Assembly: GCA_046563655.1 (NCBI GenBank) | Contig: JAJCTO010000009.1 | Coordinates: 930,001-994,000 of the forward strand | Reading direction: 5' to 3' | Length of the DNA: 64,000 nt | Source: Yuukianura sp. NJ FZ-2021 | Lineage: Eukaryota | Shown: positions 1 to 64,000 of the stretch, piece by piece | Numbering within the stretch: position 1 is the first letter of the stretch | How the letters are laid out: every line of letters starts with the position of its first letter | The notes under the pieces: model-generated | Seen by the model: only the letters and a program-made list of their open reading frames with translations | The model's database searches: none | Told to the model about the DNA's origin: nothing | Made by a program: the position numbers and the translations under genes

Positions 1-3000
1 AACCCAAGATAAAATCTGAGGCAGAGCGGTTCATTCAGACTTTTAAGTACGCTCTAACCAGATTTAATTGCGATTTATCCACACCAATTAAACTTGGGTT
101 CCTGTAGTACTTTTCAGGAGGTTTTCAGAAAAGTAACTCATTTTCACCCGGCATCGCTCCGCGTGGAGTTTTTTTGAATGATTTGTTTTGAAACAAATTT
201 TCATAAAAAAAAGTCACGAGATGAGGGACGACACAGCAAGTGAAAGTGGGTTCCTGTAGCCCTTTTTATGAGGATTTCAAAAATATACTTGACTTTTACC
301 CAGCATCGTTCTGGAATGCATTTCTTTTGAATTCTTTGTTTTGAAACATGAATTTTCATAAATAAAGGTAACAAGATGAGAAACGACACAGCAAGTGAAA
401 GTGGGTTCCTGTAGCACTTTTTATGAGGATTTCAAAAATGTAATTTACTTTCTGTTCATTCTCACATTTGCATGTTCATTCTCACAAAATTTAAGTCGTT
501 TTGCGTCAAAATGGTGCTCGACATTACCCTGGGTGCCGTATTCCAACCCAAGATAAAATCTGAGGCAGAGCGGTTCATTCAGACTTTTAAGTACGCTCTA
601 ACCAGATTTAATTGCGATCTATCCACTCCAATTAAACTTGGGTTCCTGTAGTACTTTTCAGGAGGATTTCAGAAAAGTAACTCATTTTCACCCGGCATCG
701 CTCCGCGTGGAGTTTTTTTGAATGATTTGTTTTGAAACAAATTTTCATAAAAAAAAGTCACGAGATGAGGGACGACACAGCAAGTGAAAGTGGGTTCCTG
801 TAGCCCTTTTTATGAGGATTTCAAAAATATACTTGACTTTTACCCAGCATCGTTCAGGAATGCATTTCTTTTGAATTCTTTGTTTTGAAACATGAATTTT
901 CATAAATAAAGGTAACAAGATGAGAAACGACACAGCAAGTGAAAGTGGGTTCCTGTAGCACTTTTTATGAGGATTTCAAAAATGTAATTTACTTTCTGTT
1001 CATTCTCACATTTGCATGTTCATTCTCACAAAATTTAAGTCGTTTTGCGTCAAAATGGTGCTCGACATTACCCTGGGTGCCGTATTCCAACCCAAGATAA
1101 AATCTGAGGCAGAGCGGTTCATTCAGACTTTTAAGTACGCTCTAACCAGATTTAATTGCGATTTATCCACACCAATTAAACTTGGGTTCCTGTAGTACTT
1201 TTCAGGAGGTTTTCAGAAAAGTAACTCATTTTCACCCGGCATCGCTCCGCGTGGAGTTTTTTTGAATGATTTGTTTTGAAACAAATTTTCATAAAAAAAG
1301 TCACGAGATGAGGGACGACACAGCAAGTGAAAGTGGGTTCCTGTAGCCCTTTTTATGAGGATTTCAAAAATATACTTGACTTTTACCCAGCATCGTTCTG
1401 GAATGCATTTCTTTTGAATTCTTTGTTTTGAAACATGAATTTTCATAAATAAAGGTAACAAGATGAGAAACGACACAGCAAGTGAAAGTGGGTTCCTGTA
1501 GCACTTTTTATGAGGATTTCAAAAATGTAATTTACTTTCTGTTCATTCTCACATTTGCATGTTCATTCTCACAAAATTTAAGTCGTTTTGCGTCAAAATG
1601 GTGCTCGACATTACCCTGGGTGCCGTATTCCAACCCAAGATAAAATCTGAGGCAGAGCGGTTCATTCAGACTTTTAAGTACGCTCTAACCAGATTTAATT
1701 GCGATCTATCCACTCCAATTAAACTTGGGTTCCTGTAGTACTTTTCAGGAGGATTTCAGAAAAGTAACTCATTTTCACCTGGCATCGCTCCGCGTGGAGG
1801 TTTTTCGAATGATTTGTTTTGAAACAAATTTTCATAAAAAAAGTCACGAGATGAGGGACGACACAGCAAGTGAAAGTGGGTTCCTGTAGCCCTTTTTATG
1901 AGTATTTCAAAAATATAGTTGACTTTTACCCAGCATCGTTCTGGAATGTATTTCTTTTGAATTCTTTGTTTTGAAACATGAATTTTCATAAATAAAGGTA
2001 ACAAGATGAGAAACGACACAGCAAGTGAAAGTGGGTTCCTGTAGCACTTTTTATGAGGATTTCAAAAATGTAATTTACTTTCTGTTCATTCTCACATTTG
2101 CATGTTCATTCTCACAAAATTTAAGTCGTTTTGCGTCAAAATGGTGCTCGACATTACCCTGGGTGCCGTATTCCAACCCAAGATAAAATCTGAGGCAGAG
2201 CGGTTCATTCAGACTTTTAAGTACGCTCTAACCAGATTTAATTGCGATTTATCCACACCAATTAAACTTGGGTTCCTGTAGTACTTTTCAGGAGGTTTTC
2301 AGAAAAGTAACTCATTTTCACCCGGCATCGCTCCGCGTGGAGTTTTTTTGAATGATTTGTTTTGAAACAAATTTTCATAAAAAAAGTCACGAGATGAGGG
2401 ACGACACAGCAAGTGAAAGTGGGTTCCTGTAGCCCTTTTTATGAGGATTTCAAAAATATACTTGACTTTTACCCAGCATCGTTCAGGAATGCATTTCTTT
2501 TGAATTCTTTGTTTTGAAACATGAATTTTCATAAATAAAGGTAACAAGATGAGAAACGACACAGCAAGTGAAAGTGGGTTCCTGTAGCACTTTTTATGAG
2601 GATTTCAAAAATGTAATTTACTTTCTGTTCATTCTCACATTTGCATGTTCATTCTCACAAAATTTAAGTCGTTTTGCGTCAAAATGGTGCTCGACGTTAC
2701 CCTGGGTGCCGTATTCCAACCCAAGATAAAATCTGAGGCAGAGCGGTTCATTCAGACTTTTAAGTACGCTCTAACCAGATTTAATTGCGATTTATCCACA
2801 CCAATTAAACTTGGGTTCCTGTAGTACTTTTCAGGAGGTTTTCAGAAAAGTAACTCATTTTCACCCGGCATCGCTCCGCGTGGAGTTTTTTTGAATGATT
2901 TGTTTTGAAACAAATTTTCATAAAAAAAGTCACGAGATGAGGGACGACACAGCAAGTGAAAGTGGGTTCCTGTAGCCCTTTTTATGAGGATTTCAAAAAT

Positions 3001-6000
3001 ATAGTTGACTTTTATCCAGCATCGTTCTGGAATGCATTTCTTTTGAATTCTTTTTTCTGAAACATGAATTTTCATAAATAAAGGTAACAAGATGAGAAAC
3101 GACACAGCAAGTGAAAGTGGGTTCCTGTAGCACTTTTTATGAGGATTTCAAAAATGTAATTTACTTTCTGTTCATTCTCACATTTGCATGTTCATTCTCA
3201 CAAATTTAAGTTGTTTTGCGTCAAAATGGTGCTCGACATTACCCTGGGTGCCGTATTCCAACCCAAGATAAAATCTGAGGCAGAGCGGTTCATTCAGACT
3301 TTTAAGTACGCTCTAACCAGATTTAATTGCGATCTATCCACGCCAATTAAACTTGTGTTCCTGTAGTACTTTTCAGGAGGATTTCAGAAAAGTAACTCAT
3401 TTTCACCTGGCATCGCTCCGCGTGGAGGTTTTTCGAATGATTTGTTTTGAAACAAATTTTCATAAAACAAAGTCACGAGATGAGGGACGACACAGCAAGT
3501 GAAAGTGGGTTCCTGTAGCCCTTTTTATGAGGATTTCAAAAATATACTTGACTTTTACCCAGCATCGTTCAGGAATGCATTTCTTTTGAATTCTTTGTTT
3601 TGAAACATGAATTTTCATAAATAAAGGTAACAAGATGAGAAACGACACAGCAAGTGAAAGTGGGTTCCTGTAGCACTTTTTATGAGGATTTCAAAAATGT
3701 AATTTACTTTCTGTTCATTCTCACATTTGCATGTTCATTCTCACAAAATTTAAGTCGTTTTGCGTCAAAATGGTGCTCGACATTACCCTGGGTGCCGTAT
3801 TCCAACCCAAGATAAAATCTGAGGCAGAGCGGTTCATTCAGACTTTTAAGTACGCTCTAACCAGATTTAATTGCGATTTATCCACACCAATTAAACTTGG
3901 GTTCCTGTAGTACTTTTCAGGAGGTTTTCAGAAAAGTAACTCATTTTCACCAGGCATCGCTCCGCGTGGAGTTTTTTTGAATGATTTGTTTTGAAACAAA
4001 TTTTCATAAAAAAAAGTCACGAGATGAGGGACGACACAGCAAGTGAAAGTGGGTTCCTGTAGCCCTTTTTATGAGGATTTCAAAAATATATTTTGAAACA
4101 TGAATTTTCATAAATAAAGGTAACAAGATGAGAAACGACACAGCAAGTGAAAGTGGGTTCCTGTAGCACTTTTTATGAGGATTTCAAAAATGTAATTTAC
4201 TTTCTGTTCATTCTCACATTTGCATGTTCATTCTCACAAAATTTAAGTCGTTTTGCGTCAAAATGGTGCTCGACATTACCCTGGGTGCCGTATTCCAACC
4301 CAAGATAAAATCTGAGGCAGAGCGGTTCATTCAGACTTTTAAGTACGCTCTAACCAGATTTAATTGCGATTTATCCACACCAATTAAACTTGGGTTCCTG
4401 TAGTACTTTTCAGGAGGTTTTCAGAAAAGTAACTCATTTTCACCCGGCATCGCTCCGCGTGGAGTTTTTTTGAATGATTTGTTTTGAAACAAATTTTCAT
4501 AAAAAAAGTCACGAGATGAGGGACGACACAGCAAGTGAAAGTGGGTTCCTGTAGCCCTTTTTATGAGGATTTCAAAAATATAGTTGACTTTTATCCAGCA
4601 TCGTTCTGGAATGCATTTCTTTTGAATTCTTTGTTTTGAAACATGAATTTTCATAAATAAAGGTAACAAGATGAGAAACGACACAGCAAGTGAAAGTGGG
4701 TTCCTGTAGCACTTTTTATGAGGATTTCAAAAATGTAATTTACTTTCTGTTCATTCTCACATTTGCATGTTCATTCTCACAAAATTTAAGTCGTTTTGCG
4801 TCAAAATGGTGCTCGACGTTACCCTGGGTGCCGTATTCCAACCCAAGATAAAATCTGAGGCAGAGCGGTTCATTCAGACTTTTAAGTACGCTCTAACCAG
4901 ATTTAATTGCGATTTATCCACACCAATTAAACTTGGGTTCCTGTAGTACTTTTCAGGAGGTTTTCAGAAAAGTAACTCATTTTCACCCGGCATCGCTCCG
5001 CGTGGAGTTTTTTTGAATGATTTGTTTTGAAACAAATTTTCATAAAAAAGTCACGAGATGAGGGACGACACAGCAAGTGAAAGTGGGTTCCTGTAGCCCT
5101 TTTTATGAGGATTTCAAAAATATAGTTGACTTTTATCCAGCATCGTTCTGGAATGCATTTCTTTTGAATTCTTTTTTCTGAAACATGAATTTTCATAAAT
5201 AAAGGTAACAAGATGAGAAACGACACAGCAAGTGACAGAGGGTTCCTGTAGCACTTTTTATGAGGATTTCAAAAATGTAATTTACTTTCTGTTCATTCTC
5301 ACATTTGCATGTTCATTCTCACAAATTTAAGTTGTTTTGCGTCAAAATGGTGCTCGACATTACCCTGGGTGCCGTATTCCAACCCAAGATAAAATCTGAG
5401 GCAGAGCGGTTCATTCAGACTTTTATGTACGCTCTAACCAGATTTAATTGCGATCTATCCACGCCAATTAAACTTGTGTTCCTGTAGTACTTTTCAGGAG
5501 GATTTCAGAAAAGTAACTCCTTTTCACCCGGCATCGCTCCGCGTGGAGGTTTTTTGAATGATTTGTTTTGAAACAAATTTTCATAAAACAAAGTCACGAG
5601 ATGAGGGACGACACAGCAAGTGAAAGTGGGTTCCTGTAGCCCTTTTTATGAGGATTTCAAAAATATACTTGACTTTTACCCAGCATCGTTCAGGAATGCA
5701 TTTCTTTTGAATTCTTTGTTTTGAAACATGAATTTTCATAAATAAAGGTAACAAGATGAGAAACGACACAGCAAGTGAAAGTGGGTTCCTGTAGCACTTT
5801 TTATGAGGATTTCAAAAATGTAATTTACTTTCTGTTCATTCTCACATTTGCATGTTCATTCTCACAAAATTTAAGTCGTTTTGCGTCAAAATGGTGCTCG
5901 ACGTTACCCTGGGTGCCGTATTCCAACCCAAGATAAAATCTGAGGCAGAGCGGTTCATTCAGACTTTTAAGTACGCTCTAACCAGATTTAATTGCGATTT

Positions 6001-9000
6001 ATCCACACCAATTAAACTTGGGTTCCTGTAGTACTTTTCAGGAGGTTTTCAGAAAAGTAACTCATTTTCACCCGGCATCGCTCCGCGTGGAGTTTTTTGA
6101 ATGATTTGTTTTGAAACAAATTTTCATAAAAAAAGTCACGAGATGAGGGACGACACAGCAAGTGAAAGTGGGTTCCTGTAGCCCTTTTTATGAGGATTTC
6201 AAAAATATACTTGACTTTTACCCAGCATCGTTCTGGAATGCATTTCTTTTGAATTCTTTGTTTTGAAACATGAATTTTCATAAATAAAGGTAACAAGATG
6301 AGAAACGACACAGCAAGTGAAAGTGGGTTCCTGTAGCACTTTTTATGAGGATTTCAAAAATGTAATTTACTTTCTGTTCATTCTCACATTTGCATGTTCA
6401 TTCTCACAAAATTTAAGTCGTTTTGCGTCAAAATGGTGCTCGACGTTACCCTGGGTGCCGTATTCCAACCCAAGATAAAATCTGAGGCAGAGCGGTTCAT
6501 TCAGACTTTTAAGTACGCTCTAACCAGATTTAATTGCGATCTATCCACGCCAATTAAACTTGTGTTCCTGTAGTACTTTTCAGGAGGATTTCAGAAAAGT
6601 AACTCCTTTTCACCCGGCATCGCTCCGCGTGGAGGTTTTTTGAATGATTTGTTTTGAAACAAATTTTCATAAAACAAAGTCACGAGATGAGGGACGACAC
6701 AGCAAGTGAAAGTGGGTTCCTGTAGCCCTTTTTATGAGGATTTCAAAAATATACTTGACTTTTACCCAGCATCGTTCAGGAATGCATTTCTTTTGAATTC
6801 TTTGTTTTGAAACATGAATTTTCATAAATAAAGGTAACAAGATGAGAAACGACACAGCAAGTGAAAGTGGGTTCCTGTAGCACTTTTTATGAGGATTTCA
6901 AAAATGTAATTTACTTTCTGTTCATTCTCACATTTGCATGTTCATTCTCACAAATTTAAGTCGTTTTGCGTCAAAATGGTGCTCGACATTACCCTGGGTG
7001 CCGTATTCCAACCCAAGATAAAATCTGAGGCAGAGCGGTTCATTCAGACTTGTAAGTACGCTCTAACCAGATTTAATTGCGATCTATCCACGCCAATTAA
7101 ACTTGTGTTCCTGTAGTACTTTTCAGGAGGATTTCAGAAAAGTAACTCCTTTTCACCCGGCATCGCTCCGCGTGGAGGTTTTTCGAATGATTTGTTTTGA
7201 AACAAATTTTCATAAAAAAAGTCACGAGATGAGGGACGACACAGCAAGTGAAAGTGGGTTCCTGTAGCCCTTTTTATGAGGATTTCAAAAATATACTTGA
7301 CTTTTACCCAGCATCGTTCAGGAATGCATTTCTTTTGAATTCTTTGTTTTGAAACATGAATTTTCATAAATAAAGGTAACAAGATGAGAAACGACACAGC
7401 AAGTGAAAGTGGGTTCCTGTAGCACTTTTTATGAGGATTTCAAAAATGTAATTTACTTTCTGTTCATTCTCACATTTGCATGTTCATTCTCACAAAATTT
7501 AAGTCGTTTTGCGTCAAAATGGTGCTCGACGTTACCCTGGGTGCCGTATTCCAACCCAAGATAAAATCTGAGGCAGAGCGGTTCATTCAGACTTTTAAGT
7601 ACGCTCTAACCAGATTTAATTGCGATCTATCCACGCCAATTAAACTTGTGTTCCTGTAGTACTTTTCAGGAGGATTTCAGAAAAGTAACTCCTTTTCACC
7701 CGGCATCGCTCCGCGTGGAGGTTTTTTGAATGATTTGTTTTGAAACAAATTTTCATAAAACAAAGTCACGAGATGAGGGACGACACAGCAAGTGAAAGTG
7801 GGTTCCTGTAGCCCTTTTTATGAGGATTTCAAAAATATACTTGACTTTTACCCAGCATCGTTCAGGAATGCATTTCTTTTGAATTCTTTGTTTTGAAACA
7901 TGAATTTTCATAAATAAAGGTAACAAGATGAGAAACGACACAGCAAGTGAAAGTGGGTTCCTGTAGCACTTTTTATGAGGATTTCAAAAATGTAATTTAC
8001 TTTCTGTTCATTCTCACATTTGCATGTTCATTCTCACAAAATTTAAGTCGTTTTGCGTCAAAATGGTGCTCGACGTTACCCTGGGTGCCGTATTCCAACC
8101 CAAGATAAAATCTGAGGCAGAGCGGTTCATTCAGACTTTTAAGTACGCTCTAACCAGATTTAATTGCGATTTATCCACACCAATTAAACTTGGGTTCCTG
8201 TAGTACTTTTCAGGAGGTTTTCAGAAAAGTAACTCATTTTCACCCGGCATCGCTCCGCGTGGAGTTTTTTTGAATGATTTGTTTTGAAACAAATTTTCAT
8301 AAAAAAAAGTCACGAGATGAGGGACGACACAGCAAGTGAAAGTGGGTTCCTGTAGCCCTTTTTATGAGGATTTCAAAAATATAGTTGACTTTTATCCAGC
8401 ATCGTTCTGGAATGCATTTCTTTTGAATTCTTTTTTCTGAAACATGAATTTTCATAAATAAAGGTAACAAGATGAGAAACGACACAGCAAGTGAAAGTGG
8501 GTTCCTGTAGCACTTTTTATGAGGATTTCAAAAATGTAATTTACTTTCTGTTCATTCTCACATTTGCATGTTCATTCTCACAAATTTAAGTTGTTTTGCG
8601 TCAAAATGGTGCTCGACATTACCCTGGGTGCCGTATTCCAACCCAAGATAAAATCTGAGGCAGAGCGGTTCATTCAGACTTTTAAGTACGCTCTAACCAG
8701 ATTTAATTGCGATCTATCCACGCCAATTAAACTTGTGTTCCTGTAGTACTTTTCAGGAGGATTTCAGAAAAGTAACTCCTTTTCACCCGGCATCGCTCCG
8801 CGTGGAGGTTTTTTGAATGATTTGTTTTGAAACAAATTTTCATAAAACAAAGTCACGAGATGAGGGACGACACAGCAAGTGAAAGTGGGTTCCTGTAGCC
8901 CTTTTTATGAGGATTTCAAAAATATACTTGACTTTTACCCAGCATCGTTCAGGAATGCATTTCTTTTGAATTCTTTGTTTTGAAACATGAATTTTCATAA

Positions 9001-12000
9001 ATAAAGGTAACAAGATGAGAAACGACACAGCAAGTGAAAGTGGGTTCCTGTAGCACTTTTTATGAGGATTTCAAAAATGTAATTTACTTTCTGTTCATTC
9101 TCACATTTGCATGTTCATTCTCACAAAATTTAAGTCGTTTTGCGTCAAAATGGTGCTCGACGTTACCCTGGGTGCCGTATTCCAACCCAAGATAAAATCT
9201 GAGGCAGAGCGGTTCATTCAGACTTTTAAGTACGCTCTAACCAGATTTAATTGCGATTTATCCACACCAATTAAACTTGGGTTCCTGTAGTACTTTTCAG
9301 GAGGTTTTCAGAAAAGTAACTCATTTTCACCCGGCATCGCTCCGCGTGGAGTTTTTTTGAATGATTTGTTTTGAAACAAATTTTCATAAAAAAAAGTCAC
9401 GAGATGAGGGACGACACAGCAAGTGAAAGTGGGTTCCTGTAGCCCTTTTTATGAGGATTTCAAAAATATAGTTGACTTTTATCCAGCATCGTTCTGGAAT
9501 GCATTTCTTTTGAATTCTTTTTTCTGAAACATGAATTTTCATAAATAAAGGTAACAAGATGAGAAACGACACAGCAAGTGAAAGTGGGTTCCTGTAGCAC
9601 TTTTTATGAGGATTTCAAAAATGTAATTTACTTTCTGTTCATTCTCACATTTGCATGTTCATTCTCACAAAATTTAAGTCGTTTTGCGTCAAAATGGTGC
9701 TCGACATTACCCTGGGTGCCGTATTCCAACCCAAGATAAAATCTGAGGCAGAGCGGTTCATTCAGACTTGTAAGTACGCTCTAACCAGATTTAATTGCGA
9801 TCTATCCACGCCAATTAAACTTGTGTTCCTGTAGTACTTTTCAGGAGGATTTCAGAAAAGTAACTCCTTTTCACCCGGCATCGCTCCGCGTGGAGGTTTT
9901 TTGAATGATTTGTTTTGAAACAAATTTTCATAAAACAAAGTCACGAGATGAGGGACGACACAGCAAGTGAAAGTGGGTTCCTGTAGCCCTTTTTATGAGG
10001 ATTTCAAAAATATACTTGACTTTTACCCAGCATCGTTCAGGAATGCATTTCTTTTGAATTCTTTGTTTTGAAACATGAATTTTCATAAATAAAGGTAACA
10101 AGATGAGAAACGACACAGCAAGTGAAAGTGGGTTCCTGTAGCACTTTTTATGAGGATTTCAAAAATGTAATTTACTTTCTGTTCATTCTCACATTTGCAT
10201 GTTCATTCTCACAAAATTTAAGTCGTTTTGCGTCAAAATGGTGCTCGACGTTACCCTGGGTGCCGTATTCCAACCCAAGATAAAATCTGAGGCAGAGCGG
10301 TTCATTCAGACTTTTAAGTACGCTCTAACCAGATTTAATTGCGATTTATCCACACCAATTAAACTTGGGTTCCTGTAGTACTTTTCAGGAGGTTTTCAGA
10401 AAAGTAACTCATTTTCACCCGGCATCGCTCCGCGTGGAGTTTTTTGAATGATTTGTTTTGAAACAAATTTTCATAAAAAAAGTCACGAGATGAGGGACGA
10501 CACAGCAAGTGAAAGTGGGTTCCTGTAGCCCTTTTTATGAGGATTTCAAAAATATAGTTGACTTTTATCCAGCATCGTTCTGGAATGCATTTCTTTTGAA
10601 TTCTTTTTTCTGAAACATGAATTTTCATAAATAAAGGTAACAAGATGAGAAACGACACAGCAAGTGAAAGTGGGTTCCTGTAGCACTTTTTATGAGGATT
10701 TCAAAAATGTAATTTACTTTCTGTTCATTCTCACATTTGCATGTTCATTCTCACAAAATTTAAGTCGTTTTGCGTCAAAATGGTGCTCGACGTTACCCTG
10801 GGTGCCGTATTCCAACCCAAGATAAAATCTGAGGCAGAGCGGTTCATTCAGACTTTTAAGTACGCTCTAACCAGATTTAATTGCGATTTATCCACACCAA
10901 TTAAACTTGGGTTCCTGTAGTACTTTTCAGGAGGTTTTCAGAAAAGTAACTCATTTTCACCCGGCATCGCTCCGCGTGGAGTTTTTTTGAATGATTTGTT
11001 TTGAAACAAATTTTCATAAAAAAAGTCACGAGATGAGGGACGACACAGCAAGTGAAAGTGGGTTCCTGTAGCCCTTTTTATGAGTATTTCAAAAATATAG
11101 TTGACTTTTACCCAGCATCGTTCTGGAATGTATTTCTTTTGAATTCTTTGTTTTGAAACATGAATTTTCATAAATAAAGGTAACAAGATGAGAAACGACA
11201 CAGCAAGTGAAAGTGGGTTCCTGTAAAACTTTTTATGAGGATTTCAAAAATGTAATTTACTTTCTGTTCATTCTCACATTTGCATGTTCATTCTCACAAA
11301 TTTAAGTCGTTTTGCGTCAAAATGGTGCTCGACATTACCCTGGGTGCCGTATTCCAACCCAAGATAAAATCTGAGGCAGAGCGGTTCATTCAGACTTTTA
11401 AGTACGCTCTAACCAGATTTAATTGCGATTTATCCACACCAATTAAACTTGGGTTCCTGTAGTACTTTTCAGGAGGATTTCAGAAAAGTAACTCATTTTC
11501 ACCTGGCATCGCTCCGCGTGGAGTTTTTTTGAATGATTTGTTTTGAAACAAATTTTCATAAAACAAAGTCACGAGATGAGGGACGACACAGCAAGTGAAA
11601 GTGGGTTCCTGTAGCCCTTTTTATGAGGATTTCAAAAATATACTTGACTTTTACCCAGCATCGTTCAGGAATGCATTTCTTTTGAATTCTTTGTTTTGAA
11701 ACATGAATTTTCATAAATAAAGGTAACAAGATGAGAAACGACACAGCAAGTGAAAGTGGGTTCCTGTAGCACTTTTTATGAGGATTTCAAAAATGTAATT
11801 TACTTTCTGTTCATTCTCACATTTGCATGTTCATTCTCACAAAATTTAAGTCGTTTTGCGTCAAAATGGTGCTCGACGTTACCCTGGGTGCCGTATTCCA
11901 ACCCAAGATAAAATCTGAGGCAGAGCGGTTCATTCAGACTTTTAAGTACGCTCTAACCAGATTTAATTGCGATTTATCCACACCAATTAAACTTGGGTTC

Positions 12001-15000
12001 CTGTAGTACTTTTCAGGAGGTTTTCAGAAAAGTAACTCATTTTCACCCGGCATCGCTCCGCGTGGAGTTTTTTTGAATGATTTGTTTTGAAACAAATTTT
12101 CATAAAAAAAGTCACGAGATGAGGGACGACACAGCAAGTGAAAGTGGGTTCCTGTAGCCCTTTTTATGAGGATTTCAAAAATATAGTTGACTTTTATCCA
12201 GCATCGTTCTGGAATGCATTTCTTTTGAATTCTTTTTTCTGAAACATGAATTTTCATAAATAAAGGTAACAAGATGAGAAACGACACAGCAAGTGAAAGT
12301 GGGTTCCTGTAGCACTTTTTATGAGGATTTCAAAAATGTAATTTACTTTCTGTTCATTCTCACATTTGCATGTTCATTCTCACAAAATTTAAGTCGTTTT
12401 GCGTCAAAATGGTGCTCGACATTACCCTGGGTGCCGTATTCCAACCCAAGATAAAATCTGAGGCAGAGCGGTTCATTCAGACTTTTAAGTACGCTCTAAC
12501 CAGATTTAATTGCGATCTATCCACTCCAATTAAACTTGGGTTCCTGTAGTACTTTTCAGGAGGTTTTCAGAAAAGTAACTCATTTTCACCCGGCATCGCT
12601 CCGCGTGGAGGTTTTTTTGAATGATTTGTTTTGAAACAAATTTTCATAAAACAAAGTCACGAGATGAGGGACGACACAGCAAGTGAAAGTGGGTTCCTGT
12701 AGCCCTTTTTATGAGGATTTCAAAAATATACTTGACTTTTACCCAGCATCGTTCTGGAATGCATTTCTTTTGAATTCTTTGTTTTGAAACATGAATTTTC
12801 ATAAATAAAGGTAACAAGATGAGAAACGACACAGCAAGTGAAAGTGGGTTCCTGTAGCACTTTTTATGAGGATTTCAAAAATGTAATTTACTTTCTGTTC
12901 ATTCTCACATTTGCATGTTCATTCTCACAAAATTTAAGTCGTTTTGCGTCAAAATGGTGCTCGACGTTACCCTGGGTGCCGTATTCCAACCCAAGATAAA
13001 ATCTGAGGCAGAGCGGTTCATTCAGACTTTTAAGTACGCTCTAACCAGATTTAATTGCGATTTATCCACACCAATTAAACTTGGGTTCCTGTAGTACTTT
13101 TCAGGAGGTTTTCAGAAAAGTAACTCATTTTCACCCGGCATCGCTCCGCGTGGAGTTTTTTTGAATGATTTGTTTTGAAACAAATTTTCATAAAAAAAAA
13201 GTCACGAGATGAGGGACGACACAGCAAGTGAAAGTGGGTTCCTGTAGCCCTTTTTATGAGGATTTCAAAAATATAGTTGACTTTTACCCAGCATCGTTCA
13301 GGAATGCATTTCTTTTGAATTCTTTGTTTTGAAACATGAATTTTCATAAATAAAGGTAACAAGATGAGAAACGACACAGCAAGTGAAAGTGGGTTCCTGT
13401 AGCACTTTTTATGAGGATTTCAAAAATGTAATTTACTTTCTGTTCATTCTCACATTTGCATGTTCATTCTCACAAAATTTAAGTCGTTTTGCGTCAAAAT
13501 GGTGCTCGACGTTACCCTGGGTGCCGTATTCCAACCCAAGATAAAATCTGAGGCAGAGCGGTTCATTCAGACTTTTAAGTACGCTCTAACCAGATTTAAT
13601 TGCGATTTATCCACACCAATTAAACTTGGGTTCCTGTAGTACTTTTCAGGAGGTTTTCAGAAAAGTAACTCATTTTCACCCGGCATCGCTCCGCGTGGAG
13701 TTTTTTTGAATGATTTGTTTTGAAACAAATTTTCATAAAAAAAGTCACGAGATGAGGGACGACACAGCAAGTGAAAGTGGGTTCCTGTAGCCCTTTTTAT
13801 GAGGATTTCAAAAATATAGTTGACTTTTATCCAGCATCGTTCTGGAATGCATTTCTTTTGAATTCTTTTTTCTGAAACATGAATTTTCATAAATAAAGGT
13901 AACAAGATGAGAAACGACACAGCAAGTGAAAGAGGGTTCCTGTAGCACTTTTTATGAGGATTTCAAAAATGTAATTTACTTTCTGTTCATTCTCACATTT
14001 GCATGTTCACTCTCACAAAATTTAAGTTGTTTTGCGTCAAAATGGTGCTCGACATTGCCCTGGGTGCCGTATTCCAACCCAAGGTAAAATCAGAGGCAGA
14101 GCGGTTCATTCAGACTTGTAAGTACGCTCTAACCAGATTTAATTGCGATCTATCCACGCCAATTAAACTTGTGTTCCTGTAGTACTTTTCAGGAGGATTT
14201 CAGAAAAGTAACTCCTTTTCACCCGGCATCGCTCCGCGTGGAGGTTTTTTGAATGATTTGTTTTGAAACAAATTTTCATAAAAAAAAAGTCACGAGATGA
14301 GGGACGACACAGCAAGTGAAAGTGGGTTCCTGTAGCCCTTTTTATGAGTATTTCAAAAATATAGTTGACTTTTACCCAGCATCGTTCTGGAATGTATTTC
14401 TTTTGAATTCTTTGTTTTGAAACATGAATTTTCATAAATAAAGGTAACAAGATGAGAAACGACACAGCAAGTGAAAGTGGGTTCCTGTAGCACTTTTTAT
14501 GAGGATTTCAAAAATGTAATTTACTTTCTGTTCATTCTCACATTTGCATGTTCATTCTCACAAAATTTAAGTCGTTTTGCGTCAAAATGGTGCTCGACAT
14601 TACCCTGGGTGCCGTATTCCAACCCAAGATAAAATCTGAGGCAGAGCGGTTCATTCAGACTTTTAAGTACGCTCTAACCAGATTTAATTGCGATTTATCC
14701 ACACCAATTAAACTTGGGTTCCTGTAGTACTTTTCAGGAGGTTTTCAGAAAAGTAACTCATTTTCACCAGGCATCGCTCCGCGTGGAGTTTTTTTGAATG
14801 ATTTGTTTTGAAACAAATTTTCATAAGAAAAAGTCACGAGATGAGGGACGACACAGCAAGTGAAAGTGGGTTCCTGTAGCCCTTTTTATGAGTATTTCAA
14901 AAATATAGTTGACTTTTACCCAGCATCGTTCTGGAATGTATTTCTTTTGAATTCTTTGTTTTGAAACATGAATTTTCATAAATAAAGGTAACAAGATGAG

Positions 15001-18000
15001 AAACGACACAGCAAGTGAAAGTGGGTTCCTGTAGCACTTTTTATGAGGATTTCAAAAATGTAATTTACTTTCTGTTCATTCTCACATTTGCATGTTCATT
15101 CTCACAAAATTTAAGTCGTTTTGCGTCAAAATGGTGCTCGACATTACCCTGGGTGCCGTATTCCAACCCAAGATAAAATCTGAGGCAGAGCGGTTCATTC
15201 AGACTTTTAAGTACGCTCTAACCAGATTTAATTGCGATTTATCCACACCAATTAAACTTGGGTTCCTGTAGTACTTTTCAGGAGGTTTTCAGAAAAGTAA
15301 CTCATTTTCACCAGGCATCGCTCCGCGTGGAGTTTTTTTGAATGATTTGTTTTGAAACAAATTTTCATAAAAAAAGTCACGAGATGAGGGACGACACAGC
15401 AAGTGAAAGTGGGTTCCTGTAGCCCTTTTTATGAGGATTTCAAAAATATAGTTGACTTTTATCCAGCATCGTTCTGGAATGCATTTCTTTTGAATTCTTT
15501 TTTCTGAAACATGAATTTTCATAAATACAGGTAACAAGATGAGAAACGAAACAGCAAGTGAAGGTGGGTTCCTGTAGCACTTTTTATGAGGATTTCAAAA
15601 ATGTAATTTACTTTCTGTTCATTCTCACATTTGCATGTTCATTCTCACAAAATTTAAGTCGTTTTGCGTCAAAATGGTGCTCGACATTACCCTGGGTGCC
15701 GTATTCCAACCCAAGATAAAATCTGAGGCAGAGCGGTTCATTCAGACTTTTAAGTACGCTCTAACCAGATTTAATTGCGATTTATCCACACCAATTAAAC
15801 TTGGGTTCCTGTAGTACTTTTCAGGAGGTTTTCAGAAAAGTAACTCATTTTCACCAGGCATCGCTCCGCGTGGAGTTTTTTTGAATGATTTGTTTTGAAA
15901 CAAATTTTCATAAAAAAAAGTCACGAGATGAGGGACGACACAGCAAGTGAAAGTGGGTTCCTGTAGCCCTTTTTATGAGGATTTCAAAAATATAGTTGAC
16001 TTTTATCCAGCATCGTTCTGGAATGCATTTCTTTTGAATTCTTTTTTCTGAAACATGAATTTTCATAAATAAAGGTAACAAGATGAGAAACGACACAGCA
16101 AGTGAAAGTGGGTTCCTGTAGCACTTTTTATGAGGATTTCAAAAATGTAATTTACTTTCTGTTCATTCTCACATTTGCATGTTCATTCTCACAAAATTTA
16201 AGTCGTTTTGCGTCAAAATGGTGCTCGACGTTACCCTGGGTGCCGTATTCCAACCCAAGATAAAATCTGAGGCAGAGCGGTTCATTCAGACTTTTAAGTA
16301 CGCTCTAACCAGATTTAATTGCGATTTATCCACACCAATTAAACTTGGGTTCCTGTAGTACTTTTCAGGAGGTTTTCAGAAAAGTAACTCATTTTCACCA
16401 GGCATCGCTCCGCGTGGAGTTTTTTTGAATGATTTGTTTTGAAACAAATTTTCATAAAAAAAAGTCACGAGATGAGGGACGACACAGCAAGTGAAAGTGG
16501 GTTCCTGTAGCCCTTTTTATGAGGATTTCAAAAATATACTTGACTTTTACCCAGCATCGTTCTGGAATGCATTTCTTTTGAATTCTTTGTTTTGAAACAT
16601 GAATTTTCATAAATAAAGGTTACAAGATGAGAAACGACACAGCAAGTGAAAGTGGGTTCCTGTAGCACTTTTTATGAGGATTTCAAAAATGTAATTTACT
16701 TTCTGTTCATTCTCACATTTGCATGTTCATTCTCACAAAATTTAAGTCGTTTTGCGTCAAAATGGTGCTGGACTTTAAGTCGTTTTGCGTCAAAATGGTG
16801 CTGAATGATTTGTTTTGAAACAAATTTTCATAAAGAAAAGTAACGAGATGAGGGACGACACAGCAAGTGAAAGTGGGTTCCTGTAGCACTATTTATGAGG
16901 ATTTCAAAAATGTAATTTACTTTCTGTTCATTCTCACATTTGCATGTTCATTCTCACAAATTTAAGTCGTTTTGCGTCAAAATGGTGCTCGACATTACCC
17001 TGGGTGCCGTATTCCAACCCAAGATAAAATCTGAGGCAGAGCGGTTCATTCAGACTTTTAAGTACGCTCTAACCAGATTTAATTGCGATCTATCCACGCC
17101 AATTAAACTTGGGTTCCTGTAGTACTTTTCAGGAGGATTTCAGAAAAGTAACTCATTTTCACACGGCATCGCTCCGCGTGGATGTTTTTCTAATAATTTG
17201 TTTTGAAACAAATTTTCATAAAAAAAAAGTCACGAGATGAGGGACGACACAGCAAGTGAAAGTGGGTTCCTGTAGCCCTTTTTATGAGGATTTCAAAAAT
17301 ATAGTTGACTTTTATCCAGCATCGTTCTGGAATGCATTTCTTTTGAATTCTTTTTTCTGAAACATGAATTTTCATAAATAAAGGTAACAAGATGAGAAAC
17401 GACACAGCAAGTGAAAGTGGGTTCCTGTAGCACTTTTTATGAGGATTTCAAAAATGTAATTTACTTTCTGTTCATTCTCACATTTGCATGTTCATTCTCA
17501 CAAAATTTAAGTCGTTTTGCGTCAAAATGGTGCTCGACGTTACCCTGGGTGCCGTATTCCAACCCAAGATAAAATCTGAGGCAGAGCGGTTCATTCAGAC
17601 TTTTAAGTACGCTCTAACCAGATTTAATTGCGATTTATCCACACCAATTAAACTTGGGTTCCTGTAGTACTTTTCAGGAGGTTTTCAGAAAAGTAACTCA
17701 TTTTCACCAGGCATCGCTCCGCGTGGAGTTTTTTTGAATGATTTGTTTTGAAACAAATTTTCATAAAAAAAAGTCACGAGATGAGGGACGACACAGCAAG
17801 TGAAAGTGGGTTCCTGTAGCCCTTTTTATGAGGATTTCAAAAATATACTTGACTTTTACCCAGCATCGTTCTGGAATGCATTTCTTTTGAATTCTTTGTT
17901 TTGAAACATGAATTTTCATAAATAAAGGTAACAAGATGAGAAACGACACAGCAAGTGAAAGTGGGTTCCTGTAGCACTTTTTATGAGGATTTCAAAAATG

Positions 18001-19967
18001 TAATTTACTTTCTGTTCATTCTCACATTTGCATGTTCATTCTCACAAAATTTAAGTCGTTTTGCGTCAAAATGGTGCTCGACGTTACCCTGGGTGCCGTA
18101 TTCCAACCCAAGATAAAATCTGAGGCAGAGCGGTTCATTCAGACTTTTAAGTACGCTCTAACCAGATTTAATTGCGATTTATCCACACCAATTAAACTTG
18201 GGTTCCTGTAGTACTTTTCAGGAGGTTTTCAGAAAAGTAACTCATTTTCACCCGGCATCGCTCCGCGTGGAGTTTTTTTGAATGATTTGTTTTGATACAA
18301 ATTTTCATAAAAAAAAGTCACGAGATGAGGGACGACACAGCAAGTGAAAGTGGGTTCCTGTAGCCCTTTTTATGAGGATTTCAAAAATATAGTTGACTTT
18401 TATCCAGCATCGTTCTGGAATGCATTTCTTTTGAATTCTTTTTTCTGAAACATGAATTTTCATAAATAAAGGTAACAAGATGAGAAACGACACAGCAAGT
18501 GAAAGTGGGTTCCTGTAGCACTTTTTATGAGGATTTCAAAAATGTAATTTACTTTCTGTTCATTCTCACATTTGCATGTTCATTCTCACAAAATTTAAGT
18601 CGTTTTGCGTCAAAATGGTGCTCGACATTACCCTGGGTGCCGTATTCCAACCCAAGATAAAATCTGAGGCAGAGCGGTTCATTCAGACTTTTAAGTACGC
18701 TCTAACCAGATTTAATTGCGATTTATCCACACCAATTAAACTTGGGTTCCTGTAGTACTTTTCAGGAGGTTTTCAGAAAAGTAACTCATTTTCACCCGGC
18801 ATCGCTCCGCGTGGAGTTTTTTTGAATGATTTGTTTTGAAACAAATTTTCATAAAAAAAAGTCACGAGATGAGGGACGACACAGCAAGTGAAAGTGGGTT
18901 CCTGTAGCCCTTTTTATGAGGATTTCAAAAATATACTTGACTTTTACCCAGCATCGTTCTGGAATGCATTTCTTTTGAATTCTTTGTTTTGAAACATGAA
19001 TTTTCATAAATAAAGGTAACAAGATGAGAAACGACACAGCAAGTGAAAGTGGGTTCCTGTAGCACTTTTTATGAGGATTTCAAAAATGTAATTTACTTTC
19101 TGTTCATTCTCACATTTGCATGTTCATTCTCACAAAATTTAAGTCGTTTTGCGTCAAAATGGTGCTCGACGTTACCCTGGGTGCCGTATTCCAACCCAAG
19201 ATAAAATCTGAGGCAGAGCGGTTCATTCAGACTTTTAAGTACGCTCTAACCAGATTTAATTGCGATTTATCCACACCAATTAAACTTGGGTTCCTGTAGT
19301 ACTTTTCAGGAGGTTTTCAGAAAAGTAACTCATTTTCACCCGGCATCGCTCCGCGTGGAGTTTTTTTGAATGATTTGTTTTGAAACAAATTTTCATAAAA
19401 CAAAGTCACGAGATGAGGGACGACACAGCAAGTGAAAGTGGGTTCCTGTAGCCCTTTTTATGAGGATTTCAAAAATATACTTGACTTTTACCCAGCATCG
19501 TTCTGGAATGCATTTCTTTTGAATTCTTTGTTTTGAAACATGAATTTTCATAAATAAAGGTAACAAGATGAGAAACGACACAGCAAGTGAAAGTGGGTTC
19601 CTGTAGCACTTTTTATGAGGATTTCAAAAATGTAATTTACTTTCTGTTCATTCTCACATTTGCATGTTCATTCTCACAAATTTAAGTCGTTTTGCGTCAA
19701 AATGGTGCTCGACATTGCCCTGGGTGCCGTATTCCAACCCGAGATAAAATCCGAGGTAGAGCGGTTCATTCAGACTTTTAAGTACGCTCTAACCAGATTT
19801 AATTGCGATTTATCCACACCAATTAAACTTGGGTTCCTGTAGTACTTTTCAGAAGGATTTCAGAAAAGTAACTCCTCTTCACCCGGCATCGCTCCGCGTG
19901 GAGGTTTTTTGAATGATTTGTTTTGAAACAAATTTTTATAAAACAAAGTCACGAGATGAGGGACGAC

Positions 19968-20302
19968 TGTTGGCGTCTGCTAGCACTTTTTAGGCTAGGA
20001 TTTCAAAGATGAGCCGCGGGAGTTTTGAGATGTGGCGAGGTTCATTCTCACAAAATTTAGTTAGTCGGTTTTTGCGTCTCTGAGGCAGACGGAGGTTTGT
20101 TGTATAGACTTTGTTTGTGACGAATAAACATATTTAATATATTTATCCACACCGATGTAGTTGGGTTCCTGTGGTACTTGTTTGGAGGTCATTTGGGTCT
20201 GAGAAGTAACTCATTTTCAGAGAGTAGTCTGGTGCGGAGCGGCAGTTTTTTTGAATGATTTGTTTTCAAATTTTCATAGCGTCACGAGATGAGGGCGTTA
20301 CA
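19968..20302. other. Mosaic of solo-LTR and satellite sequence (probable consensus artefact of the 22870 solo LTR)
   Basis: Same TGTTGGCGTC...GGGCGTTACA ends and CGAC flanks as 22870-23207, but the interior alternates LTR and satellite patches. Confidence 0.8.
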
Positions 20303-22869
20303 CGACACAGCAAGTGAAAGTGGGTTGCTGTAGCCCTTTTTATGAGGATTTCAAAAATATACTTGACTTTTACCCAGCATCGTTCTGGAATGCATTTCTT
20401 TTGAATTCTTTGTTTTGAAACATGAATTTTCATAAATAAAGGTAACAAGATGAGAAACGACACAGCAAGTGAAAGTGGGTTCCTGTAGCACTTTTTATGA
20501 GGATTTCAAAAATGTAATTTACTTTCCTGTTCATTCTCACATTTGCATGTTCATTCTCACAAATTTAAGTCGTTTTGCGTCAAAATGGTGCTCGACATTG
20601 CCCTGGGTGCCATGTACCAACCCAAGATAATATTCGAGACAGAGCGGTTCATTCAGACTTTTAAGTACGCTCTAACCAGATTTAATTGCGATTTATCCAC
20701 ACCAATTAAACTTGGGTTCCTGTAGTACTTTTCAGGATGTTTTCAGAAAAGTAACTCATTTTCACCCGGCATCGCTCCGTGTGGAGTTTTTTTGAATGAT
20801 TTGTTTTGAAACAAATTTTCATAAAAAATAGTCACGAGATGAGGGACGACACAGCAAGTGAAAGTGGGTTCCTGTAGCACTTTTTATGAGGATTTCAAAA
20901 ATGTAATTTACTTTAGGTTCATTCTCACATTTGCATGTTCATTCTCACAAATTTAAGTCGTTTTGCGTCAAAATGGTGCTCGACATTACCCTGGGTGCCG
21001 TATTCCAACCCAAGATAAAATCTGAGGCAGAGCGGTTCATTCAGACTTTTAAGTACGCTCTAACCAGATTTAATTGCGATCTATCCACGCCAATTAAACT
21101 TGTGTTCCTGTATTACTTTTCAGGAGGATTTCAGAAAAGTAACTCCTTTTCACACGGCATCGCTCCGCGTGGAGGTTTTTTGAATGATTTGTTTTGAAAC
21201 AAATTTTCATAAAACAAAGTCACGAGATGAGGGACGACACAGCAAGTGAAAGTGGGTTCCTGTAGCCCTTTTTATGAGGATTTCAAAAATATACTTGACT
21301 TTTACCCAGCATCGTTCTGGAATGCATTTCTTTTGAATTCTTTGTTTTGAAACATGAATTTTCATAAATAAAGGTAACAAGATGAGAAACGACACAGCAA
21401 GTGAAAGTGGGTTCCTGTAGCACTTTTTATGAGGATTTCAAAAATGTAATTTACTTTCTGTTCATTCTCACATTTGCATGTTCATTCTCACAAAATTTAA
21501 GTCGTTTTGCGTCAAAATGGTGCTCGACGTTACCCTGGGTGCCGTATTCCAACCCAAGATAAAATCTGAGGCAGAGCGGTTCATTCAGACTTTTAAGTAC
21601 GCTCTAACCAGATTTAATTGCGATTTATCCACACCAATTAAACTTGGGTTCCTGTAGTACTTTTCAGGAGGTTTTCAGAAAAGTAAGTCATTTTCACCAG
21701 GCATCGCTCCGCGTGGAGTTTTTTTGAATGATTTGTTTTGAAACAAATTTTCATTAAAAAAAGTCACGAGATGAGGGACGACACAGCAAGTGAAAGTGGG
21801 TTCCTGTAGCCCTTTTTATGAGGATTTCAAAAATATACTTGACTTTTACCCAGCATCGTTCTGGAATGCATTTCTTTTGAATTCTTTGTTTTGAAACATG
21901 AATTTTCATAAATAAAGGTAACAAGATGAGAAACGACACAGCAAGTGAAAGTGGGTTCCTGTAGCACTTTTTATGAGGATTTCAAAAATGTAATTTACTT
22001 TCTGTTCATTCTCACATTTGCATGTTCATTCTCACAAAATTTAAGTCGTTTTGCGTCAAAATGGTGCTCGACATTACCCTGGGTGCCGTATTCCAACCCA
22101 AGATAAAATCTGAGGCAGAGCGGTTCATTCAGACTTTTAAGTACGCTCTAACCAGATTTAATTGCGATCTATCCACGGCAATTAAACTTGTGTTCCTGTA
22201 GTACTTTTCAGGAGGATTTCAGAAAAGTAACTCCTTTTCACCCGGCATCACTCCGCGTGGAGGTTTTTTGAATGATTTGTTTTGAAACAAATTTTCATAA
22301 AAAAAAGTCACGAGATGAGGGACGACACAGCAAGTGAAAGTGGGTTCCTGTAGCCCTTTTTATGAGGATTTCAAAAATATAGTTGACTTTTATCCAGCAT
22401 CGTTCTGGAATGCATTTCTTTTGAATTCTTTTTTCTGAAACATGAATTTTCATAAATAAAGGTAACAAGATGAGAAACGACACAGCAAGTGAAAGTGGGT
22501 TCCTGTAGCACTTTTTATGAGGATTTCAAAAATGTAATTTACTTTCTGTTCATTCTCACATTTGCATGTTCATTCTCACAAATTTAAGTTGTTTTGCGTC
22601 AAAATGGTGCTCGACATTACCCTGGGTGCCGTATTCCAACCCAAGATAAAATCTGAGGCAGAGCGGTTCATTCAGACTTTTAAGTACGCTCTAACCAGAT
22701 TTAATTGCGATCTATCCACGCCAATTAAACTTGTGTTCCTGTAGTACTTTTCAGGAGGATTTCAGAAAAGTAACTCCTCTTCACCCGGCATCGCTCCGCG
22801 TGGAGGTTTTTTGAATGATTTGTTTTGAAACAAATTTTTATAAAACAAAGTCACGAGATGAGGGACGAC

Positions 22870-23207
22870 TGTTGGCGTCTGCTACTCCGGGGATTAGTTA
22901 GGCTAGGATGCGGAGATGAGCCGCGGGAGTTTTGAGATGTGGCGAGGTAGAGAGAGAGAGAGATTCAGTTTAGGTTTTAGTTAGTCGGTTTTTGGTCTCT
23001 GCGTGAGACGGAGGTTTGTTGTATATATTTTGTTTGTGACGAATAAATATATTTTATATATTTATTCGCCGATGTAGTTGTGAGCAGTGGTGATTGTTTG
23101 GGGTCATTTGGGTCTGAGAGTCTGCGGACTCAGAGAGTAGTCTGGTGCGGAGCGGCAGTGTTTGCTCCAGTTGTGCTTTCAGTTGTTTAGCGTCGTAGGG
23201 CGTTACA
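22870..23207. mobile_element. Solo LTR (338 bp) inserted in a satellite monomer
   Basis: TG...CA termini, 4-bp target duplication CGAC (22866-22869 and 23208-23211), internal AATAAA, no coding region. The uninterrupted monomer reads GAGGGACGACACAGC. Confidence 0.85.
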
Positions 23208-26200
23208 CGACACAGCAAGTGAAAGTGGGTTGCTGTAGCCCTTTTTATGAGGATTTCAAAAATATACTTGACTTTTACCCAGCATCGTTCTGGAATGCAT
23301 TTCTTTTGAATTCTTTGTTTTGAAACATGAATTTTCATAAATAAAGGTAACAAGATGAGAAACGACACAGCAAGTGAAAGTGGGTTCCTGTAGCACTTTT
23401 TATGAGGATTTCAAAAATGTAATTTACTTCCTGTTCATTCTCACATTTGCATGTTCATTCTCACAAATTTAAGTCGTTTTGCGTCAAAATGGTGCTCGAC
23501 ATTGCCCTGGGTGCCATGTACCAACCCAAGATAATATTCGAGACAGAGCGGTTCATTCAGACTTTTAAGTACGCTCTAACCAGATTTAATTGCGATTTAT
23601 CCACACCAATTAAACTTGGGTTCCTGTAGTACTTTTCAGGATGTTTTCAGAAAAGTAACTCATTTTCACCCGGCATCGCTCCGCGTGGAGTTTTTTTGAA
23701 TGATTTGTTTTGAAACAAATTTTCATAAAAAAAGTCACGAGATGAGGGACGACACAGCAAGTGAAAGTGGGTTCCTGTAGCACTTTTTATGAGGATTTCA
23801 AAAATGTAATTTACTTTCGGTTCATTCTCACATTTGCATGTTCATTCTCACAAATTTAAGTCGTTTTGCGTCAAAATGGTGCTCGACATTACCCTGGGTG
23901 CCGTATTCCAACCCAAGATAAAATCTGAGGCAGAGCGGTTCATTCAGACTTTTAAGTACGCTCTAACCAGATTTAATTGCGATCTATCCACGCCAATTAA
24001 ACTTGTGTTCCTGTATTACTTTTCAGGAGGATTTCAGAAAAGTAACTCCTTTTCACACGGCATCGCTCCGCGTGGAGGTTTTTTGAATGATTTGTTTTGA
24101 AACAAATTTTCATAAAACAAAGTCACGAGATGAGGGACGACACAGCAAGTGAAAGTGGGTTCCTGTAGCCCTTTTTATGAGGATTTCAAAAATATAGTTG
24201 ACTTTTATCCAGCATCGTTCTGGAATGCATTTCTTTTGAATTCTTTTTTCTGAAACATGAATTTTCATAAATAAAGGGAACAAGATGAGAAACGACACAG
24301 CAAGTGAAAGTGGGTTCCTGTAGCACTTTTTATGAGGATTTCAAAAATGTAATTTACTTTCTGTTCATTCTCACATTTGCATGTTCATTCTCACAAAATT
24401 TAAGTCGTTTTGCGTCAAAATGGTGCTCGACGTTACCCTGGGTGCCGTATTCCAACCCAAGATAAAATCTGAGGCAGAGCGGTTCATTCAGACTTTTAAG
24501 TACGCTCTAACCAGATTTAATTGCGATTTATCCACACCAATTAAACTTGGGTTCCTGTAGTACTTTTCAGGAGGTTTTCAGAAAAGTAAGTCATTTTCAC
24601 CAGGCATCGCTCCGCGTGGAGTTTTTTTGAATGATTTGTTTTGAAACAAATTTTCATTAAAAAAAGTCACGAGATGAGGGACGACACAGCAAGTGAAAGT
24701 GGGTTCCTGTAGCCCTTTTTATGAGGATTTCAAAAATATACTTGACTTTTACCCAGCATCGTTCTGGAATGCATTTCTTTTGAATTCTTTGTTTTGAAAC
24801 ATGAATTTTCATAAATAAAGGTAACAAGATGAGAAACGACACAGCAAGTGAAAGTGGGTTCCTGTAGCACTTTTTATGAGGATTTCAAAAATGTAATTTA
24901 CTTCCTGTTCATTCTCACATTTGCATGTTCATTCTCACAAATTTAAGTCGTTTTGCGTCAAAATGGTGCTCGACATTGCCCTGGGTGCCGTATTCCAACC
25001 CAAGATAAAATCTGAGGCAGAGCGGTTCATTCAGACTTTTAAGTACGCTCTAACCAGATTTAATTGCGATCTATCCACGGCAATTAAACTTGTGTTCCTG
25101 TAGTACTTTTCAGGAGGATTTCAGAAAAGTAACTCATTTTCACCCGGCATCGCTCCGTGTGGAGTTTTTTTGAATGATTTGTTTTGAAACAAATTTTCAT
25201 AAAAAATAGTCACGAGATGAGGGACGACACAGCAAGTGAAAGTGGGTTCCTGTAGCACTTTTTATGAGGATTTCAAAAATGTAATTTACTTTCGGTTCAT
25301 TCTCACATTTGCATGTTCATTCTCACAAATTTAAGTCGTTTTGCGTCAAAATGGTGCTCGACATTACCCTGGGTGCCGTATTCCAACCCAAGATAAAATC
25401 TGAGGCAGAGCGGTTCATTCAGACTTTTAAGTACGCTCTAACCAGATTTAATTGCGATCTATCCACGCCAATTAAACTTGTGTTCCTGTATTACTTTTCA
25501 GGAGGATTTCAGAAAAGTAACTCCTTTTCACACGGCATCGCTCCGCGTGGAGGTTTTTTGAATGATTTGTTTTGAAACAAATTTTCATAAAACAAAGTCA
25601 CGAGATGAGGGACGACACAGCAAGTGAAAGTGGGTTCCTGTAGCCCTTTTTATGAGGATTTCAAAAATATAGTTGACTTTTATCCAGCATCGTTCTGGAA
25701 TGCATTTCTTTTGAATTCTTTTTTCTGAAACATGAATTTTCATAAATAAAGGGAACAAGATGAGAAACGACACAGCAAGTGAAAGTGGGTTCCTGTAGCA
25801 CTTTTTATGAGGATTTCAAAAATGTAATTTACTTTCTGTTCATTCTCACATTTGCATGTTCATTCTCACAAAATTTAAGTCGTTTTGCGTCAAAATGGTG
25901 CTCGACGTTACCCTGGGTGCCGTATTCCAACCCAAGATAAAATCTGAGGCAGAGCGGTTCATTCAGACTTTTAAGTACGCTCTAACCAGATTTAATTGCG
26001 ATTTATCCACACCAATTAAACTTGGGTTCCTGTAGTACTTTTCAGGAGGTTTTCAGAAAAGTAAGTCATTTTCACCAGGCATCGCTCCGCGTGGAGTTTT
26101 TTTGAATGATTTGTTTTGAAACAAATTTTCATAAAAAATAGTCACGAGATGAGGGACGACACAGCAAGTGAAAGTGGGTTCCTGTAGCCCTTTTTATGAG

Positions 26201-29200
26201 GATTTCAAAAATATACTTGACTTTTACCCAGCATCGTTCAGGAATGCATTTCTTTTGAATTCTTTGTTTTGAAACATGAATTTTCATAAATAAAGGTAAC
26301 AAGATGAGAAACGACACAGCAAGTGAAAGTGGGTTCCTGTAGCACTTTTTATGAGGATTTCAAAAATGTAATTTACTTTCTGTTCATTCTCACATTTGCA
26401 TGTTCATTCTCACAAAATTTAAGTCGTTTTGCGTCAAAATGGTGCTCGACGTTACCCTGGGTGCCGTATTCCAACCCAAGATAAAATCTGAGGCAGAGCG
26501 GTTCATTCAGACTTTTAAGTACGCTCTAACCAGATTTAATTGCGATTTATCCACACCAATTAAACTTGGGTTCCTGTAGTACTTTTCAGGAGGTTTTCAG
26601 AAAAGTAACTCATTTTCACCCGGCATCGCTCCGCGTGGAGTTTTTTTGAATGATTTGTTTTGATACAAATTTTCATAAAAAAAGTCACGAGATGAGGGAC
26701 GACACAGCAAGTGAAAGTGGGTTCCTGTAGCCCTTTTTATGAGGATTTCAAAAATATAGTTGACTTTTATCCAGCATCGTTCTGGAATGCATTTCTTTTG
26801 AATTCTTTTTTCTGAAACATGAATTTTCATAAATAAAGGTAACAAGATGAGAAACGACACAGCAAGTGACAGAGGGTTCCTGTAGCACTTTTTATGAGGA
26901 TTTCAAAAATGTAATTTACTTTCTGTTCATTCTCACATTTGCATGTTCATTCTCACAAATTTAAGTTGTTTTGCGTCAAAATGGTGCTCGACATTACCCT
27001 GGGTGCCGTATTCCAACCCAAGATAAAATCTGAGGCAGAGCGGTTCATTCAGACTTTTAAGTACGCTCTAACCAGATTTAATTGCGATCTATCCACGCCA
27101 ATTAAACTTGTGTTCCTGTATTACTTTTCAGGAGGATTTCAGAAAAGTAACTCCTTTTCACACGGCATCGCTCCGCGTGGAGGTTTTTTGAATGATTTGT
27201 TTTGAAACAAATTTTCATAAAACAAAGTCACGAGATGAGGGACGACACAGCAAGTGAAAGTGGGTTCCTGTAGCCCTTTTTATGAGGATTTCAAAAATAT
27301 AGTTGACTTTTATCCAGCATCGTTCTGGAATGCATTTCTTTTGAATTCTTTGTTTTGAAACATGAATTTTCATAAATAAAGGTAACAAGATGAGAAACGA
27401 CACAGCAAGTGAAAGTGGGTTCCTGTAGCACTTTTTATGAGGATTTCAAAAATGTAATTTACTTTCTGTTCATTCTCACATTTGCATGTTCATTCTCACA
27501 AAATTTAAGTCGTTTTGCGTCAAAATGGTGCTCGACGTTACCCTGGGTGCCGTATTCCAACCCAAGATAAAATCTGAGGCAGAGCGGTTCATTCAGACTT
27601 TTAAGTACGCTCTAACCAGATTTAATTGCGATTTATCCACACCAATTAAACTTGGGTTCCTGTAGTACTTTTCAGGAGGTTTTCAGAAAAGTAACTCATT
27701 TTCACCAGGCATCGCTCCGCGTGGAGTTTTTTTGAATGATTTGTTTTGAAACAAATTTTCATAAAAAAAGTCACGAGATGAGGGACGACACAGCAAGTGA
27801 AAGTGGGTTCCTGTAGCCCTTTTTATGAGGATTTCAAAAATATACTTGACTTTTACCCAGCATCGTTCAGGAATGCACTTCTTTTGAATTCTTTGTTCTG
27901 AAACATGAATTTTCATAAATAAAGGTAACAAGATGAGAAACGACACAGCAAGTGAAAGTGGGTTCCTGTAGCACTTTTTATGAGGATTTCAAAAATGTAA
28001 TTTACTTTCTGTTCATTCTCACAAATTTAAGTCGTTTTGCGTCAAAATGGTGCTCGACATTGCCCTGGGTGCCATATACCAACACCAGATAATATTCGAG
28101 ACAGAGCGGTCCATTCAGACTTTTAAGTACGCTCTAACCAGATTTAATTGCAATTTATCCACACCAATTAAACTTGGGTTCCTGTAGTACTTTTCAGAAG
28201 GATTTCAGAAAAGTAACTCCTTTTCACCCGGCATCGCTCCGCGTGGAGGTTTTTTGAATGATTTGTCTTGAAACAAATTTTCATAAAAAAAAGTCACGAG
28301 ATGAGGGACGACACAGCAAGTGAAAGTGGGTTCCTGTAGCCCTTTTTATGAGGATTTCAAAAATATAGTTGACTCTTATCCAGCATCGTTCCGGAATGCA
28401 CTTCTTTTGAATTCTTTGTTCTGAAACATGAATTTTCATAAATAAAGGTAACAAGATGAGAAACGACACAGCAAGTGAAAGTGGGTTCCTGTAGCACTTT
28501 TTATGAGGATTTCAAAAATGTAATTTACTTTCTGTTCATTCTCACAAATTTAAGTCGTTTTGCGTCAAAATGGTGCTCGACATTGCCCTGGGTGCCATAT
28601 ACCAACACCAGATAATATTCGAGACAGAGCGGTCCATTCAGACTTTTAAGTACGCTCTAACCAGATTTAATTGCAATTTATCCACACCAATTAAACTTGG
28701 GTTCCTGTAGTACTTTTCAGAAGGATTTCAGAAAAGTAACTCCTTTTCACCCGGCATCGCTCCGCGTGGAGGTTTTTTGAATGATTTGTCTTGAAACAAA
28801 TTTTCATAAAAAAAAGTCACGAGATGAGGGACGACACAGCAAGTGAAAGTGGGTTCCTGTAGCCCCTTTTATGAGGATTTCAAAAATATAGTTGACTCTT
28901 ATCCAGCATCGTTCCGGAATGCACTTCTTTTGAATTCTTTGTTCTGAAACATGAATTTTCATAAATAAAGGTAACAAGATGAGAAACGACACAGCAAGTG
29001 AAAGTGGGTTCCTGTAGCACTTTTTATGAGGATTTCAAAAATGTAATTTACTTTCTGTTCATTCTCACATTTGCATGTTCATTCTCACAAATTTAAGTCG
29101 TTTTGCGTCAAAATGGTGCTCGACATTGCCCTGGGTGCCATATACCAACACCAGATAATATTCGAGACAGAGCGGTCCATTCAGACTTTTAAGTACGCTC

Positions 29201-30215
29201 TAACCAGATTTAATTGCAATTTATCCACACCAATTAAACTTGGGTTCCAGTAGTACTTTTCAGAAGGATTTCAGAAAAGTAACTCCTTTTCACCCGGCAT
29301 CGCTCCGCGTGGAGGTTTTTTGAATGATTTGTCTTGAAACAAATTTTCATAAAAAAAGTCACGAGATGAGAGTAGTAATCTTGATTTAGCCCGTGAAGCA
29401 GGAGACGGGACTTTCCATCTCAGTTTTGGTAGCTGAAACATGCTTTTTTGGAGGGTGTGGTTTCATTGGGATTTTGGAGTTGAGGATTCTGTGGATGCAT
29501 CCCCCACACCCCTTTCCCACCATGATAGATTTCCACACACAAAAAATGAGACGGAGCTTTGTCTTTGTCGCTACTTTGTCAAAGGTTAGAAAATATTCTA
29601 TTTAAAAAACAAAGAAAGAATTTTGACATGATACATCTCCACACCAACCTAACGTTGCCTTTGTCGGTGTTTGTCCGCAAAGAATGGAAAATGTTTAATT
29701 TAAAAAAAAAACAGAATTTTGACCTAATGATACATTTCATACAGAAAAAGTTGAAATGACAATGTAATTTTTTAGGGAAAAAAAATTTGTTCTGGGTAAA
29801 CCGCTATTTTAAAAAAAAAATATGTATTATTTTTGAGGTAAGTGAAAAATATAAATAATCATTGTAAGTTGTATGACAGTTTACATTTTATGTATGTGTT
29901 TCTATGCTGGCTTTTGTCTGTTGTTGTAATGTGTGTGAAGAAAGGCGAGAATCTTCACATTAAAAATAATGGGTCTCCCATTAGTCTTGAAAAGTCAAAA
30001 ACAATGCATCTTGTGTCTTGACATACGATGTCAAAGTTGACACTTTGTGATCTAAGCATACGCTGCTATGGTTTAGAAAAAATAATGACATACTGCATCT
30101 GTGCAGTTTCTAAATGCTTGTAAGTGAGAAGCTAAGTAAAAACATATAGCAATAAAAAGTGTTGGGAATCCTAACTGAAAGATGTCTAGAATAAAAGTAT
30201 GATCAGTCTAGAAAA

Positions 30216-30751
30216 ATGGAAACCTTGTCTACATACCATAATTTTAGTTTAAAAAATTTTGAAACACGTTTTCCCAAGGGACATGAAGTCAACGTGTTTT
30301 TACAAAAAAACGTAAAAGTGTTTGTAAAAGAATCTGAAGACGGTGTAGCTGCAGATCTTATTCAAAGAACGCCAACGTTCGCCAGCATTCTTAAAAAGTA
30401 AGTTTTTTTCGAAATTCTAAGGTTAAGTATTTGTGTGAAAACTCAAAAGTTTTGGTTTTACTTATAATGTTTTCTGTTTGATTAAAATTGTTTAGCCCTC
30501 GACATATTAGGAAGCGAGTTCTTAAAATGATGACAGCAATGGGGTGGATTCAGGGTCAAGGAATTGGAGTGAGCGGGAATGGAAGCTGTATATGTTTATT
30601 ATGTTGTAGTTAGGTTGAGCTTATGCTGATATTTTAGTTCATATTTTGAATTTGTAAACAGCAGGTAGATGAGGACTTAAGAAATTTTCAAAACAGGAGG
30701 GGCTTTGGAGCCAAGAAGGAGGAACGTGTGGAATACTACAACTATAATTAG
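30216..30751 (+). CDS. Small spliced gene with a G-patch-like motif (exon structure partly uncertain)
   Basis: Exon 30216-30397 (donor GTAAGT) splices in frame to ..KRVLKMMTAMGWIQGQGIGVSGNG. A downstream segment reads ..NFQNRRGFGAKK. The second splice junction is unresolved. Confidence 0.55.
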
Positions 30752-31234
30752 TTTTTTTCTTCTAATTTGGTTTATATAAAATCCAAGTAGGTCTGGAATT
30801 CTATGTTAATAAATGTACAGTGTTGTTCAGCGAAAAGTAGACAACACAAAATTGTACAATGGTTTTAGTCGAACAAGCTCTGAAAAAAAAATTTCAGGAA
30901 TTATGTGAACTCTAGTTTGTTATTTTTTGTTTTTGTTAAATGTCAAATGAAAGAATTAGTTCCCCCCTTGTTTGTCTTTGTTCTAATCCATCTGTACTTA
31001 CAAGTTTGGATTTTTGTAAGATGTGGAAGAGAAGATGTGGATTTGGAAATGAAGTAATTATTATGAATGTGATCTCTTAACGGTTTTTTTGGAACATTGT
31101 CTTCTGAGTCTCTTTTCTTAACTTTGCATGTAAAGTGAACTACAATGATATTCCATAGGATTCTGGAATCTATAAATCCAATTCAGTTCAACAAGTTAAA
31201 CTTCAATTTAGTTTGAAGTTTTGAGCTAGTAGCA

Positions 31235-32933
31235 ATGCCCGTGGCAATTTGTTCTTTGTGTAACTACTCAATTGTGGACAATAACCCGGCTTTTGTCCAA
31301 GTTGAGGGGGCACATGCTACCGTTTGGGTAACTGAGTGTTACCACGTATTCCACTGGTAAGTTATATTCTTGTAATAAGCTTAATAGAAATTATGTTTTT
31401 ACAACAAAATAATAACAAGTAATATTTATATTTTTTTGCAGGCGATGTCTGATGAAAAAAATAGTTGCGGTCAACAACATTTTGAATGTTGACCGGGAAC
31501 ACCGAAGGTATTAAACTGAGATTGATTTGTACCAGATTAGGTTTATGTGTAATAAATTAAGTGGAGTTGATGAAATTTAAAAAAAAATTTAGCACACCAT
31601 GTCCGTTTCCGGCTCCTGCTCCATCATGCGGTGCCGCAATCTTATCTGTGGGTCACACCATCAACGGATTTCGGATAATGTTGAATTTTGGATATGGGGA
31701 CTATTTGGTGACGGGGTAAATACAAAAATAGGAATTATGTGTAATGTCACAATAATACATTTGTTGACTTCTTTTCTTTTAGTCAAGCTATGAATGCCGT
31801 GACTTCTGCAATGCACTTGACGTGCAGAAGAATTCAAGATCTAATGGCAAAGTTGGATGCGTAAGTTGAAGTCTGGTTACTATTACTCGTAAAAATTTAA
31901 ATTCAACAAATTTTTGTTGGGATATTAGGGAAAGCCAATTAGCTGAGATTACTCGTTTGAAAGCTGATTTGGTTAACTTAAATGGACAGCTTCAAGGGGC
32001 CCACGTTCAGGAGACTCACCTCCGAGAAGAAATTAAAACTGCAATTAGTACCAGGTTACTAAACAAAATTACATTTTCCCTAAATTCTATTAAAACTGTT
32101 GGAGAAAAGAGAATTGTATTTTGTAAATTTTTTAAGGGATGCTCGGATTCTGGAATTAACTAGAAAACACGAGTTGGAGCTTGTGACAATTAAAGCTACA
32201 TTTGCACGATTACTTCAATCAAGGTAAATCTTGCTTTAGTTCAATGCTCATTTTCATAAATTATTACATAACCTAAGGTGGAACTGATTAGTTGATTGAT
32301 TTTTGTTTTAGTAACCTAAGATCGAGTGTGCTGGCCAGTCTGATGAATCAGGGAAACTCTGGGGCAGAGCCGAAACCAACTGCGGCTGAGGCAACAGAAT
32401 TCGGACCAATCACGGTCCCACGTGCTGCTTCCCAGCCGCCATCCCCACCCCCGCCTCCCCTGACTGGTAGGATGATTCTACCTAAGTTGACAGCATGTCC
32501 AAATACGAGTGCTGCCCAAGCCGAGAGGCCACCAGAGCTCGCACAACTACTTACGCTGCCAAATTTGAGCGTACGTCCAGGTTTCAAGCCAGGAGCTTCT
32601 ACGTTCCCACCGATTTATAACAGTGTGAGTTTTGCACACGCTAATTGTGGTCCTAGAGTAAAAAGACCATGGGCTGAAGTCGGTGGGAAGGCTTGGATGT
32701 CCTCGCTTCGTAAGAAGCTGGGGGTGGGTGAGCCAAATTATGAAGCGACACGTCCACCTTCTGCTGCTGCTGGATCTGCTACGGTGGTTGAGAACACCGA
32801 TGATCAGGTTCAGGTTGGGGACGGGAACAAAGAGTTAGTTCCTATGATGTTTCGTTGTACTGACAAGGGTAAGGGAATCCCACCAATCCTAAATAGATAT
32901 GACGAGGGGAGGAGGAAGAGGAGGTTATGGTAA
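31235..32933 (+). CDS. 7-exon RING-H2 finger + coiled-coil + Pro-rich protein (putative E3 ubiquitin ligase)
   Basis: Manually spliced exons 31235-31356, 31442-31507, 31593-31715, 31783-31860, 31929-32054, 32137-32223 and 32312-32933, all GT-AG and in frame. Protein has CSLC...CYHVFHWRC...CPFPAPAPSC, then a heptad-like segment. Confidence 0.85.
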
Positions 32934-33128
32934 TTGATTTTTCAAAGCCACCAGAATAAGTAATTTTTTTTCTTAAATTCTGGGTCTCCTACACCTCATG
33001 TATTGTATAAAAAAAAAGTTGGAAAGAGAATAAATAGTGCTGCTTGTTCAGAATTTTGAACCAAATAAAATTTGTCTTTTTTTTCACTGATTTAGTTTAC
33101 ACTTTCTTTGAACTTTTGGAAAAGAAAA

Positions 33129-33557
33129 ATGAGTTTTGCAGATTTACCATTGGAGGTAGAGTTTTTTTTTTCTTTTAAAATAACAGAATCTAAGTTTTGA
33201 CAAGAAGATACGTTGATTTTTTGATATTTTGTTTGAAGGTATTTGAAGTTATTTTGTCATTTCTGGGAAATGACGACCATAAGACAATGAGGTCTGTTTC
33301 GAGAACATGTCAAGAGGCAATTGATTCTGTCGGGATGTGGACTATGTTTCATCCACATCCGTCCACGGTTGAGTTTTACAAAGACAGGAAAATCAAATTT
33401 CTGCAATTATCTTCAACTGCGGAGCCACTTTTACCACCATTGAAGTATCCGCATCTCGTCAAAAGCATTATGTTTTCAGGTCCAGTGAGCCACGACTGTA
33501 TCAGCGAAGCTTTAGAAAAATGTTCAATGGTAAATTCAGTTAAATTTTTATTTTTAA
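33129..33557 (+). pseudogene. 5' part of an F-box/LRR-like gene, interrupted by piggyBac
   Basis: MSFADLPLE|VFEVILSFLGNDDHKTMRSVSRTC is an F-box motif (intron 33156-33238). The frame runs to the TTAA at 33554-33557 and resumes at 49356. Confidence 0.85.
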
Positions 33558-33829
33558 CCTTTTGAGGCCTGTTGACGACTTTTGTCGCAAAAGTTTTGTT
33601 GTCTGGGAGCCGGTTGTCGACTTTAGTTGCAAAATTTTTCAACCTTGACAACCGGCAGACGACTTTTGTAGAAAGTTTGTTTGCTACTCAGGGCCTGTAG
33701 ACGACTTTTGTCGTTTTTTTTTGCAAGACGTTGGGGACGGTTGACGACTATAGTCGTCAGAAGTTTTCTATTTTCCTCAAATCTTTTTGTGTGATTCATT
33801 CACAGTGATTTTTTTTTTGAGGGAAGGCG

Positions 33830-34377
33830 TGAGGGGTTGCAATGCCCCGACGACTGGCACACTGGCCACTCGAACAATAAAGTGGGATGGTGGGACACAC
33901 ACACACGGCTACAAATGATCAATTGATTTATTAGGACTAATTAGATACAGTTACGGTCTGATTTGGCCAAATGTAGAGTCGTTGTGTTGGTGGGGCGTTG
34001 GTCCAGTGCAGCATCAACCAGGTAATGTCCGGTGGGGCTTGTAGAGGTCAACCTTGGGTCACAATTGTAGATCCGGCGTGGTCCAGTGGCCTATCCAAGA
34101 TGGAGGAGACGTGGAGAGAGAGACGGGACAAGATCCGGGCAGAGTGACGGTTGGAGTTGGACTGTGTGGAGGAAGAAGTGGACAGTGGTGATGATGATGA
34201 TGACGGGATGCGTGTCCAAGTAGATGGATGATGCAACTTCCCGTGCATCTGATTGGTTCTCTGGTGGTTTTGGTGGTGAGGAAGCGGAGGGAAGTTGTTG
34301 TGCTGCTGCTGGAAGGACGAAGGGGGAGAAGAGGGGAGAGGGAACCAAAAGTGGCTATAGTGGGAATAACCCCCACA
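33830..34377 (-). repeat. 3' LTR of the Gypsy element
   Basis: Direct repeat of 44464-45011; only one mismatch seen by eye (GCAGCATC vs GCAGGATC). Minus-strand AATAAA near 33930. Confidence 0.97.
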
Positions 34378-34429
34378 GGTCCCCAACGACCTGGAGACGT
34401 CCCGGCGACATTTGAAGGCGACGTGGGGG

Positions 34430-35650
34430 TTATTTCGGTGGAGCTGGAGGATCACGGCGTTTTGGGGAATTCTTCCTTGGCGGAGGTGGAGCATTGGCCG
34501 AGTTCAATGCCCACCACCGAGCACGTCTCTGCTGCCGATTCGGAGCTGGTGGATTTGGTGGGACAGGGGGAAAACGTCCTTGTACAGGAGCTGGGGGAGC
34601 TGAGGAAGCTGAAGCTGCTGGAGCTGAAACTACTGGAGCTGGAACTCCTGGAGCTGGGGTTAAATTTGAAGTTGGTGGGGAGTTGAAAGTGAAAGTAACC
34701 GAGGTTGCTGAATTTGGGAGAAGAGTGTAGTATGGGAAGTATCCAGGGGGAATTGATGAAAATGGGAATTGTGAAGTTGCAGAAGTGACAGGAACGGTAA
34801 TTGAAGTTGAAGTGGACGGAATTGGTGAAGCTGAAGAAGTGGCTGGAGAAACTGGACGTGAATTTGGAGAAAGTGGCCGAATTTGGGGAGAAGCTGAGCG
34901 ATTTCGGGGTGGAGCTGGACGAGCGTTGTACGGAGAAGGCCGATTGGAACGAAATTGAGCTCGAACAGGGGGAACAGATTTTGACGAAGTGCTGGGTTCT
35001 GGATTTTGGGGGTTTTGAGGGGTTCGTGGGGACAACGAAACATTTGACATTTTGCGTGTCAAAGCTGTAGGGGAGCTGGATCGCGAACGACCAACTGGGG
35101 GGAGTTTTGGGGGTCCATTTGGAAACTGCAAATCCAGAAGCGAAGGAATCTTCGCAGATCCAAGCCGCTGAGCCTGCAGTTTGGATTTTGGGGCTGGGTC
35201 ACGAGGACGACGAAACGTGGCAGAATCTTGGGACTTGGGGGGAACAACCACGACGACCGAAGCAAGTCTTGGGCGTGGCGCTGGAGGAGGAGCCGAAACC
35301 ATGTCCTGGAGTGACTTTTGGGGGGAATTCGGTTGGAAGCTGCTAGAGCTGGGGGAAAACAACTGCCGATTGAGCTTGTCCGGAGATTTTGGAGGGGAAG
35401 CAGCAGCAAGGGGCATGTCCCAGTCGTCATCGGGAATCCGAGCAATGGCGGGCGTAGAAATTGGAGCAGCAATGACGGTAGGAGACGGAGACGACGAAGA
35501 TGACGAAGATGAAGAAGACCGAGAACGAACATCATCAATCGGAGGCGGGGAGTTCAAAAGGTCATCTTCTGCAGCCAAATCGATCTCGGCAATGCCCTCA
35601 GAAGCGTCATCTCCTTCTTCCATCATGTCATCATCGTGAGGGGGGTCCAT
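34430..35650 (-). CDS. Gypsy third ORF in the env position, 406 aa, disordered Ser/Pro-rich, not env-like
   Basis: Intact ATG ORF between pol and the 3' LTR. Acidic N-terminus, basic C-terminus, no signal peptide or TM segment. The ATG directly follows a TTTTTATATATTTTTAG acceptor. Confidence 0.75.
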   Translation of the reverse strand: MDPPHDDDMMEEGDDASEGIAEIDLAAEDDLLNSPPPIDDVRSRSSSSSSSSSSPSPTVIAAPISTPAIARIPDDDWDMPLAAASPPKSPDKLNRQLFSPSSSSFQPNSPQKSLQDMVSAPPPAPRPRLASVVVVVPPKSQDSATFRRPRDPAPKSKLQAQRLGSAKIPSLLDLQFPNGPPKLPPVGRSRSSSPTALTRKMSNVSLSPRTPQNPQNPEPSTSSKSVPPVRAQFRSNRPSPYNARPAPPRNRSASPQIRPLSPNSRPVSPATSSASPIPSTSTSITVPVTSATSQFPFSSIPPGYFPYYTLLPNSATSVTFTFNSPPTSNLTPAPGVPAPVVSAPAASASSAPPAPVQGRFPPVPPNPPAPNRQQRRARWWALNSANAPPPPRKNSPKRRDPPAPPK

Positions 35651-35694
35651 CTAAAAATATATAAAAAGAGCAGCATCAGTATTTAATTACTGAG

Positions 35695-38604
35695 TCAGCG
35701 CTTCTTTGGCTTCGCAAGGCGGGAAATGCAAGACAGAGCTTTAGTGTAAGCCGCGCGTTTCGGACGACTAGAAATCGGGGTTTTTACGCTGGCAGGGGCG
35801 CAAAATACGGGGATTTCACTCGCAACGGGATGCAGGGTATCCTGGGCGGGTAAAATTGGTGGAATTAGGATTTCTGGGTCACGGCTTTGGTTTTGGTCAT
35901 TTAAGTCAACATTAGGGGGGTCAGAATTTTGGTTTGACGCTACGGGAAGCGTAAGAGGGCCATTTTGCTCAGTTGGAATTGGCAATTTTGGTAAGTTAGA
36001 GGGCAAATCAGGGTCAACAACTGGAGGGGGGACAAAATCGTTATCAGACGACTCAGAGGAGCTACTGTCTGCATCAGACCTGTCATAAACACGCTGATTG
36101 TAGGGTTTAAGGCGCTGAACGTTCACGACAGTCTCGTGAGGCTGCCGAGGGGGAACAGAAGTAATTCGAACAGTGCCGTTATGGAGGACGTCTATGACTT
36201 TGTAAGGGCCAATCCATTTCTTCGTAAATTTGCCGACACGACCTTTTTTCCGCTGAAAGTTCCTGAGCAGAACTTTCATACCAACAACGTAAGTCGGGAA
36301 ACGGATCTGTAACTGGGCTCGAACTCTGAGAAGCTGCTGCTCACGGGACAGTTCGTGGGCTAAGTTATTCGCAACAAATAATCGGTCAAGGGCATCGTCA
36401 GGCTCTAAATATTGCTGGTGAAGGGGAAACAGCCTATCTACCGGCAAAACCGGCTCCCTACCAAAGACCAGAAAATAAGGAGAAAAATTAGTGACACGAT
36501 GTACTGAACAATTAATGGAAAATACCGCCCTGGGGAGATGTAGATCCCAATCCTTGTGGTTTTCACTTACGAATTTGGCGATTACTGACTTTACCGTGCC
36601 GTTATGTCTTTCACAGACGCCGTTAGACTTGGGATGATAGGAAGTCGTGGATCTGTGCTCAATGGCGTGGAGGGAAAGGAAATCTTCAAATTCGTCGGAA
36701 AGGAAAACCGTACCACGGTCTGACAGAATGATTTTGGGAATGCCGTGGCGAAACAGGACGTGTTTGTTAAGTACTTTGATCGCTTGAGCAGAATCTGCTG
36801 CGGGAACTGGCCAGGCTTCTACGTAACGGGTATGGAGATTAATTACTGTCAGAATGTACTTGTTACGTCTTGCTGTAACTGGGAATGGGCCTAAGTAGTC
36901 TAGGGCAATGGTGTGGAATGGAATGGCGGGAACGTCAAGACCAGCGCTATTTGGCGGGAGAGCAAAATTCCGTCTATTATGGATCTGACACAAGTGGCAC
37001 GACGTGACAAATTTCACCACATCGCGATACATCCGGGGCCAATAAAACCTGGATCGTAGAAGATGCCAAGACTTGTGTAAGCCGAGGTGGCTAAGGGAGT
37101 CGTTATGTACGGATTCCATTGACGATTTTCGTAGGGATTTCGGGAGACAAAGACGCCAGAGATTGCCAAATTCCGAGTAGTTCATCCGGTACAAAATTCC
37201 ATCTCGCAGACTGTATTCTCGCAATTTCTTGGGTTCAGGCAAATTATGGGAAGCACCAGCTTGTTCTGCTTTCAAATACTCAATTACAGGAAGCCATTCT
37301 GGCTCTTTAAGCTGAAGATCTTTCAGTTTTGCATCTCTAACACTTCGTGGGGATTCCGGGGAAACCGCTAAGGCCAAAAGATGATGTTCAATGGCCAAAT
37401 GGTCTGTGTCAGAGGGGGCTGGGTCAACTGGGTTACGGGAAAGGGGATCAGCATCGGTGTGAACACGACCACTCTTATGAACCACAGTAAAATCATAAGG
37501 TTGGAGGGCTAAAGACCAACGGGAAATTTGGCCATAGGGGTCTTTAAATTTTAGCATGTCACAAAGAGAATGGTGGTCAGTGACAACTTTAAAATGACGG
37601 CCGTATAAATACGGTCGAAATTTTTCCACAGCCCAAACAAAAGCCTTCATTTCCAATTGGGGGGTTCCAAATTTGGATTCGGAGGGGGAAACCGCTCTAG
37701 AAGCATACGCTACCACTCTCTCTTTTCCGTCCTGAATTTGGCAAAGGGTCGCTCCAAAACCGAGCCCAGACGCATCACAATGCACGGACGTTTCGGCTTC
37801 TTCATCGGGGAACGCAAGGACAGGGGGAGATGTTAATTTGTCTTTAAGCGTCTGAAACGCTGTTTCGGCTTCCGGGGTCCAATGGAACGGGGTACCACGC
37901 TTCCCAGCAACAATAAGATGTAGTGGACGGGCAATTTCTGCAAAACCCTCGATAAATCGGCGATAGTAACTGCAAAGACCAATGAAGGAACAGACACCTC
38001 GAACAGTCGTGGGAACGGGGAATTCACGAACTGCTTTTGTTTTGTTGGGGTCAACTGCAATACCATCTCTGGAAACAATATGGCCAAGGAATTTCAGGGA
38101 ATCTTCGCCAAAGTTACACTTTTTGGGTTTAAGACTGAGACCAGCTCGTCTAAGGGCACAAAAAATTTGGGCTAAGTGATCCAAATGCTCTTCAAAAGTT
38201 CGGGAGTAGCAAACCACATCGTCTAAATAAACGAGTGCTATGGACCACTTTAAACGACCTAAGACATTGTCAATTAGGCGTTGCCACGTCGCTGGAGCAT
38301 TTGTTAGACCAAAGGGCATTACAACGAACTCATATTGTCCGTCGGGGGTAACAAAACTGGTCTTTTCTCGGTCCTCAGGTTCTACCTCAACCTGGTAATA
38401 CGCTTGATCACAATCCATGGAGGAAAAATACTTGGCGCCATTAAGTCTGTCTAGGGTATCATCAATTCGGGGGAGGGGGTAAGAATCTTTCCGAGTCACT
38501 GCGTTGACTTTACGAAAGTCAACACAAAACCGCCAACTTTCGGTCGGGCTTTTTGACCAGAAGGACTGGGGAACACCAAGGGCTATCGCTCGGAGTAATA
38601 GCAT
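35695..38604 (-). CDS. pol: Pol: reverse transcriptase, RNase H, integrase
   Basis: WRFCVDFRKVN, MPFGLTNAP, YLDD; HCDASG...TDH; H-H-C-C zinc finger, DYLGP, SDRG, NGVCERHNG, WIGPYKV. Confidence 0.97.
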   Translation of the reverse strand: MLLLRAIALGVPQSFWSKSPTESWRFCVDFRKVNAVTRKDSYPLPRIDDTLDRLNGAKYFSSMDCDQAYYQVEVEPEDREKTSFVTPDGQYEFVVMPFGLTNAPATWQRLIDNVLGRLKWSIALVYLDDVVCYSRTFEEHLDHLAQIFCALRRAGLSLKPKKCNFGEDSLKFLGHIVSRDGIAVDPNKTKAVREFPVPTTVRGVCSFIGLCSYYRRFIEGFAEIARPLHLIVAGKRGTPFHWTPEAETAFQTLKDKLTSPPVLAFPDEEAETSVHCDASGLGFGATLCQIQDGKERVVAYASRAVSPSESKFGTPQLEMKAFVWAVEKFRPYLYGRHFKVVTDHHSLCDMLKFKDPYGQISRWSLALQPYDFTVVHKSGRVHTDADPLSRNPVDPAPSDTDHLAIEHHLLALAVSPESPRSVRDAKLKDLQLKEPEWLPVIEYLKAEQAGASHNLPEPKKLREYSLRDGILYRMNYSEFGNLWRLCLPKSLRKSSMESVHNDSLSHLGLHKSWHLLRSRFYWPRMYRDVVKFVTSCHLCQIHNRRNFALPPNSAGLDVPAIPFHTIALDYLGPFPVTARRNKYILTVINLHTRYVEAWPVPAADSAQAIKVLNKHVLFRHGIPKIILSDRGTVFLSDEFEDFLSLHAIEHRSTTSYHPKSNGVCERHNGTVKSVIAKFVSENHKDWDLHLPRAVFSINCSVHRVTNFSPYFLVFGREPVLPVDRLFPLHQQYLEPDDALDRLFVANNLAHELSREQQLLRVRAQLQIRFPTYVVGMKVLLRNFQRKKGRVGKFTKKWIGPYKVIDVLHNGTVRITSVPPRQPHETVVNVQRLKPYNQRVYDRSDADSSSSESSDNDFVPPPVVDPDLPSNLPKLPIPTEQNGPLTLPVASNQNSDPPNVDLNDQNQSRDPEILIPPILPAQDTLHPVASEIPVFCAPASVKTPISSRPKRAAYTKALSCISRLAKPKKR

Positions 38605-39997
38605 TGAGATTCAAAAGACGCTCGACTTGGTTTTGAATTTCCCTCCGCTCAGTAAATCCAGTTCTGTGGGGATGGGAAGCAATCGGTTTAGCAGAACCTG
38701 TGTCGATTTTGTGGGTGGTTAGGTGAGTACGGCCAAGGGTAGCGGGATCAAAATTGAAAACATCCAAATTCGCTACAAGAAAATCTTGCATGATTTGGCG
38801 CTGTTCAGGGGTTAGGGAATTTGAAATTTGGAACGCCTCGATCCTCTTTTGCAGTTTCAGGGTTGCTATTTCAGCGTCATCATTAACCGAAAGTCCTAAG
38901 ATCTCGTGCGCTGGGAGGGAAGATTGGGAGGATTTAGAGCTAACATGGTCGAATTCATCAAGGTCACAGAGTACCGAAGACTCTGCGAAGGGTTCGAAGG
39001 TGCCAATAGAGACATTTTGAAGAAGTTTCACAGGCCGGTCACTCAAATTCCACAAGAACGTAACTCCACAGCCATCTTTAAGCGTAGAAATGGAATTCCC
39101 AATGGCAATATGCTTTGCGTGTTGGAGCTCACGACGAGGGGAAACCAAAATGTCACCTGTGAAAGGTAAATCAGTTTTTACACTGACTCGCTTCATTGTT
39201 CTTGGGTTGATGACAATTGACCTGGCCAGTCTCAGGCACGGAGCGGGAGTAGAATTTTGAGATAAATTCGAATTGCTCACGAAGGACGCTTCGGAGTCAA
39301 GTAGGGAAGGGGAAGTTGAAGTATTTTGGGACTGGGATGAATTCAAAGCCATGTCATTAGCTAGAGTATTTGGAATTTTGGGAATGGCCGTACATTTAGG
39401 AGGGATCGACTCTGGTTCTGCTTCCGAAGACTTTGGAATACTGGGGCTATCAGAAACTTCTTCAGTTTCTGACAAAGTTAATTTGTTAAGGACAGGGACT
39501 TGGGATTTTGGAATACAAACATACTCATTTCTGAGGTCTGTACACGGGAGTTCACCTTTTACAAGGCGCTCATTCGCGGGATCCAAAAGAAAATGTTGGG
39601 AACGGAGGAAATCTGAGCCCAAAACGATCTCATTTGAAAGATGCTGGAAAATGTAAAATGGGTATTGGAAGGAGACGCCAGCAATTGAGAAAGTGATCAT
39701 TGTAGTTTGGGGGGAACCACAACGAACGTAAGAACCAAAAGAAAGTTTGACACGAACAGGTTGAACATCAACCGCTTGGGAAACAATATTTGGGAATCTC
39801 CTTAGAAAATCAGGGTGGACACAACAAAGAGAAGCACCTGTATCGCACAGGACTCGAAGAGTCGTAGAACCAAAGACAACATCGGTATGGAAAGTGGAGG
39901 GGGGTGGAGTCAATTCCAGAAATGAACTTTGCAGCTGAGATTCCCGAAGGAAACTCGGAATCATGACTTGGGGACTTGGGTGGGGGTTCAAAATCAA
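38519..39997 (-). CDS. pol: Pol N-terminal part: aspartic protease, spacer, start of RT (frameshifted on both sides)
   Basis: LCDTGAS active site and IVLGSDFL. SDSPWCSPVLLVKKPD joins the next ORF after a 1-nt insertion near 38540. Confidence 0.92.
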   Translation of the reverse strand: MILNPHPSPQVMIPSFLRESQLQSSFLELTPPPSTFHTDVVFGSTTLRVLCDTGASLCCVHPDFLRRFPNIVSQAVDVQPVRVKLSFGSYVRCGSPQTTMITFSIAGVSFQYPFYIFQHLSNEIVLGSDFLRSQHFLLDPANERLVKGELPCTDLRNEYVCIPKSQVPVLNKLTLSETEEVSDSPSIPKSSEAEPESIPPKCTAIPKIPNTLANDMALNSSQSQNTSTSPSLLDSEASFVSNSNLSQNSTPAPCLRLARSIVINPRTMKRVSVKTDLPFTGDILVSPRRELQHAKHIAIGNSISTLKDGCGVTFLWNLSDRPVKLLQNVSIGTFEPFAESSVLCDLDEFDHVSSKSSQSSLPAHEILGLSVNDDAEIATLKLQKRIEAFQISNSLTPEQRQIMQDFLVANLDVFNFDPATLGRTHLTTHKIDTGSAKPIASHPHRTGFTERREIQNQVERLLNLNAITPSDSPWCSPVLLVKKPDRKLAVLC

Positions 39998-40664
39998 AAG
40001 TAGTGGGATCTGGAAATTTGGAATTTGCAGCTGAGAGTTCAGGAGCCGAATAATTTACCCAGTCAGCGACTCGGCTTGCATTGGAGGGGCTAATGCCAAA
40101 TTTGGAAGTGAGAGAAACGGCTAGTGGGTTTAGTTGAGTAGGGCCACACACAAATTCAGAAGGGCAAGGTTCGGAAGGGCCAACACAAACAGAAACAAAC
40201 TTTGGTACTGCAGCAGTAGGTTGAGTAGGGGGAAGAACAGAAGTAGTAGTAGCGGCGGTTGTAGTTGTAGTTGTAGGTCCCAGAAGGGAAGTAGGGTGAG
40301 TAGCGGCGGAAGTACGAAGAGAAGTAGGGACTGTAGGGACTGCAGCGTCAGAACAAAAGTTTGGGAAAGTTGTAGTAACCTCCCCAACGACCAAAGGTGA
40401 AATAGGCTGGGTGTTTGATTTTGGACAAGTTCGGTGGTGGTCAAAAAGAGCTTGTAGTTTGGAAAGAAACTCTTCTGGAATAATGGGAATTTTAGAATTG
40501 TGCTTCCTGCCAAAAGCTGAACAATTCTTGTGGGTTTGGAATTTAGGTTGTTTGATTTTTCGGGATTTGGGACGTATTGGACAAACCCTGGGTGGGGCTT
40601 GTACCTTAATTTGAGAAACTGGATTGGGTGGTGAATAGAAGCTGACGTCCCTGCAACGGCAGCT
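39810..40664 (-). CDS. Open frame continuing in phase after the gag stop (Pro/Thr/Ser-rich gag-protease linker)
   Basis: No stop for about 285 codons after the gag TAG. It overlaps the protease frame across a G6/C6 run near 39900. Confidence 0.6.
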   Translation of the reverse strand, partial: SCRCRDVSFYSPPNPVSQIKVQAPPRVCPIRPKSRKIKQPKFQTHKNCSAFGRKHNSKIPIIPEEFLSKLQALFDHHRTCPKSNTQPISPLVVGEVTTTFPNFCSDAAVPTVPTSLRTSAATHPTSLLGPTTTTTTAATTTSVLPPTQPTAAVPKFVSVCVGPSEPCPSEFVCGPTQLNPLAVSLTSKFGISPSNASRVADWVNYSAPELSAANSKFPDPTTFDFEPPPKSPSHDSEFPSGISAAKFISGIDSTPLHFPYRCCLWFYDSSSPVRYRCFSLLCPP

Positions 40665-42062
40665 CTATTGGTTTTCCGGAGGTTTGGGAAGTACGGCGGA
40701 TGCGATGTTTGTAAGAAGATCCGTCATTGTAGAGAAAGCAGACATCATCGAAGGAACCCATTGGTTTTCCTGAGCTGGTGGTCCAGATTGCGGATTGTGA
40801 AATGACTGCGGCTGATGTGGGCTGGTTTGTAGTGGTCTTGAATCAACGTTAGGGAAGGGACGTTGAACAGCTTGGCTATAACTAGCCAGCTGCTGGGGTT
40901 GCTGATTAGTGGGATTGTTTCGGGGGCGCAGTGGTCTACAGTTGCGGGTCAAAGGGTCAATGCCTTGGCTCCACCACCATTTGTGACAGTATCGAACAAT
41001 ATGCCCAATATTGTTGCAGTAATCGCAAATTGGCTTTCCATCATCAGAACGACGATTCTGTTGTGGAGGGAAAGGGCGATCGGGCTGGGGAGCAGTTTGA
41101 ACTGCTGGTTGGGTTTGAGCAGGAGGGCGTTGGTACTGCTGGACTTGGTAGGGAACAGTTGTAGAGAAATTAGCATTTGGAATGGTGGGAGCCATTTGAG
41201 TTTCAAGTCCACGAAGAGAAACCATTGGATCTGAACTTCCTTTAGAGCGGGTATGGACATCAGCAACTCGTCTCAGGATCTTCTGGAATTCGGAAGGGGT
41301 CTGGATATTCTGCATGACAAATGCTTGTTCCAGCTCGTGTGGGAGACCACGAACTAATTGTTCAACCTTCCGGGATTCTGGCATCATGGGATCAAGTTTG
41401 GAAAGAATTTGGATTTTTTCAGCTACATACTGATCAATGTTGTCTCCTATTTTGAACCGCAGAGCCTTACTCTGAGCTTTGAAAACCTCCCGTCGCTCTT
41501 TAAGGGAAAAATGGGAAACAAATTCTTTTTCAAATTTGCTCCAAATGTTTTCTGCATCTGCGAAGGGAACTTGCAACTGCTCACGGAAATGGGGCCAAAT
41601 GGAAACAAACCAGGCACTAGCAACACCCGTCAACACTCTGTCAAAATGACTGAGCGCTCCGAATGCACCAAAGCCTGATCCGCTCAAGTCGTATTTGTAT
41701 CGGGCCATGTATTCAGCAGGATCGCTCATTCCATCGTACTGTCGAATATGTTTGAATATCTTGATGTCCTGCTTGCTTGGATCTGGTGGCGGGAAATTTC
41801 GAAAAATTTGGGGAATAGGAGCTTGTACAGCTGCAGGGCTAGCAATGGTACTTGCTGGGGTGGGGGGTGTAGGAACGAATTGGGCTTGTGTTGGGGCAAA
41901 ATGAACTGCAGCAGGTTGACCTTGAGTTGACAAATTGAGAGTAGGAGGAAGAGTCTGGGTAGCAGTATCCATGGGAATTGTTGATTGGGATAAGAGCTGG
42001 TGAGTGGGGTGTCCGTCTTGTTGGGGGGTAGAGGCAAATGGTCTCGCAAAGTACGACAGCAT
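40665..42062 (-). CDS. gag: Gag (capsid domain plus CCHC zinc knuckle)
   Basis: LTGVASAWF...W..F...F capsid-like segment; CDYCNNIGHIVRYC knuckle. Confidence 0.93.
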   Translation of the reverse strand: MLSYFARPFASTPQQDGHPTHQLLSQSTIPMDTATQTLPPTLNLSTQGQPAAVHFAPTQAQFVPTPPTPASTIASPAAVQAPIPQIFRNFPPPDPSKQDIKIFKHIRQYDGMSDPAEYMARYKYDLSGSGFGAFGALSHFDRVLTGVASAWFVSIWPHFREQLQVPFADAENIWSKFEKEFVSHFSLKERREVFKAQSKALRFKIGDNIDQYVAEKIQILSKLDPMMPESRKVEQLVRGLPHELEQAFVMQNIQTPSEFQKILRRVADVHTRSKGSSDPMVSLRGLETQMAPTIPNANFSTTVPYQVQQYQRPPAQTQPAVQTAPQPDRPFPPQQNRRSDDGKPICDYCNNIGHIVRYCHKWWWSQGIDPLTRNCRPLRPRNNPTNQQPQQLASYSQAVQRPFPNVDSRPLQTSPHQPQSFHNPQSGPPAQENQWVPSMMSAFSTMTDLLTNIASAVLPKPPENQ

Positions 42063-42147
42063 TTTTGGGAATTCTTATAGACGGCGTCTCGGATCAACAC
42101 GGGGTTCGGTTTCAAACACTAACCAGCCTTGGGCATTGGCAAAAGCT

Positions 42148-42489
42148 TTAAACAACCACCGGATAAATGGGACCGAAGAAATCCCAGTGGTAGTAGAGGA
42201 TTCGTACAATTAGGGCTAGGAAGTAGTAAGTCTCGGTTCCAATGAGGACCCGGAAGAAGTAACGATAAGTTCTCGGGGCTTGTCGTAGGTAGAAGACTGG
42301 GATAATGTGGAGGGCGATATAGTCAGAAACAACCGAAAATGTCGCTATGAGACAGGAATAAGTAATGTGGGAGAGGAATGTTGCGATGAGATATACAGTT
42401 TCAAGGACCAAAAGGATGAAGCAGATTCCAAAGAATGCTGCTAAGCCGAGAAATACGACTGTCTTTAGAAAGGACCAAAAAATTTGCAT
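42148..42489 (-). CDS. Small hydrophobic ORF upstream of gag (possible membrane protein)
   Basis: ATG at 42489, about 113 aa with 2-3 hydrophobic stretches. T-rich strand composition could produce this by chance. Confidence 0.35.
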   Translation of the reverse strand: MQIFWSFLKTVVFLGLAAFFGICFILLVLETVYLIATFLSHITYSCLIATFSVVSDYIALHIIPVFYLRQAPRTYRYFFRVLIGTETYYFLALIVRILYYHWDFFGPIYPVVV

Positions 42490-42835
42490 TTGCAGGGACT
42501 TCAAAATAACTTAAATGCTTTTCAGCACTTAAGCTTTACTCAAGAAAATGTAGGAGAAGGGATACCAAAAAGAAAACGACAATCCGTTGGACAATGACAC
42601 CAATCGTAGCAATGACAACGATCAAGACAATGTAGAGGAATGGGAGAGTACATCGTCTGTTTTCTGGGCTGGGCAGGGACTTTCTAGAAATACTTGAAAT
42701 AAATGGAATTATTAAATAGATAATGAATATGAATATTAATATTTATAACCTTAAATCTAGAAAAAAGAAAGAAATGGGAATTGGAAAATAAATATGGTAT
42801 GTGGAGTTAGCTACTGTCTAGTGGCTAGGATTTCA

Positions 42836-42935
42836 NNNNNNNNNNNNNNNNNNNNNNNNNNNNNNNNNNNNNNNNNNNNNNNNNNNNNNNNNNNNNNNNN
42901 NNNNNNNNNNNNNNNNNNNNNNNNNNNNNNNNNNN
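42836..42935. other. Assembly gap (100 N)
   Basis: N run flanked on both sides by the same 18-mer CTAGTGGCTAGGATTTCA. Confidence 0.99.
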
Positions 42936-44443
42936 CTAGTGGCTAGGATTTCAAAAAGAAATCAAATTCCTCCAAAACAGAACTTTAGAAGAAATAAGGA
43001 AACAATCGGACAAGAAGAACGAGAAAAACGAGTCTTACGCCAACCGATGCAATGCCAAACCACATCAAGAAACCGACGAGCCAAAGAAACCACTCAATAA
43101 TTTGCATTACTGAGCTTAATTTGCAGAAAAAGAACCGAAAAATTGGAATGGGAACTTCAATAGGGGAGGGCACGACGTAAAATCGCGTTATCTGAAGAAT
43201 CGGCGAAGTCAGGGGATTAGGTAGTACCTACTCACACACTGACTAAAAGTACACCGACTTAGAAAGTTTTAAGTTTTTAGAATTTTGGGAAAATCGGGCA
43301 GGGGTTTGGGACGAAAAGCCGCTTTGAATTTTTGAAGTTTGGACCAAAATCTGAATTTAATTAATGTAAAGTTACAACGTAACGTAATTTAGGAATTAGG
43401 AATAGTTTTTAGCCAAATTCTGAAAAATCCGACTATTCAGGGGAAGAGAGGGTATCGCAGCAACGTACGACTTGCAAAATCAGAGGAATCGGCTGACTCT
43501 GGGGATTAGGTTAGGTGGGGGGGTGAACAAATTTCGGAATTTTGCTAAGTGTCTGTATTCAAGGAAAATTTGGCCAGAGTTCCGTTAAGGGGTAAGGGAA
43601 ATGTGAATTAGGTAACGTTGTTCAATGGTGGGACTATTTGGGGCAGGCTCAATTCAAAAAAAAATTTTTTTGAAAACCGAAAAATTTCAAACTACTTTAA
43701 TTTTAGAAAAAATTTTGACAGGGGTTGGGTAGGAGTAGACGTTTTTTGAATTTAGGTTATGTTTCAAAAATTTTCAGACCAAAATTTCAGAAGGGAGGGA
43801 AAGGGGAATAGCCTCTTGACCTTTGCAGGGAAGACTGGGGTACTTTAGTTTAGGTGGGGCGTTACGCTTTTTGAAAAAGAGAATTTAAATTTGGTGGAAA
43901 CGACTCAGTTTTTGAAAATTTGAAAAATTTTGAACAGGGGGACGTTAGGATTTTTGAATTTGAAATTTACGCGGGGCCGCTACTTTTCGTTAAAAAAAAC
44001 GCTCGCGCAGAGGGAGGGGGGATAACCAAAAGAAAACGGCTGACCTTTGTGACCTTGCCTCAATCGGTCAGTGACTGCACGGAGGAGGCAGAACTGAAGA
44101 AAAGACGAGATGACGTGGAGGCAGGAAGTGATGAGTTGGAGCGTGGACTTGGAGCGCGGAGATGTAGAGTGGGTGTGACGTGGCGGTTGTGGCTTTCGTC
44201 AGCTCCTCGTGGGCTTTTTGGATGACGATGGCTCGTGGCTCGTGGCTACTGGCGGGTTGGTGGCTCGCTCCAGAAATGATCTGAAAAAAATCGATGCAAA
44301 ATTAGCATGATTTTAAAACAAATATTTTTTTCAAATTTTGCTATTTTAAAAAAAATTTTTATTAGTTTTTGGAGAGGTCACGGGGGTCACAGGGCTCCTA
44401 GTGGCACGATTCAGCTTTGGTTGTGAGGTCACGGTGGCTCGTT

Positions 44444-44461
44444 TCCCGTCTGAGCATCCCA
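44444..44461 (-). promoter_or_regulatory. Candidate primer-binding site
   Basis: TGGGATGCTCAGACGGGA starts 2 nt inside the 5' LTR end. The cognate tRNA is not identified. Confidence 0.6.
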
Positions 44462-44463
44462 CC

Positions 44464-45011
44464 TGAGGGGTTGCAATGCCCCGACGACTGGCACACTGGC
44501 CACTCGAACAATAAAGTGGGATGGTGGGACACACACACACGGCTACAAATGATCAATTGATTTATTAGGACTAATTAGATACAGTTACGGTCTGATTTGG
44601 CCAAATGTAGAGTCGTTGTGTTGGTGGGGCGTTGGTCCAGTGCAGGATCAACCAGGTAATGTCCGGTGGGGCTTGTAGAGGTCAACCTTGGGTCACAATT
44701 GTAGATCCGGCGTGGTCCAGTGGCCTATCCAAGATGGAGGAGACGTGGAGAGAGAGACGGGACAAGATCCGGGCAGAGTGACGGTTGGAGTTGGACTGTG
44801 TGGAGGAAGAAGTGGACAGTGGTGATGATGATGATGACGGGATGCGTGTCCAAGTAGATGGATGATGCAACTTCCCGTGCATCTGATTGGTTCTCTGGTG
44901 GTTTTGGTGGTGAGGAAGCGGAGGGAAGTTGTTGTGCTGCTGCTGGAAGGACGAAGGGGGAGAAGAGGGGAGAGGGAACCAAAAGTGGCTATAGTGGGAA
45001 TAACCCCCACA
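44464..45011 (-). repeat. 5' LTR of the Gypsy element
   Basis: 548-bp direct repeat of 33830-34377. Confidence 0.97.
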
Positions 45012-45130
45012 GGCGGCTAGTTTGAAACTCAAATATTTCGGAGTTCTTTGTTTATTCTATGTGAAGATAAGTTGAGTTCCCGTTTCTAGAAAAAAGCTAA
45101 TTGGTGAATTGCTAATTACTGGAATTGGAA

Positions 45131-48100
45131 ATGGATTCAGGTTATCGTTTTTGAATCAAATATACAACAAACGTCAATTCATTCGATATTAACAGACATA
45201 TCTGTACACAGGATCTGACTCTGATATTCAGAACTCTACTGATGAAAATCAAGTGGAAGACTCAGACACTGATTCTGCTATTGAAGGCAGTAGCAGTGAT
45301 GACGGAGACTCTAGTGACCTTGACACAACTAGTGAAGATGAAGATGTCCCCCCGTCTCCTCCAGATTCAGCTGATGGGAACCCTCCGGAGGTTGGTTTAG
45401 CATTTCCAATTTTGAAACCTTTCGCCTAAACACATCTTACTACTTTAGGACGTTGTCTCTCCAGCAAGTCGAGTCCGAAAGCGACGAAGTGCTCCGATAC
45501 AGTTGCCATTACCAAGACCTGTAGCAAGACCAGTAACTCAAAATGGCATTTCTCGATTGCCAGAAGGGTGGGAAGTGGGAGAGGACTTTGACCCGAACGT
45601 ACGCCAATTTGACCCACCTCTTGAGAAATTCCACGCAGACTTTGCCGTTGACAACACTATGACTCCTTACGAAATCCTGAAACTGTTTTGGGAAGACGAT
45701 ATTGTGCAAGAAATTTGCACTGAGACAAACCGTTATGCCAACTTGAAGTTGCAACGCAATCCGAGAACTCTAAACCGATGGAAGGCAATTGATGTGTCAG
45801 ATTTCTGGAAGATGATGGCCCTCTCAACACTTATGGGTGTTGTAAAGAAACCAACATACAAATCGTACTGGACAAAGGAGAAGCTGCTGGAAACTCCATT
45901 TTTCTCTACCGTGATGTCCCGAGACAGGTAGCAGTACTGTTCATATTAGTTGGTTGCTAGTAGTATTATCTATATAGAATAGGCTGTTCACTAGTTTGGA
46001 GTAGCAGAGGGGTGCGCCCGCTTGCAAAAAAGGGGCGCGAGATAGGGTGCGGCATAATTAACTTTTTGATAAAAAAATGCAAAAGTGAAAAATAATTGAA
46101 TATTGTTAAAGATCAATACTTTCAATAATATATTTAATTAATTTTAATTATTATTTGAATAATTAATATGAAAAATTTGTTTTTTATGCTTTTTTTAGTT
46201 TTACGTTATATAAACAAATAGTTAAGTAAAAAATGTTAATCACGTGCAATAAGGTAATATAATTAATAAATTTTAATTAATTAATTAATAATTAACATAA
46301 AAAATTGAGGTTACTGGATTTTTGGTTTCAATTAGTAAAAGTAACTACACTGGGGACCCGATTTAGCCAACAAACCGTGATTGGAGGAGGGGAAGTTTAC
46401 GCCTCCCCTAGTACCGTAAGGTTTCCAGTAGGGTTAGGTTCGCACTTCGGAAAATACGGATTATTATATTGGACATTGAAAATACATTATAAAAAATAAT
46501 TGTTTTCATATATTATAGTTTAATTTATATATTAGGTATTATTAATAATTATAATACCATTATTTAATATATATAATTAATTTATAATAATTCACTTATT
46601 AATATAAGTATTAGTATTGGTTATATATATATATACAGTGAGCGCCAGCTAAAACCATACACCCCTATTTTGTTTCCGTAGAAACGAGTTGAAAATTAGG
46701 TAAACATGGCGGGAAACGTAACTCAGAATGTGAATTCAGTTAAATTCTTATGGCGAAATTTTTGCAAATCGCGTAATTTCACATGTTTTCCCTCCACAGT
46801 TGCAAAATTAAACAATTATGGGTGTATGGTTTTAGCTGGCGCTCACTGTATAATCTAATATTCTAATATATATATATAATTATAATCATAATAAATTATT
46901 ATATATTAATTATATAATTATTATTATAATTATAATTATACATAATAAATATAAAATTAATTATTTTATTATTTATTTTTATTCAGAATTTATATTTGTA
47001 ATATCAAACCTATGGTTTATAAAAAAAATATTAATAAAATATATGGATATGTTGAATATCCAATAATAATTCCCGAAGTTTCGAACATACGTTGCAAGTA
47101 AGGTTTGTTTACAAATGGACACATACGTTCCCTCCAAAATTTAAATCCTACGGTAACCCGCCTTCGAGTGAAGATGAGAAAGAGGAGGAGCGACTTGATG
47201 GCTAAATCGGTACCCTAGTGTAGTTAAGTAACAGTTGTTCAGAACAAGCAATAATATGATTAATTAGTTGTAGTTAGTAATTATACAATTAATATTATAC
47301 CAAATTGTTGCCGATTTTTTCGCTTTTTTTTTGCTGTAAAAAAATCGAGTAACCTCAATTTTTTAAGTTAATTATTAATTAATTAATGAAAATTTATTAA
47401 TTATACATATTACATTATTGCACGTGATTAACATTTTTTACTTAACTCCTTGTTTATATAACGTCAAACTAAAAAAAGCACAAGAAAGAAATTTTTCATA
47501 TTAATTATTCAAATATTAATTAAAATTAATTAATTACATTATTGAAAGTATTGATTTTCAACAACATTCATTTATTTTTCGCTTTTGCAATTTTTTTTAC
47601 CAAATTTAAATTAATTATGCCGCACCCTACGCCGCGCCCCTTTTGTGCACGCGGGCGCACTCCTTCTACTCCAAACTAGTGAACAACCTATCCTATATAG
47701 ATAGTAGTTAGTGCGCATGGGCAGATCGATTCTGTAGTGGTTAGTTGTTAGTACTAGTTAGTGCGCATGCGCAGATCGATTCTGTAGTGGTTACTAGTTA
47801 GTGCGCATGGTCAGATCAAGTGTAGTTGCTGTTCTGTCTAACCTCTAATTTCTATTGCGCAGGTACCTTCAGATACTCAGTTCTTTGCACTTTGTGGACC
47901 AAACCACTATTCCTCCGAATAACCGAGACAGACTTGCAAAATTTGGAAACGTCATGACCCACATCCTACAGAAATTCGAATCGTTCGTAAACGCAGGAGA
48001 GTTCTTAACAATTGATGAGTCACTGATGCCGTATAAAGGACGCCTCTCATTCAAGCAGTATGTCCCGACTAAAAGAGCGCGGTTTGGCATTAAGTTTTCC

Positions 48101-49090
48101 ATCATGGTTGACTGCGAAACTAAAGCTGTGATCAAGATCATCCCGTATCAAGGGAGAGGAACTGTGTCTGTTGCCGACGCGAGGCGGTACGGAGTGGGAG
48201 GAGCCATTGTCGTGTCACTACTTCAGAATTACTTGCATCTGCGTCATCGAATTGTCGCTGACAATTGGTTCAGCAGTGCAGAACTGGCACAGTACTTGCT
48301 AAATAGGGAGACGTATTACTTGGGGACAATTCAGAAGCGAAGATGTGGCGACATCAAAAAGGCGATGACCTCAAAGCTAAAGAAGGGTGACGTGAAGGCA
48401 TTCACAAAAAATGAAATTCTGATTGAAAGGTTTGTTTTGCTATAATACACATTTTTAGATACATTACATTAACTTTTTTTTATATTTCTTAGATGGTCGG
48501 ACCGAAGAGAGGTTTGCATGATCAATACGTTTGTAAAACATGAAATGCTGCCATCACCATCTCAAAATCTGAGAAACGCGAGGCTAAAACCTGCGTCTGT
48601 ACTTTTGTACAACTCAAAAATGGGAGGCGTGGATGACGTTGACCAAATTATGAAGCCTGTGCAGAGTATCAGAAAGACGCTAAAATGGTATCGGAAAGCA
48701 TTTTTTCACTTGTGGGACTACTCAATTTTCAACAGTCATCGTGCGTACAAAATGTTACATCCCAACTCAAAAACGCGTTACAAGGACTTCGTAGAGGCGG
48801 TCATAAAGGAAATCTGCGAGGAATTTCCTTCAGTGCCAGTCAGGAGAGGCAGACAATCAATCTTGATCTCAACAGAAGTTAGATTGTTGGGAAATCATTT
48901 CCCTAACCAAGCTCATAATGCAGGAGGAAAACCGAAAAAAAATCGTTGCACCTTTTGCAAACTGCGGGGAGTGCGAAGGACCACTACATTTCAGTGCGTT
49001 CAGTGTCAAGAATTCTTGTGCATCACTGGTGTGAAGTCATGTTTTGAGTTTTACCACACGATGCGAAGGCTACCTGGAGGTAAAAAATGA
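45131..49090 (+). CDS. piggyBac transposase, 5 exons, apparently intact
   Basis: Exons 45131-45140, 45212-45390, 45449-45927, 47863-48429 and 48493-49090 splice in frame (MSRDR|YLQIL, ER|WSDRREV). Catalytic triad IDES / ADNWF / GGVDDVDQ and a C-terminal Cys-rich domain. Confidence 0.92.
45967..47703. mobile_element. Foldback-type non-autonomous element (diverged palindromic arms) in transposase intron 3
   Basis: GTTCACTAGTTTGGAGTAG pairs with CTACTCCAAACTAGTGAAC. Arm complementarity continues inward (e.g. CCGATTTAGCCA / TGGCTAAATCGG). Exact ends and target duplication are uncertain. Confidence 0.85.
46636..46848. mobile_element. Tc1/mariner-type MITE, 213 bp
   Basis: Perfect 29-bp TIR CAGTGAGCGCCAGCTAAAACCATACACCC with TA on both sides. 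Confidence 0.93.
47705..47818. repeat. Short tandem repeat, 3 copies of TAGTTAGTGCGCATG..CAGATC
   Basis: Directly visible 38-50 bp units. Confidence 0.85.
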
Positions 49091-49355
49091 TGGGTTGAAA
49101 AGTGTTTTAGGTATTGTCTATCGTCACGGAATTATAATTTATAACTTTTTAGTTATGCTACTAGGCTTTTCGGAAAATAAAATGTTCAGAATTATGTTTT
49201 TCCAAATTCAGGCTCCTGTCACTCTTTTCTAAATTTTAAATTAATCCTGCGCAACCGAATCAAAAAATTATTCTGGTTCAACCGTGGAAACCAAGGTAAT
49301 TTATGGTCGTCTCCTAAATAAACAATCTCTCGCGTAAACAGGCCTCAAAAGGTTA

Positions 49356-50537
49356 ATGTTTGTTGAAGAGTTGGGTGAGGAGATTTTAGACCGAATGTGC
49401 TTTGGTTTAAATAAGTTGACTAGTTTAGAATTCAACTCTAACTTTATTGATACAAGCAACCGCAACCAACTTGTAGGTGTAGGTGGACCTGTTGCTAGAT
49501 TTCTGGGTAAAAGTATTTGTTTTCCAAATCTTAAACGTTTTTCCATTTGCCACCCGTTTTCTGAAAAATGTGTTCGCAACTTTTTTGAGTTTATTATTAA
49601 TAATCGTTTGACTTTAGTAACAATTGAGGTTGATTGTGAACCACCACCATTTTACTGTCCCCCATGTAACTTTACCGGTACAATTAGTTGTCGTTTTCCA
49701 AATTTGAAAAATATTTCTGTAGTATGTGCCCCTCTATATTATTTTCATCCAACTATGGTGTCATTGTGGTGGAACATTTGTAGAATTCCAAATTCATTTG
49801 AAACTATTAGAATAGAATTAGACGTAATTAGTTTAAATCGGTTAAGTACTATTGTATCTAGGAGTCTAGCTACTTTGAAGGTGTTAAACCTGAGTAATAT
49901 TTCAATTACTCCGAGGGGACCATTTAGAATTTTGGAACTCTCTCAAATGATAAATTTGAGGGAGTTGACCTTGGAAGTATTACCACATGTACATACTAGG
50001 TTTAGATTAGGTGAATGTGGGTCTGAACCATATGATCGGATAACATTTAAGCCCACACTTCCAGAATCTCTTCAGTTTCTGGAATTAAAAGGTTGTAGTA
50101 TTGCTAGAAGGGATTTAATGCAAACTCTTTCAGCACTTAAGTATTTGTACTATTTAAAATTAGATCGAATTGGAAGTCCAATTGATTTCAACTGTGGAAT
50201 TGATCATGAAGTATTAATTCATATACTAACAGAAGTGGAAGAGCTGAAGGTGTTGTTAATTTCTGGAGTAAGTCAACGGACAAGGGAAAGTTACCTAGTT
50301 GATAAAGAATGCTGGAAGCGCGTCTTATGCTGTTCACGGAGGCTAGGAATTTGGCATGATATTGAAGATATGGAGGAGGGTCGGATGGGATCAGAAGTTC
50401 TGAACGGATTTCAACTGGAATTTGAATTTAAAAATAATTTGGTAAAACAAAATTTCATTTCTGAATTGTTAGGTATTGAAAGCGATTATCATCAAAGTTT
50501 TAATCCACTTCCACATGTACCAAACGATGAATATTGA
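49356..50537 (+). pseudogene. 3' part (leucine-rich-repeat-like) of the piggyBac-split F-box gene
   Basis: LxxLxL motifs (FPNLKRFSI, LATLKVLNLSN, INLRELTL, ESLQFLEL). In frame with the 33129 part once the piggyBac is removed. Confidence 0.85.
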
Positions 50538-50731
50538 TTGAATAAATGTATAACTAAAAGTTTCTAGAAGTTTCTGTTGCAAGAAAAAAAATAGTATTCT
50601 TTGGAAGTGGGGGAAGGGGGGAGTGGGGTGAGGCTGGAGAAGCGATTTTAGTATAAAAGGAGGAAGTTTTGTTCACAAAGCTCATCATTCTGCTCTCGAC
50701 ACTTTCTGCTTTTAGAATCAACAGTTAAACC

Positions 50732-51161
50732 ATGGCTCAGGCACCACCCAATACACCTGAACTACCTTCAGGAGGTAAGAGAAAATAACTAATTTGAAAC
50801 TTTTGTTAAGTTTATAATAGTTTATTTTTCTAAAAAAGGAGAAGAAAAGGAAAATGTTGCTGCAGGAGGTGGTGAAGAGATTGAAGATTTGACTGTGTGG
50901 GATGATGAGGAGAGGAAATTAAACTTGTGGAGTCGTGAGGTCATGTACCGTGGAACTCCATTTACTTGGGTATACATGAAACGGCTTGGAAAGACAACAA
51001 ATTTTGAAGTACGAAACATTCCGTACGTCATGCGTCGTCTCAACAACATTTATCTGCGTTCAAACAGAGGTGAGGTTACTAAATTGGCAGAGTGCCTTCA
51101 AAATTGTTTGAACGAGATGGAAGCTTTTCGTGCAGAGCTTGTTGGAATCCCACATGACTAA
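50732..51161 (+). CDS. Small two-exon hypothetical protein
   Basis: TATAAAAGG near 50653, ATG at 50732, GTAAGA donor at 50775, in-frame second exon, downstream AATAAA. Confidence 0.7.
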
Positions 51162-51340
51162 CAATTTGATTTTTTTTTGGTGTTTTTCTTTTTTTTTTTA
51201 AAGAGAAAAGAACGCAAAATAAAAGCCTTTTGTTTAAGGCATTTGCATTGACAATTGGAATTTGTGTTGTGTTTTTTATTTATTTCACAAAAGGTTGACA
51301 GCATTGAATAGATTTATAAGTTGAATCAAATTTTCTACAT

Positions 51341-51802
51341 TTAAGTTTTTTTTCTAACAAAGTATTTGACTTTTGAATCATTTCTAAAAGTATTACGATT
51401 AAAGTTACAATAAATTGACATTAAACAACAAGAGGTATAAAGTTTATATAAAAAGTAAATTGAATAGTCTCCACAAACTGTACTATTGAAACTTTGGAGT
51501 CTTTTTGTATTTTCTATAAAGTAAGTTTTTAGGCGGGAAGCAAAATTTTGAAAAGATTTATTATAAAAGTTGACTCCCATTCCATAGGAATCAACAAACA
51601 TGAGAGGAGTTTGAGATGATTTCCTAAAAATTGAAATCCAATGTTGTCCAGGAGAATTTGATTCATCCGTATTACAACAAAGGAGTAAAGGATATTGCCT
51701 AATTGAGCAAGAGTTTAAAAAGTCACATGGTATTACATCGAATGAACAATTTTTGTTTGATAAAAAGGAGTTAAGATGAGAAAAAATTTGATTAGTATTC
51801 AT
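51341..51802 (-). CDS. Maverick adenain-like cysteine protease
   Basis: NTDESNSPGQHW, FVDSYG, LQSFNSTVCG give the His/Asp/Gln/Cys catalytic set. Confidence 0.93.
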   Translation of the reverse strand: MNTNQIFSHLNSFLSNKNCSFDVIPCDFLNSCSIRQYPLLLCCNTDESNSPGQHWISIFRKSSQTPLMFVDSYGMGVNFYNKSFQNFASRLKTYFIENTKRLQSFNSTVCGDYSIYFLYKLYTSCCLMSIYCNFNRNTFRNDSKVKYFVRKKT

Positions 51803-53136
51803 GAATCAATAGTTGATCCACTGTAGTCTCTAAAATAAACTGATTTTGAACTGTCAATATGTAACACTGACTGTAGTTCAGAATATACAATTACAGTAAT
51901 TGCTTTTTTCAAAGCTTCTTTAAACTTCAAATCAATTTTAACATTTCCATATTTTGGAGCAGGGAATCCGTCTTTTATGTGTCTCAAGTTGTAAACGAAT
52001 AATGGATTAGATTTAAATTCACTCCAATTTATATCAATTCCAACATCATCATTAGAAATTCCAAGACCATAGAATAGATTACTGTACAACTGTACGTATT
52101 GATTGTCATCAAAATCACAATGAACTGGAAGACTAGAGCCACCATCTCCATTTATACAAACATGAATATAATTTAGTCCAAAATGTTCAAAAGCAAACGG
52201 ATTAGTAGGAAAAGTTCCAATAAAATTTTCAGAAGGAATGAGTCCTAAAATAATCCTATCAGGTACAATTCCAGTTAACAGATTTTCATTCACATTATTT
52301 ATAGTTCCAGGTGAAATTGTATATGTTTTGACTTCATCTCTTTTTAAAGGATAAGTAACTGGTCTTCCTTGTTCCCAAGTTTTAAGAGTAGAAGTGAGTA
52401 GAGATGGAAGAAGGCTTTGTTTTTGAACAATTAATTTACTTTCCAAAATTTGAACTTGATATTTTGCATTAGCTATAGTGGATATGAGTGAGAATTCAGG
52501 AGTAGAGCGAAGGAATGAGACACGAACATCAATTCCAGGAACTAAATACTTATTTTGCATACATATATCTGTAAATGGACGTCCCAAACATTCAATTATA
52601 TTTGAAGATTTTGCCAAATCGTAACGAGTTTTCAAACCGCCTTCTAATTTTACATCCGTATTTTTAGGATCTTTATCTTTATAGAAAAATGCACATTGAC
52701 TTTGAGATTTTTTAAATTCTTTTCCATATGCTAATAAGGTTTCAATATAAGCTCTGTAAGCATAGGAATTATTTGCGGGCGTGATTTGAACTTCATTTAG
52801 ATAAATGGAACATTGTGAAAACAAACTATGAAGAAAATTGTTTGTTGGTATAACAATATCCGGTTCATCTAAAGTTGAATTGCCAGTTTTAACAATACGT
52901 GCCTTAATATATAGTTTAGTTTCGGCAAGGTCCAAAAATTCCACTTGATTTGATTGAATAAAAAATTCAAGTGGAGATTGAGAATCAGTAATTGAATAAA
53001 TTGAATGATACTCAGAAATTGAAGTTGAAGAAAGTGAAACATCATAGACAGGTTCTTCAAAAAGTTGAGTTTCTGATCTGATTACAGTGTAGGGAGCATG
53101 AGATGAATTTAATTTTGAAGCTTTGACTTTAGGCAT
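51799..53136 (-). CDS. Maverick major capsid protein (double jelly-roll, PY/hexon-like)
   Basis: PLEFFI, LDLAETKLYI, NNFLHSLFSQ, YAYRAYIETLL and NPFAF motifs; 445 aa; overlaps the protease start. Confidence 0.9.
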   Translation of the reverse strand: MPKVKASKLNSSHAPYTVIRSETQLFEEPVYDVSLSSTSISEYHSIYSITDSQSPLEFFIQSNQVEFLDLAETKLYIKARIVKTGNSTLDEPDIVIPTNNFLHSLFSQCSIYLNEVQITPANNSYAYRAYIETLLAYGKEFKKSQSQCAFFYKDKDPKNTDVKLEGGLKTRYDLAKSSNIIECLGRPFTDICMQNKYLVPGIDVRVSFLRSTPEFSLISTIANAKYQVQILESKLIVQKQSLLPSLLTSTLKTWEQGRPVTYPLKRDEVKTYTISPGTINNVNENLLTGIVPDRIILGLIPSENFIGTFPTNPFAFEHFGLNYIHVCINGDGGSSLPVHCDFDDNQYVQLYSNLFYGLGISNDDVGIDINWSEFKSNPLFVYNLRHIKDGFPAPKYGNVKIDLKFKEALKKAITVIVYSELQSVLHIDSSKSVYFRDYSGSTIDS

Positions 53137-53257
53137 TTTTTTTGTTTTGTTTTTTTTTCAAAAAATATATCTAATTTTTTTGACTTTATATTCTTCTTCT
53201 TATTTCTCTTGACTCTTCTCTTTTTCTGGGGTCTGGGGTTATTACGAGCTACACGTT

Positions 53258-53641
53258 TCAAAGTACGTTTTTTTTAGACTTGTTTCGAATTCGTCTTCCA
53301 AAACCACTCTGACTAAGAACATCCTGTCCCATTGACTTAAGTGCCTGCAGGCCATGATTTTTAAGAGACTGTTTCATATTTTGATTTCCACCAATCGCAT
53401 CAACAGCAATACCTTTTAATGCTTTTGCTGCATGTGGAAGTATAAATTGTTTAACAAATGGTAACAATCGTCTAGCTAAAGTACCAAAAACTCCACCAAG
53501 TCCAGCCCCTTTTTGTCTCCTAACTCCAGAAAAATATAATCTTGGTTCTACTGTTCCGTATCCAAATTGTGGAATATGATAATTTAATTTAAAAAATTGA
53601 TTCGGCTCATCTACTCGACAGCTAAATCCTGAATGTTTCAT
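53258..53641 (-). CDS. Small Maverick virion protein (amphipathic, protease-cleavage-type motif)
   Basis: RRQKGAGLGGVFGTLARRLLPFVK, located between the minor and major capsid genes. Confidence 0.75.
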   Translation of the reverse strand: MKHSGFSCRVDEPNQFFKLNYHIPQFGYGTVEPRLYFSGVRRQKGAGLGGVFGTLARRLLPFVKQFILPHAAKALKGIAVDAIGGNQNMKQSLKNHGLQALKSMGQDVLSQSGFGRRIRNKSKKNVL

Positions 53642-53654
53642 TTTTTAAAAAATC

Positions 53655-54533
53655 CTAACGTTTTTCTCGAAATCGTAGTGTAACAGTCACATTACCAAAT
53701 TCAAATGCAACTGGTTCAGAAACTTCATTGCGTATATATATGTGTATTACTTCAAATTCTGACACCGCTATATCGTAAAAGAATTGATGTATAAATTCAT
53801 GTGTTTTCTGTTTCCCAGTAATTCCATCATAATCAATCACGCGGAGGCATGGAACCATCACGTGTCCAACAAATTGTGGTCGAATTAAAGGACAATATAT
53901 AAATAATTTAGTATTTCCAGAATTTAAAAACATTGGCATTGTTCCTTTGCCACTAAAAATTCTTTTTCCATTTGAATTTTCATGAGAGTAGTTAAGTTGG
54001 TTAGAACTTAAACCAAGAATATCACATAATTTTGGAGAAAATTCTAAAATTTCTGTTTGGTCGAGTGGAATATTATAAGAAAATGTATTTCCATCAATCT
54101 CAAAAGTACTTCCATCAATTTGTGTATGTAGTACATGAAGTAGTTCAGATTCTGTAGTTATATCTTTGTAAGATGAGATTGGAGGTGATGGTGGTATGAG
54201 AACAGTTGTTGGTACAACAGCCTCCTTCATTTCCACATGTGTTGTTTCTAAAGATTTTTCTTTATGTAAATATATAATTTTTGAAGTAGGTGTTTCCAAA
54301 GTAGATCCTTCACTCTTCTTCTTTTCAAATAAAACATCTCCTTTTCTTATGAATGGGCTACCGTATGTGTAACTTATACTTGTTAAAGCTACTTGCCATT
54401 GACCTGGTGGAAGAGAAATTGGAGAGCCAAGCCGATTTTTAAAATCGGAAATTTTATTTCCAGGGAAAATGTCCATGGAAGCATTAGATTGTAAAGTAAC
54501 ATAAAATGAAGTTTCGTTTCCAATTAAACTCAT
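53655..54533 (-). CDS. Maverick minor capsid protein (penton/PX-like)
   Basis: SFYVTLQSNASMDIFPGNKISDF...WQVALTSISY N-terminus; LFIYCPLI and VTVTLRF C-terminus. Confidence 0.88.
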   Translation of the reverse strand: MSLIGNETSFYVTLQSNASMDIFPGNKISDFKNRLGSPISLPPGQWQVALTSISYTYGSPFIRKGDVLFEKKKSEGSTLETPTSKIIYLHKEKSLETTHVEMKEAVVPTTVLIPPSPPISSYKDITTESELLHVLHTQIDGSTFEIDGNTFSYNIPLDQTEILEFSPKLCDILGLSSNQLNYSHENSNGKRIFSGKGTMPMFLNSGNTKLFIYCPLIRPQFVGHVMVPCLRVIDYDGITGKQKTHEFIHQFFYDIAVSEFEVIHIYIRNEVSEPVAFEFGNVTVTLRFREKR

Positions 54534-54620
54534 AACTTTTTAACTTTTTTTAAAATGTACAACAAAGTTAACGCAGGGATTTAAAAACTCAATGTTAAGG
54601 CACGAATTTAAACCCAAAAG

Positions 54621-54800
54621 GAACGCTGGATTAAATCCACTGTGAACACGCTGGAAAAGAATCCAAGAGAAAACGCTGGATTAAATCCACTGTGGACATG
54701 CTGGAAAAAAAATCCAGAGAAACGCTGGATTAAAAATCCACTGTGCAGAGAAACGCTGGATTAAAAATCCACTGAACACGCTGGGAAAAAAAACCCAAGG
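54621..54800. repeat. Cluster of about 7 palindromic GCTGG(A)-N-(T)CCA units upstream of the capsid genes
   Basis: ACGCTGGATTAAATCCACTG and variants repeat in tandem. Confidence 0.85.
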
Positions 54801-54903
54801 AAAAGGTTAGGGATTCCCCCCTTTTTTAGTAAAAGTTGCACGATCAGTCCCCCAGGGGGGGGCTACCCCTCTCTCACTCTTTTTTTTTTATTATTTTTTT
54901 TTC

Positions 54904-56008
54904 CTAGTATTTTTCCCAATGTAAAACAAAGAGGAAAAAAATGCTGCTGCTGCTTTTTTTAAACCTTTTCCAATTTGTTTTGATTTTACTCCTTTTTTTA
55001 CTTTTTGGAGTTGATGGAGGAGGACTTTTCCTTTTTCTTAAACGAGCAAGCATAGGAGTAGTACGTTTTTTTGAAACAAAATTTACAGTACTACTACTAC
55101 TACTATCCTCTTGCTGCTGCTGCTGCTCCTCCTCCTCTTGCCCTTGACTTTCAATTCCACCACTTCTACCTTCTCCTTCTTCATCCAACAGAAGCTGAGA
55201 CTCATTTGGTAATGTTTCTACTGCTGTACTACTATTTAAATCAGCTGTTGAATAATTTGAACCTGGTTCATATGACATGACACTGGATGAAGCTGGAGAT
55301 GTTTTTTCTAAATGTAACGCTGGAGTAACCTTTGGTGATATGTTCCAGGAACCATAATGTATAGATTTAAATTGCTTTAGTAGTTTTCTTTAGCAGTTGC
55401 AGTTTTAGCAGTTGGTGGATTAATTAATGCAGATTGAAGTTGTTGATGAACTTCATACCAACCTGGTGGTGGTTGAAATTGTTCTCTTCGTTTTGAATTT
55501 TCCAAATAGTATGAAATAACGTTTATAATATTTGAAAAGGGAACTCGATTTTCATCAATAATAACTTCAAACTTATCATTCCAAAATATATTACATTGTT
55601 TCATGTGTTTAAATAATTTTTTTCCTTCCTTAACTTTTGGAATTTGTTCTAAAATATATGGCTCAGTAACTTGAAGCATGGAAGAATTTGTAGTAGTAGT
55701 AGCAACAACAGGGTTTTTTAGTTTTCTATTAACATTTTTAACAAGAATAGGTTGGTTTGCTAAAATTTTTCGTCTCTCGTGTAACCGTTTTGCAAAATCA
55801 TGATAAAGTAAAGCTTTTATATCGTCTGGAATATCCTTTGCACTTAAAATTTTCTGTTTGCTAATTAACAACTCCTCTCCTTTATCACTACCGGTCAACT
55901 TGACATCAATCCTCCTCTCTTTATCTTCTCCGCTGCTACTTACTTCAAATGTTGGATCAAACTTTTTTTATATTCTGCTTCCGAAACTAATCTTAGCCTC
56001 TTCATCAT
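54904..56008 (-). CDS. Maverick hypothetical protein, broken by two single-base frameshifts
   Basis: MMKRLRLVSEAEYKK (56008) joins ORF 55377-55898 across an A7 run. That ORF joins ORF 54904-55278 through an open frame near 55390. Confidence 0.6.
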
Positions 56009-56037
56009 TTTCTTCCAGATTCTACTGTCTCACAGTA

Positions 56038-56370
56038 TTATTTTAATATTCTGGAAAGTACCGGTGGAATTATTGATGCAAGAAGAATTGGTAGGATAGC
56101 TCCACCCCGTTGTGTCAAAATCTTCTTTTTTCTTTTCAATGAACTTTTTCTTTGTTTTACAATTGAAATGATTGCCTTCTTATGTGGTTTTAATTTTGAA
56201 ATAGTTTCTCCACTCACTCCAAAATTTTTTTTATAAATATTTAAAATACATTCACAAATTGACTCAATTTCAGGCTTTGTTGCATTTTTTATTAGTCCTA
56301 TTCGTTGTTCCTTTGCACAAGTTGATAAATATTTCAAAAAATCAAAATTGTTTCGTAATCTTAAAGACAT
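56038..56370 (-). CDS. Small basic Maverick structural protein
   Basis: IESICECILNI...KKKILTQRGGAILPILLASII, a pattern typical of a conserved small Polinton ORF. Confidence 0.75.
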   Translation of the reverse strand: MSLRLRNNFDFLKYLSTCAKEQRIGLIKNATKPEIESICECILNIYKKNFGVSGETISKLKPHKKAIISIVKQRKSSLKRKKKILTQRGGAILPILLASIIPPVLSRILK

Positions 56371-56546
56371 GATGTTGTCAGCGACATGTCTACTCTTCAA
56401 ATGAATAAACTTTTCAAATATACTAAATCCTTTATAAGAATTTAAACATTTAAAATATTTTCTCAGTCTCCTTCCATCACGTATTCATATTTGAACTGCA
56501 GCTACCCCCTCTTATTCCTTCTTCCCCCCTTCTACTCCTTCTCATC

Positions 56547-57527
56547 ATGAGACGCCACCTTAAACTTGAAAAAAAAATTAAACAGCAATATGTCAACCCA
56601 AAAAGTAGTTTTGCTTTTACTGGTCATAACCAAATTGTCAAAACTTTACTTAAATCTAAAGAAAATAAACTCTCGTCATCCACTCTTTCCAAAGTAGTGA
56701 GAAATGCTCTGTCATCTCTACCTGCATATACCTTACACGTTCAAGCTAGGAAACATTATCCCAGGCGAAAAGTCTTTGTTCCATCAATAAAATATCAGTA
56801 TTGTGTTGATTTGGTTGACCTATCCAAATACAAAGACACAAATGGTGGAAATAGATATTTAGCTACCTGTATCGATGCTTTTTCAAAAGTTGCAGATGTT
56901 ATTCCACTGAACAACAAAACTGGACAACTTTTAACTACAACTTTACAAAAAATATTTAAAAAAAGAGGTGTTCCTAAACAATTACAGTGTGATCAAGGAT
57001 CTGAATTTATAAATAAGAACGTAAAAACTATGCTTAAAAAGGCAGGCGTTACTTTGTTTAATACCCGTTCTGAACTTAAAGCTGTGATAGTTGAACGTTT
57101 TAATAGAACTCTCATGAATAGAATTGCAAAGTATATGACACATACAAATAGTACAAGATACACTCATGTTTTGCAAAATATAGTTGAAGCTTATAATAAT
57201 TCCTATCATTCCTCAATAAAAATGACTCCAAATCAAGTCAACAATGAAACTAAAACTCAAGTTTTCTTAAATTTGTACTCAAAGTACAAGTCTAAAGTCA
57301 AATTTCCAAAGTCAAAACTACAAATTCACATTGGTGATAAAGTACTTATTAGTAAAGTCAAATCTACCTTTGCTAAAGGCTACGCCCAATCTTGGAAAGA
57401 TGAAATTTTTACAGTTTCAAATATTTATAATACAAATCCAACAACATTTCAAATTCAAGATAAAGACAGAGTTCCAATTTTTGGAATATTTTACAGAGAA
57501 GAACTTTTAAAAGTTTTTCATTCCTAA
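56547..57527 (+). CDS. Maverick retroviral-like (rve) integrase
   Basis: VDLVDL, IDAFSK, QCDQGSEF, KAVIVERFNRTL, YNNSYHSSIKMTP, FAKGY..W. Confidence 0.95.
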   Translation: MRRHLKLEKKIKQQYVNPKSSFAFTGHNQIVKTLLKSKENKLSSSTLSKVVRNALSSLPAYTLHVQARKHYPRRKVFVPSIKYQYCVDLVDLSKYKDTNGGNRYLATCIDAFSKVADVIPLNNKTGQLLTTTLQKIFKKRGVPKQLQCDQGSEFINKNVKTMLKKAGVTLFNTRSELKAVIVERFNRTLMNRIAKYMTHTNSTRYTHVLQNIVEAYNNSYHSSIKMTPNQVNNETKTQVFLNLYSKYKSKVKFPKSKLQIHIGDKVLISKVKSTFAKGYAQSWKDEIFTVSNIYNTNPTTFQIQDKDRVPIFGIFYREELLKVFHS

Positions 57528-57683
57528 TTTGAACTTCAACCTGGAATGAGCTCATGCAGTTTTTGTTCAATTTGGCAAACATTATCCAATTTTTTCTTTA
57601 AAAGAAATAATACAACTACAATAACCGTGTGTAAAACTTTCTCGTGCAATTGTAACCTAAATAAACTTGGTAGAACTCGTACA

Positions 57684-58096
57684 ATGGACAAACCAGCATC
57701 TCCTAATACTTCTCCATTTGCTACAGAAATGGACACTTATATTAATACTGTCATTCAACCAAACCTACCAATAACTGCACCAGAATCTGATCAACCTTCT
57801 CGCAGAACTGGAGGAAAGAAAATTAGACGACAATCTGCAGCAACTAATCAACGTACACGAAAGGTTACATCACTATCTATGGTTGTTGAAGTCCGAAAAG
57901 AGTTCCCTAAACCGTTTCCACCACCTCAAATTAACTTGGAAGATGGATGGCAAGTTTTTTTGGAAATGAAAACGGATTCTCTGGAACCTCACACTTGCAC
58001 ATTAGAAATCAATTTGATCAAAGTGTGGGAGTTGCTTTGCCAGTTGAGCTGTACGACTGTTTAATGGAAGGGCTTATGAAACTCAAAAGATTGTAA
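57684..58096 (+). CDS. Probable PC4-like ssDNA-binding protein, one frameshift
   Basis: ..LEDGWQVFLEMK then, after a shift near 57973, FSGTSHLHIRNQFDQSVGVALPVELYDCL resembles the PC4 pattern F.G....IR....G..L..E. Confidence 0.5.
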
Positions 58097-58164
58097 CTGT
58101 AAGCTTTTATTATTTCTTCATATATAAGTCAATGGTTTGGGAGGCCAACGCCCCCCCCCCTCCC

Positions 58165-59708
58165 TCGTTTACTTTTGCACTTTTGGGTTTTTCTTTTTGC
58201 ACTTTTGTGCAACTGTTTATATTTCGTTTTTGTCCATGCTCACTGTAGGTTTAGGTGCTTAATTAGTTTTTAAAAATAATTTTAAGAAAATATTTTGCGG
58301 TTTTGTGGTTTTCGTGCAAGTACCTACCTGAAAAATCCTCTCCTCTTTGCACTTTTATACAACTTTTTAGTTTTTTTTTATAGCTTAGGCTCATTTTAAA
58401 CTTGGCATTTAATTTGGTTTTTAATTTTTTTTTTGTGTTTGAAAATACTACTTTCCCGGAAGCTATCTCTCTCGGAAACTTTTTAAATAGTAAATTCTCA
58501 AAAATGTTTCTTTGTAAACATCAGGTTCCTTTCTAAACATCTTTCGAAAATATTTTGAAATGACACAAGACCTAACCTACGGTTCGTCTTGCACGTTTGC
58601 GGTTTTTTAATTGCCGAATACTTCCGTGTCGCGATCGCTAATTAGAATGCACGAAAAAAACTTACGACAAGTTCAATCAATGAAAACTTTTGACCTTGTG
58701 AGTTGATTGACTCGTGTACAAAAAGCAAACTTATTTAAAAAAGCGTACGACAAGTTCAAGCAATGGGAACTTTTGACATTGTGAGTTGATTGACTCGTGT
58801 ACAAAATACAAACCTATTTCCAATATAAACAATTGCAAGCACAAGGGCAATGGTGGGAGGTCTGCCTTCTAGCTTTTCGCCGAGTGAATAACGGTTCACT
58901 CACCGCAAAAGCATTGCGTAACCATTTCAATGCTACAATTTGACTAGTCAGCGTTTCCATCTAGTTGCTTATGATCCGTGGAGTGTTGGTACGCAAGTTT
59001 ATACGACACCCAGTGCTCATTTTGGTATTGGTTTTTTCAAAATCACAAATCTCACCGACTAATTTCTGCCGCTAGACGTCAACCTCGTTTACTATTGGTC
59101 CGCTAGTCCTTCAAAACTACACATACTAGTCGTTTTGAATGGGCAGGGAAATAGCTTTATCGCAAGTCAACTGCCCAAGGACGTTCAAATCCCTCGAGTT
59201 TGACGATAAAGTGCGTCAACCTGACTTCTGATTGGTCGACGTGTTGTTGCCCCAGAGGGCGTGGCTAGTACAATACTGAAATTTGATTGGTCAAAATCCC
59301 AGCCCGTGTATCAATTTCAGCCAATTGGCGTCCAGCTCGCTTTTGATTGGTCGACTTGTTGCTGCCCCAGAGGGCTTTGCCAGTAAAATACTGAAATTTG
59401 CTTGGTAAAATCCCAACCTGTAAACCAATTTCAGCCATTTGGCGTCCATCTCGCTTCTGATTGGTCGACGAGTCGTTGCATCAGTGGGCGTGGCCAGTAC
59501 ATTGCTGCAATTTGATTGGTCAAAATCCCAAGGCCTATACCAATTTTCAGCCAATGGGCGTGCAGCTCGCTTCTGATTGGTCGACATGTCGTTCAAAAAT
59601 GGCCTAGTCCCACCAATGGGAGTGGCTGGTCGCAAAATGTTTTAAAATCCTCTGCCATTTTTTTCTAGGAAGTGCAATAAAATAAACTCGTGGAATCATA
59701 AAAAAATG
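58165..59708. repeat. Left arm of a long inverted repeat
   Basis: Reverse complement of 62461-64000, near-identical; the same 114-aa ORF appears in both arms on opposite strands. Confidence 0.97.
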
Positions 59709-59957
59709 AGATGCGAACCACTGCCGGTCCTCAAAAAGCCAACATAATGTGGTTCAGAAATACATGCCGCGTCACCGATCCCCTTAAAAACTAGTTTTAA
59801 ATAAATCCAAAGTTAGACTATTGGTTTTATTTAGCTTTAATGATGCTGGTTTTTATTTTCAAGCTCATACCATACATTACACAAGATTATGAATTGTATA
59901 AAGTATTGTGAGTGGAATACATATGAAGGAACGCTTTGAAATTTGAAGTTACAAAAA

Positions 59958-61259
59958 TTACTTGAAAAAAATGCTTTTCGTAGATGCGAACCGCCTTCTC
60001 CAATTTCCAGCGTAACGTCTTCCACGGCAATGGTGATAACCATTAGCTCTTCCTTTGTCTTTTCGTCAAAGCTAAGGCCCAATGCAAATTGTCCAATTTT
60101 TCCAGGGTTGAACGTGTCTGATCTCAAGTTTTGAGTGTCAAACACAAAAATCGCATTGCCCTTTACAAATTGCTCATATGTAATGTCGTTTCCGTCGGTT
60201 CCATGTGAAATTAACTTGCACATGTTGTTGTAGGCCAGCATGTAATTTTTGTTTTCAAAGTTCATTTCCTCAAAAACAACTCCCTTTCCTTCGAATTTGA
60301 GTTTCATGTTTTTGATTCCATGTTGGTTTGAAATTAAACGGTGACTTTTCGAGTTTACCGTTGACGACTTCGCTTGTCGTAATTGCAATGCAGAGGAGCT
60401 TTGGCCGAATTGCCGTAGGCATAATTTTTGGAATTTCAAATTCGGTTACCCCAACGGGTACATACGTAGAGAACTTGACGGCGTTGTCAAAAGAATACAA
60501 TGCCATTTTCTTTTTTGCAAATGCGGTGCGAAGTTGAGTAGTCAACTTTTCATTTAGACGATATTGGCGAACGTAAAAGTCTGCACACTCCACTTCAATC
60601 TTGTATTCAGTTGTAGAGGATGGTCCGCACAAGCAAAACTCTGGGTTGGTCCGCTGAATTTGAAAATTGAACCGTGTTCCTGGCGGGAAAAGTCTCGGCG
60701 AAGTGAAAATTCCAAGCATCGGACGTCCAATCATCTCGAATTGATTACTTTTCTTTGCCAGCTCAAGTCGAGCTTTGAAGCTTGGGTTTGTGTCGTCAAA
60801 GTTGTCCATAACATTGCCGGGAAAATAAATTTCCCTGGACAATGTACTGCTTTTCGAACCAATCCCTTGCTGAAGTTGAGTAAATATCCAAGCCTCGTAC
60901 GGGTATGCTCTTGGCCCCTGCGCCACGACTTGCGTGTTGTTGACAACGACTTTAAAATCTTCGATAAATGTGTGAAAGAACAGATTTTCCGGAGCAACCT
61001 TGTCTGTGTCACCGAGTGCCGAACCATCTTTTTTTCGAATGGAAACTACAAATCTGAAAAACGAATCCGACAAATCCAGGTAGGCCATTTGCCAAAACGA
61101 AAAATGAATCGGATTTTCATTTCCTTTTGTGGCATAGTACGACTCTACTTTGAGATAATTGTCCAGCAGGCAAGACACTTCGGTATCTGGCATGGAAAAC
61201 AAGTCCAATTTGGCATTTGTGTCCACCAGCTTCGAGTGCATTGGAACGGTAAGCTCCAT
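59958..61259 (-). CDS. Second, divergent Maverick-type major capsid protein (1-2 frameshifts)
   Basis: LDLFSMPDTEVS, YLDLSDSFFRF, ENLFFHTF, YPYEAWI, SPFNF, then after a 1-nt shift near 60322 HGIKNMKL..NYMLAYNNM..GNDITYEQFVKGNAIFVFD. Collinear with 51799-53136. Confidence 0.88.
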
Positions 61260-61638
61260 TTCCGTGGTTAGTTGGCCTCGTTTTAGGTCAAGTCTGTGAG
61301 ATATTGTTGGGGTATTTTAATTTGCTAAAAATCGCTGAACCTCAACAATGTAGAGCCAATTGTTGTCTAAAGTACGTCGAGTGATGAGGTCGATAAGAGG
61401 TGCCGATGCCGACTGGCGACCGTTTGGATGCAAATGTCCAACTTTTTGGCAGAAAAGTGTATTAAATTTGGCTTTTGGGTACCGATTGGCGACCGTTTGA
61501 AGACAACTCTGCCCACTAAACGTACAATTTTGCACAATTTTTTGGCAGAGTGGTGTTGTCACCTCGGCTGTCGCATGCCGACTGGCCGCCAAACTGGCTA
61601 ATAATGCCAATTTATAGTAGTCAACAGGTGGGGAGACT

Positions 61639-62307
61639 TTAGTTTCTACTATACTTAATGACAAATGTGTAAAGGCAAGTGGTTTCACCGCAGAAGCAGG
61701 CTACCATTTGCACTATTCTTGCACGAAGTAGCATACATAAGTCCAGTTTGCCCCCTTTTTGGTTTCCTTTTTGAAGTTTTTCTAGTTGATTTCTTTCCTG
61801 CAACGTCACTTTGGGTGACTTTTTGATGTTTTTTGTTCTTTTTTGTTGAATCTGTATCAGATTCTGCTCCACTACAGCGTGGGGATTCGATTCTCTCCTC
61901 TTTTCTTCCGCCTTTTTTCGTTTTCGCGTCAATTTCATAGACTTTGACCCTTTGCGGCGTGATTTTTTCGATGTCTTGCGTGTTTCTGTGTCACTTGGCG
62001 ACATTTGGTGCGGGATATGCTGTTCAAATGGCGACATTCTTCCATGTTGCAGCGACGTTTTTTGCAACTTGCGAGGTAACTTGGACCGTCCGTCAGAATC
62101 GTCATCCTCAACTCTCGCGTTTCTTCGATTAGCCGATTCCAGAACTTGCAATTCTTCATTTGAGAGGAACCCCATTACCTGATTTCCATCCTCGTTTTTC
62201 GTTTTCTTGCTATTCTTTGGCGTAACTTGTGCAGAATCCATTGTACCAGTGTCGCTCTCAGTCAAAAACACCCTTGAGGTTACTTTTGCTTCCTGCTTTG
62301 CGAGCAC
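61639..62307 (-). CDS. Lys/Arg-rich low-complexity hypothetical protein
   Basis: 222-codon ORF, first ATG at MDSAQ; KKSRRKGSKSMKLTRKRKK; QKGG near the C-terminus. Confidence 0.6.
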   Translation of the reverse strand: MLAKQEAKVTSRVFLTESDTGTMDSAQVTPKNSKKTKNEDGNQVMGFLSNEELQVLESANRRNARVEDDDSDGRSKLPRKLQKTSLQHGRMSPFEQHIPHQMSPSDTETRKTSKKSRRKGSKSMKLTRKRKKAEEKRRESNPHAVVEQNLIQIQQKRTKNIKKSPKVTLQERNQLEKLQKGNQKGGKLDLCMLLRARIVQMVACFCGETTCLYTFVIKYSRN

Positions 62308-62460
62308 GTCCTTTCCGGTTGCTTGTCAAACTACAAATGAGTATGGTTTGGTAAAGCAGTGAAGATTAAATGTTTTCCAAACTGGCCAGTTTATAATGTT
62401 CTGGCGCACACAGCATGCTGTATATACGCCAGGGTTCAGCAACAAATGATGTCTCGAGAC

Positions 62461-64000
62461 CACTTTTTATGATTCCACGAGTTTATTTTATTGCACTTTC
62501 TAAAAAAAATGGCAGAGGATTTTAAAACATTTTGCGACCAGCCACTCCCATTGGTGGGACTAGGCCATTTTTGAACGACATGTCGACCAATCAGAAGCGA
62601 GCTGCACGCCCATTGGCTGAAAATTGGTATAGGCCTTGGGATTTTGACCAATCAAATTGCAGCAATGTACTGGCCACGCCCACTGATGCAACGACTCGTC
62701 GACCAATCAGAAGCGAGATGGACGCCAAATGGCTGAAATTGGTTTACAGGTTGGGATTTTACCAAGCAAATTTCAGTATTTTACTGGCAAAGCCCTCTGG
62801 GGCAGCAACAAGTCGACCAATCAAAAGCGAGCTGGACGCCAATTGGCTGAAATTGATACACGGGCTGGGATTTTGACCAATCAAATTTCAGTATTGTACT
62901 AGCCACGCCCTCTGGGGCAACAACACGTCGACCAATCAGAAGTCAGGTTGACGCACTTTATCGTCAAACTCGAGGGATTTGAACGTCCTTGGGCAGTTGA
63001 CTTGCGATAAAGCTATTTCCTGCCCATTCAAAACGACTAGTATGTGTAGTTTTGAAGGACTAGCGGACCAATAGTAAACGAGGTTGACGTCTAGCGGCAG
63101 AAATTAGTCGGTGAGATTTGTGATTTTGAAAAAACCAATACCAAAATGAGCACTGGGTGTCGTATAAACTTGCGTACCAACACTCCACGGATCATAAGCA
63201 ACTAGATGGAAACGCTGACTAGTCAAATTGTAGCATTGAAATGGTTACGCAATGCTTTTGCGGTGAGTGAACCGTTATTCACTCGGCGAAAAGCTAGAAG
63301 GCAGACCTCCCACCATTGCCCTTGTGCTTGCAATTGTTTATATTGGAAATAGGTTTGTATTTTGTACACGAGTCAATCAACTCACAATGTCAAAAGTTCC
63401 CATTGCTTGAACTTGTCGTACGTTTTTTTAAATAAGTTTGCTTTTTGTACACGAGTCAATCAACTCACAAGGTCAAAAGTTTTCATTGATTGAACTTGTC
63501 GTAAGTTTTTTTCGTGCATTCTAATTAGCGATCGCGACACGGAAGTATTCGGCAATTAAAAACCGCAAACGTGCAAGACGAACCGTAGGTTAGGTCTTGT
63601 GTCATTTCAAAATATTTTCGAAAGATGTTTAGAAAGGAACCTGATGTTTACAAAGAAACATTTTTGAGAATTTACTATTTAAAAAGTTTCCGAGAGAGAT
63701 AGCTTCCGGGAAAGTAGTATTTTCAAACACAAAAAAAAATTAAGAACCAAATTAAATGCCAAGTTTAAAATGAGCCCAAGCTACAAAAAAAAAACTAAAA
63801 AGTTGTATAAAAGTGCAAAGAGGAGAGGATTTTTCAGGTAGGTACTTGCACGAAAACCACAAAACCGCAAAATATTTTCTTAAAATTATTTTTAAAAACT
63901 AATTAAGCACCTAAACCTACAGTGAGCATGGACAAAAACGAAATATAAAAAGTTGCACAAAAGTGCAAAAAGAAAAACCAAAAGTGCAAAAGTAAACGGG
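62461..64000. repeat. Right arm of the long inverted repeat, cut by the window edge
   Basis: Reverse complement of 58165-59708. Confidence 0.97.

Follow-up and report, generated by a model that had tools for sequence, protein, structure and literature searches.

Organisation of the locus

The DNA analysed here, a stretch of 64 kb that we call the window, opens with a satellite array and continues past position 29371 with a row of accessory genes, a capsid module with an integrase, a nest of transposable elements and a second element carrying a capsid-like gene (Table 1). No Rfam family and no tRNA was found in 29000-64000 or elsewhere in the window.

Table 1. Features of the window in order of position, with the observations on which each assignment rests; the 80 loci are the related metagenome loci described below
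Feature	Position	Strand	Observations
Satellite array	1..29370	+	~543-bp units made of 155-bp and 388-bp parts; 54 full units
GATGAG, final satellite bases	29365..29370	+	Left copy of a predicted target duplication, 5-6 bp
Non-coding left end of putative Maverick	29371..30215	+	845 bp; GC 0.34; AGTAGT and two ~105-bp direct repeats
Small three-exon G-patch gene	30216..30751	+	Pfam G-patch E 1.9e-6, 28.1 bits (cut-off 22), exon ORF 30482-30610
RING-like gene, about seven exons	31236..32933	+	RING-like zinc finger at the start, coiled coil in the middle, proline-rich last exon
F-box/LRR gene, 5' part	33130..33556	+	Tiny first exon, intron, F-box exon; Pfam F-box E 3.6e-4
Nested piggyBac	33557..49353	+	TTAA on both sides; matching short inverted ends CCTTTTGAGGCCTGTT
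Ty3/gypsy LTR retrotransposon inside piggyBac	33830..45011	-	550-bp LTRs, 99.8% identical; GGCG flanks
AT-rich inverted-repeat element, ~1.74 kb	45964..47706		Inverted pairs; between ORF pieces 45449-45931 and 47849-48445
F-box/LRR gene, LRR part	49358..50537	+	Resumes directly after piggyBac; weak Pfam LRR_4 match
Small conserved accessory ORF	50793..51161	+	Converges on the protease gene; syntenic in 3/80 loci (L001, L002, L004)
Adenain-like (clan CE) cysteine protease	51341..51805	-	Profile search; present in 57/80 loci
Major capsid protein, double jelly-roll	51799..53157	-	150 homologues (E up to 0.001); model pLDDT 84.7
Small protein between penton and capsid genes	53258..53644	-	Position of vertebrate PW; in 26/80 loci, always between those genes
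Penton (minor capsid) protein	53655..54539	-	Model pLDDT 74.2; present in 50/80 loci
Three ORFs upstream of the penton gene	54904-55389, 55377-55967, 56038-56484	-	Synteny comparison, 80 loci
rve-type integrase	56454..57527	+	Pfam rve E 1.2e-14; divergent from the capsid genes
ORF downstream of the integrase	57528..58064	+	No relatives found
Capsid-only mini-Maverick-like palindrome	58164..64000		Inverted arms of at least 1.54 kb; runs off the window

The interval from 51.3 to 58.1 kb is a true Maverick morphogenesis module, with a protease, a major capsid protein, a penton protein and an rve integrase. The protease of the window gave no Pfam match by itself; a profile of 12 homologues matched ASFV S273R (E 2.3e-5) and the adenovirus protease (E 6.6e-5 to 1.2e-4). 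In the alignment of these homologues, H55, Q104 and C111 do not vary; they would correspond to the catalytic residues of the adenain family. Foldseek searches with the model of the major capsid protein returned the capsid proteins of iridovirus, Sputnik, PBCV-1 and mavirus (E 1e-14 to 1e-11, TM 0.5-0.6), and some of the homologues of this protein in arthropods are labelled 'F54H12.2-like'. The best matches to the penton model were the mavirus and Sputnik pentons (E 7e-8), followed by the adenovirus penton base (E 1e-5); the TM-scores were low (0.31-0.39). Among the ORFs upstream of the penton gene, 55377-55967 is syntenic in 5 and 56038-56484 in 9 of the 80 related loci, and 54904-55389 is without a match. 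The integrase adjoins the capsid module in 34 of the 80. Leaving the gypsy element aside, a Pfam search of every ORF of 50 aa or longer in the 64-kb window found no polymerase or ATPase domain.

From the conserved ORF leftwards to the G-patch gene, the accessory genes beside this module all lie on one strand and are closely spaced, some 200-500 bp apart. Their GC content is 0.35-0.37 versus 0.32 in the core. For the G-patch and RING-like genes, the splice sites were predicted by eye and the reading frames were taken from the list of ORFs; matches of the RING-like gene to Pfam RING families are weak (E 0.002-0.02) and lie under the cut-offs. The F-box domain scores 20.8 bits against a Pfam cut-off of 20.5, and its exon is interrupted by the piggyBac insertion at a TTAA (33553-33556). 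The LRR part is 26% identical over 338 aa to an F-box/LRR ORF of the metagenome locus L002 (E 1.7e-16).

The piggyBac sits in a coding exon: the F-box part ends at the insertion, the LRR part restarts behind it on the same strand, and the relatives carry the two parts as one ORF. A TTAA duplication, short inverted ends and a DDE_Tnp_1_7 transposase, by which a piggyBac is recognised, were all found in 33557-49353. The transposase lies in three pieces (45449-45931, 47849-48445 and 48473-49090; DDE_Tnp_1_7 E 5.8e-40, 2.9e-10 and 1.4e-14), and the 1.74-kb inverted-repeat element splits its ORF. The Ty3/gypsy element has Pfam matches to gag, protease, RVT_1, RNase H and integrase in the order of its family. 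Together, the piggyBac, the retrotransposon and the inverted-repeat element make up 15.8 kb of non-Maverick genes.

The palindrome at the right edge is a separate element and not part of the Maverick that bears the capsid module and the integrase. Its arms (58164-59704 and 62464-64000) continue to match each other right up to the window's edge and have no similarity to the sequence from 29371 onward. Its 2.76-kb core holds a capsid-like gene in two frames on the minus strand (59837-61316), whose product is 24% identical to the capsid protein of 51799-53157 (E 8e-23). This second capsid-like ORF matches 78 of the 80 related loci.

The break in the satellite array

The array stops in mid-unit after ...CACGAGATGAG, and at 29360-29380 the sequence reads ...GTCACGAGATGAG up to the break and AGTAGTAATCTTGATTTAGCCC... 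beyond it. The 11-mer CACGAGATGAG occurs 55 times in the window, on the + strand only, and not once in 100 shuffles. In 51 of the 55 copies the next bases are GGACGACACAGCAAGT (GGACGAC...); three copies run into one of two other variants, and a single copy, the one at 29371, into AGTAGTAATCTTGATT (AGTAGTAATC). The statement in the original prediction that the monomer normally runs into GGACGAC and breaks at 29371 is thus confirmed. A similarity search within the window found no satellite sequence in 29371-64000. Five sequencing runs from two studies contain 29371-33556 (word shares 0.62, 0.54, 0.54, 0.53 and 0.16), which says only that this stretch is present in those samples.

AGTAGT occupies 29371-29376, exactly at the break, so that the Maverick end motif, 5'-(AGT)2 or (AG)3, is present at 29371. 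The prediction had named a 5'-AG start, often AGTAGT, and 6-bp duplications as Maverick hallmarks, in agreement with Barreat and Katzourakis 2021 (PMC8097293), who give 5'-(AGT)2//(ACT)2-3' with 6-bp duplications as the commonest end of vertebrate Mavericks and credit the end motif to Kapitonov and Jurka 2006. The last six satellite bases, GATGAG, would be the left copy of a target duplication of 5-6 bp.

The imperfect repeats of about 95 bp that had been described after the junction are real, but their unit is nearer 105 bp. Two direct repeats, 29521-29625 and 29627-29721, are 71% identical over 108 columns and align with a score of 56, compared with 16.9 +/- 2.6 (maximum 25) in 300 shuffles. 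These ~105-bp repeats are not listed by Tandem Repeats Finder at its default score. Inverted-repeat and similarity searches of the 64-kb window found no inverted copy of the sequence from 29371 onward.

Related elements in metagenomes

An alignment of 30 of the 150 capsid homologues retrieved 80 metagenome loci and one viral contig (L081). Scans of viral contigs with the capsid protein or the integrase as single proteins gave no relative; it was the alignment scan that found L081. Terminal inverted repeats were sought in the 29 metagenome loci of at least 5 kb and by an all-against-all comparison of the 81 loci, and they were present in two only, L006 and L081.

L006 (contig Ga0210040_10001316) is a complete element of 15.2 kb with a capsid protein 44% identical to that of the window. 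Its inverted ends measure about 190 bp, are 97.9% identical, both read AGTAGTATAGTATAC... and are flanked on both sides by CTAGT; the element starts AGTAGTATAG... (AGTAGTA). It encodes an integrase, a penton, the small protein, a capsid protein, a protease (Peptidase_C5 E 3.5e-4, just under the cut-off) and an A32-type ATPase (Pox_A32 E 1e-5). A further ORF of 1314 aa is polymerase-like: it has no Pfam or PDB sequence match, and its look-alikes in the ESM Atlas carry DNA_pol_B_2 (score 0.98). L081 is a viral contig of 12.3 kb whose 280-bp inverted ends reach the ends of the contig and start TTGATC..., not AG. An AGTAGT end is therefore found in one of the two complete relatives.

Three further loci, all from one metagenome, resemble the window in the arrangement of their genes. 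L001, with a capsid protein 59% identical to that of the window, is collinear with it from the integrase to the F-box gene: integrase, two ORFs, penton, small protein, capsid, protease, converging ORF and a 491-aa F-box ORF (Pfam F-box E 6.6e-5) oriented as in the window. L002 (capsid 59%) has the order of the window from the capsid gene onwards and an F-box/LRR ORF of 493 aa. In L012, whose capsid protein is 45% identical to that of the window and whose DNA is 85% identical to L001, the 5' part of the F-box gene adjoins the protease. The F-box genes of L001, L002 and the window all begin with a tiny first exon and an intron. DNA identity between L001 and L002 is 79.5% across the capsid gene, the protease gene and the small ORF, and 69.5% across the F-box gene; farther out, both have a gene of four Cys-rich modules whose similarity shows at the protein level only.

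Shared host synteny among related animals is conceivable for these three loci, but the differing outer genes and the existence of three distinct copies favour a mobile unit. Judged from this gene order, the F-box gene travels with the capsid module in several copies, and the element reaches at least to 33130. With the synteny to L001, L002 and L012, no more than 3.8 kb separates the recognised part of the element from the junction. Since the F-box gene starts at 33130, 3.76 kb remain, which hold the RING-like gene, the G-patch gene and the 845-bp non-coding end. Comparisons of 29371-33556 with L001, L002 and L004 by tblastx and blastn gave no match.

The termini of L001 and L002 were not found on their contigs, and the contig tails contain no ACTACT, CTCTCT or TGTGTGT. 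An ACTACT at L004:5672 was considered as an element end and rejected, as it does not resemble one.

Interpretation of the junction

We interpret position 29371 as the left terminus of a Maverick/Polinton that is integrated in the 543-bp satellite and to which the capsid and integrase module also belongs, and we give this reading a probability of roughly 0.65. The module now lies 22 kb from the junction; before the nested insertions the distance was 6.2 kb. The earlier proposal of a Maverick integrated at this point is partly supported, by the end motif, by the module and by synteny as far as 33130; the inverted partner of the end and the resumed satellite, which it expected downstream of the window, do not occur within it. 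Its corollary, that the Maverick encloses every gene between 29.4 and 58 kb, holds only topologically, as half of that span consists of the piggyBac, the gypsy element and the inverted-repeat element.

The locus probably formed as follows. A virus-like Maverick/Polinton would have inserted into the satellite at 29371 by means of the integrase that it carries, with a duplication of 5-6 bp. Reading inward, the element would begin with its 845-bp non-coding end and subterminal repeats, followed by an accessory arm of 6.2 kb with intron-bearing genes on a single strand: G-patch, RING-like/coiled-coil, F-box/LRR and the small conserved ORF. The leftmost 3.8 kb would thus be part of the same element as the capsid module. 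The converging capsid module (protease, major capsid, small protein, penton, three ORFs) and the divergent integrase would come next. At a later stage, a piggyBac landed in the F-box/LRR exon and was itself struck by a young Ty3/gypsy element and by the small inverted-repeat element; the capsid-only mini-Maverick lies just past the integrase. The protein-primed polymerase, the packaging ATPase, the right inverted end and the second target copy are predicted to lie beyond base 64000, downstream of the window. The right end would read ...GATTACTACT and would be followed by (G)ATGAG and by satellite resuming at GGACGACACAGC (GGACGAC).

The size of the element is compatible with this scheme. From 29371 to 58163, and with the piggyBac nest subtracted, 12,992 bp are left. 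According to PMC8097293, intact vertebrate Mavericks measure 12.7-24.6 kb; replication genes of about 5-6 kb could be added without leaving the known size range. If the polymerase is as long as in L006 (3.9 kb), it would, together with an ATPase and an end, bring the total to about 19 kb, a normal size for a Maverick. A shorter element that lacks pPolB and ends at about 58.1 kb was also considered and rejected, as nothing in 57500-58200 is an inverted copy of any part of 29371-57400.

An unlikely alternative is that 29371 is the end of a different, truncated or older Maverick, or that the element with the capsid genes stops at some point to the right of 29371 but before the F-box gene; its cargo would then not include the leftmost genes. 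In favour of this, none of the 80 related loci has a match to the G-patch or RING-like gene, the relatives carry another gene beyond the F-box gene, and a second Maverick-like element is present nearby at 58164-64000. Against it, on the + strand of 29300-33600 the only AGTAGT is the one at the junction and AGAGAG is absent. The packing and the strand of the genes are also continuous from the conserved ORF to the G-patch gene, and no repeat or break in composition was seen in 29371-33556.

We consider it decidedly improbable that the junction is a natural edge of the array against host DNA, with the G-patch, RING-like and F-box genes as host genes, AGTAGT as a chance match and the Maverick beginning nearer to the protease. 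These genes are cellular in type and have several exons, and neither a TIR partner nor resumed satellite occurs within the window. The last three satellite units are diverged as at an old array edge: their mean identity to the other units is 92.4, 92.1 and 95.2%, versus 96.3-98.3% for interior units. The junction hence sits at a less homogenised edge of the array rather than in pristine array, a state compatible both with an old natural edge and with an edge created when the array was split. Against a natural edge stands first the position of the motif. Outside the satellite, the + strand offers 34,630 positions and has AGTAGT at 20 of them (about 6e-4 per position); the break in the satellite fixes a single position, and a chance match there has a probability of about 6e-4. 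Second, the F-box gene and the small ORF accompany the capsid module in L001 and L002, as the 5' part of the F-box gene does in L012. Finally, no homologue of the F-box/LRR exon or of the last exon of the RING-like gene was found among 5.8 billion proteins, in searches that need shared words of five residues. This lack of conserved homologues is weak evidence that may hint at fast-evolving cargo rather than conserved host genes.

Some other event, such as the arrival of a transposon of another kind, or a deletion or segmental rearrangement by which the satellite became joined to this region, is very improbable: only one side of the break is visible and the region has been hit by many insertions, but the first six bases are the specific end motif of Mavericks with a Maverick adjoining, and 29371-33556 contains no other transposase and no typical end of another class.

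If 29371 is indeed a Maverick terminus, one end of an element of about 19 kb or more is fixed, and the satellite region would have grown by nesting, with a Maverick in the satellite, a piggyBac in the Maverick, a gypsy and an inverted-repeat element in the piggyBac and a mini-Maverick alongside. The junction itself is ordinary in kind, since Mavericks are well known, as are AGTAGT termini and the insertion of such elements into repeats. The modest novelty is the accessory arm with its F-box/LRR gene. We find it possible, at somewhat less than even odds, that this Maverick lineage keeps an intron-bearing cassette of ubiquitin-system and RNA-processing type, in which an F-box/LRR adaptor conserved in elements with 59% capsid identity is joined by lineage-specific RING-like, G-patch or multi-zinc-finger genes, in which case the element's own SCF-type adaptor would redirect host protein degradation. 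The idea of a ubiquitin-ligase adaptor as cargo is made testable by an F-box/LRR gene that travels with the capsid module. Literature searches, with most subscription journals outside their reach, returned no report of F-box cargo in Mavericks, and no relevant paper on a Polinton in Collembola was found in the literature searched.

Comparison with known systems

The vertebrate Mavericks, as described in PMC8097293, resemble the element of the window in their (AGT)2 end, in a compatible size and in accessory regions, which in vertebrates flank two core modules. They also have the same module of integrase, minor capsid, PW, major capsid and protease. Compared with that description, the integrase of the window points away from the capsid genes, the capsid strand carries two more conserved ORFs ahead of the penton gene, and the accessory genes have introns. 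The polymerase, the ATPase, the second end and the 6-bp duplication do not appear in the window.

Among the metagenome loci, L006 belongs to the same capsid lineage and shares with the window the AGTAGTA start and the genes for integrase, penton, small protein, capsid and protease; inverted ends and a short target duplication are features of its own. It differs in having its integrase on the capsid strand, a duplication of 5 bp and no F-box arm, and its ends have no sequence in common with that of the window past the first 7 bases. Unlike the window, L001, L002 and L012 have a gene of four Cys-rich zinc-finger modules beyond the F-box gene, in place of the RING-like and G-patch genes.

The nematode Mavericks offer a parallel for the accessory arm. 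In the preprint of Widen et al. (10.1101/2022.07.12.499685), they are described with a cargo arm of 2-5 kb beside the inverted end, whose genes bear introns, are poorly conserved and have a higher GC content. The arm of the window is similar in its introns, low conservation and higher GC. According to the same source, the nematode cargo consists of WASP proteases and KRMA kinases and lies between the end and the integrase, whereas the cargo of the window would consist of F-box/LRR, RING-like and G-patch genes and lie between the end and the protease. Mavirus, Sputnik and the adenoviruses share the folds of the capsid and penton proteins and an adenain-type protease with the window, at sequence identities of 8-12%. 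They are free viruses, whereas the element of the window would be integrated into the satellite of an animal.

Satellite array and nested insertions

The final three satellite units (27772-29370), next to the putative left end of the Maverick, share 92-95% identity with the rest of the array, whereas identity in the interior is about 98%. The array also contains irregular units of 333, 388, 492, 523, 550, 765 and 884 bp; those of 333, 388, 550, 765 and 884 bp fall within 16.4-25.7 kb.

The interval 33557-49353, within the exon of the F-box/LRR accessory gene, is a nest of three levels. A piggyBac element with TTAA flanks sits in the exon and itself contains a Ty3/gypsy element, whose 550-bp LTRs differ by about one mismatch and which is flanked by GGCG; this retroelement is very young. 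The transposase ORF of the piggyBac is occupied by a 1.74-kb AT-rich inverted-repeat element. The 406-aa ORF (see table) had no match in Pfam and may belong to the retroelement as an env-like or accessory gene. Within the Maverick module, the tandem repeat beside the penton gene lies in the gap to the next upstream ORF and may be a regulatory array.

Features located in the window
Feature	Position	Strand	Context
406-aa ORF	34430-35650	minus	gypsy integrase on one side, LTR at 33830-34379 on the other
25/50-bp tandem repeat	54622-54791		core AACGCTGGA...TCCA
Palindrome-like element	58164-64000		inverted arms around a core
Distant capsid-like gene	59837-60445 and 60270-61316 (two overlapping frames)		core of the palindrome-like element
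Lysine-rich ORF	61639-62325		core of the palindrome-like element

Related loci

In the two metagenome loci with the closest capsid relatives, L001 (7318-8719) and L002 (4409-5666), the F-box gene is followed by four successive Cys-rich modules of the pattern CxxC...H...CxxC, on the same strand in differing frames. These modules are probably a multi-exon zinc-finger cargo gene. Another metagenome locus, L004 (5211-8409), carries a second integrase about 0.9 kb past the protease and a small converging ORF, together with two ORFs that usually precede the penton gene. This suggests either a tail-to-head pair of elements or a permuted layout; the sequence between the two parts showed no end motif.

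The viral contig L081 (1-12321; 12.3 kb) encodes an integrase, penton, small protein, capsid protein and protease, and its 280-bp inverted ends, which begin TTGATC and not AG, extend to both ends of the contig. It may represent a free linear genome of the capsid lineage to which the window's Maverick belongs.

A palindrome-like element at the right edge

The arms of the palindrome-like element are at least 1.54 kb long, continuing off the window, and are made up of 83-bp and 114-bp tandem subrepeats in which a GATTGGTCGAC-type word recurs. With its 2.76-kb core, the element resembles capsid-only mini-Mavericks.

Follow-up and report, generated by a model that had tools for sequence, protein, structure and literature searches.

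Spliced cargo genes have already been published for nematode Mavericks, and E3 ligases for polinton-like viruses. Nematode Maverick cargo, as presented in the portions of Widen et al. considered here (10.1101/2022.07.12.499685), is a protease or a kinase (poorly conserved region), has ubiquitin-like domains, and is Maverick-linked in 47 of 235 and 121 of 532 cases. The accessory genes of adintoviruses include Oncoid, IAP, and Bcl2 (main text of Starrett et al., PMC8502044). Predicted E3 ligase genes are present in 61 protist polinton-like viruses and were proposed to counter host defence (main text of Bellas and Sommaruga, PMC7805220). Mason-Pfizer monkey virus carries a G-patch that, in the portion of the source considered, recruits DHX15 (PMC11459146). 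The literature searched (titles and the beginnings of abstracts) lists no animal Maverick whose cargo includes an F-box or G-patch gene. The accessory genes of animal Mavericks have mostly been read by ORF finders that are blind to splicing.

The stretch analysed here, referred to as the window, is 64,000 nucleotides of contig JAJCTO010000009.1 from Yuukianura sp. NJ FZ-2021. It contains the cargo-bearing part of a 42-kb decayed Maverick. The left terminal inverted repeat (29371..29463, + strand) starts with AGTAGT and is located within a 543-bp satellite array. The right end is at G000:C9:1001477-1001569, and the two repeats are 98% identical over 93 nucleotides. Both ends are thus located, 42.2 kb apart, in the form AGTAGT...ACTACT, and they enclose the cargo genes that an earlier note on this DNA had tentatively placed inside a Maverick. 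Taken alone, the window copy is not surrounded by a 6-bp target duplication. The same 6-mer flanks the right end of this copy and the left end of an inverted sister copy, where it splits one BEL/Pao frame. The flanks of the two copies appear to have been exchanged through an inversion, which makes the 6-bp target duplication recoverable.

The structural module (51341..54539, - strand) converges on the cargo genes. It is composed of the protease (51341-51805), the major capsid (51799-53157), a small basic protein (53258-53644), and the minor capsid (53655-54539), all on the - strand. The protease and both capsids are single ORFs, in agreement with the intronless module described in the earlier note, and the small basic protein is also read as an ORF. 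These four names are presumed from motifs and gene order, by analogy with the double jelly-roll capsid, minor capsid, and adenovirus-type protease of Mavericks. None of the four ORFs has a Pfam match, the capsid, minor capsid, and protease have no PHROG assignment, and the protease has no relevant PDB sequence match. A relative of the protease (33% identical) matches the adenovirus endoprotease PF00770 with an E of 0.0015, below the cut-off. The retrovirus-like integrase of the Maverick (56454..57527, + strand) matches PF00665 with an E of 1.2e-14. The ATPase, the polymerase, and the right end are outside the window, at G000:C9:994040-1001569. In this copy the protein-primed family B polymerase gene has been broken up, and the piece at G000:C9:995955-998126 matches PF03175 (E 7e-9). 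The packaging ATPase ORF of the sister copy scores above the cut-off for AAA and below it for Adeno_IVa2 and Pox_A32; the corresponding frame of the window Maverick is 91% identical to it, with one stop. The polymerase of a sister copy has a predicted three-intron leader, so predicted splicing is not confined to the cargo.

Four + strand genes occupy the interval from the left terminal repeat to the structural module, with starts at 30216, 31235, 33129, and 50732 and the last stop at 51161. When nested elements are discounted, the intergenic gaps are 482, 196, and 195 nucleotides, followed by 180 nucleotides to the convergent protease. The packed, co-oriented, spliced genes reported in the earlier note were therefore recovered at these positions, with 10 predicted introns (two in the G-patch gene, six in the RING-H2-like gene, one in the F-box/LRR gene, and one in the orphan). 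All 10 introns are GT-AG, 64-98 nucleotides long, and 17-27% GC. They show no similarity to one another at E<=0.01, so a single intron-generating element is not indicated. The description of most of these genes as invisible to ORF calling holds fully for the G-patch gene only, as the others are present as partial ORFs of 122-399 amino acids. The ubiquitin-system label fits two of the genes (F-box and RING) and does not extend to the G-patch gene or the unassigned gene 4. With Pfam, the G-patch and F-box domains are above cut-off, while RING exon 1 of the window is below it.

Several elements are nested in the Maverick. A piggyBac-type transposon (33558..49352, + strand; PF13843) with a TTAA duplication interrupts gene 3 within a coding exon, not in its intron, and splits the gene in the window copy. 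It is missing at this site in all five sister copies viewed. Its spliced transposase is present in pieces at 45449-49090, and an AT-rich element with inverted arms (45964..47706, unstranded) lies within an intron of the transposase. Also nested in the piggyBac element is a Ty3/Gypsy retrotransposon (33830..45011, - strand), which has 548-bp LTRs that are 99.8% identical and is interrupted near 42837-42936 by a run of Ns that marks a gap in the assembly. A long-inverted-repeat mini-element (58165..64000, unstranded) is nested just past the 3' end of the Maverick ATPase gene and carries a divergent capsid-like gene.

Gene 1 (30216..30753, + strand) encodes a small G-patch protein in three exons and matches PF01585 above cut-off (E 8.9e-7). 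The G-patch motif marks cofactors of RNA helicases, and G-patch proteins bind DEAH helicases. The first two exons are 30216-30397 and 30496-30587, and the last one follows tandem acceptors near 30661-30664. In the sister copies the introns are in phases 2 and 0. Relative to those copies, the window gene is frameshifted in exon 2, within the G-patch motif. Two earlier exon models for the window gene were ruled out by the length and phase of exon 2 in the sisters. G-patch paralogues with the same exon structure are present at the left and right Maverick ends, with PF01585 above cut-off. The G-patch cargo gene was seen only in the Maverick family of the window, and the G-patch intron agrees with that of two of the seven host loci viewed.

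Gene 2 (31235..32933, + strand) is an open frame of 407 amino acids with a RING-H2-like N-terminus and a proline-rich C-terminal tail. It has seven exons (31235-31356, 31442-31507, 31593-31715, 31783-31860, 31929-32054, 32137-32223, and 32312-32933), and all six predicted introns are in phase 2. The middle region is probably helical or coiled, although the coiled-coil call itself is weak (54% versus 42% hydrophobic at heptad positions). A search based on splice sites and open frames recovers the seven-exon model with a score of 31.6 and 1224 coding nucleotides; none of 100 local shuffles matched this score, and the shuffle maximum was 12.0. The last exons that it predicts tend to run on too far and to be spurious, and frameshifted copies yield artefact models. 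The RING alignment used six of 13 models, trimmed past the last conserved intron. Across five other copies, 28 of the 30 donor sites and 29 of the 30 acceptor sites are kept, and the intron interiors are 44-55% identical in the four diverged copies. RING exon 1 of the window matches Pfam RING entries at E 0.002-0.006, and the same exon of a divergent copy of the family is above two RING cut-offs. Candidate zinc ligands in the window for the C3H2C3 pattern of a RING-H2 domain are C6, C9, C35, H37, H40, C43, C66, and C75, with a spacing of 8 rather than 2 in the last pair. Canonical RING ligases use a tryptophan in the helix and a basic residue following the last cysteine. The RING of this family has neither, and in view of these absences and the altered spacing it could be a weak ligase or serve as a decoy. 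The ligand spacing is canonical in the two other Maverick families that carry the cassette. Of 25 other RING loci viewed, out of 89 matches, none shares intron 1 and one shares intron 2, and no host donor for the gene was identified among these 25.

Gene 3 is present as a 5' piece (33129..33557, + strand) with an F-box (PF00646, E 3.5e-4, just above cut-off) and a 3' piece (49353..50537, + strand) that forms an LRR solenoid in an AlphaFold2 model (pLDDT 76.5, pTM 0.79). Exon 1 (33129-33155) is followed by a phase-0 intron (33156-33238) and the start of exon 2. This intron splits the F-box motif and is kept in five of five sister copies. PF00646 is above cut-off in three of six family ORFs scanned, and the other three start so far downstream that the motif is partly or wholly missing from them. 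The LRR match in Pfam has an E of 0.004, below cut-off. Foldseek returned 15 PDB matches for the LRR model at E<=0.001; those listed all contain LRRs, and they include COI1, TIR1, D3, SKP2, FBXL17, and NLRs. Gene 3 shares an N-terminal F-box and an LRR solenoid with host FBXL SCF adaptors (SKP2, FBXL17, TIR1/COI1) and with giant-virus F-box/LRR proteins. The likeness to all of these is at the level of fold, with 10-17% identity and a query TM-score of <=0.49, so neither orthology nor a substrate can be assigned. The LRR, alone or as an alignment, has no relatives in the word-indexed protein search. The sole non-Maverick relative found adjoins a Dicer-like gene; it has the same intron, and the tree places it outside the Maverick group.

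Gene 4 (50732..51161, + strand) is a conserved orphan of 121 amino acids, with an open frame over exons 50732-50774 and 50839-51161 and a phase-1 intron. It has no Pfam or atlas match, no clear fold match, and no viral match at E<=0.001. In the word-indexed protein search it has one relative, P0001 (E 5e-9). The model has three strands and two helices at low confidence (pLDDT 55), and its best VIA match is an unrelated ribosomal chain (Z 6.2, rmsd 3.9, 82 aligned). A PC4-like single-strand binding protein was considered for gene 4, and PC4 entries were absent from the 50 VIA rows listed. In another family, a neighbouring ORF is a possible gene 4 paralogue (hhalign probability 34%, weak).

The cassette genes recur next to capsid genes on six contigs. 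In this genome a capsid match lies within 6 kb of 16 of 17 F-box/LRR loci and of 17 of 21 gene 4 loci, and three of the remaining four gene 4 loci adjoin protease remnants. Paralogues are thus regularly linked to Maverick core genes, the association that the earlier note proposed to look for, and they are neither single-copy nor missing from other Mavericks. The cassette is present in three Maverick families with capsids 59-100% identical, and intron positions are conserved. Families whose capsid identity is 65-67% and 61% also show the order RING, F-box/LRR, gene 4, and convergent protease. Where capsids are <=55% identical, none of the four genes was detected in six of six adjoining stretches. 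The composition of the cassette is modular, as the RING gene is missing from one close copy and some copies retain gene 4 alone or F-box/LRR alone. Many Maverick copies are decayed. Another Maverick of the same genome carries an IAP-type gene. Scans of viral contigs with capsid, gene 4, and LRR queries gave no match, and the full profile search for relatives elsewhere yielded 24 proteins. A lone metagenome match (L074, 33 residues) was rejected because it resembles a bacterial contig.

Judged from sequence comparison, the cargo genes are under purifying selection and co-diverge with the capsid. Their dN/dS is 0.04-0.19, compared with 0.05-0.11 for capsid, protease, and integrase; the LRR solenoid has 0.12-0.19, and one close LRR pair has 0.31. 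For RING and G-patch the values are rough, as synonymous distance has reached saturation in both. Capsid and LRR trees of seven copies have identical topology, and the LRR gene is retained even where identity between copies is down to 21-31%. The four genes are very probably both carried by the element and functional. Given that, a host-directed ubiquitin mechanism is likely. On balance, the cassette is read as an accessory module that is specific to one lineage of animal Maverick (polintovirus) and is probably directed at the host.

The F-box and G-patch introns correspond to those of host genes, which suggests capture as genomic DNA. An ancestor would have acquired the F-box/LRR gene, the G-patch exon set, and the RING-H2 gene as intron-bearing DNA. 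Some introns may have been gained within the element, as RING introns 1 and 2 are hardly matched among the other RING loci viewed and the polymerase leader is predicted to be spliced. Cargo transcripts would be processed by the nuclear host spliceosome. F-box binding to Skp1 is a textbook pairing, and RING domains bind E2. The F-box/LRR protein would dock on host Skp1-Cullin1 while its solenoid directs a host protein to degradation, the RING protein would act as an E3 ligase or an imitation of one, and the G-patch protein would engage a DEAH RNA helicase of the host. Most likely, the module would serve to eliminate a silencing or antiviral factor of the host and thereby allow the element to be expressed and copied. 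A bolder and rather doubtful version is that this lineage built a spliced multi-gene counter-defence region (SCF adaptor, RING ligase, G-patch activator of a spliceosomal helicase) in which introns are a working feature, as symmetrical phase-2 exons and the spliced polymerase leader might suggest. If so, Mavericks would be viruses of the nucleus that possess an early region for host control, as adenoviruses do, and intron-blind annotation would have overlooked such regions across invertebrates.

The cargo genes belong to the element rather than to host DNA at a junction. They lie within the terminal repeats and travel with Mavericks, so the capture or insertion junction offered as an alternative in the earlier note does not apply. 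Host-type domains, introns, and the host relative of the F-box/LRR gene would suit ordinary host genes, but with recurrence by capsids on six contigs and that relative branching outside the Maverick group, such an origin of the locus is extremely improbable. Recently acquired host fragments kept as neutral passengers are very unlikely. The decay of many copies and the introns common to host genes are compatible with passengers, but dN/dS is far below 1 in two families, splice sites are conserved in diverged introns, and the genes persist despite LRR divergence.

Two functional alternatives have low probability. The F-box and RING proteins could be decoys that titrate Skp1 or E2 enzymes, or toxin-antidote effectors in the germ line, with no specific target ligated; this is improbable. 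In its favour, the RING is non-canonical in the window's family and cargo-derived toxins have a precedent in the nematode work, in the portion considered (Widen et al., 10.1101/2022.07.12.499685). A simple Skp1 sponge would not need an LRR, but the whole solenoid is conserved, and the RING is canonical in other families. It is also improbable that the module serves the element's own cycle, with ligases timing the turnover of element proteins and the G-patch protein aiding splicing or export of element transcripts. The three predicted introns of the polymerase leader, the G-patch paralogues of identical exon structure at both ends, and cargo selection near the level of core genes would fit such a role, but the genome also has cassette-free families (the six distant-capsid stretches), and cargo content differs among close copies, as expected of accessory genes. 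For the preferred reading of a host-directed module, a selected, capsid-codiverging cassette with F-box, RING, and G-patch gives direct handles, and the substrate of the F-box protein would name a host factor that restricts Mavericks. The locus would also be a case of a self-replicating DNA element capturing host genes with their introns and keeping them functional.

The G-patch of Mason-Pfizer monkey virus is likewise a virus-borne helicase cofactor motif, but in the portion of the source considered (PMC11459146) it is part of a retroviral polyprotein and linked to RNA packaging, whereas the G-patch gene described here stands alone, is predicted to be spliced, and belongs to a DNA element. 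Intact vertebrate Mavericks are reported as intronless, unlike the present cargo, and the main text of that study is without the terms ubiquitin, RING, and F-box (Barreat and Katzourakis, PMC8097293). Adintoviruses and animal polintons have the same core set, with accessory genes proposed to be host-modulating; RING and splicing terms are absent from the main text, and the supplementary genome maps could carry such labels (PMC8502044). The protist polinton-like viruses are environmental, introns are absent from the main text, and the passage on E3 ligases does not name an F-box adaptor or G-patch (PMC7805220). The nematode Mavericks with wasp and krma, as far as the portions considered describe them, likewise have intron-containing cargo near the left terminal repeat and an intronless core (10.1101/2022.07.12.499685). 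Linkage of the present cassette to Mavericks is shown in one genome. What distinguishes the present Mavericks from them is a stable multi-gene cassette that is nearly all Maverick-linked and has ligase-type domains.

The window (G000:C9:930001-994000; genome total 98.7 Mb) contains a Maverick whose left end, starting AGTAGT, is at window position 29371. A 543-bp satellite array occupies bases 1 to about 29370. The right end is at C9:1001569, and the two ends, 42.2 kb apart, form a 93-nt inverted repeat of 98% identity. Between them lie the cargo, the structural ORFs, and an integrase (PF00665); past the window edge, the same element contains an ATPase and a protein-primed polymerase (PF03175). 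The genes which we take to be capsid and protease were named from motifs and gene order, and Pfam support among them is one weak match, given by a protease relative. An earlier note described the cargo as apparently inside a Maverick; with both terminal repeats found and capsid linkage at other loci, this placement is firm.

The cargo is composed of four + strand genes: a G-patch gene (start 30216, 2 introns), a RING-H2-like gene (31235, 6 introns), an F-box/LRR gene (33129, 1 intron), and a 121-aa orphan, gene 4 (50732, 1 intron). All introns are GT-AG and 64-98 nt in length. The description of four co-oriented genes with spliced models is confirmed. A splice search returned the RING gene with seven exons, at a score matched by 0 of 100 local shuffles. 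Of the domains proposed previously, F-box and G-patch scored above the Pfam cut-off in the window, while RING exon 1 fell below it, as did the LRR. The LRR piece has a confident predicted fold (pTM 0.79) that matches LRR proteins, including F-box adaptors, and for one family member, two atlas clusters that bear the name F-box protein reach scores of 0.90-0.91. Neither the atlas nor fold comparison gave an assignment for gene 4. In the RING of the window's family, the last cysteines are 8 apart and two residues typical of active ligases are missing; spacing is canonical in other families. The six RING introns share phase 2, which has a 0.4% chance if phases are uniform; this common phase lets exons enter or drop out in frame. 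A coiled coil in this protein is weakly suggested.

The F-box gene is broken within a coding exon by a piggyBac element (33558-49352), which itself holds two insertions, one Gypsy and one inverted-repeat element, and is absent from this site in all five sister copies viewed. The LTRs of the nested Gypsy (33830-45011) differ at 1 of 548 bases, and the nesting is therefore recent. This Gypsy also contains an additional Pro/Ser-rich ORF of 406 aa, and its sequence includes an assembly gap. Given the split F-box gene, a frameshift in exon 2 of the G-patch gene relative to sister copies, one stop in the ATPase, and a polymerase in pieces, the window copy is decayed. In other copies, certain one-base shifts coincide with homopolymer runs, where errors of assembly may be the cause.

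An inverted sister copy (approximately C9:1010020-1036409) is 97-99% identical to the window copy. One 6-mer borders the right end of the window copy and the left end of the sister, cutting a single BEL/Pao reading frame, and the remaining two ends of the pair run on into satellite. We infer that each copy inserted independently and that an inversion exchanged their flanks, although the arrangement may instead be an assembly artefact. The satellite borders several Maverick copies on different contigs (window 1-29370; stretches L012, L015, and L052), and insertion there may be favoured or tolerated. A mini-element (window 58165-64000; L013, G000:C9:1017470-1023390) has inverted arms of ~1.5 kb and a divergent capsid-like gene, ~25% identical to the capsid of its host Maverick. 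It occupies the identical site in both C9 copies and was therefore duplicated together with the Maverick. A 25/50-nt repeat block (54622-54791) lies downstream of a core gene, and a near-unchanged version of it (L052:4880-5200) adjoins the terminal repeat in a copy from a divergent family. In several copies, the two element ends resemble an extended inverted repeat of great age that has diverged; in one copy they are ~70% identical over 600 nt.

Genome searches returned 22 LRR matches in 17 loci, 21 for gene 4, 9 for RING exon 1, and 93 for capsid. With the capsid set limited to the 29 of 93 rows from closer families, 16 of the 17 loci for LRR and 17 of the 21 for gene 4 have a capsid ≤6 kb away; paralogues are thus tied to Maverick core genes, the check that the earlier note had proposed. 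The seventeenth LRR locus accompanies RING and G-patch paralogues. Three of the four remaining gene 4 loci adjoin protease remnants and one adjoins a RING paralogue, and one RING locus is solitary within 10 kb. The order RING, F-box/LRR, gene 4, converging on the protease, is present in six copies of the family with 63-67% capsid identity and in one copy at 61%. The RING is missing in one close copy, two copies at 59% have F-box/LRR without RING or gene 4, and three have gene 4 alone. The G-patch was found in no family but that of the window, where it sits at both element ends. The six 10-kb stretches adjoining capsids of ≤55% identity yielded none of the four genes.

Near right ends (L019:5210-5840, L016, L070, and L011) lies another spliced G-patch paralogue, which shares the 100-nt middle exon and the phases. 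In L019 (6711-7400), the polymerase gene opens with a zinc-finger exon and has three joining introns of 53-72 nt. In the family with 59-61% capsid identity (L051:6363-6944 and L052:7214-7795), F-box/LRR is separated from the protease by an intronless ORF that weakly resembles gene 4.

Outside the window, five copies from the same family keep 28 of 30 RING donors and 29 of 30 acceptors; the F-box intron is retained in 5/5 and the gene 4 intron in 4/4. Because the copies are kindred, these counts are not independent. In the four diverged copies, the interiors of the RING introns are 44-55% identical. In the alignment across families, 6 of 6 models place RING intron 1 in one column, intron 2 precedes the seventh ligand by two residues in each of the three families, and two families share exon lengths of 66 and 78 nt. 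Nei-Gojobori dN/dS is 0.16 for the F-box piece, 0.12 and 0.19 for LRR, 0.04 for gene 4, and 0.11 for RING, whose synonymous sites are near saturation, compared with 0.08 for capsid, 0.10 for protease, and 0.11 for integrase. A second family gave 0.11 (RING), 0.18 (LRR), 0.04 (gene 4), and 0.05 (capsid). One close LRR pair gave 0.31. FastTree topologies of capsid and LRR match for 7 copies, and their identities have a rank correlation of 0.85 over 21 non-independent pairs. Cassette and capsid have been inherited together over a long time, and the cassette is not a recent pick-up. Between the window and the G000:C8 copy, synonymous distance is saturated for RING (31235-32933) and G-patch, and 0.3-0.7 for F-box, gene 4, and core genes, a contrast which suggests that left-end modules were swapped between lineages.

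Among the 24 proteins from a profile search, many are long F-box/LRR exons. The one non-Maverick relative found in this genome, traced from one of these proteins, adjoins a Dicer-like gene at C3:12.417 Mb. It has a nine-codon first exon and, like the Maverick gene, a phase-0 intron after the F-box P-x-E. In a quick tree of 21 rows, eight Maverick proteins and P0002, an unnamed protein, fall on one side of a branch (SH-aLRT 95), with the host gene apart. Of 7 host loci viewed, all picked for truncated matches, 2 share the intron that lies within the G-patch. Because introns are shared with host loci, the F-box and G-patch genes were likely captured as genomic DNA; the shared positions may also be common intron sites. 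Among 25 other RING loci viewed, intron 2 was matched by one and intron 1 by none. Intron gain inside the Maverick lineage is possible, since the polymerase of a sister copy also has a spliced, three-intron zinc-finger leader.

F-box proteins dock on Skp1-Cullin1 with the LRR selecting the substrate, RING proteins recruit E2, and G-patch proteins stimulate DEAH helicases. From this family knowledge, the F-box/LRR protein would sit on Skp1-Cullin1 with its LRR choosing the target, the RING protein would recruit E2, and the G-patch protein would stimulate a DEAH helicase. Our best guess is that the cassette would direct degradation of a host silencing or antiviral factor. This reading is weakened by the non-canonical RING of the window's family, whereas other families are canonical in spacing.

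RING cargo is also present on other transposons of this genome. A small inverted-repeat-bounded element (L099, G000:C5:5.859-5.862 Mb; twin at C7:6.688 Mb) contains a spliced RING-H2 gene. IAP-type genes occur in a distant Maverick family (L063:5682-6260; BIR) and amid mobile-element debris beside RING paralogues at G000:C9:390-407 kb (L083:4723-5139; BIR plus RING). A matrix-metalloprotease-like ORF (L060:4736-6061; Matrixin, E 3e-43) adjoins a retrotransposon gag in a broken Maverick copy.

Published accounts describe nematode Mavericks in which protease and kinase cargo with introns lies close to the left repeat (Widen et al., 10.1101/2022.07.12.499685), Oncoid, IAP, and Bcl2 genes (Starrett et al., PMC8502044), E3 ligases in 61 polinton-like viruses (Bellas and Sommaruga, PMC7805220), intact vertebrate Mavericks with accessory regions and no introns (Barreat and Katzourakis, PMC8097293), and introners in dinoflagellate polinton-like elements (PMC11957031). 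Passages of PMC11296320, 10.1101/2024.01.15.575659, PMC11131425, 10.64898/2026.10.13.758929, PMC6431247, and 10.1101/2023.08.22.554363 contain nothing on such cargo. Among the titles and opening lines of abstracts listed in literature searches, none concerned F-box or G-patch genes in animal Mavericks; supplementary material, notably the genome maps of PMC8502044, may be relevant here. Precedents exist separately for spliced cargo and for viral E3 genes; new here is a multi-gene cassette that is spliced, stable, under selection, and equipped with ligase-type domains.

Follow-up and report, generated by a model that had tools for sequence, protein, structure and literature searches.

The last 6 kb of the window (the whole stretch of DNA that was analysed, 64 kb in length) holds a cassette enclosed by long inverted arms, to which we give an even chance of being a non-autonomous, internally deleted derivative of a Maverick, present here as a decaying copy. 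Its anatomy, the fold and separate lineage of its capsid, the breakpoint at its left end, the existence of other copies and the recurrence of its layout in the DNA of one other organism are established by the results below. The first-pass annotation had proposed a satellite with its own capsid. The non-autonomous Maverick derivative in that proposal is supported, whereas a functional capsid of its own is conjecture, given a frame break in the capsid gene and a basic ORF whose frame is not that of the dominant copies.

The cassette either is inserted in a resident Maverick, part of which occupies 51341-58126, or marks the point where that copy is broken. The resident genes are a protease-like ORF (51341-51802, minus strand), the resident capsid (51799-53136, minus), a small ORF (53258-53641, minus), a likely minor capsid (53655-54533, minus), an integrase (56547-57527, plus; Pfam rve, 9.6e-15) and a 172-aa ORF (57546-58064, plus). 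The protease-like and minor-capsid labels were assigned by position and by eye, and Pfam gave nothing for either ORF. This order matches the pro-Mcp-pw-mcp-int arrangement given for vertebrate Mavericks in an extract of PMC8097293. For the breakpoint, we compared contigs from four public runs (X1-X4) of two organisms, and all four runs diverge: other copies of the flanking Maverick continue with one shared, different sequence past 58126 in X1, X2 and X4, and past 58114 in X3. This means that the cassette is an insertion or a breakpoint. Its first letters are AGT, and its left end is probably at 58127 rather than at 58165. Vertebrate Mavericks start with (AGT)2 or (AG)3 according to the same extract (PMC8097293), unlike the cassette, which starts with one AGT trinucleotide. 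As far as the window shows it, the resident Maverick has no sequence in common with the arms by BLASTN. The neighbourhood is rich in repeats, with satellite DNA, a Gypsy-type retroelement and a piggyBac-type remnant.

Near-identical inverted arms of at least 1.5 kb had been claimed at the outset. A BLASTN search of the region against the whole window recovered them as a single alignment of 58166-59704 with 63998-62464, at 99.221% identity over 1540 columns. A repeat search found contiguous inverted pairs spanning 58182-59704 and 62464-63983, with segments of 547 and 518 nt at 100%, 198 nt at 99% and 199 nt at 96% identity. In a global alignment, the arms differ at 12 positions within their shared part (six substitutions and six one-letter length differences). 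The left arm, presumably the left terminal inverted repeat, covers 58127-59704 and pairs with the right arm from 58166; the pairing partners of 58127-58165 would lie past the window end. The right arm (62464-64000) is cut by that end at 64000, and as a mirror image of the left arm it would have about 38 further bases. BLASTN found no second occurrence of the arms or the interior in the 64-kb window, and the sole N run of the window (42836-42935) is distant from the cassette.

Both arms are internally repetitive. A sub-terminal 12-nt motif (58174-58357) has copies at 58174, 58196 and 58346 that are mirrored in the right arm at 63808, 63958 and 63979. With one mismatch allowed, six of its eight matches in the 64-kb window fall within the outermost 230 nt of the arms, and shuffled sequence contains a mean of 1.63 matches and a maximum of 5. 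These motifs may be binding sites for mobilising proteins. Further inwards, the left arm contains two tandem 83-nt units (58654-58819, mirrored at 63347-63512), whose number varies among copies: the X2 and X3 contigs skip 96 nt there, with 16 other letters in between, and arm variants without one 83-nt unit occur among the run contigs. The innermost part of the left arm holds an array of about four 114-nt units (59178-59634, mirrored at 62574-62985), each with several ATTGG (CCAAT) motifs and a GGGCGTGGC-like box. These motifs suggest a promoter or enhancer array; its right-arm counterpart sits 330-740 nt upstream of the basic ORF.

The interior (59705-62463) measures 2759 nt and contains two genes, a capsid homologue and a basic ORF, in line with the roughly 2.75 kb and the two genes first described. 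The double-jelly-roll major capsid gene (59837-61259, minus strand) is split over two frames, the first at 60270-61259 (329 aa) and the second at 59837-60307 (156 aa), by a single frame change located at about 60320-60336. Its C-terminal tail exceeds those of its relatives by about 35 aa, and the nearest relatives (437-541 aa) are 42-52% identical. Directly upstream of the capsid gene, where Mavericks have their small 'PW' gene, lies a Lys/Arg-rich ORF of 200 aa (61639-62241, minus strand) that matched nothing in Pfam. Contigs of all four runs have a one-letter length difference near 61.91 kb (row 61912), so that the window frame departs from the dominant copies downstream of there. The sequences of these two genes indicate that the window copy is probably no longer coding.

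Consistent with the reported lack of a transposase, integrase, polymerase or ATPase, a Pfam scan of the 31 stop-to-stop frames of at least 45 aa in the left arm and interior found no match to these families. Only two of the 31 frames matched anything at E <= 0.05 (DEK_C in one, T-box_assoc and DUF3136 in the other), all below Pfam cut-offs. In a tblastn search of the cassette with the six proteins of the resident element, nothing scored better than E 0.17. The lower AT content ascribed to the cassette was also borne out, with a GC fraction of 0.42-0.45 at 59-63 kb versus 0.30-0.34 at 51-58 kb.

The two capsids of the window are members of one large family (7100 representatives at E <= 0.001), and the divergence noted between them was confirmed. 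Over 308 columns, the N-terminal part of the cassette capsid shares 24% identity with the resident capsid (E 3e-21); for its C-terminal part, the figure is 29% over 94 columns (E 3e-7). In the capsid tree, the cassette capsid falls in a separate clade with strong support, its nested groups of 5, 7 and 9 rows having local values of 99-100. Members of this clade have intact ORFs of 421-444 aa, except for one of 541 aa that contains an insert. NCBI calls some relatives 'F54H12.2-like', and PF21738, a double-jelly-roll-like domain, matched 4 of 103 members. In place of the frame-broken cassette capsid, we modelled the intact capsid of a relative, L001, with a 103-row alignment (pLDDT 91.4, pTM 0.90). 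The best Foldseek match of this model in the PDB was the mavirus major capsid (6g44_A, E 6.7e-16), ahead of iridovirus, PBCV-1 and Sputnik capsids. In BFVD, the top match was a bracovirus-borne protein, and virophage, adomavirus and giant-virus capsids came next. By this predicted fold and by the tree, the cassette capsid is of the double-jelly-roll type, as first annotated, and of a lineage distinct from that of the resident.

The interior is present at about 98% identity in contigs of the four public runs, and was detected in two studies; contigs of 906-2228 nt from X1, X2 and X4 cover it. These copies reveal that the cassette is not single-copy. The summed contig word depths of X4, which are not copy numbers, are 141-235 for the interior, 49-60 for the inner arms and 6.5-11 for the outer arms; if taken at face value, most interior copies in that organism would be without these arms.

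The same layout was found in L001, a metagenome contig of 3944 nt whose inverted arms (at least 450 nt, 84-94% identity) reach both contig ends and enclose a basic ORF (1272-1670) and an intact 436-aa capsid of the cassette clade. The capsid proteins of L001 and the window are about 50% identical. At the DNA level, only the capsid coding part is similar (66% over 784 nt) and the arm sequences are unrelated. In a further locus, L002 (1218 nt), the basic ORF (507-785) is preceded at a distance of about 300 nt by a likely minor-capsid gene, as in an ordinary Maverick module. Direct repeats lie upstream of the basic ORF in both L001 and L002. The inverted-arm layout is thus seen in two of the three readable loci of the clade.

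Our preferred reading is that 58127 to about 64038 would be a non-autonomous element of about 5.9 kb from a Maverick/Polinton lineage other than that of the resident, in or at a break of which it would sit, and a member of a family with further genomic copies. It would have arisen by internal deletion, losing polymerase, integrase, ATPase, protease and penton. Retained would be two terminal inverted repeats of about 1.54-1.58 kb, with their sub-terminal motifs and inner promoter-like arrays, and one contiguous piece of the morphogenesis module, namely the basic 'PW-position' gene and the major capsid gene. The arms may then be genuine termini of a transposon or virus, which an autonomous Maverick would recognise in trans through its protein-primed polymerase and its integrase.

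The cargo supports this reading, being Maverick structural genes in Maverick order: a small gene lies upstream of a capsid of the resident's own protein family, as in the mcp-pw-Mcp order in the extract of PMC8097293. The AGT start also resembles Mavericks, and the arms are long terminal inverted repeats, whose 1540 nt we count within the 100-1500 bp quoted for Polintons in part of PMC10748475. Against the reading, the element of about 5.9 kb falls far short of the 13-25 kb given for Polintons, it has no ATPase, protease or penton, and no autonomous element with matching arms, i.e., a helper, was seen. The single AGT trinucleotide, the L002 layout and, if taken at face value, the X4 depths also count against it. 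A possible parallel is the Repbase entry Polinton-N1A_NV from Nematostella, where we take the 'N' to mean non-autonomous in Repbase usage. This N-labelled Polinton still has a major capsid protein, which was used in trees; the portion of the source consulted places that capsid outside the main Maverick/Polinton capsid lineage (PMC11296320), unlike the cassette capsid, which lies within a large animal family. The literature searched contained no minimal two-gene form conserved in two lineages.

A satellite-like mini-virus or element is possible, if unlikely: this would be a lineage of conserved 4-6 kb replicons with long inverted ends, under selection to encode a major capsid of their own together with a basic protein that condenses DNA. 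A helper Maverick would provide the polymerase, integrase, ATPase, protease and penton, and the window copy would be a dead member. L001 argues for this by repeating the layout with an intact capsid despite its unrelated arms, as do the distinct clade of intact capsids and a cassette GC unlike that of the resident. Also in its favour, all ten known contigs of the closest capsid relatives measure 1.2-6.0 kb (one is 5991 nt). However, metagenome contigs are usually short, and other members of the capsid family are likewise found on contigs of 2.6-6 kb, so that contig size proves nothing. The clade capsid of L002 adjoins a likely minor-capsid gene, as it would in a normal module, and neither window gene keeps the reading frame of relatives or dominant copies. 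Evidence of a helper, particles or free linear DNA was not seen, and a capsid that lacks a penton, ATPase and protease of its own would need to be compatible with those of the helper, notwithstanding its low identity to the resident capsid. Virophages, whose helpers are giant viruses, are 17-30 kb in size and encode their own ATPase, protease and penton and, in most cases, replication proteins. The cassette resembles mavirus and Sputnik in being small and in having a double-jelly-roll capsid of its own, structurally closest to that of mavirus in the L001 model, and it would depend on a larger relative to replicate; unlike them, it retains two genes alone, and its dependence on a helper is conjectural. 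Bidnaviruses have parvovirus-type capsids and ssDNA genomes. Their genome segments, linear DNAs of about 6 kb with terminal inverted repeats, are historically tied to Polintons in an extract of PMC4061559; the cassette shares the size and the repeats, but gives no sign of a free segment.

We consider it quite unlikely that the arms are not termini, the cassette being a non-mobile local rearrangement of a second full-length Maverick lineage. Here, the region upstream of the basic gene would have been duplicated in inverted orientation downstream of the capsid gene by a recombination or replication error. The promoter-like inner arms fit this, as do the direct repeats upstream of the basic ORF in L001 and L002, the nest of repeats around the cassette and the X4 depth gradient from interior through inner to outer arms, which is what an abundant parent and a rarer rearranged form would give. 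Yet those depths are not copy numbers, L001 would require the same event twice, and the outer limit is a clean breakpoint of the flanking Maverick that begins with AGT and is followed by a repeated sub-terminal motif.

It is highly improbable that the cassette is a DNA transposon of the Foldback or Galileo type with a captured Maverick fragment, although the arms do have the long, internally repetitive character and variable unit number (83-nt and 114-nt units) that form the hallmark of Galileo/Foldback ends in part of PMC3573991. The cassette differs in its cargo of viral structural genes, conserved together with the layout in L001, and in terminal letters that fit Mavericks; the Pfam scan of the left arm and interior revealed no transposase remnant, and no relative of the P-type transposase was seen in the cassette. 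That L001 has the same gene pair between unrelated arms argues for long association over chance capture. An assembly artefact, i.e., a false fold-back or mis-join, is very improbable even in so repetitive a region, with many one-letter length differences between the window and the run contigs and none of the listed contigs spanning both arms, as the 12 differences between the arms mean that they are not a copied string, the interior was found in two studies, the L001 layout is independent, and a 2228-nt contig from X2 (record 12, 60336-62561) passes the junction of interior and right arm (62463/62464) by 98 nt.

The cassette studied here is an element of about 5.9 kb, in which a left arm (58127–59704) and an inverted right arm (62464–64000) enclose an interior of 2759 nt (59705–62463). 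A BLASTN comparison of 58101–64000 with the whole window gave a single alignment, which pairs 58166–59704 with 63998–62464 at 99.221% identity over 1540 columns, and it detected no further copies of arms or interior in the 64-kb window. A repeat search of 50000–64000 placed a chain of inverted pairs over 58182–59704 and 62464–63983 (two fully identical ones of 547 and 518 nt, one of 198 nt with 99% identity and one of 199 nt with 96%). The first-pass annotation had described inverted repeats of at least 1.5 kb around a capsid cassette less AT-rich than the neighbouring Maverick. Both features hold, as the GC content is 0.42–0.45 at 59–63 kb versus 0.30–0.34 in the resident Maverick, a partial copy at 51341–58126. 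The right arm is truncated by the window end at 64000, and its terminus lies beyond the window.

Each arm contains two copies of an 83-nt tandem unit (58654–58819 and 63347–63512) and about four copies of a 114-nt unit (59178–59634 and 62574–62985). Every 114-nt unit carries several ATTGG/CCAAT motifs and one GGGCGTGGC-like box, which we take, from general knowledge of such motifs, to make up a promoter/enhancer array. An identical 98-aa ORF with an ATG start runs through the 114-nt array of each arm (59291–59587, minus strand; 62580–62876, plus strand). Pfam returned no family for it when the longer stop-to-stop frame at 59294–59641 was scanned, and it most likely results from the repeat structure. 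A 12-nt motif is clustered in the outermost 230 nt of each arm; six of its eight window matches are found there (1.6 expected by chance). The terminal inverted repeats, 1540 nt at 99.2% identity, agree with those of Polintons, for which a range of 100–1500 bp is quoted (PMC10748475). The inferred left end at 58127 opens with AGT followed by CAATGG, and thus has one AGT and no repeat; the reference here is the (AGT)2//(ACT)2 or (AG)3//(CT)3 of Maverick ends, a motif described for vertebrates only (PMC8097293). The idea that a single short element inserted independently twice to give the two arms was also considered and rejected, as the left arm has no matching flanking short duplication, a weak observation made by eye.

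The resident Maverick consists of a protease-like ORF (51341–51802, minus strand), its own capsid gene (51799–53136, minus), a small ORF (53258–53641, minus), a 292-aa ORF that is likely the minor capsid gene (53655–54533, minus), three small ORFs, an rve integrase (56547–57527, plus; Pfam 9.6e-15) and a 172-aa ORF (57546–58064, plus). The protease-like and minor capsid labels are by position and eye only. This gene order fits pro-Mcp-pw-mcp-int, the order reported for vertebrate Mavericks (PMC8097293). By a list of open frames alone, no polymerase or ATPase was apparent at 42.9–51.4 kb. By BLASTN, the arms have no similarity to the resident Maverick as far as the window covers it. A direct repeat of about 52 nt occurs three times at 54621–54802, between the likely minor capsid ORF and a 124-aa acidic/basic ORF, and has length variants in contigs of public sequencing runs.

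Five such runs, from two studies, contain 35–59% of the sampled words of 59500–62700; none of the five is on record as an RNA run. The contigs of four runs were compared with the window over 50000–64000, three of them (X1–X3) from one sample of organism A and the fourth (X4) from organism B. Contigs of the resident Maverick depart from the window after 58126 in X1, X2 and X4, or after 58114 in X3, where a mismatch lies just before. Beyond this point, all four runs share one alternative sequence of 106–255 nt that is absent from the window. This common continuation means that the cassette starts at 58127, where it was inserted into the resident copy or where that copy was broken. Judged from these contigs, the cassette is not part of the resident element's normal structure.

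Copies of the interior at about 98% identity were found in X1, X2 and X4, in records of 1400 nt (60336–61735), 2228 nt (60336–62561) and 906 nt (60342–61247) that differ from the window at 23, 38 and 19 positions, respectively; the 2228-nt record (record 12) extends 98 nt past the junction between interior and right arm. In X2 and X3, some arm variants are one 83-nt unit short. Variant arms and interior copies thus come from four runs and two coded organisms, as copies known without their flanks and ends. The listed interior contigs of X1, X2 and X4 end at 60336–60342, beside the capsid frame break described below, and the copies may differ there. Summed word depths in X4 were 141–235 for the interior, 49–60 for the inner arms, 6.5–11 for the outer arms and mostly 21–48 for the resident Maverick; in X2, most bins ranged from 230 to 1700 and one right-arm bin stood at 18. 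These depths are not copy numbers; at most, their unevenness hints that the interior and the arms may not always occur together. The run contigs leave parts of 50000–64000 uncovered, and single contigs of X4 appear to join 59858 to 60336 on opposite strands (side 36) and to skip from 60186 to 62118 (side 30).

The interior encodes a Lys/Arg-rich basic ORF of 200 aa (61639–62241, minus strand) at the Maverick PW position and, beginning 380 nt after it on the same strand, a capsid homologue that is split over two frames (60270–61259, 329 aa; 59837–60307, 156 aa, with a stop-to-stop frame that extends up to 60445). In an alignment with intact relatives, the first frame is collinear to the conserved FNFKP motif and the second frame resumes a few residues further on. 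The gene therefore changes frame exactly once, between about 60320 and 60336. Its C-terminal tail is about 35 aa longer than those of the relatives. Within the basic ORF, all four runs show a one-letter length difference near 61.91 kb, so that the window's frame departs from that of the dominant copies, which may reflect either decay or an assembly slip in a homopolymer. The window's copy of the cassette is probably dead.

The named ORFs of the cassette had no Pfam match at E ≤ 0.01, PF21738 included. Among the 31 stop-to-stop frames of at least 45 aa in the left arm and interior, Pfam identified no polymerase, integrase, ATPase or transposase, and two of them had sub-threshold chance matches. 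The rve integrase that marks an autonomous Maverick/Polinton was likewise without a Pfam match in the cassette. Searching the cassette by tblastn with six proteins of the resident element gave nothing better than E 0.17, and the resident integrase found only itself and the integrase of a Gypsy-type element at 36.5–36.9 kb. At the sensitivity of the 31-frame scan and tblastn, the capsid and the basic gene are therefore the only cassette genes, as had been claimed from the sequence alone.

To place the cassette capsid, we compared it with the resident capsid and with relatives in databases. The two capsids of the window are 24% identical over 308 columns (E 3e-21), and their C-terminal parts 29% (E 3e-7). 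A word-based protein search found only four relatives (42–52% identity, 437–541 aa), and these closest relatives all lie on contigs of 2.6–6.0 kb from metagenomes or Logan. A profile of the four, searched against 1.84 billion representatives, matched 7100 sequences at E ≤ 0.001, 4202 at ≤ 1e-10 and 871 at ≤ 1e-30, and by these matches the protein family is very large. Some members carry the NCBI name 'F54H12.2-like'. The Atlas neighbours are eukaryotic clusters, with arthropods and nematodes named, and the DJR-like domain PF21738 is found on 15–24% of their members. In our alignment of 103 family members, PF21738 matched four (best E 2.2e-5) and Capsid_N one. In a FastTree phylogeny of 105 rows, from which no rows were dropped, the cassette capsid falls into nested sets of five, seven and nine rows with local support of 99, 100 and 99. 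Its nearest rows are the metagenome locus L002, which fills only 29% of the columns, two database proteins (P0001 and P0002) and the metagenome locus L001. The resident capsid is placed elsewhere in the tree and is at most 34% identical to any row. P0004, a close relative from Logan (541 aa), is extended between its two jelly rolls by an insert of about 100 aa, with an internal duplicated stretch (alignment columns 235–325).

For the naming of the capsids by sequence, phmmer against PDB entries gave a chance match only (E 0.86). Structure prediction used the intact capsid of L001. The AF2 model, built from the 103-row alignment, reached a pLDDT of 91.4 and a pTM of 0.90. Foldseek against the PDB ranked the mavirus major capsid protein first (6g44_A, E 6.7e-16, TM 0.59), followed by Singapore grouper iridovirus (TM 0.62–0.64), PBCV-1, Sputnik and faustovirus, with 244 matches at E ≤ 0.001. 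The predicted fold is a double jelly roll, as judged on this relative of about 50% identity and not on the broken window gene. The first-pass view of a DJR capsid clearly divergent from the resident one, for which it had called for a phylogeny and a structure prediction, is upheld by both. Against BFVD, the same model matched a bracovirus-borne protein first and then virophage, adomavirus and giant-virus capsids. The bracovirus-borne protein, from Cotesia sesamiae Mombasa bracovirus, is uncharacterised (21% identity to L001:1828–3135, E 2.2e-22); it presumably represents a Maverick capsid located in a bracovirus segment.

A scan of metagenome contigs identified two loci of the same capsid clade, L001 and L002, both from one data set. 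None of 62 pattern matches in viral contigs and none of 96 in genome contigs was confirmed. L001 (3944 nt) contains an inverted arm (3–454), about 800 nt that include direct repeats, a 132-aa basic ORF (1272–1670), an intact capsid gene of 436 aa (1828–3138) and a second arm (3365–3795) that runs on as tandem units of about 243 nt to the contig end; its arms are 84–94% identical to each other. At the DNA level, only the capsid coding part of L001 resembles the window (66% over 784 nt, spanning the window's frame-break position). The window and L001/L002 share no arm homology, as alignment is confined to capsid coding DNA. L002 (1218 nt) contains, in order, the end of an ORF, tandem repeats of 128–142 nt, a basic ORF of 92 aa and the start of a capsid gene. 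The ORF end at the start of L002 belongs to P0160, a protein of 147 aa without a Pfam family, whose match to the resident 292-aa ORF is weak but collinear (E 0.004 and E 0.15). By this match it is likely a minor capsid gene, a label that the weakness of the match and the lack of a family keep tentative. The inverted-arm layout is thus seen in two of the three readable loci of the clade; in L002, the two genes belong to a module of ordinary appearance. The basic ORFs of the three loci are of low complexity and 23–29% identical, with a common C-terminal pattern in L001 and L002, and we therefore treat them as positional equivalents only.

How is the cassette best explained? By the definition of a Polinton, for which polymerase and integrase are required (PMC5499653), the cassette is excluded, as it has neither, and it is far smaller than the 13–25 kb of these elements. 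We consider the chances about even that it derives from a second Maverick lineage by internal deletion and is non-autonomous. Such a derivative would have retained its long inverted ends and one contiguous piece of the morphogenesis module, namely the PW-position gene and the major capsid gene, and its ends would be recognised in trans by the polymerase and integrase of a helper. The arm length in the Polinton range, the Maverick-like cargo and its order, the clean host break with an AGT start, the outer 12-nt motif, the further copies and L001 all count in its favour. Against it count the right end, which is out of view together with any target duplication, the autonomous partner, of which none was seen, a resident element without arm sequence and the uneven depth in X4. 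In autonomous Mavericks/Polintons the target site duplication measures 5–8 bp, usually 6 bp. The cassette probably works like a Maverick and descends from one.

The first-pass annotation had proposed a satellite or mini-element of Mavericks. The second part of this proposal agrees with the favoured derivative, given the lack of replication genes, the further copies and L001. A true satellite, in which the lineage would be under selection to retain a capsid of its own, is possible but doubtful. The capsids of the clade are intact, and the reading stays alive because the inverted-arm layout recurs in a second lineage, L001; however, it is weakened by the ordinary-looking module of L002 and by the two frame problems of the window copy, the capsid frame break and the basic-ORF frame. 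Only tentatively can this be widened to the proposal that animals and the small eukaryotes of environmental samples harbour conserved capsid-encoding Maverick satellites of 4–6 kb, with long inverted ends and only a capsid and a basic gene. These would replicate, integrate and be packaged with the polymerase, integrase, ATPase, protease and penton of a helper Maverick, on which they would depend, and might either form shells of their own or disturb the assembly of the helper. It is unlikely that the cassette arose by local inverted duplication within a second, decayed Maverick. A Foldback-type transposon with captured cargo is very unlikely: the long, internally repetitive inverted ends of Foldback/Galileo elements are present in the 83-nt and 114-nt units of the arms, but such elements have a related transposase in autonomous copies and variable or absent cargo, and the sole other case seen, L001, has the same cargo. 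An assembly artefact is the least probable reading, as the arms differ at 12 positions of a global alignment of their shared part (six substitutions and six one-letter length differences) and are therefore not a copied string; contigs as such are no proof of one molecule across both arms.

Non-autonomous Mavericks are barely described. In the literature searched, the phrase is used only for Tlr1, to which two sources apply the term 'non-autonomous polintons' (PMC4028283, PMC5499653), and in a Repbase name, Polinton-N1A_NV, an entry with a capsid that has been used in trees (PMC11296320). For the anole, an absence of non-autonomous copies is noted (PMC3014272), and 96% of vertebrate Maverick loci are given as degraded (PMC8097293). 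We found no description of a two-gene, capsid-keeping mini-element in the literature on non-autonomous, deleted or satellite-like Mavericks, a search whose scope excluded Repbase and the supplements; the latter may list truncated or non-autonomous Mavericks.

Mavericks/Polintons are regarded as both viruses and transposons, although their particles are unobserved (PMC8097293). A minimal derivative with long ends and exactly the capsid and upstream basic gene, in two distant lineages, has two possible meanings. Either the pair has been retained for a purpose, for instance a satellite lifestyle or helper interference, or the capsid/basic region is the last part of the genome to be lost. In both cases, the cassette is a small, tractable object for the sequences recognised by the Maverick replication and integration machinery, and it bears on the question of continued capsid production and on the origin of Maverick parasites. 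If the satellite reading is true, the cassette would represent the first parasite of a satellite-like kind on an endogenous animal virus-transposon, and would give indirect evidence that Mavericks still make particles. If the cassette amounts to no more than a rearranged fragment in decay, it counts as ordinary repeat debris.

The resident Maverick adjoins other repeats. Left of its protease-like ORF, 49356–51160 (plus strand) contains a 393-aa leucine-rich-repeat-like ORF with a weak LRR_4 match and a small gene that looks two-exonic (about 50733–51160). As run contigs over 50000–50466 have word depths similar to the resident Maverick, these genes may be cargo of that element. A piggyBac-type transposase lies in two halves in two ORFs at 47954–49090 (plus; Pfam DDE_Tnp_1_7, profile positions 113–264 and 280–349), and on this domain evidence the region is a broken piggyBac-type copy. 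The sole gap of the window, a run of 100 N at 42836–42935, separates it from a Gypsy-type LTR retroelement, so that the two sides are ordered by the scaffold. The retroelement (35695–42062, minus) has a GC content of about 0.45–0.53, far above its surroundings, and encodes pol (35695–38604; RVT_1, RNase H, integrase zinc-binding and rve), an aspartyl-protease ORF (38519–39964) and a gag ORF (40665–42062), all on the minus strand. A proline-rich ORF at 34430–35650 is without a family. From position 1 to about 28000, the window is one satellite array, in which Tandem Repeats Finder resolved blocks of a 155-nt unit every 543 nt or so, with periods of 376–388 nt in places, and the GC content is flat at 0.36–0.39.
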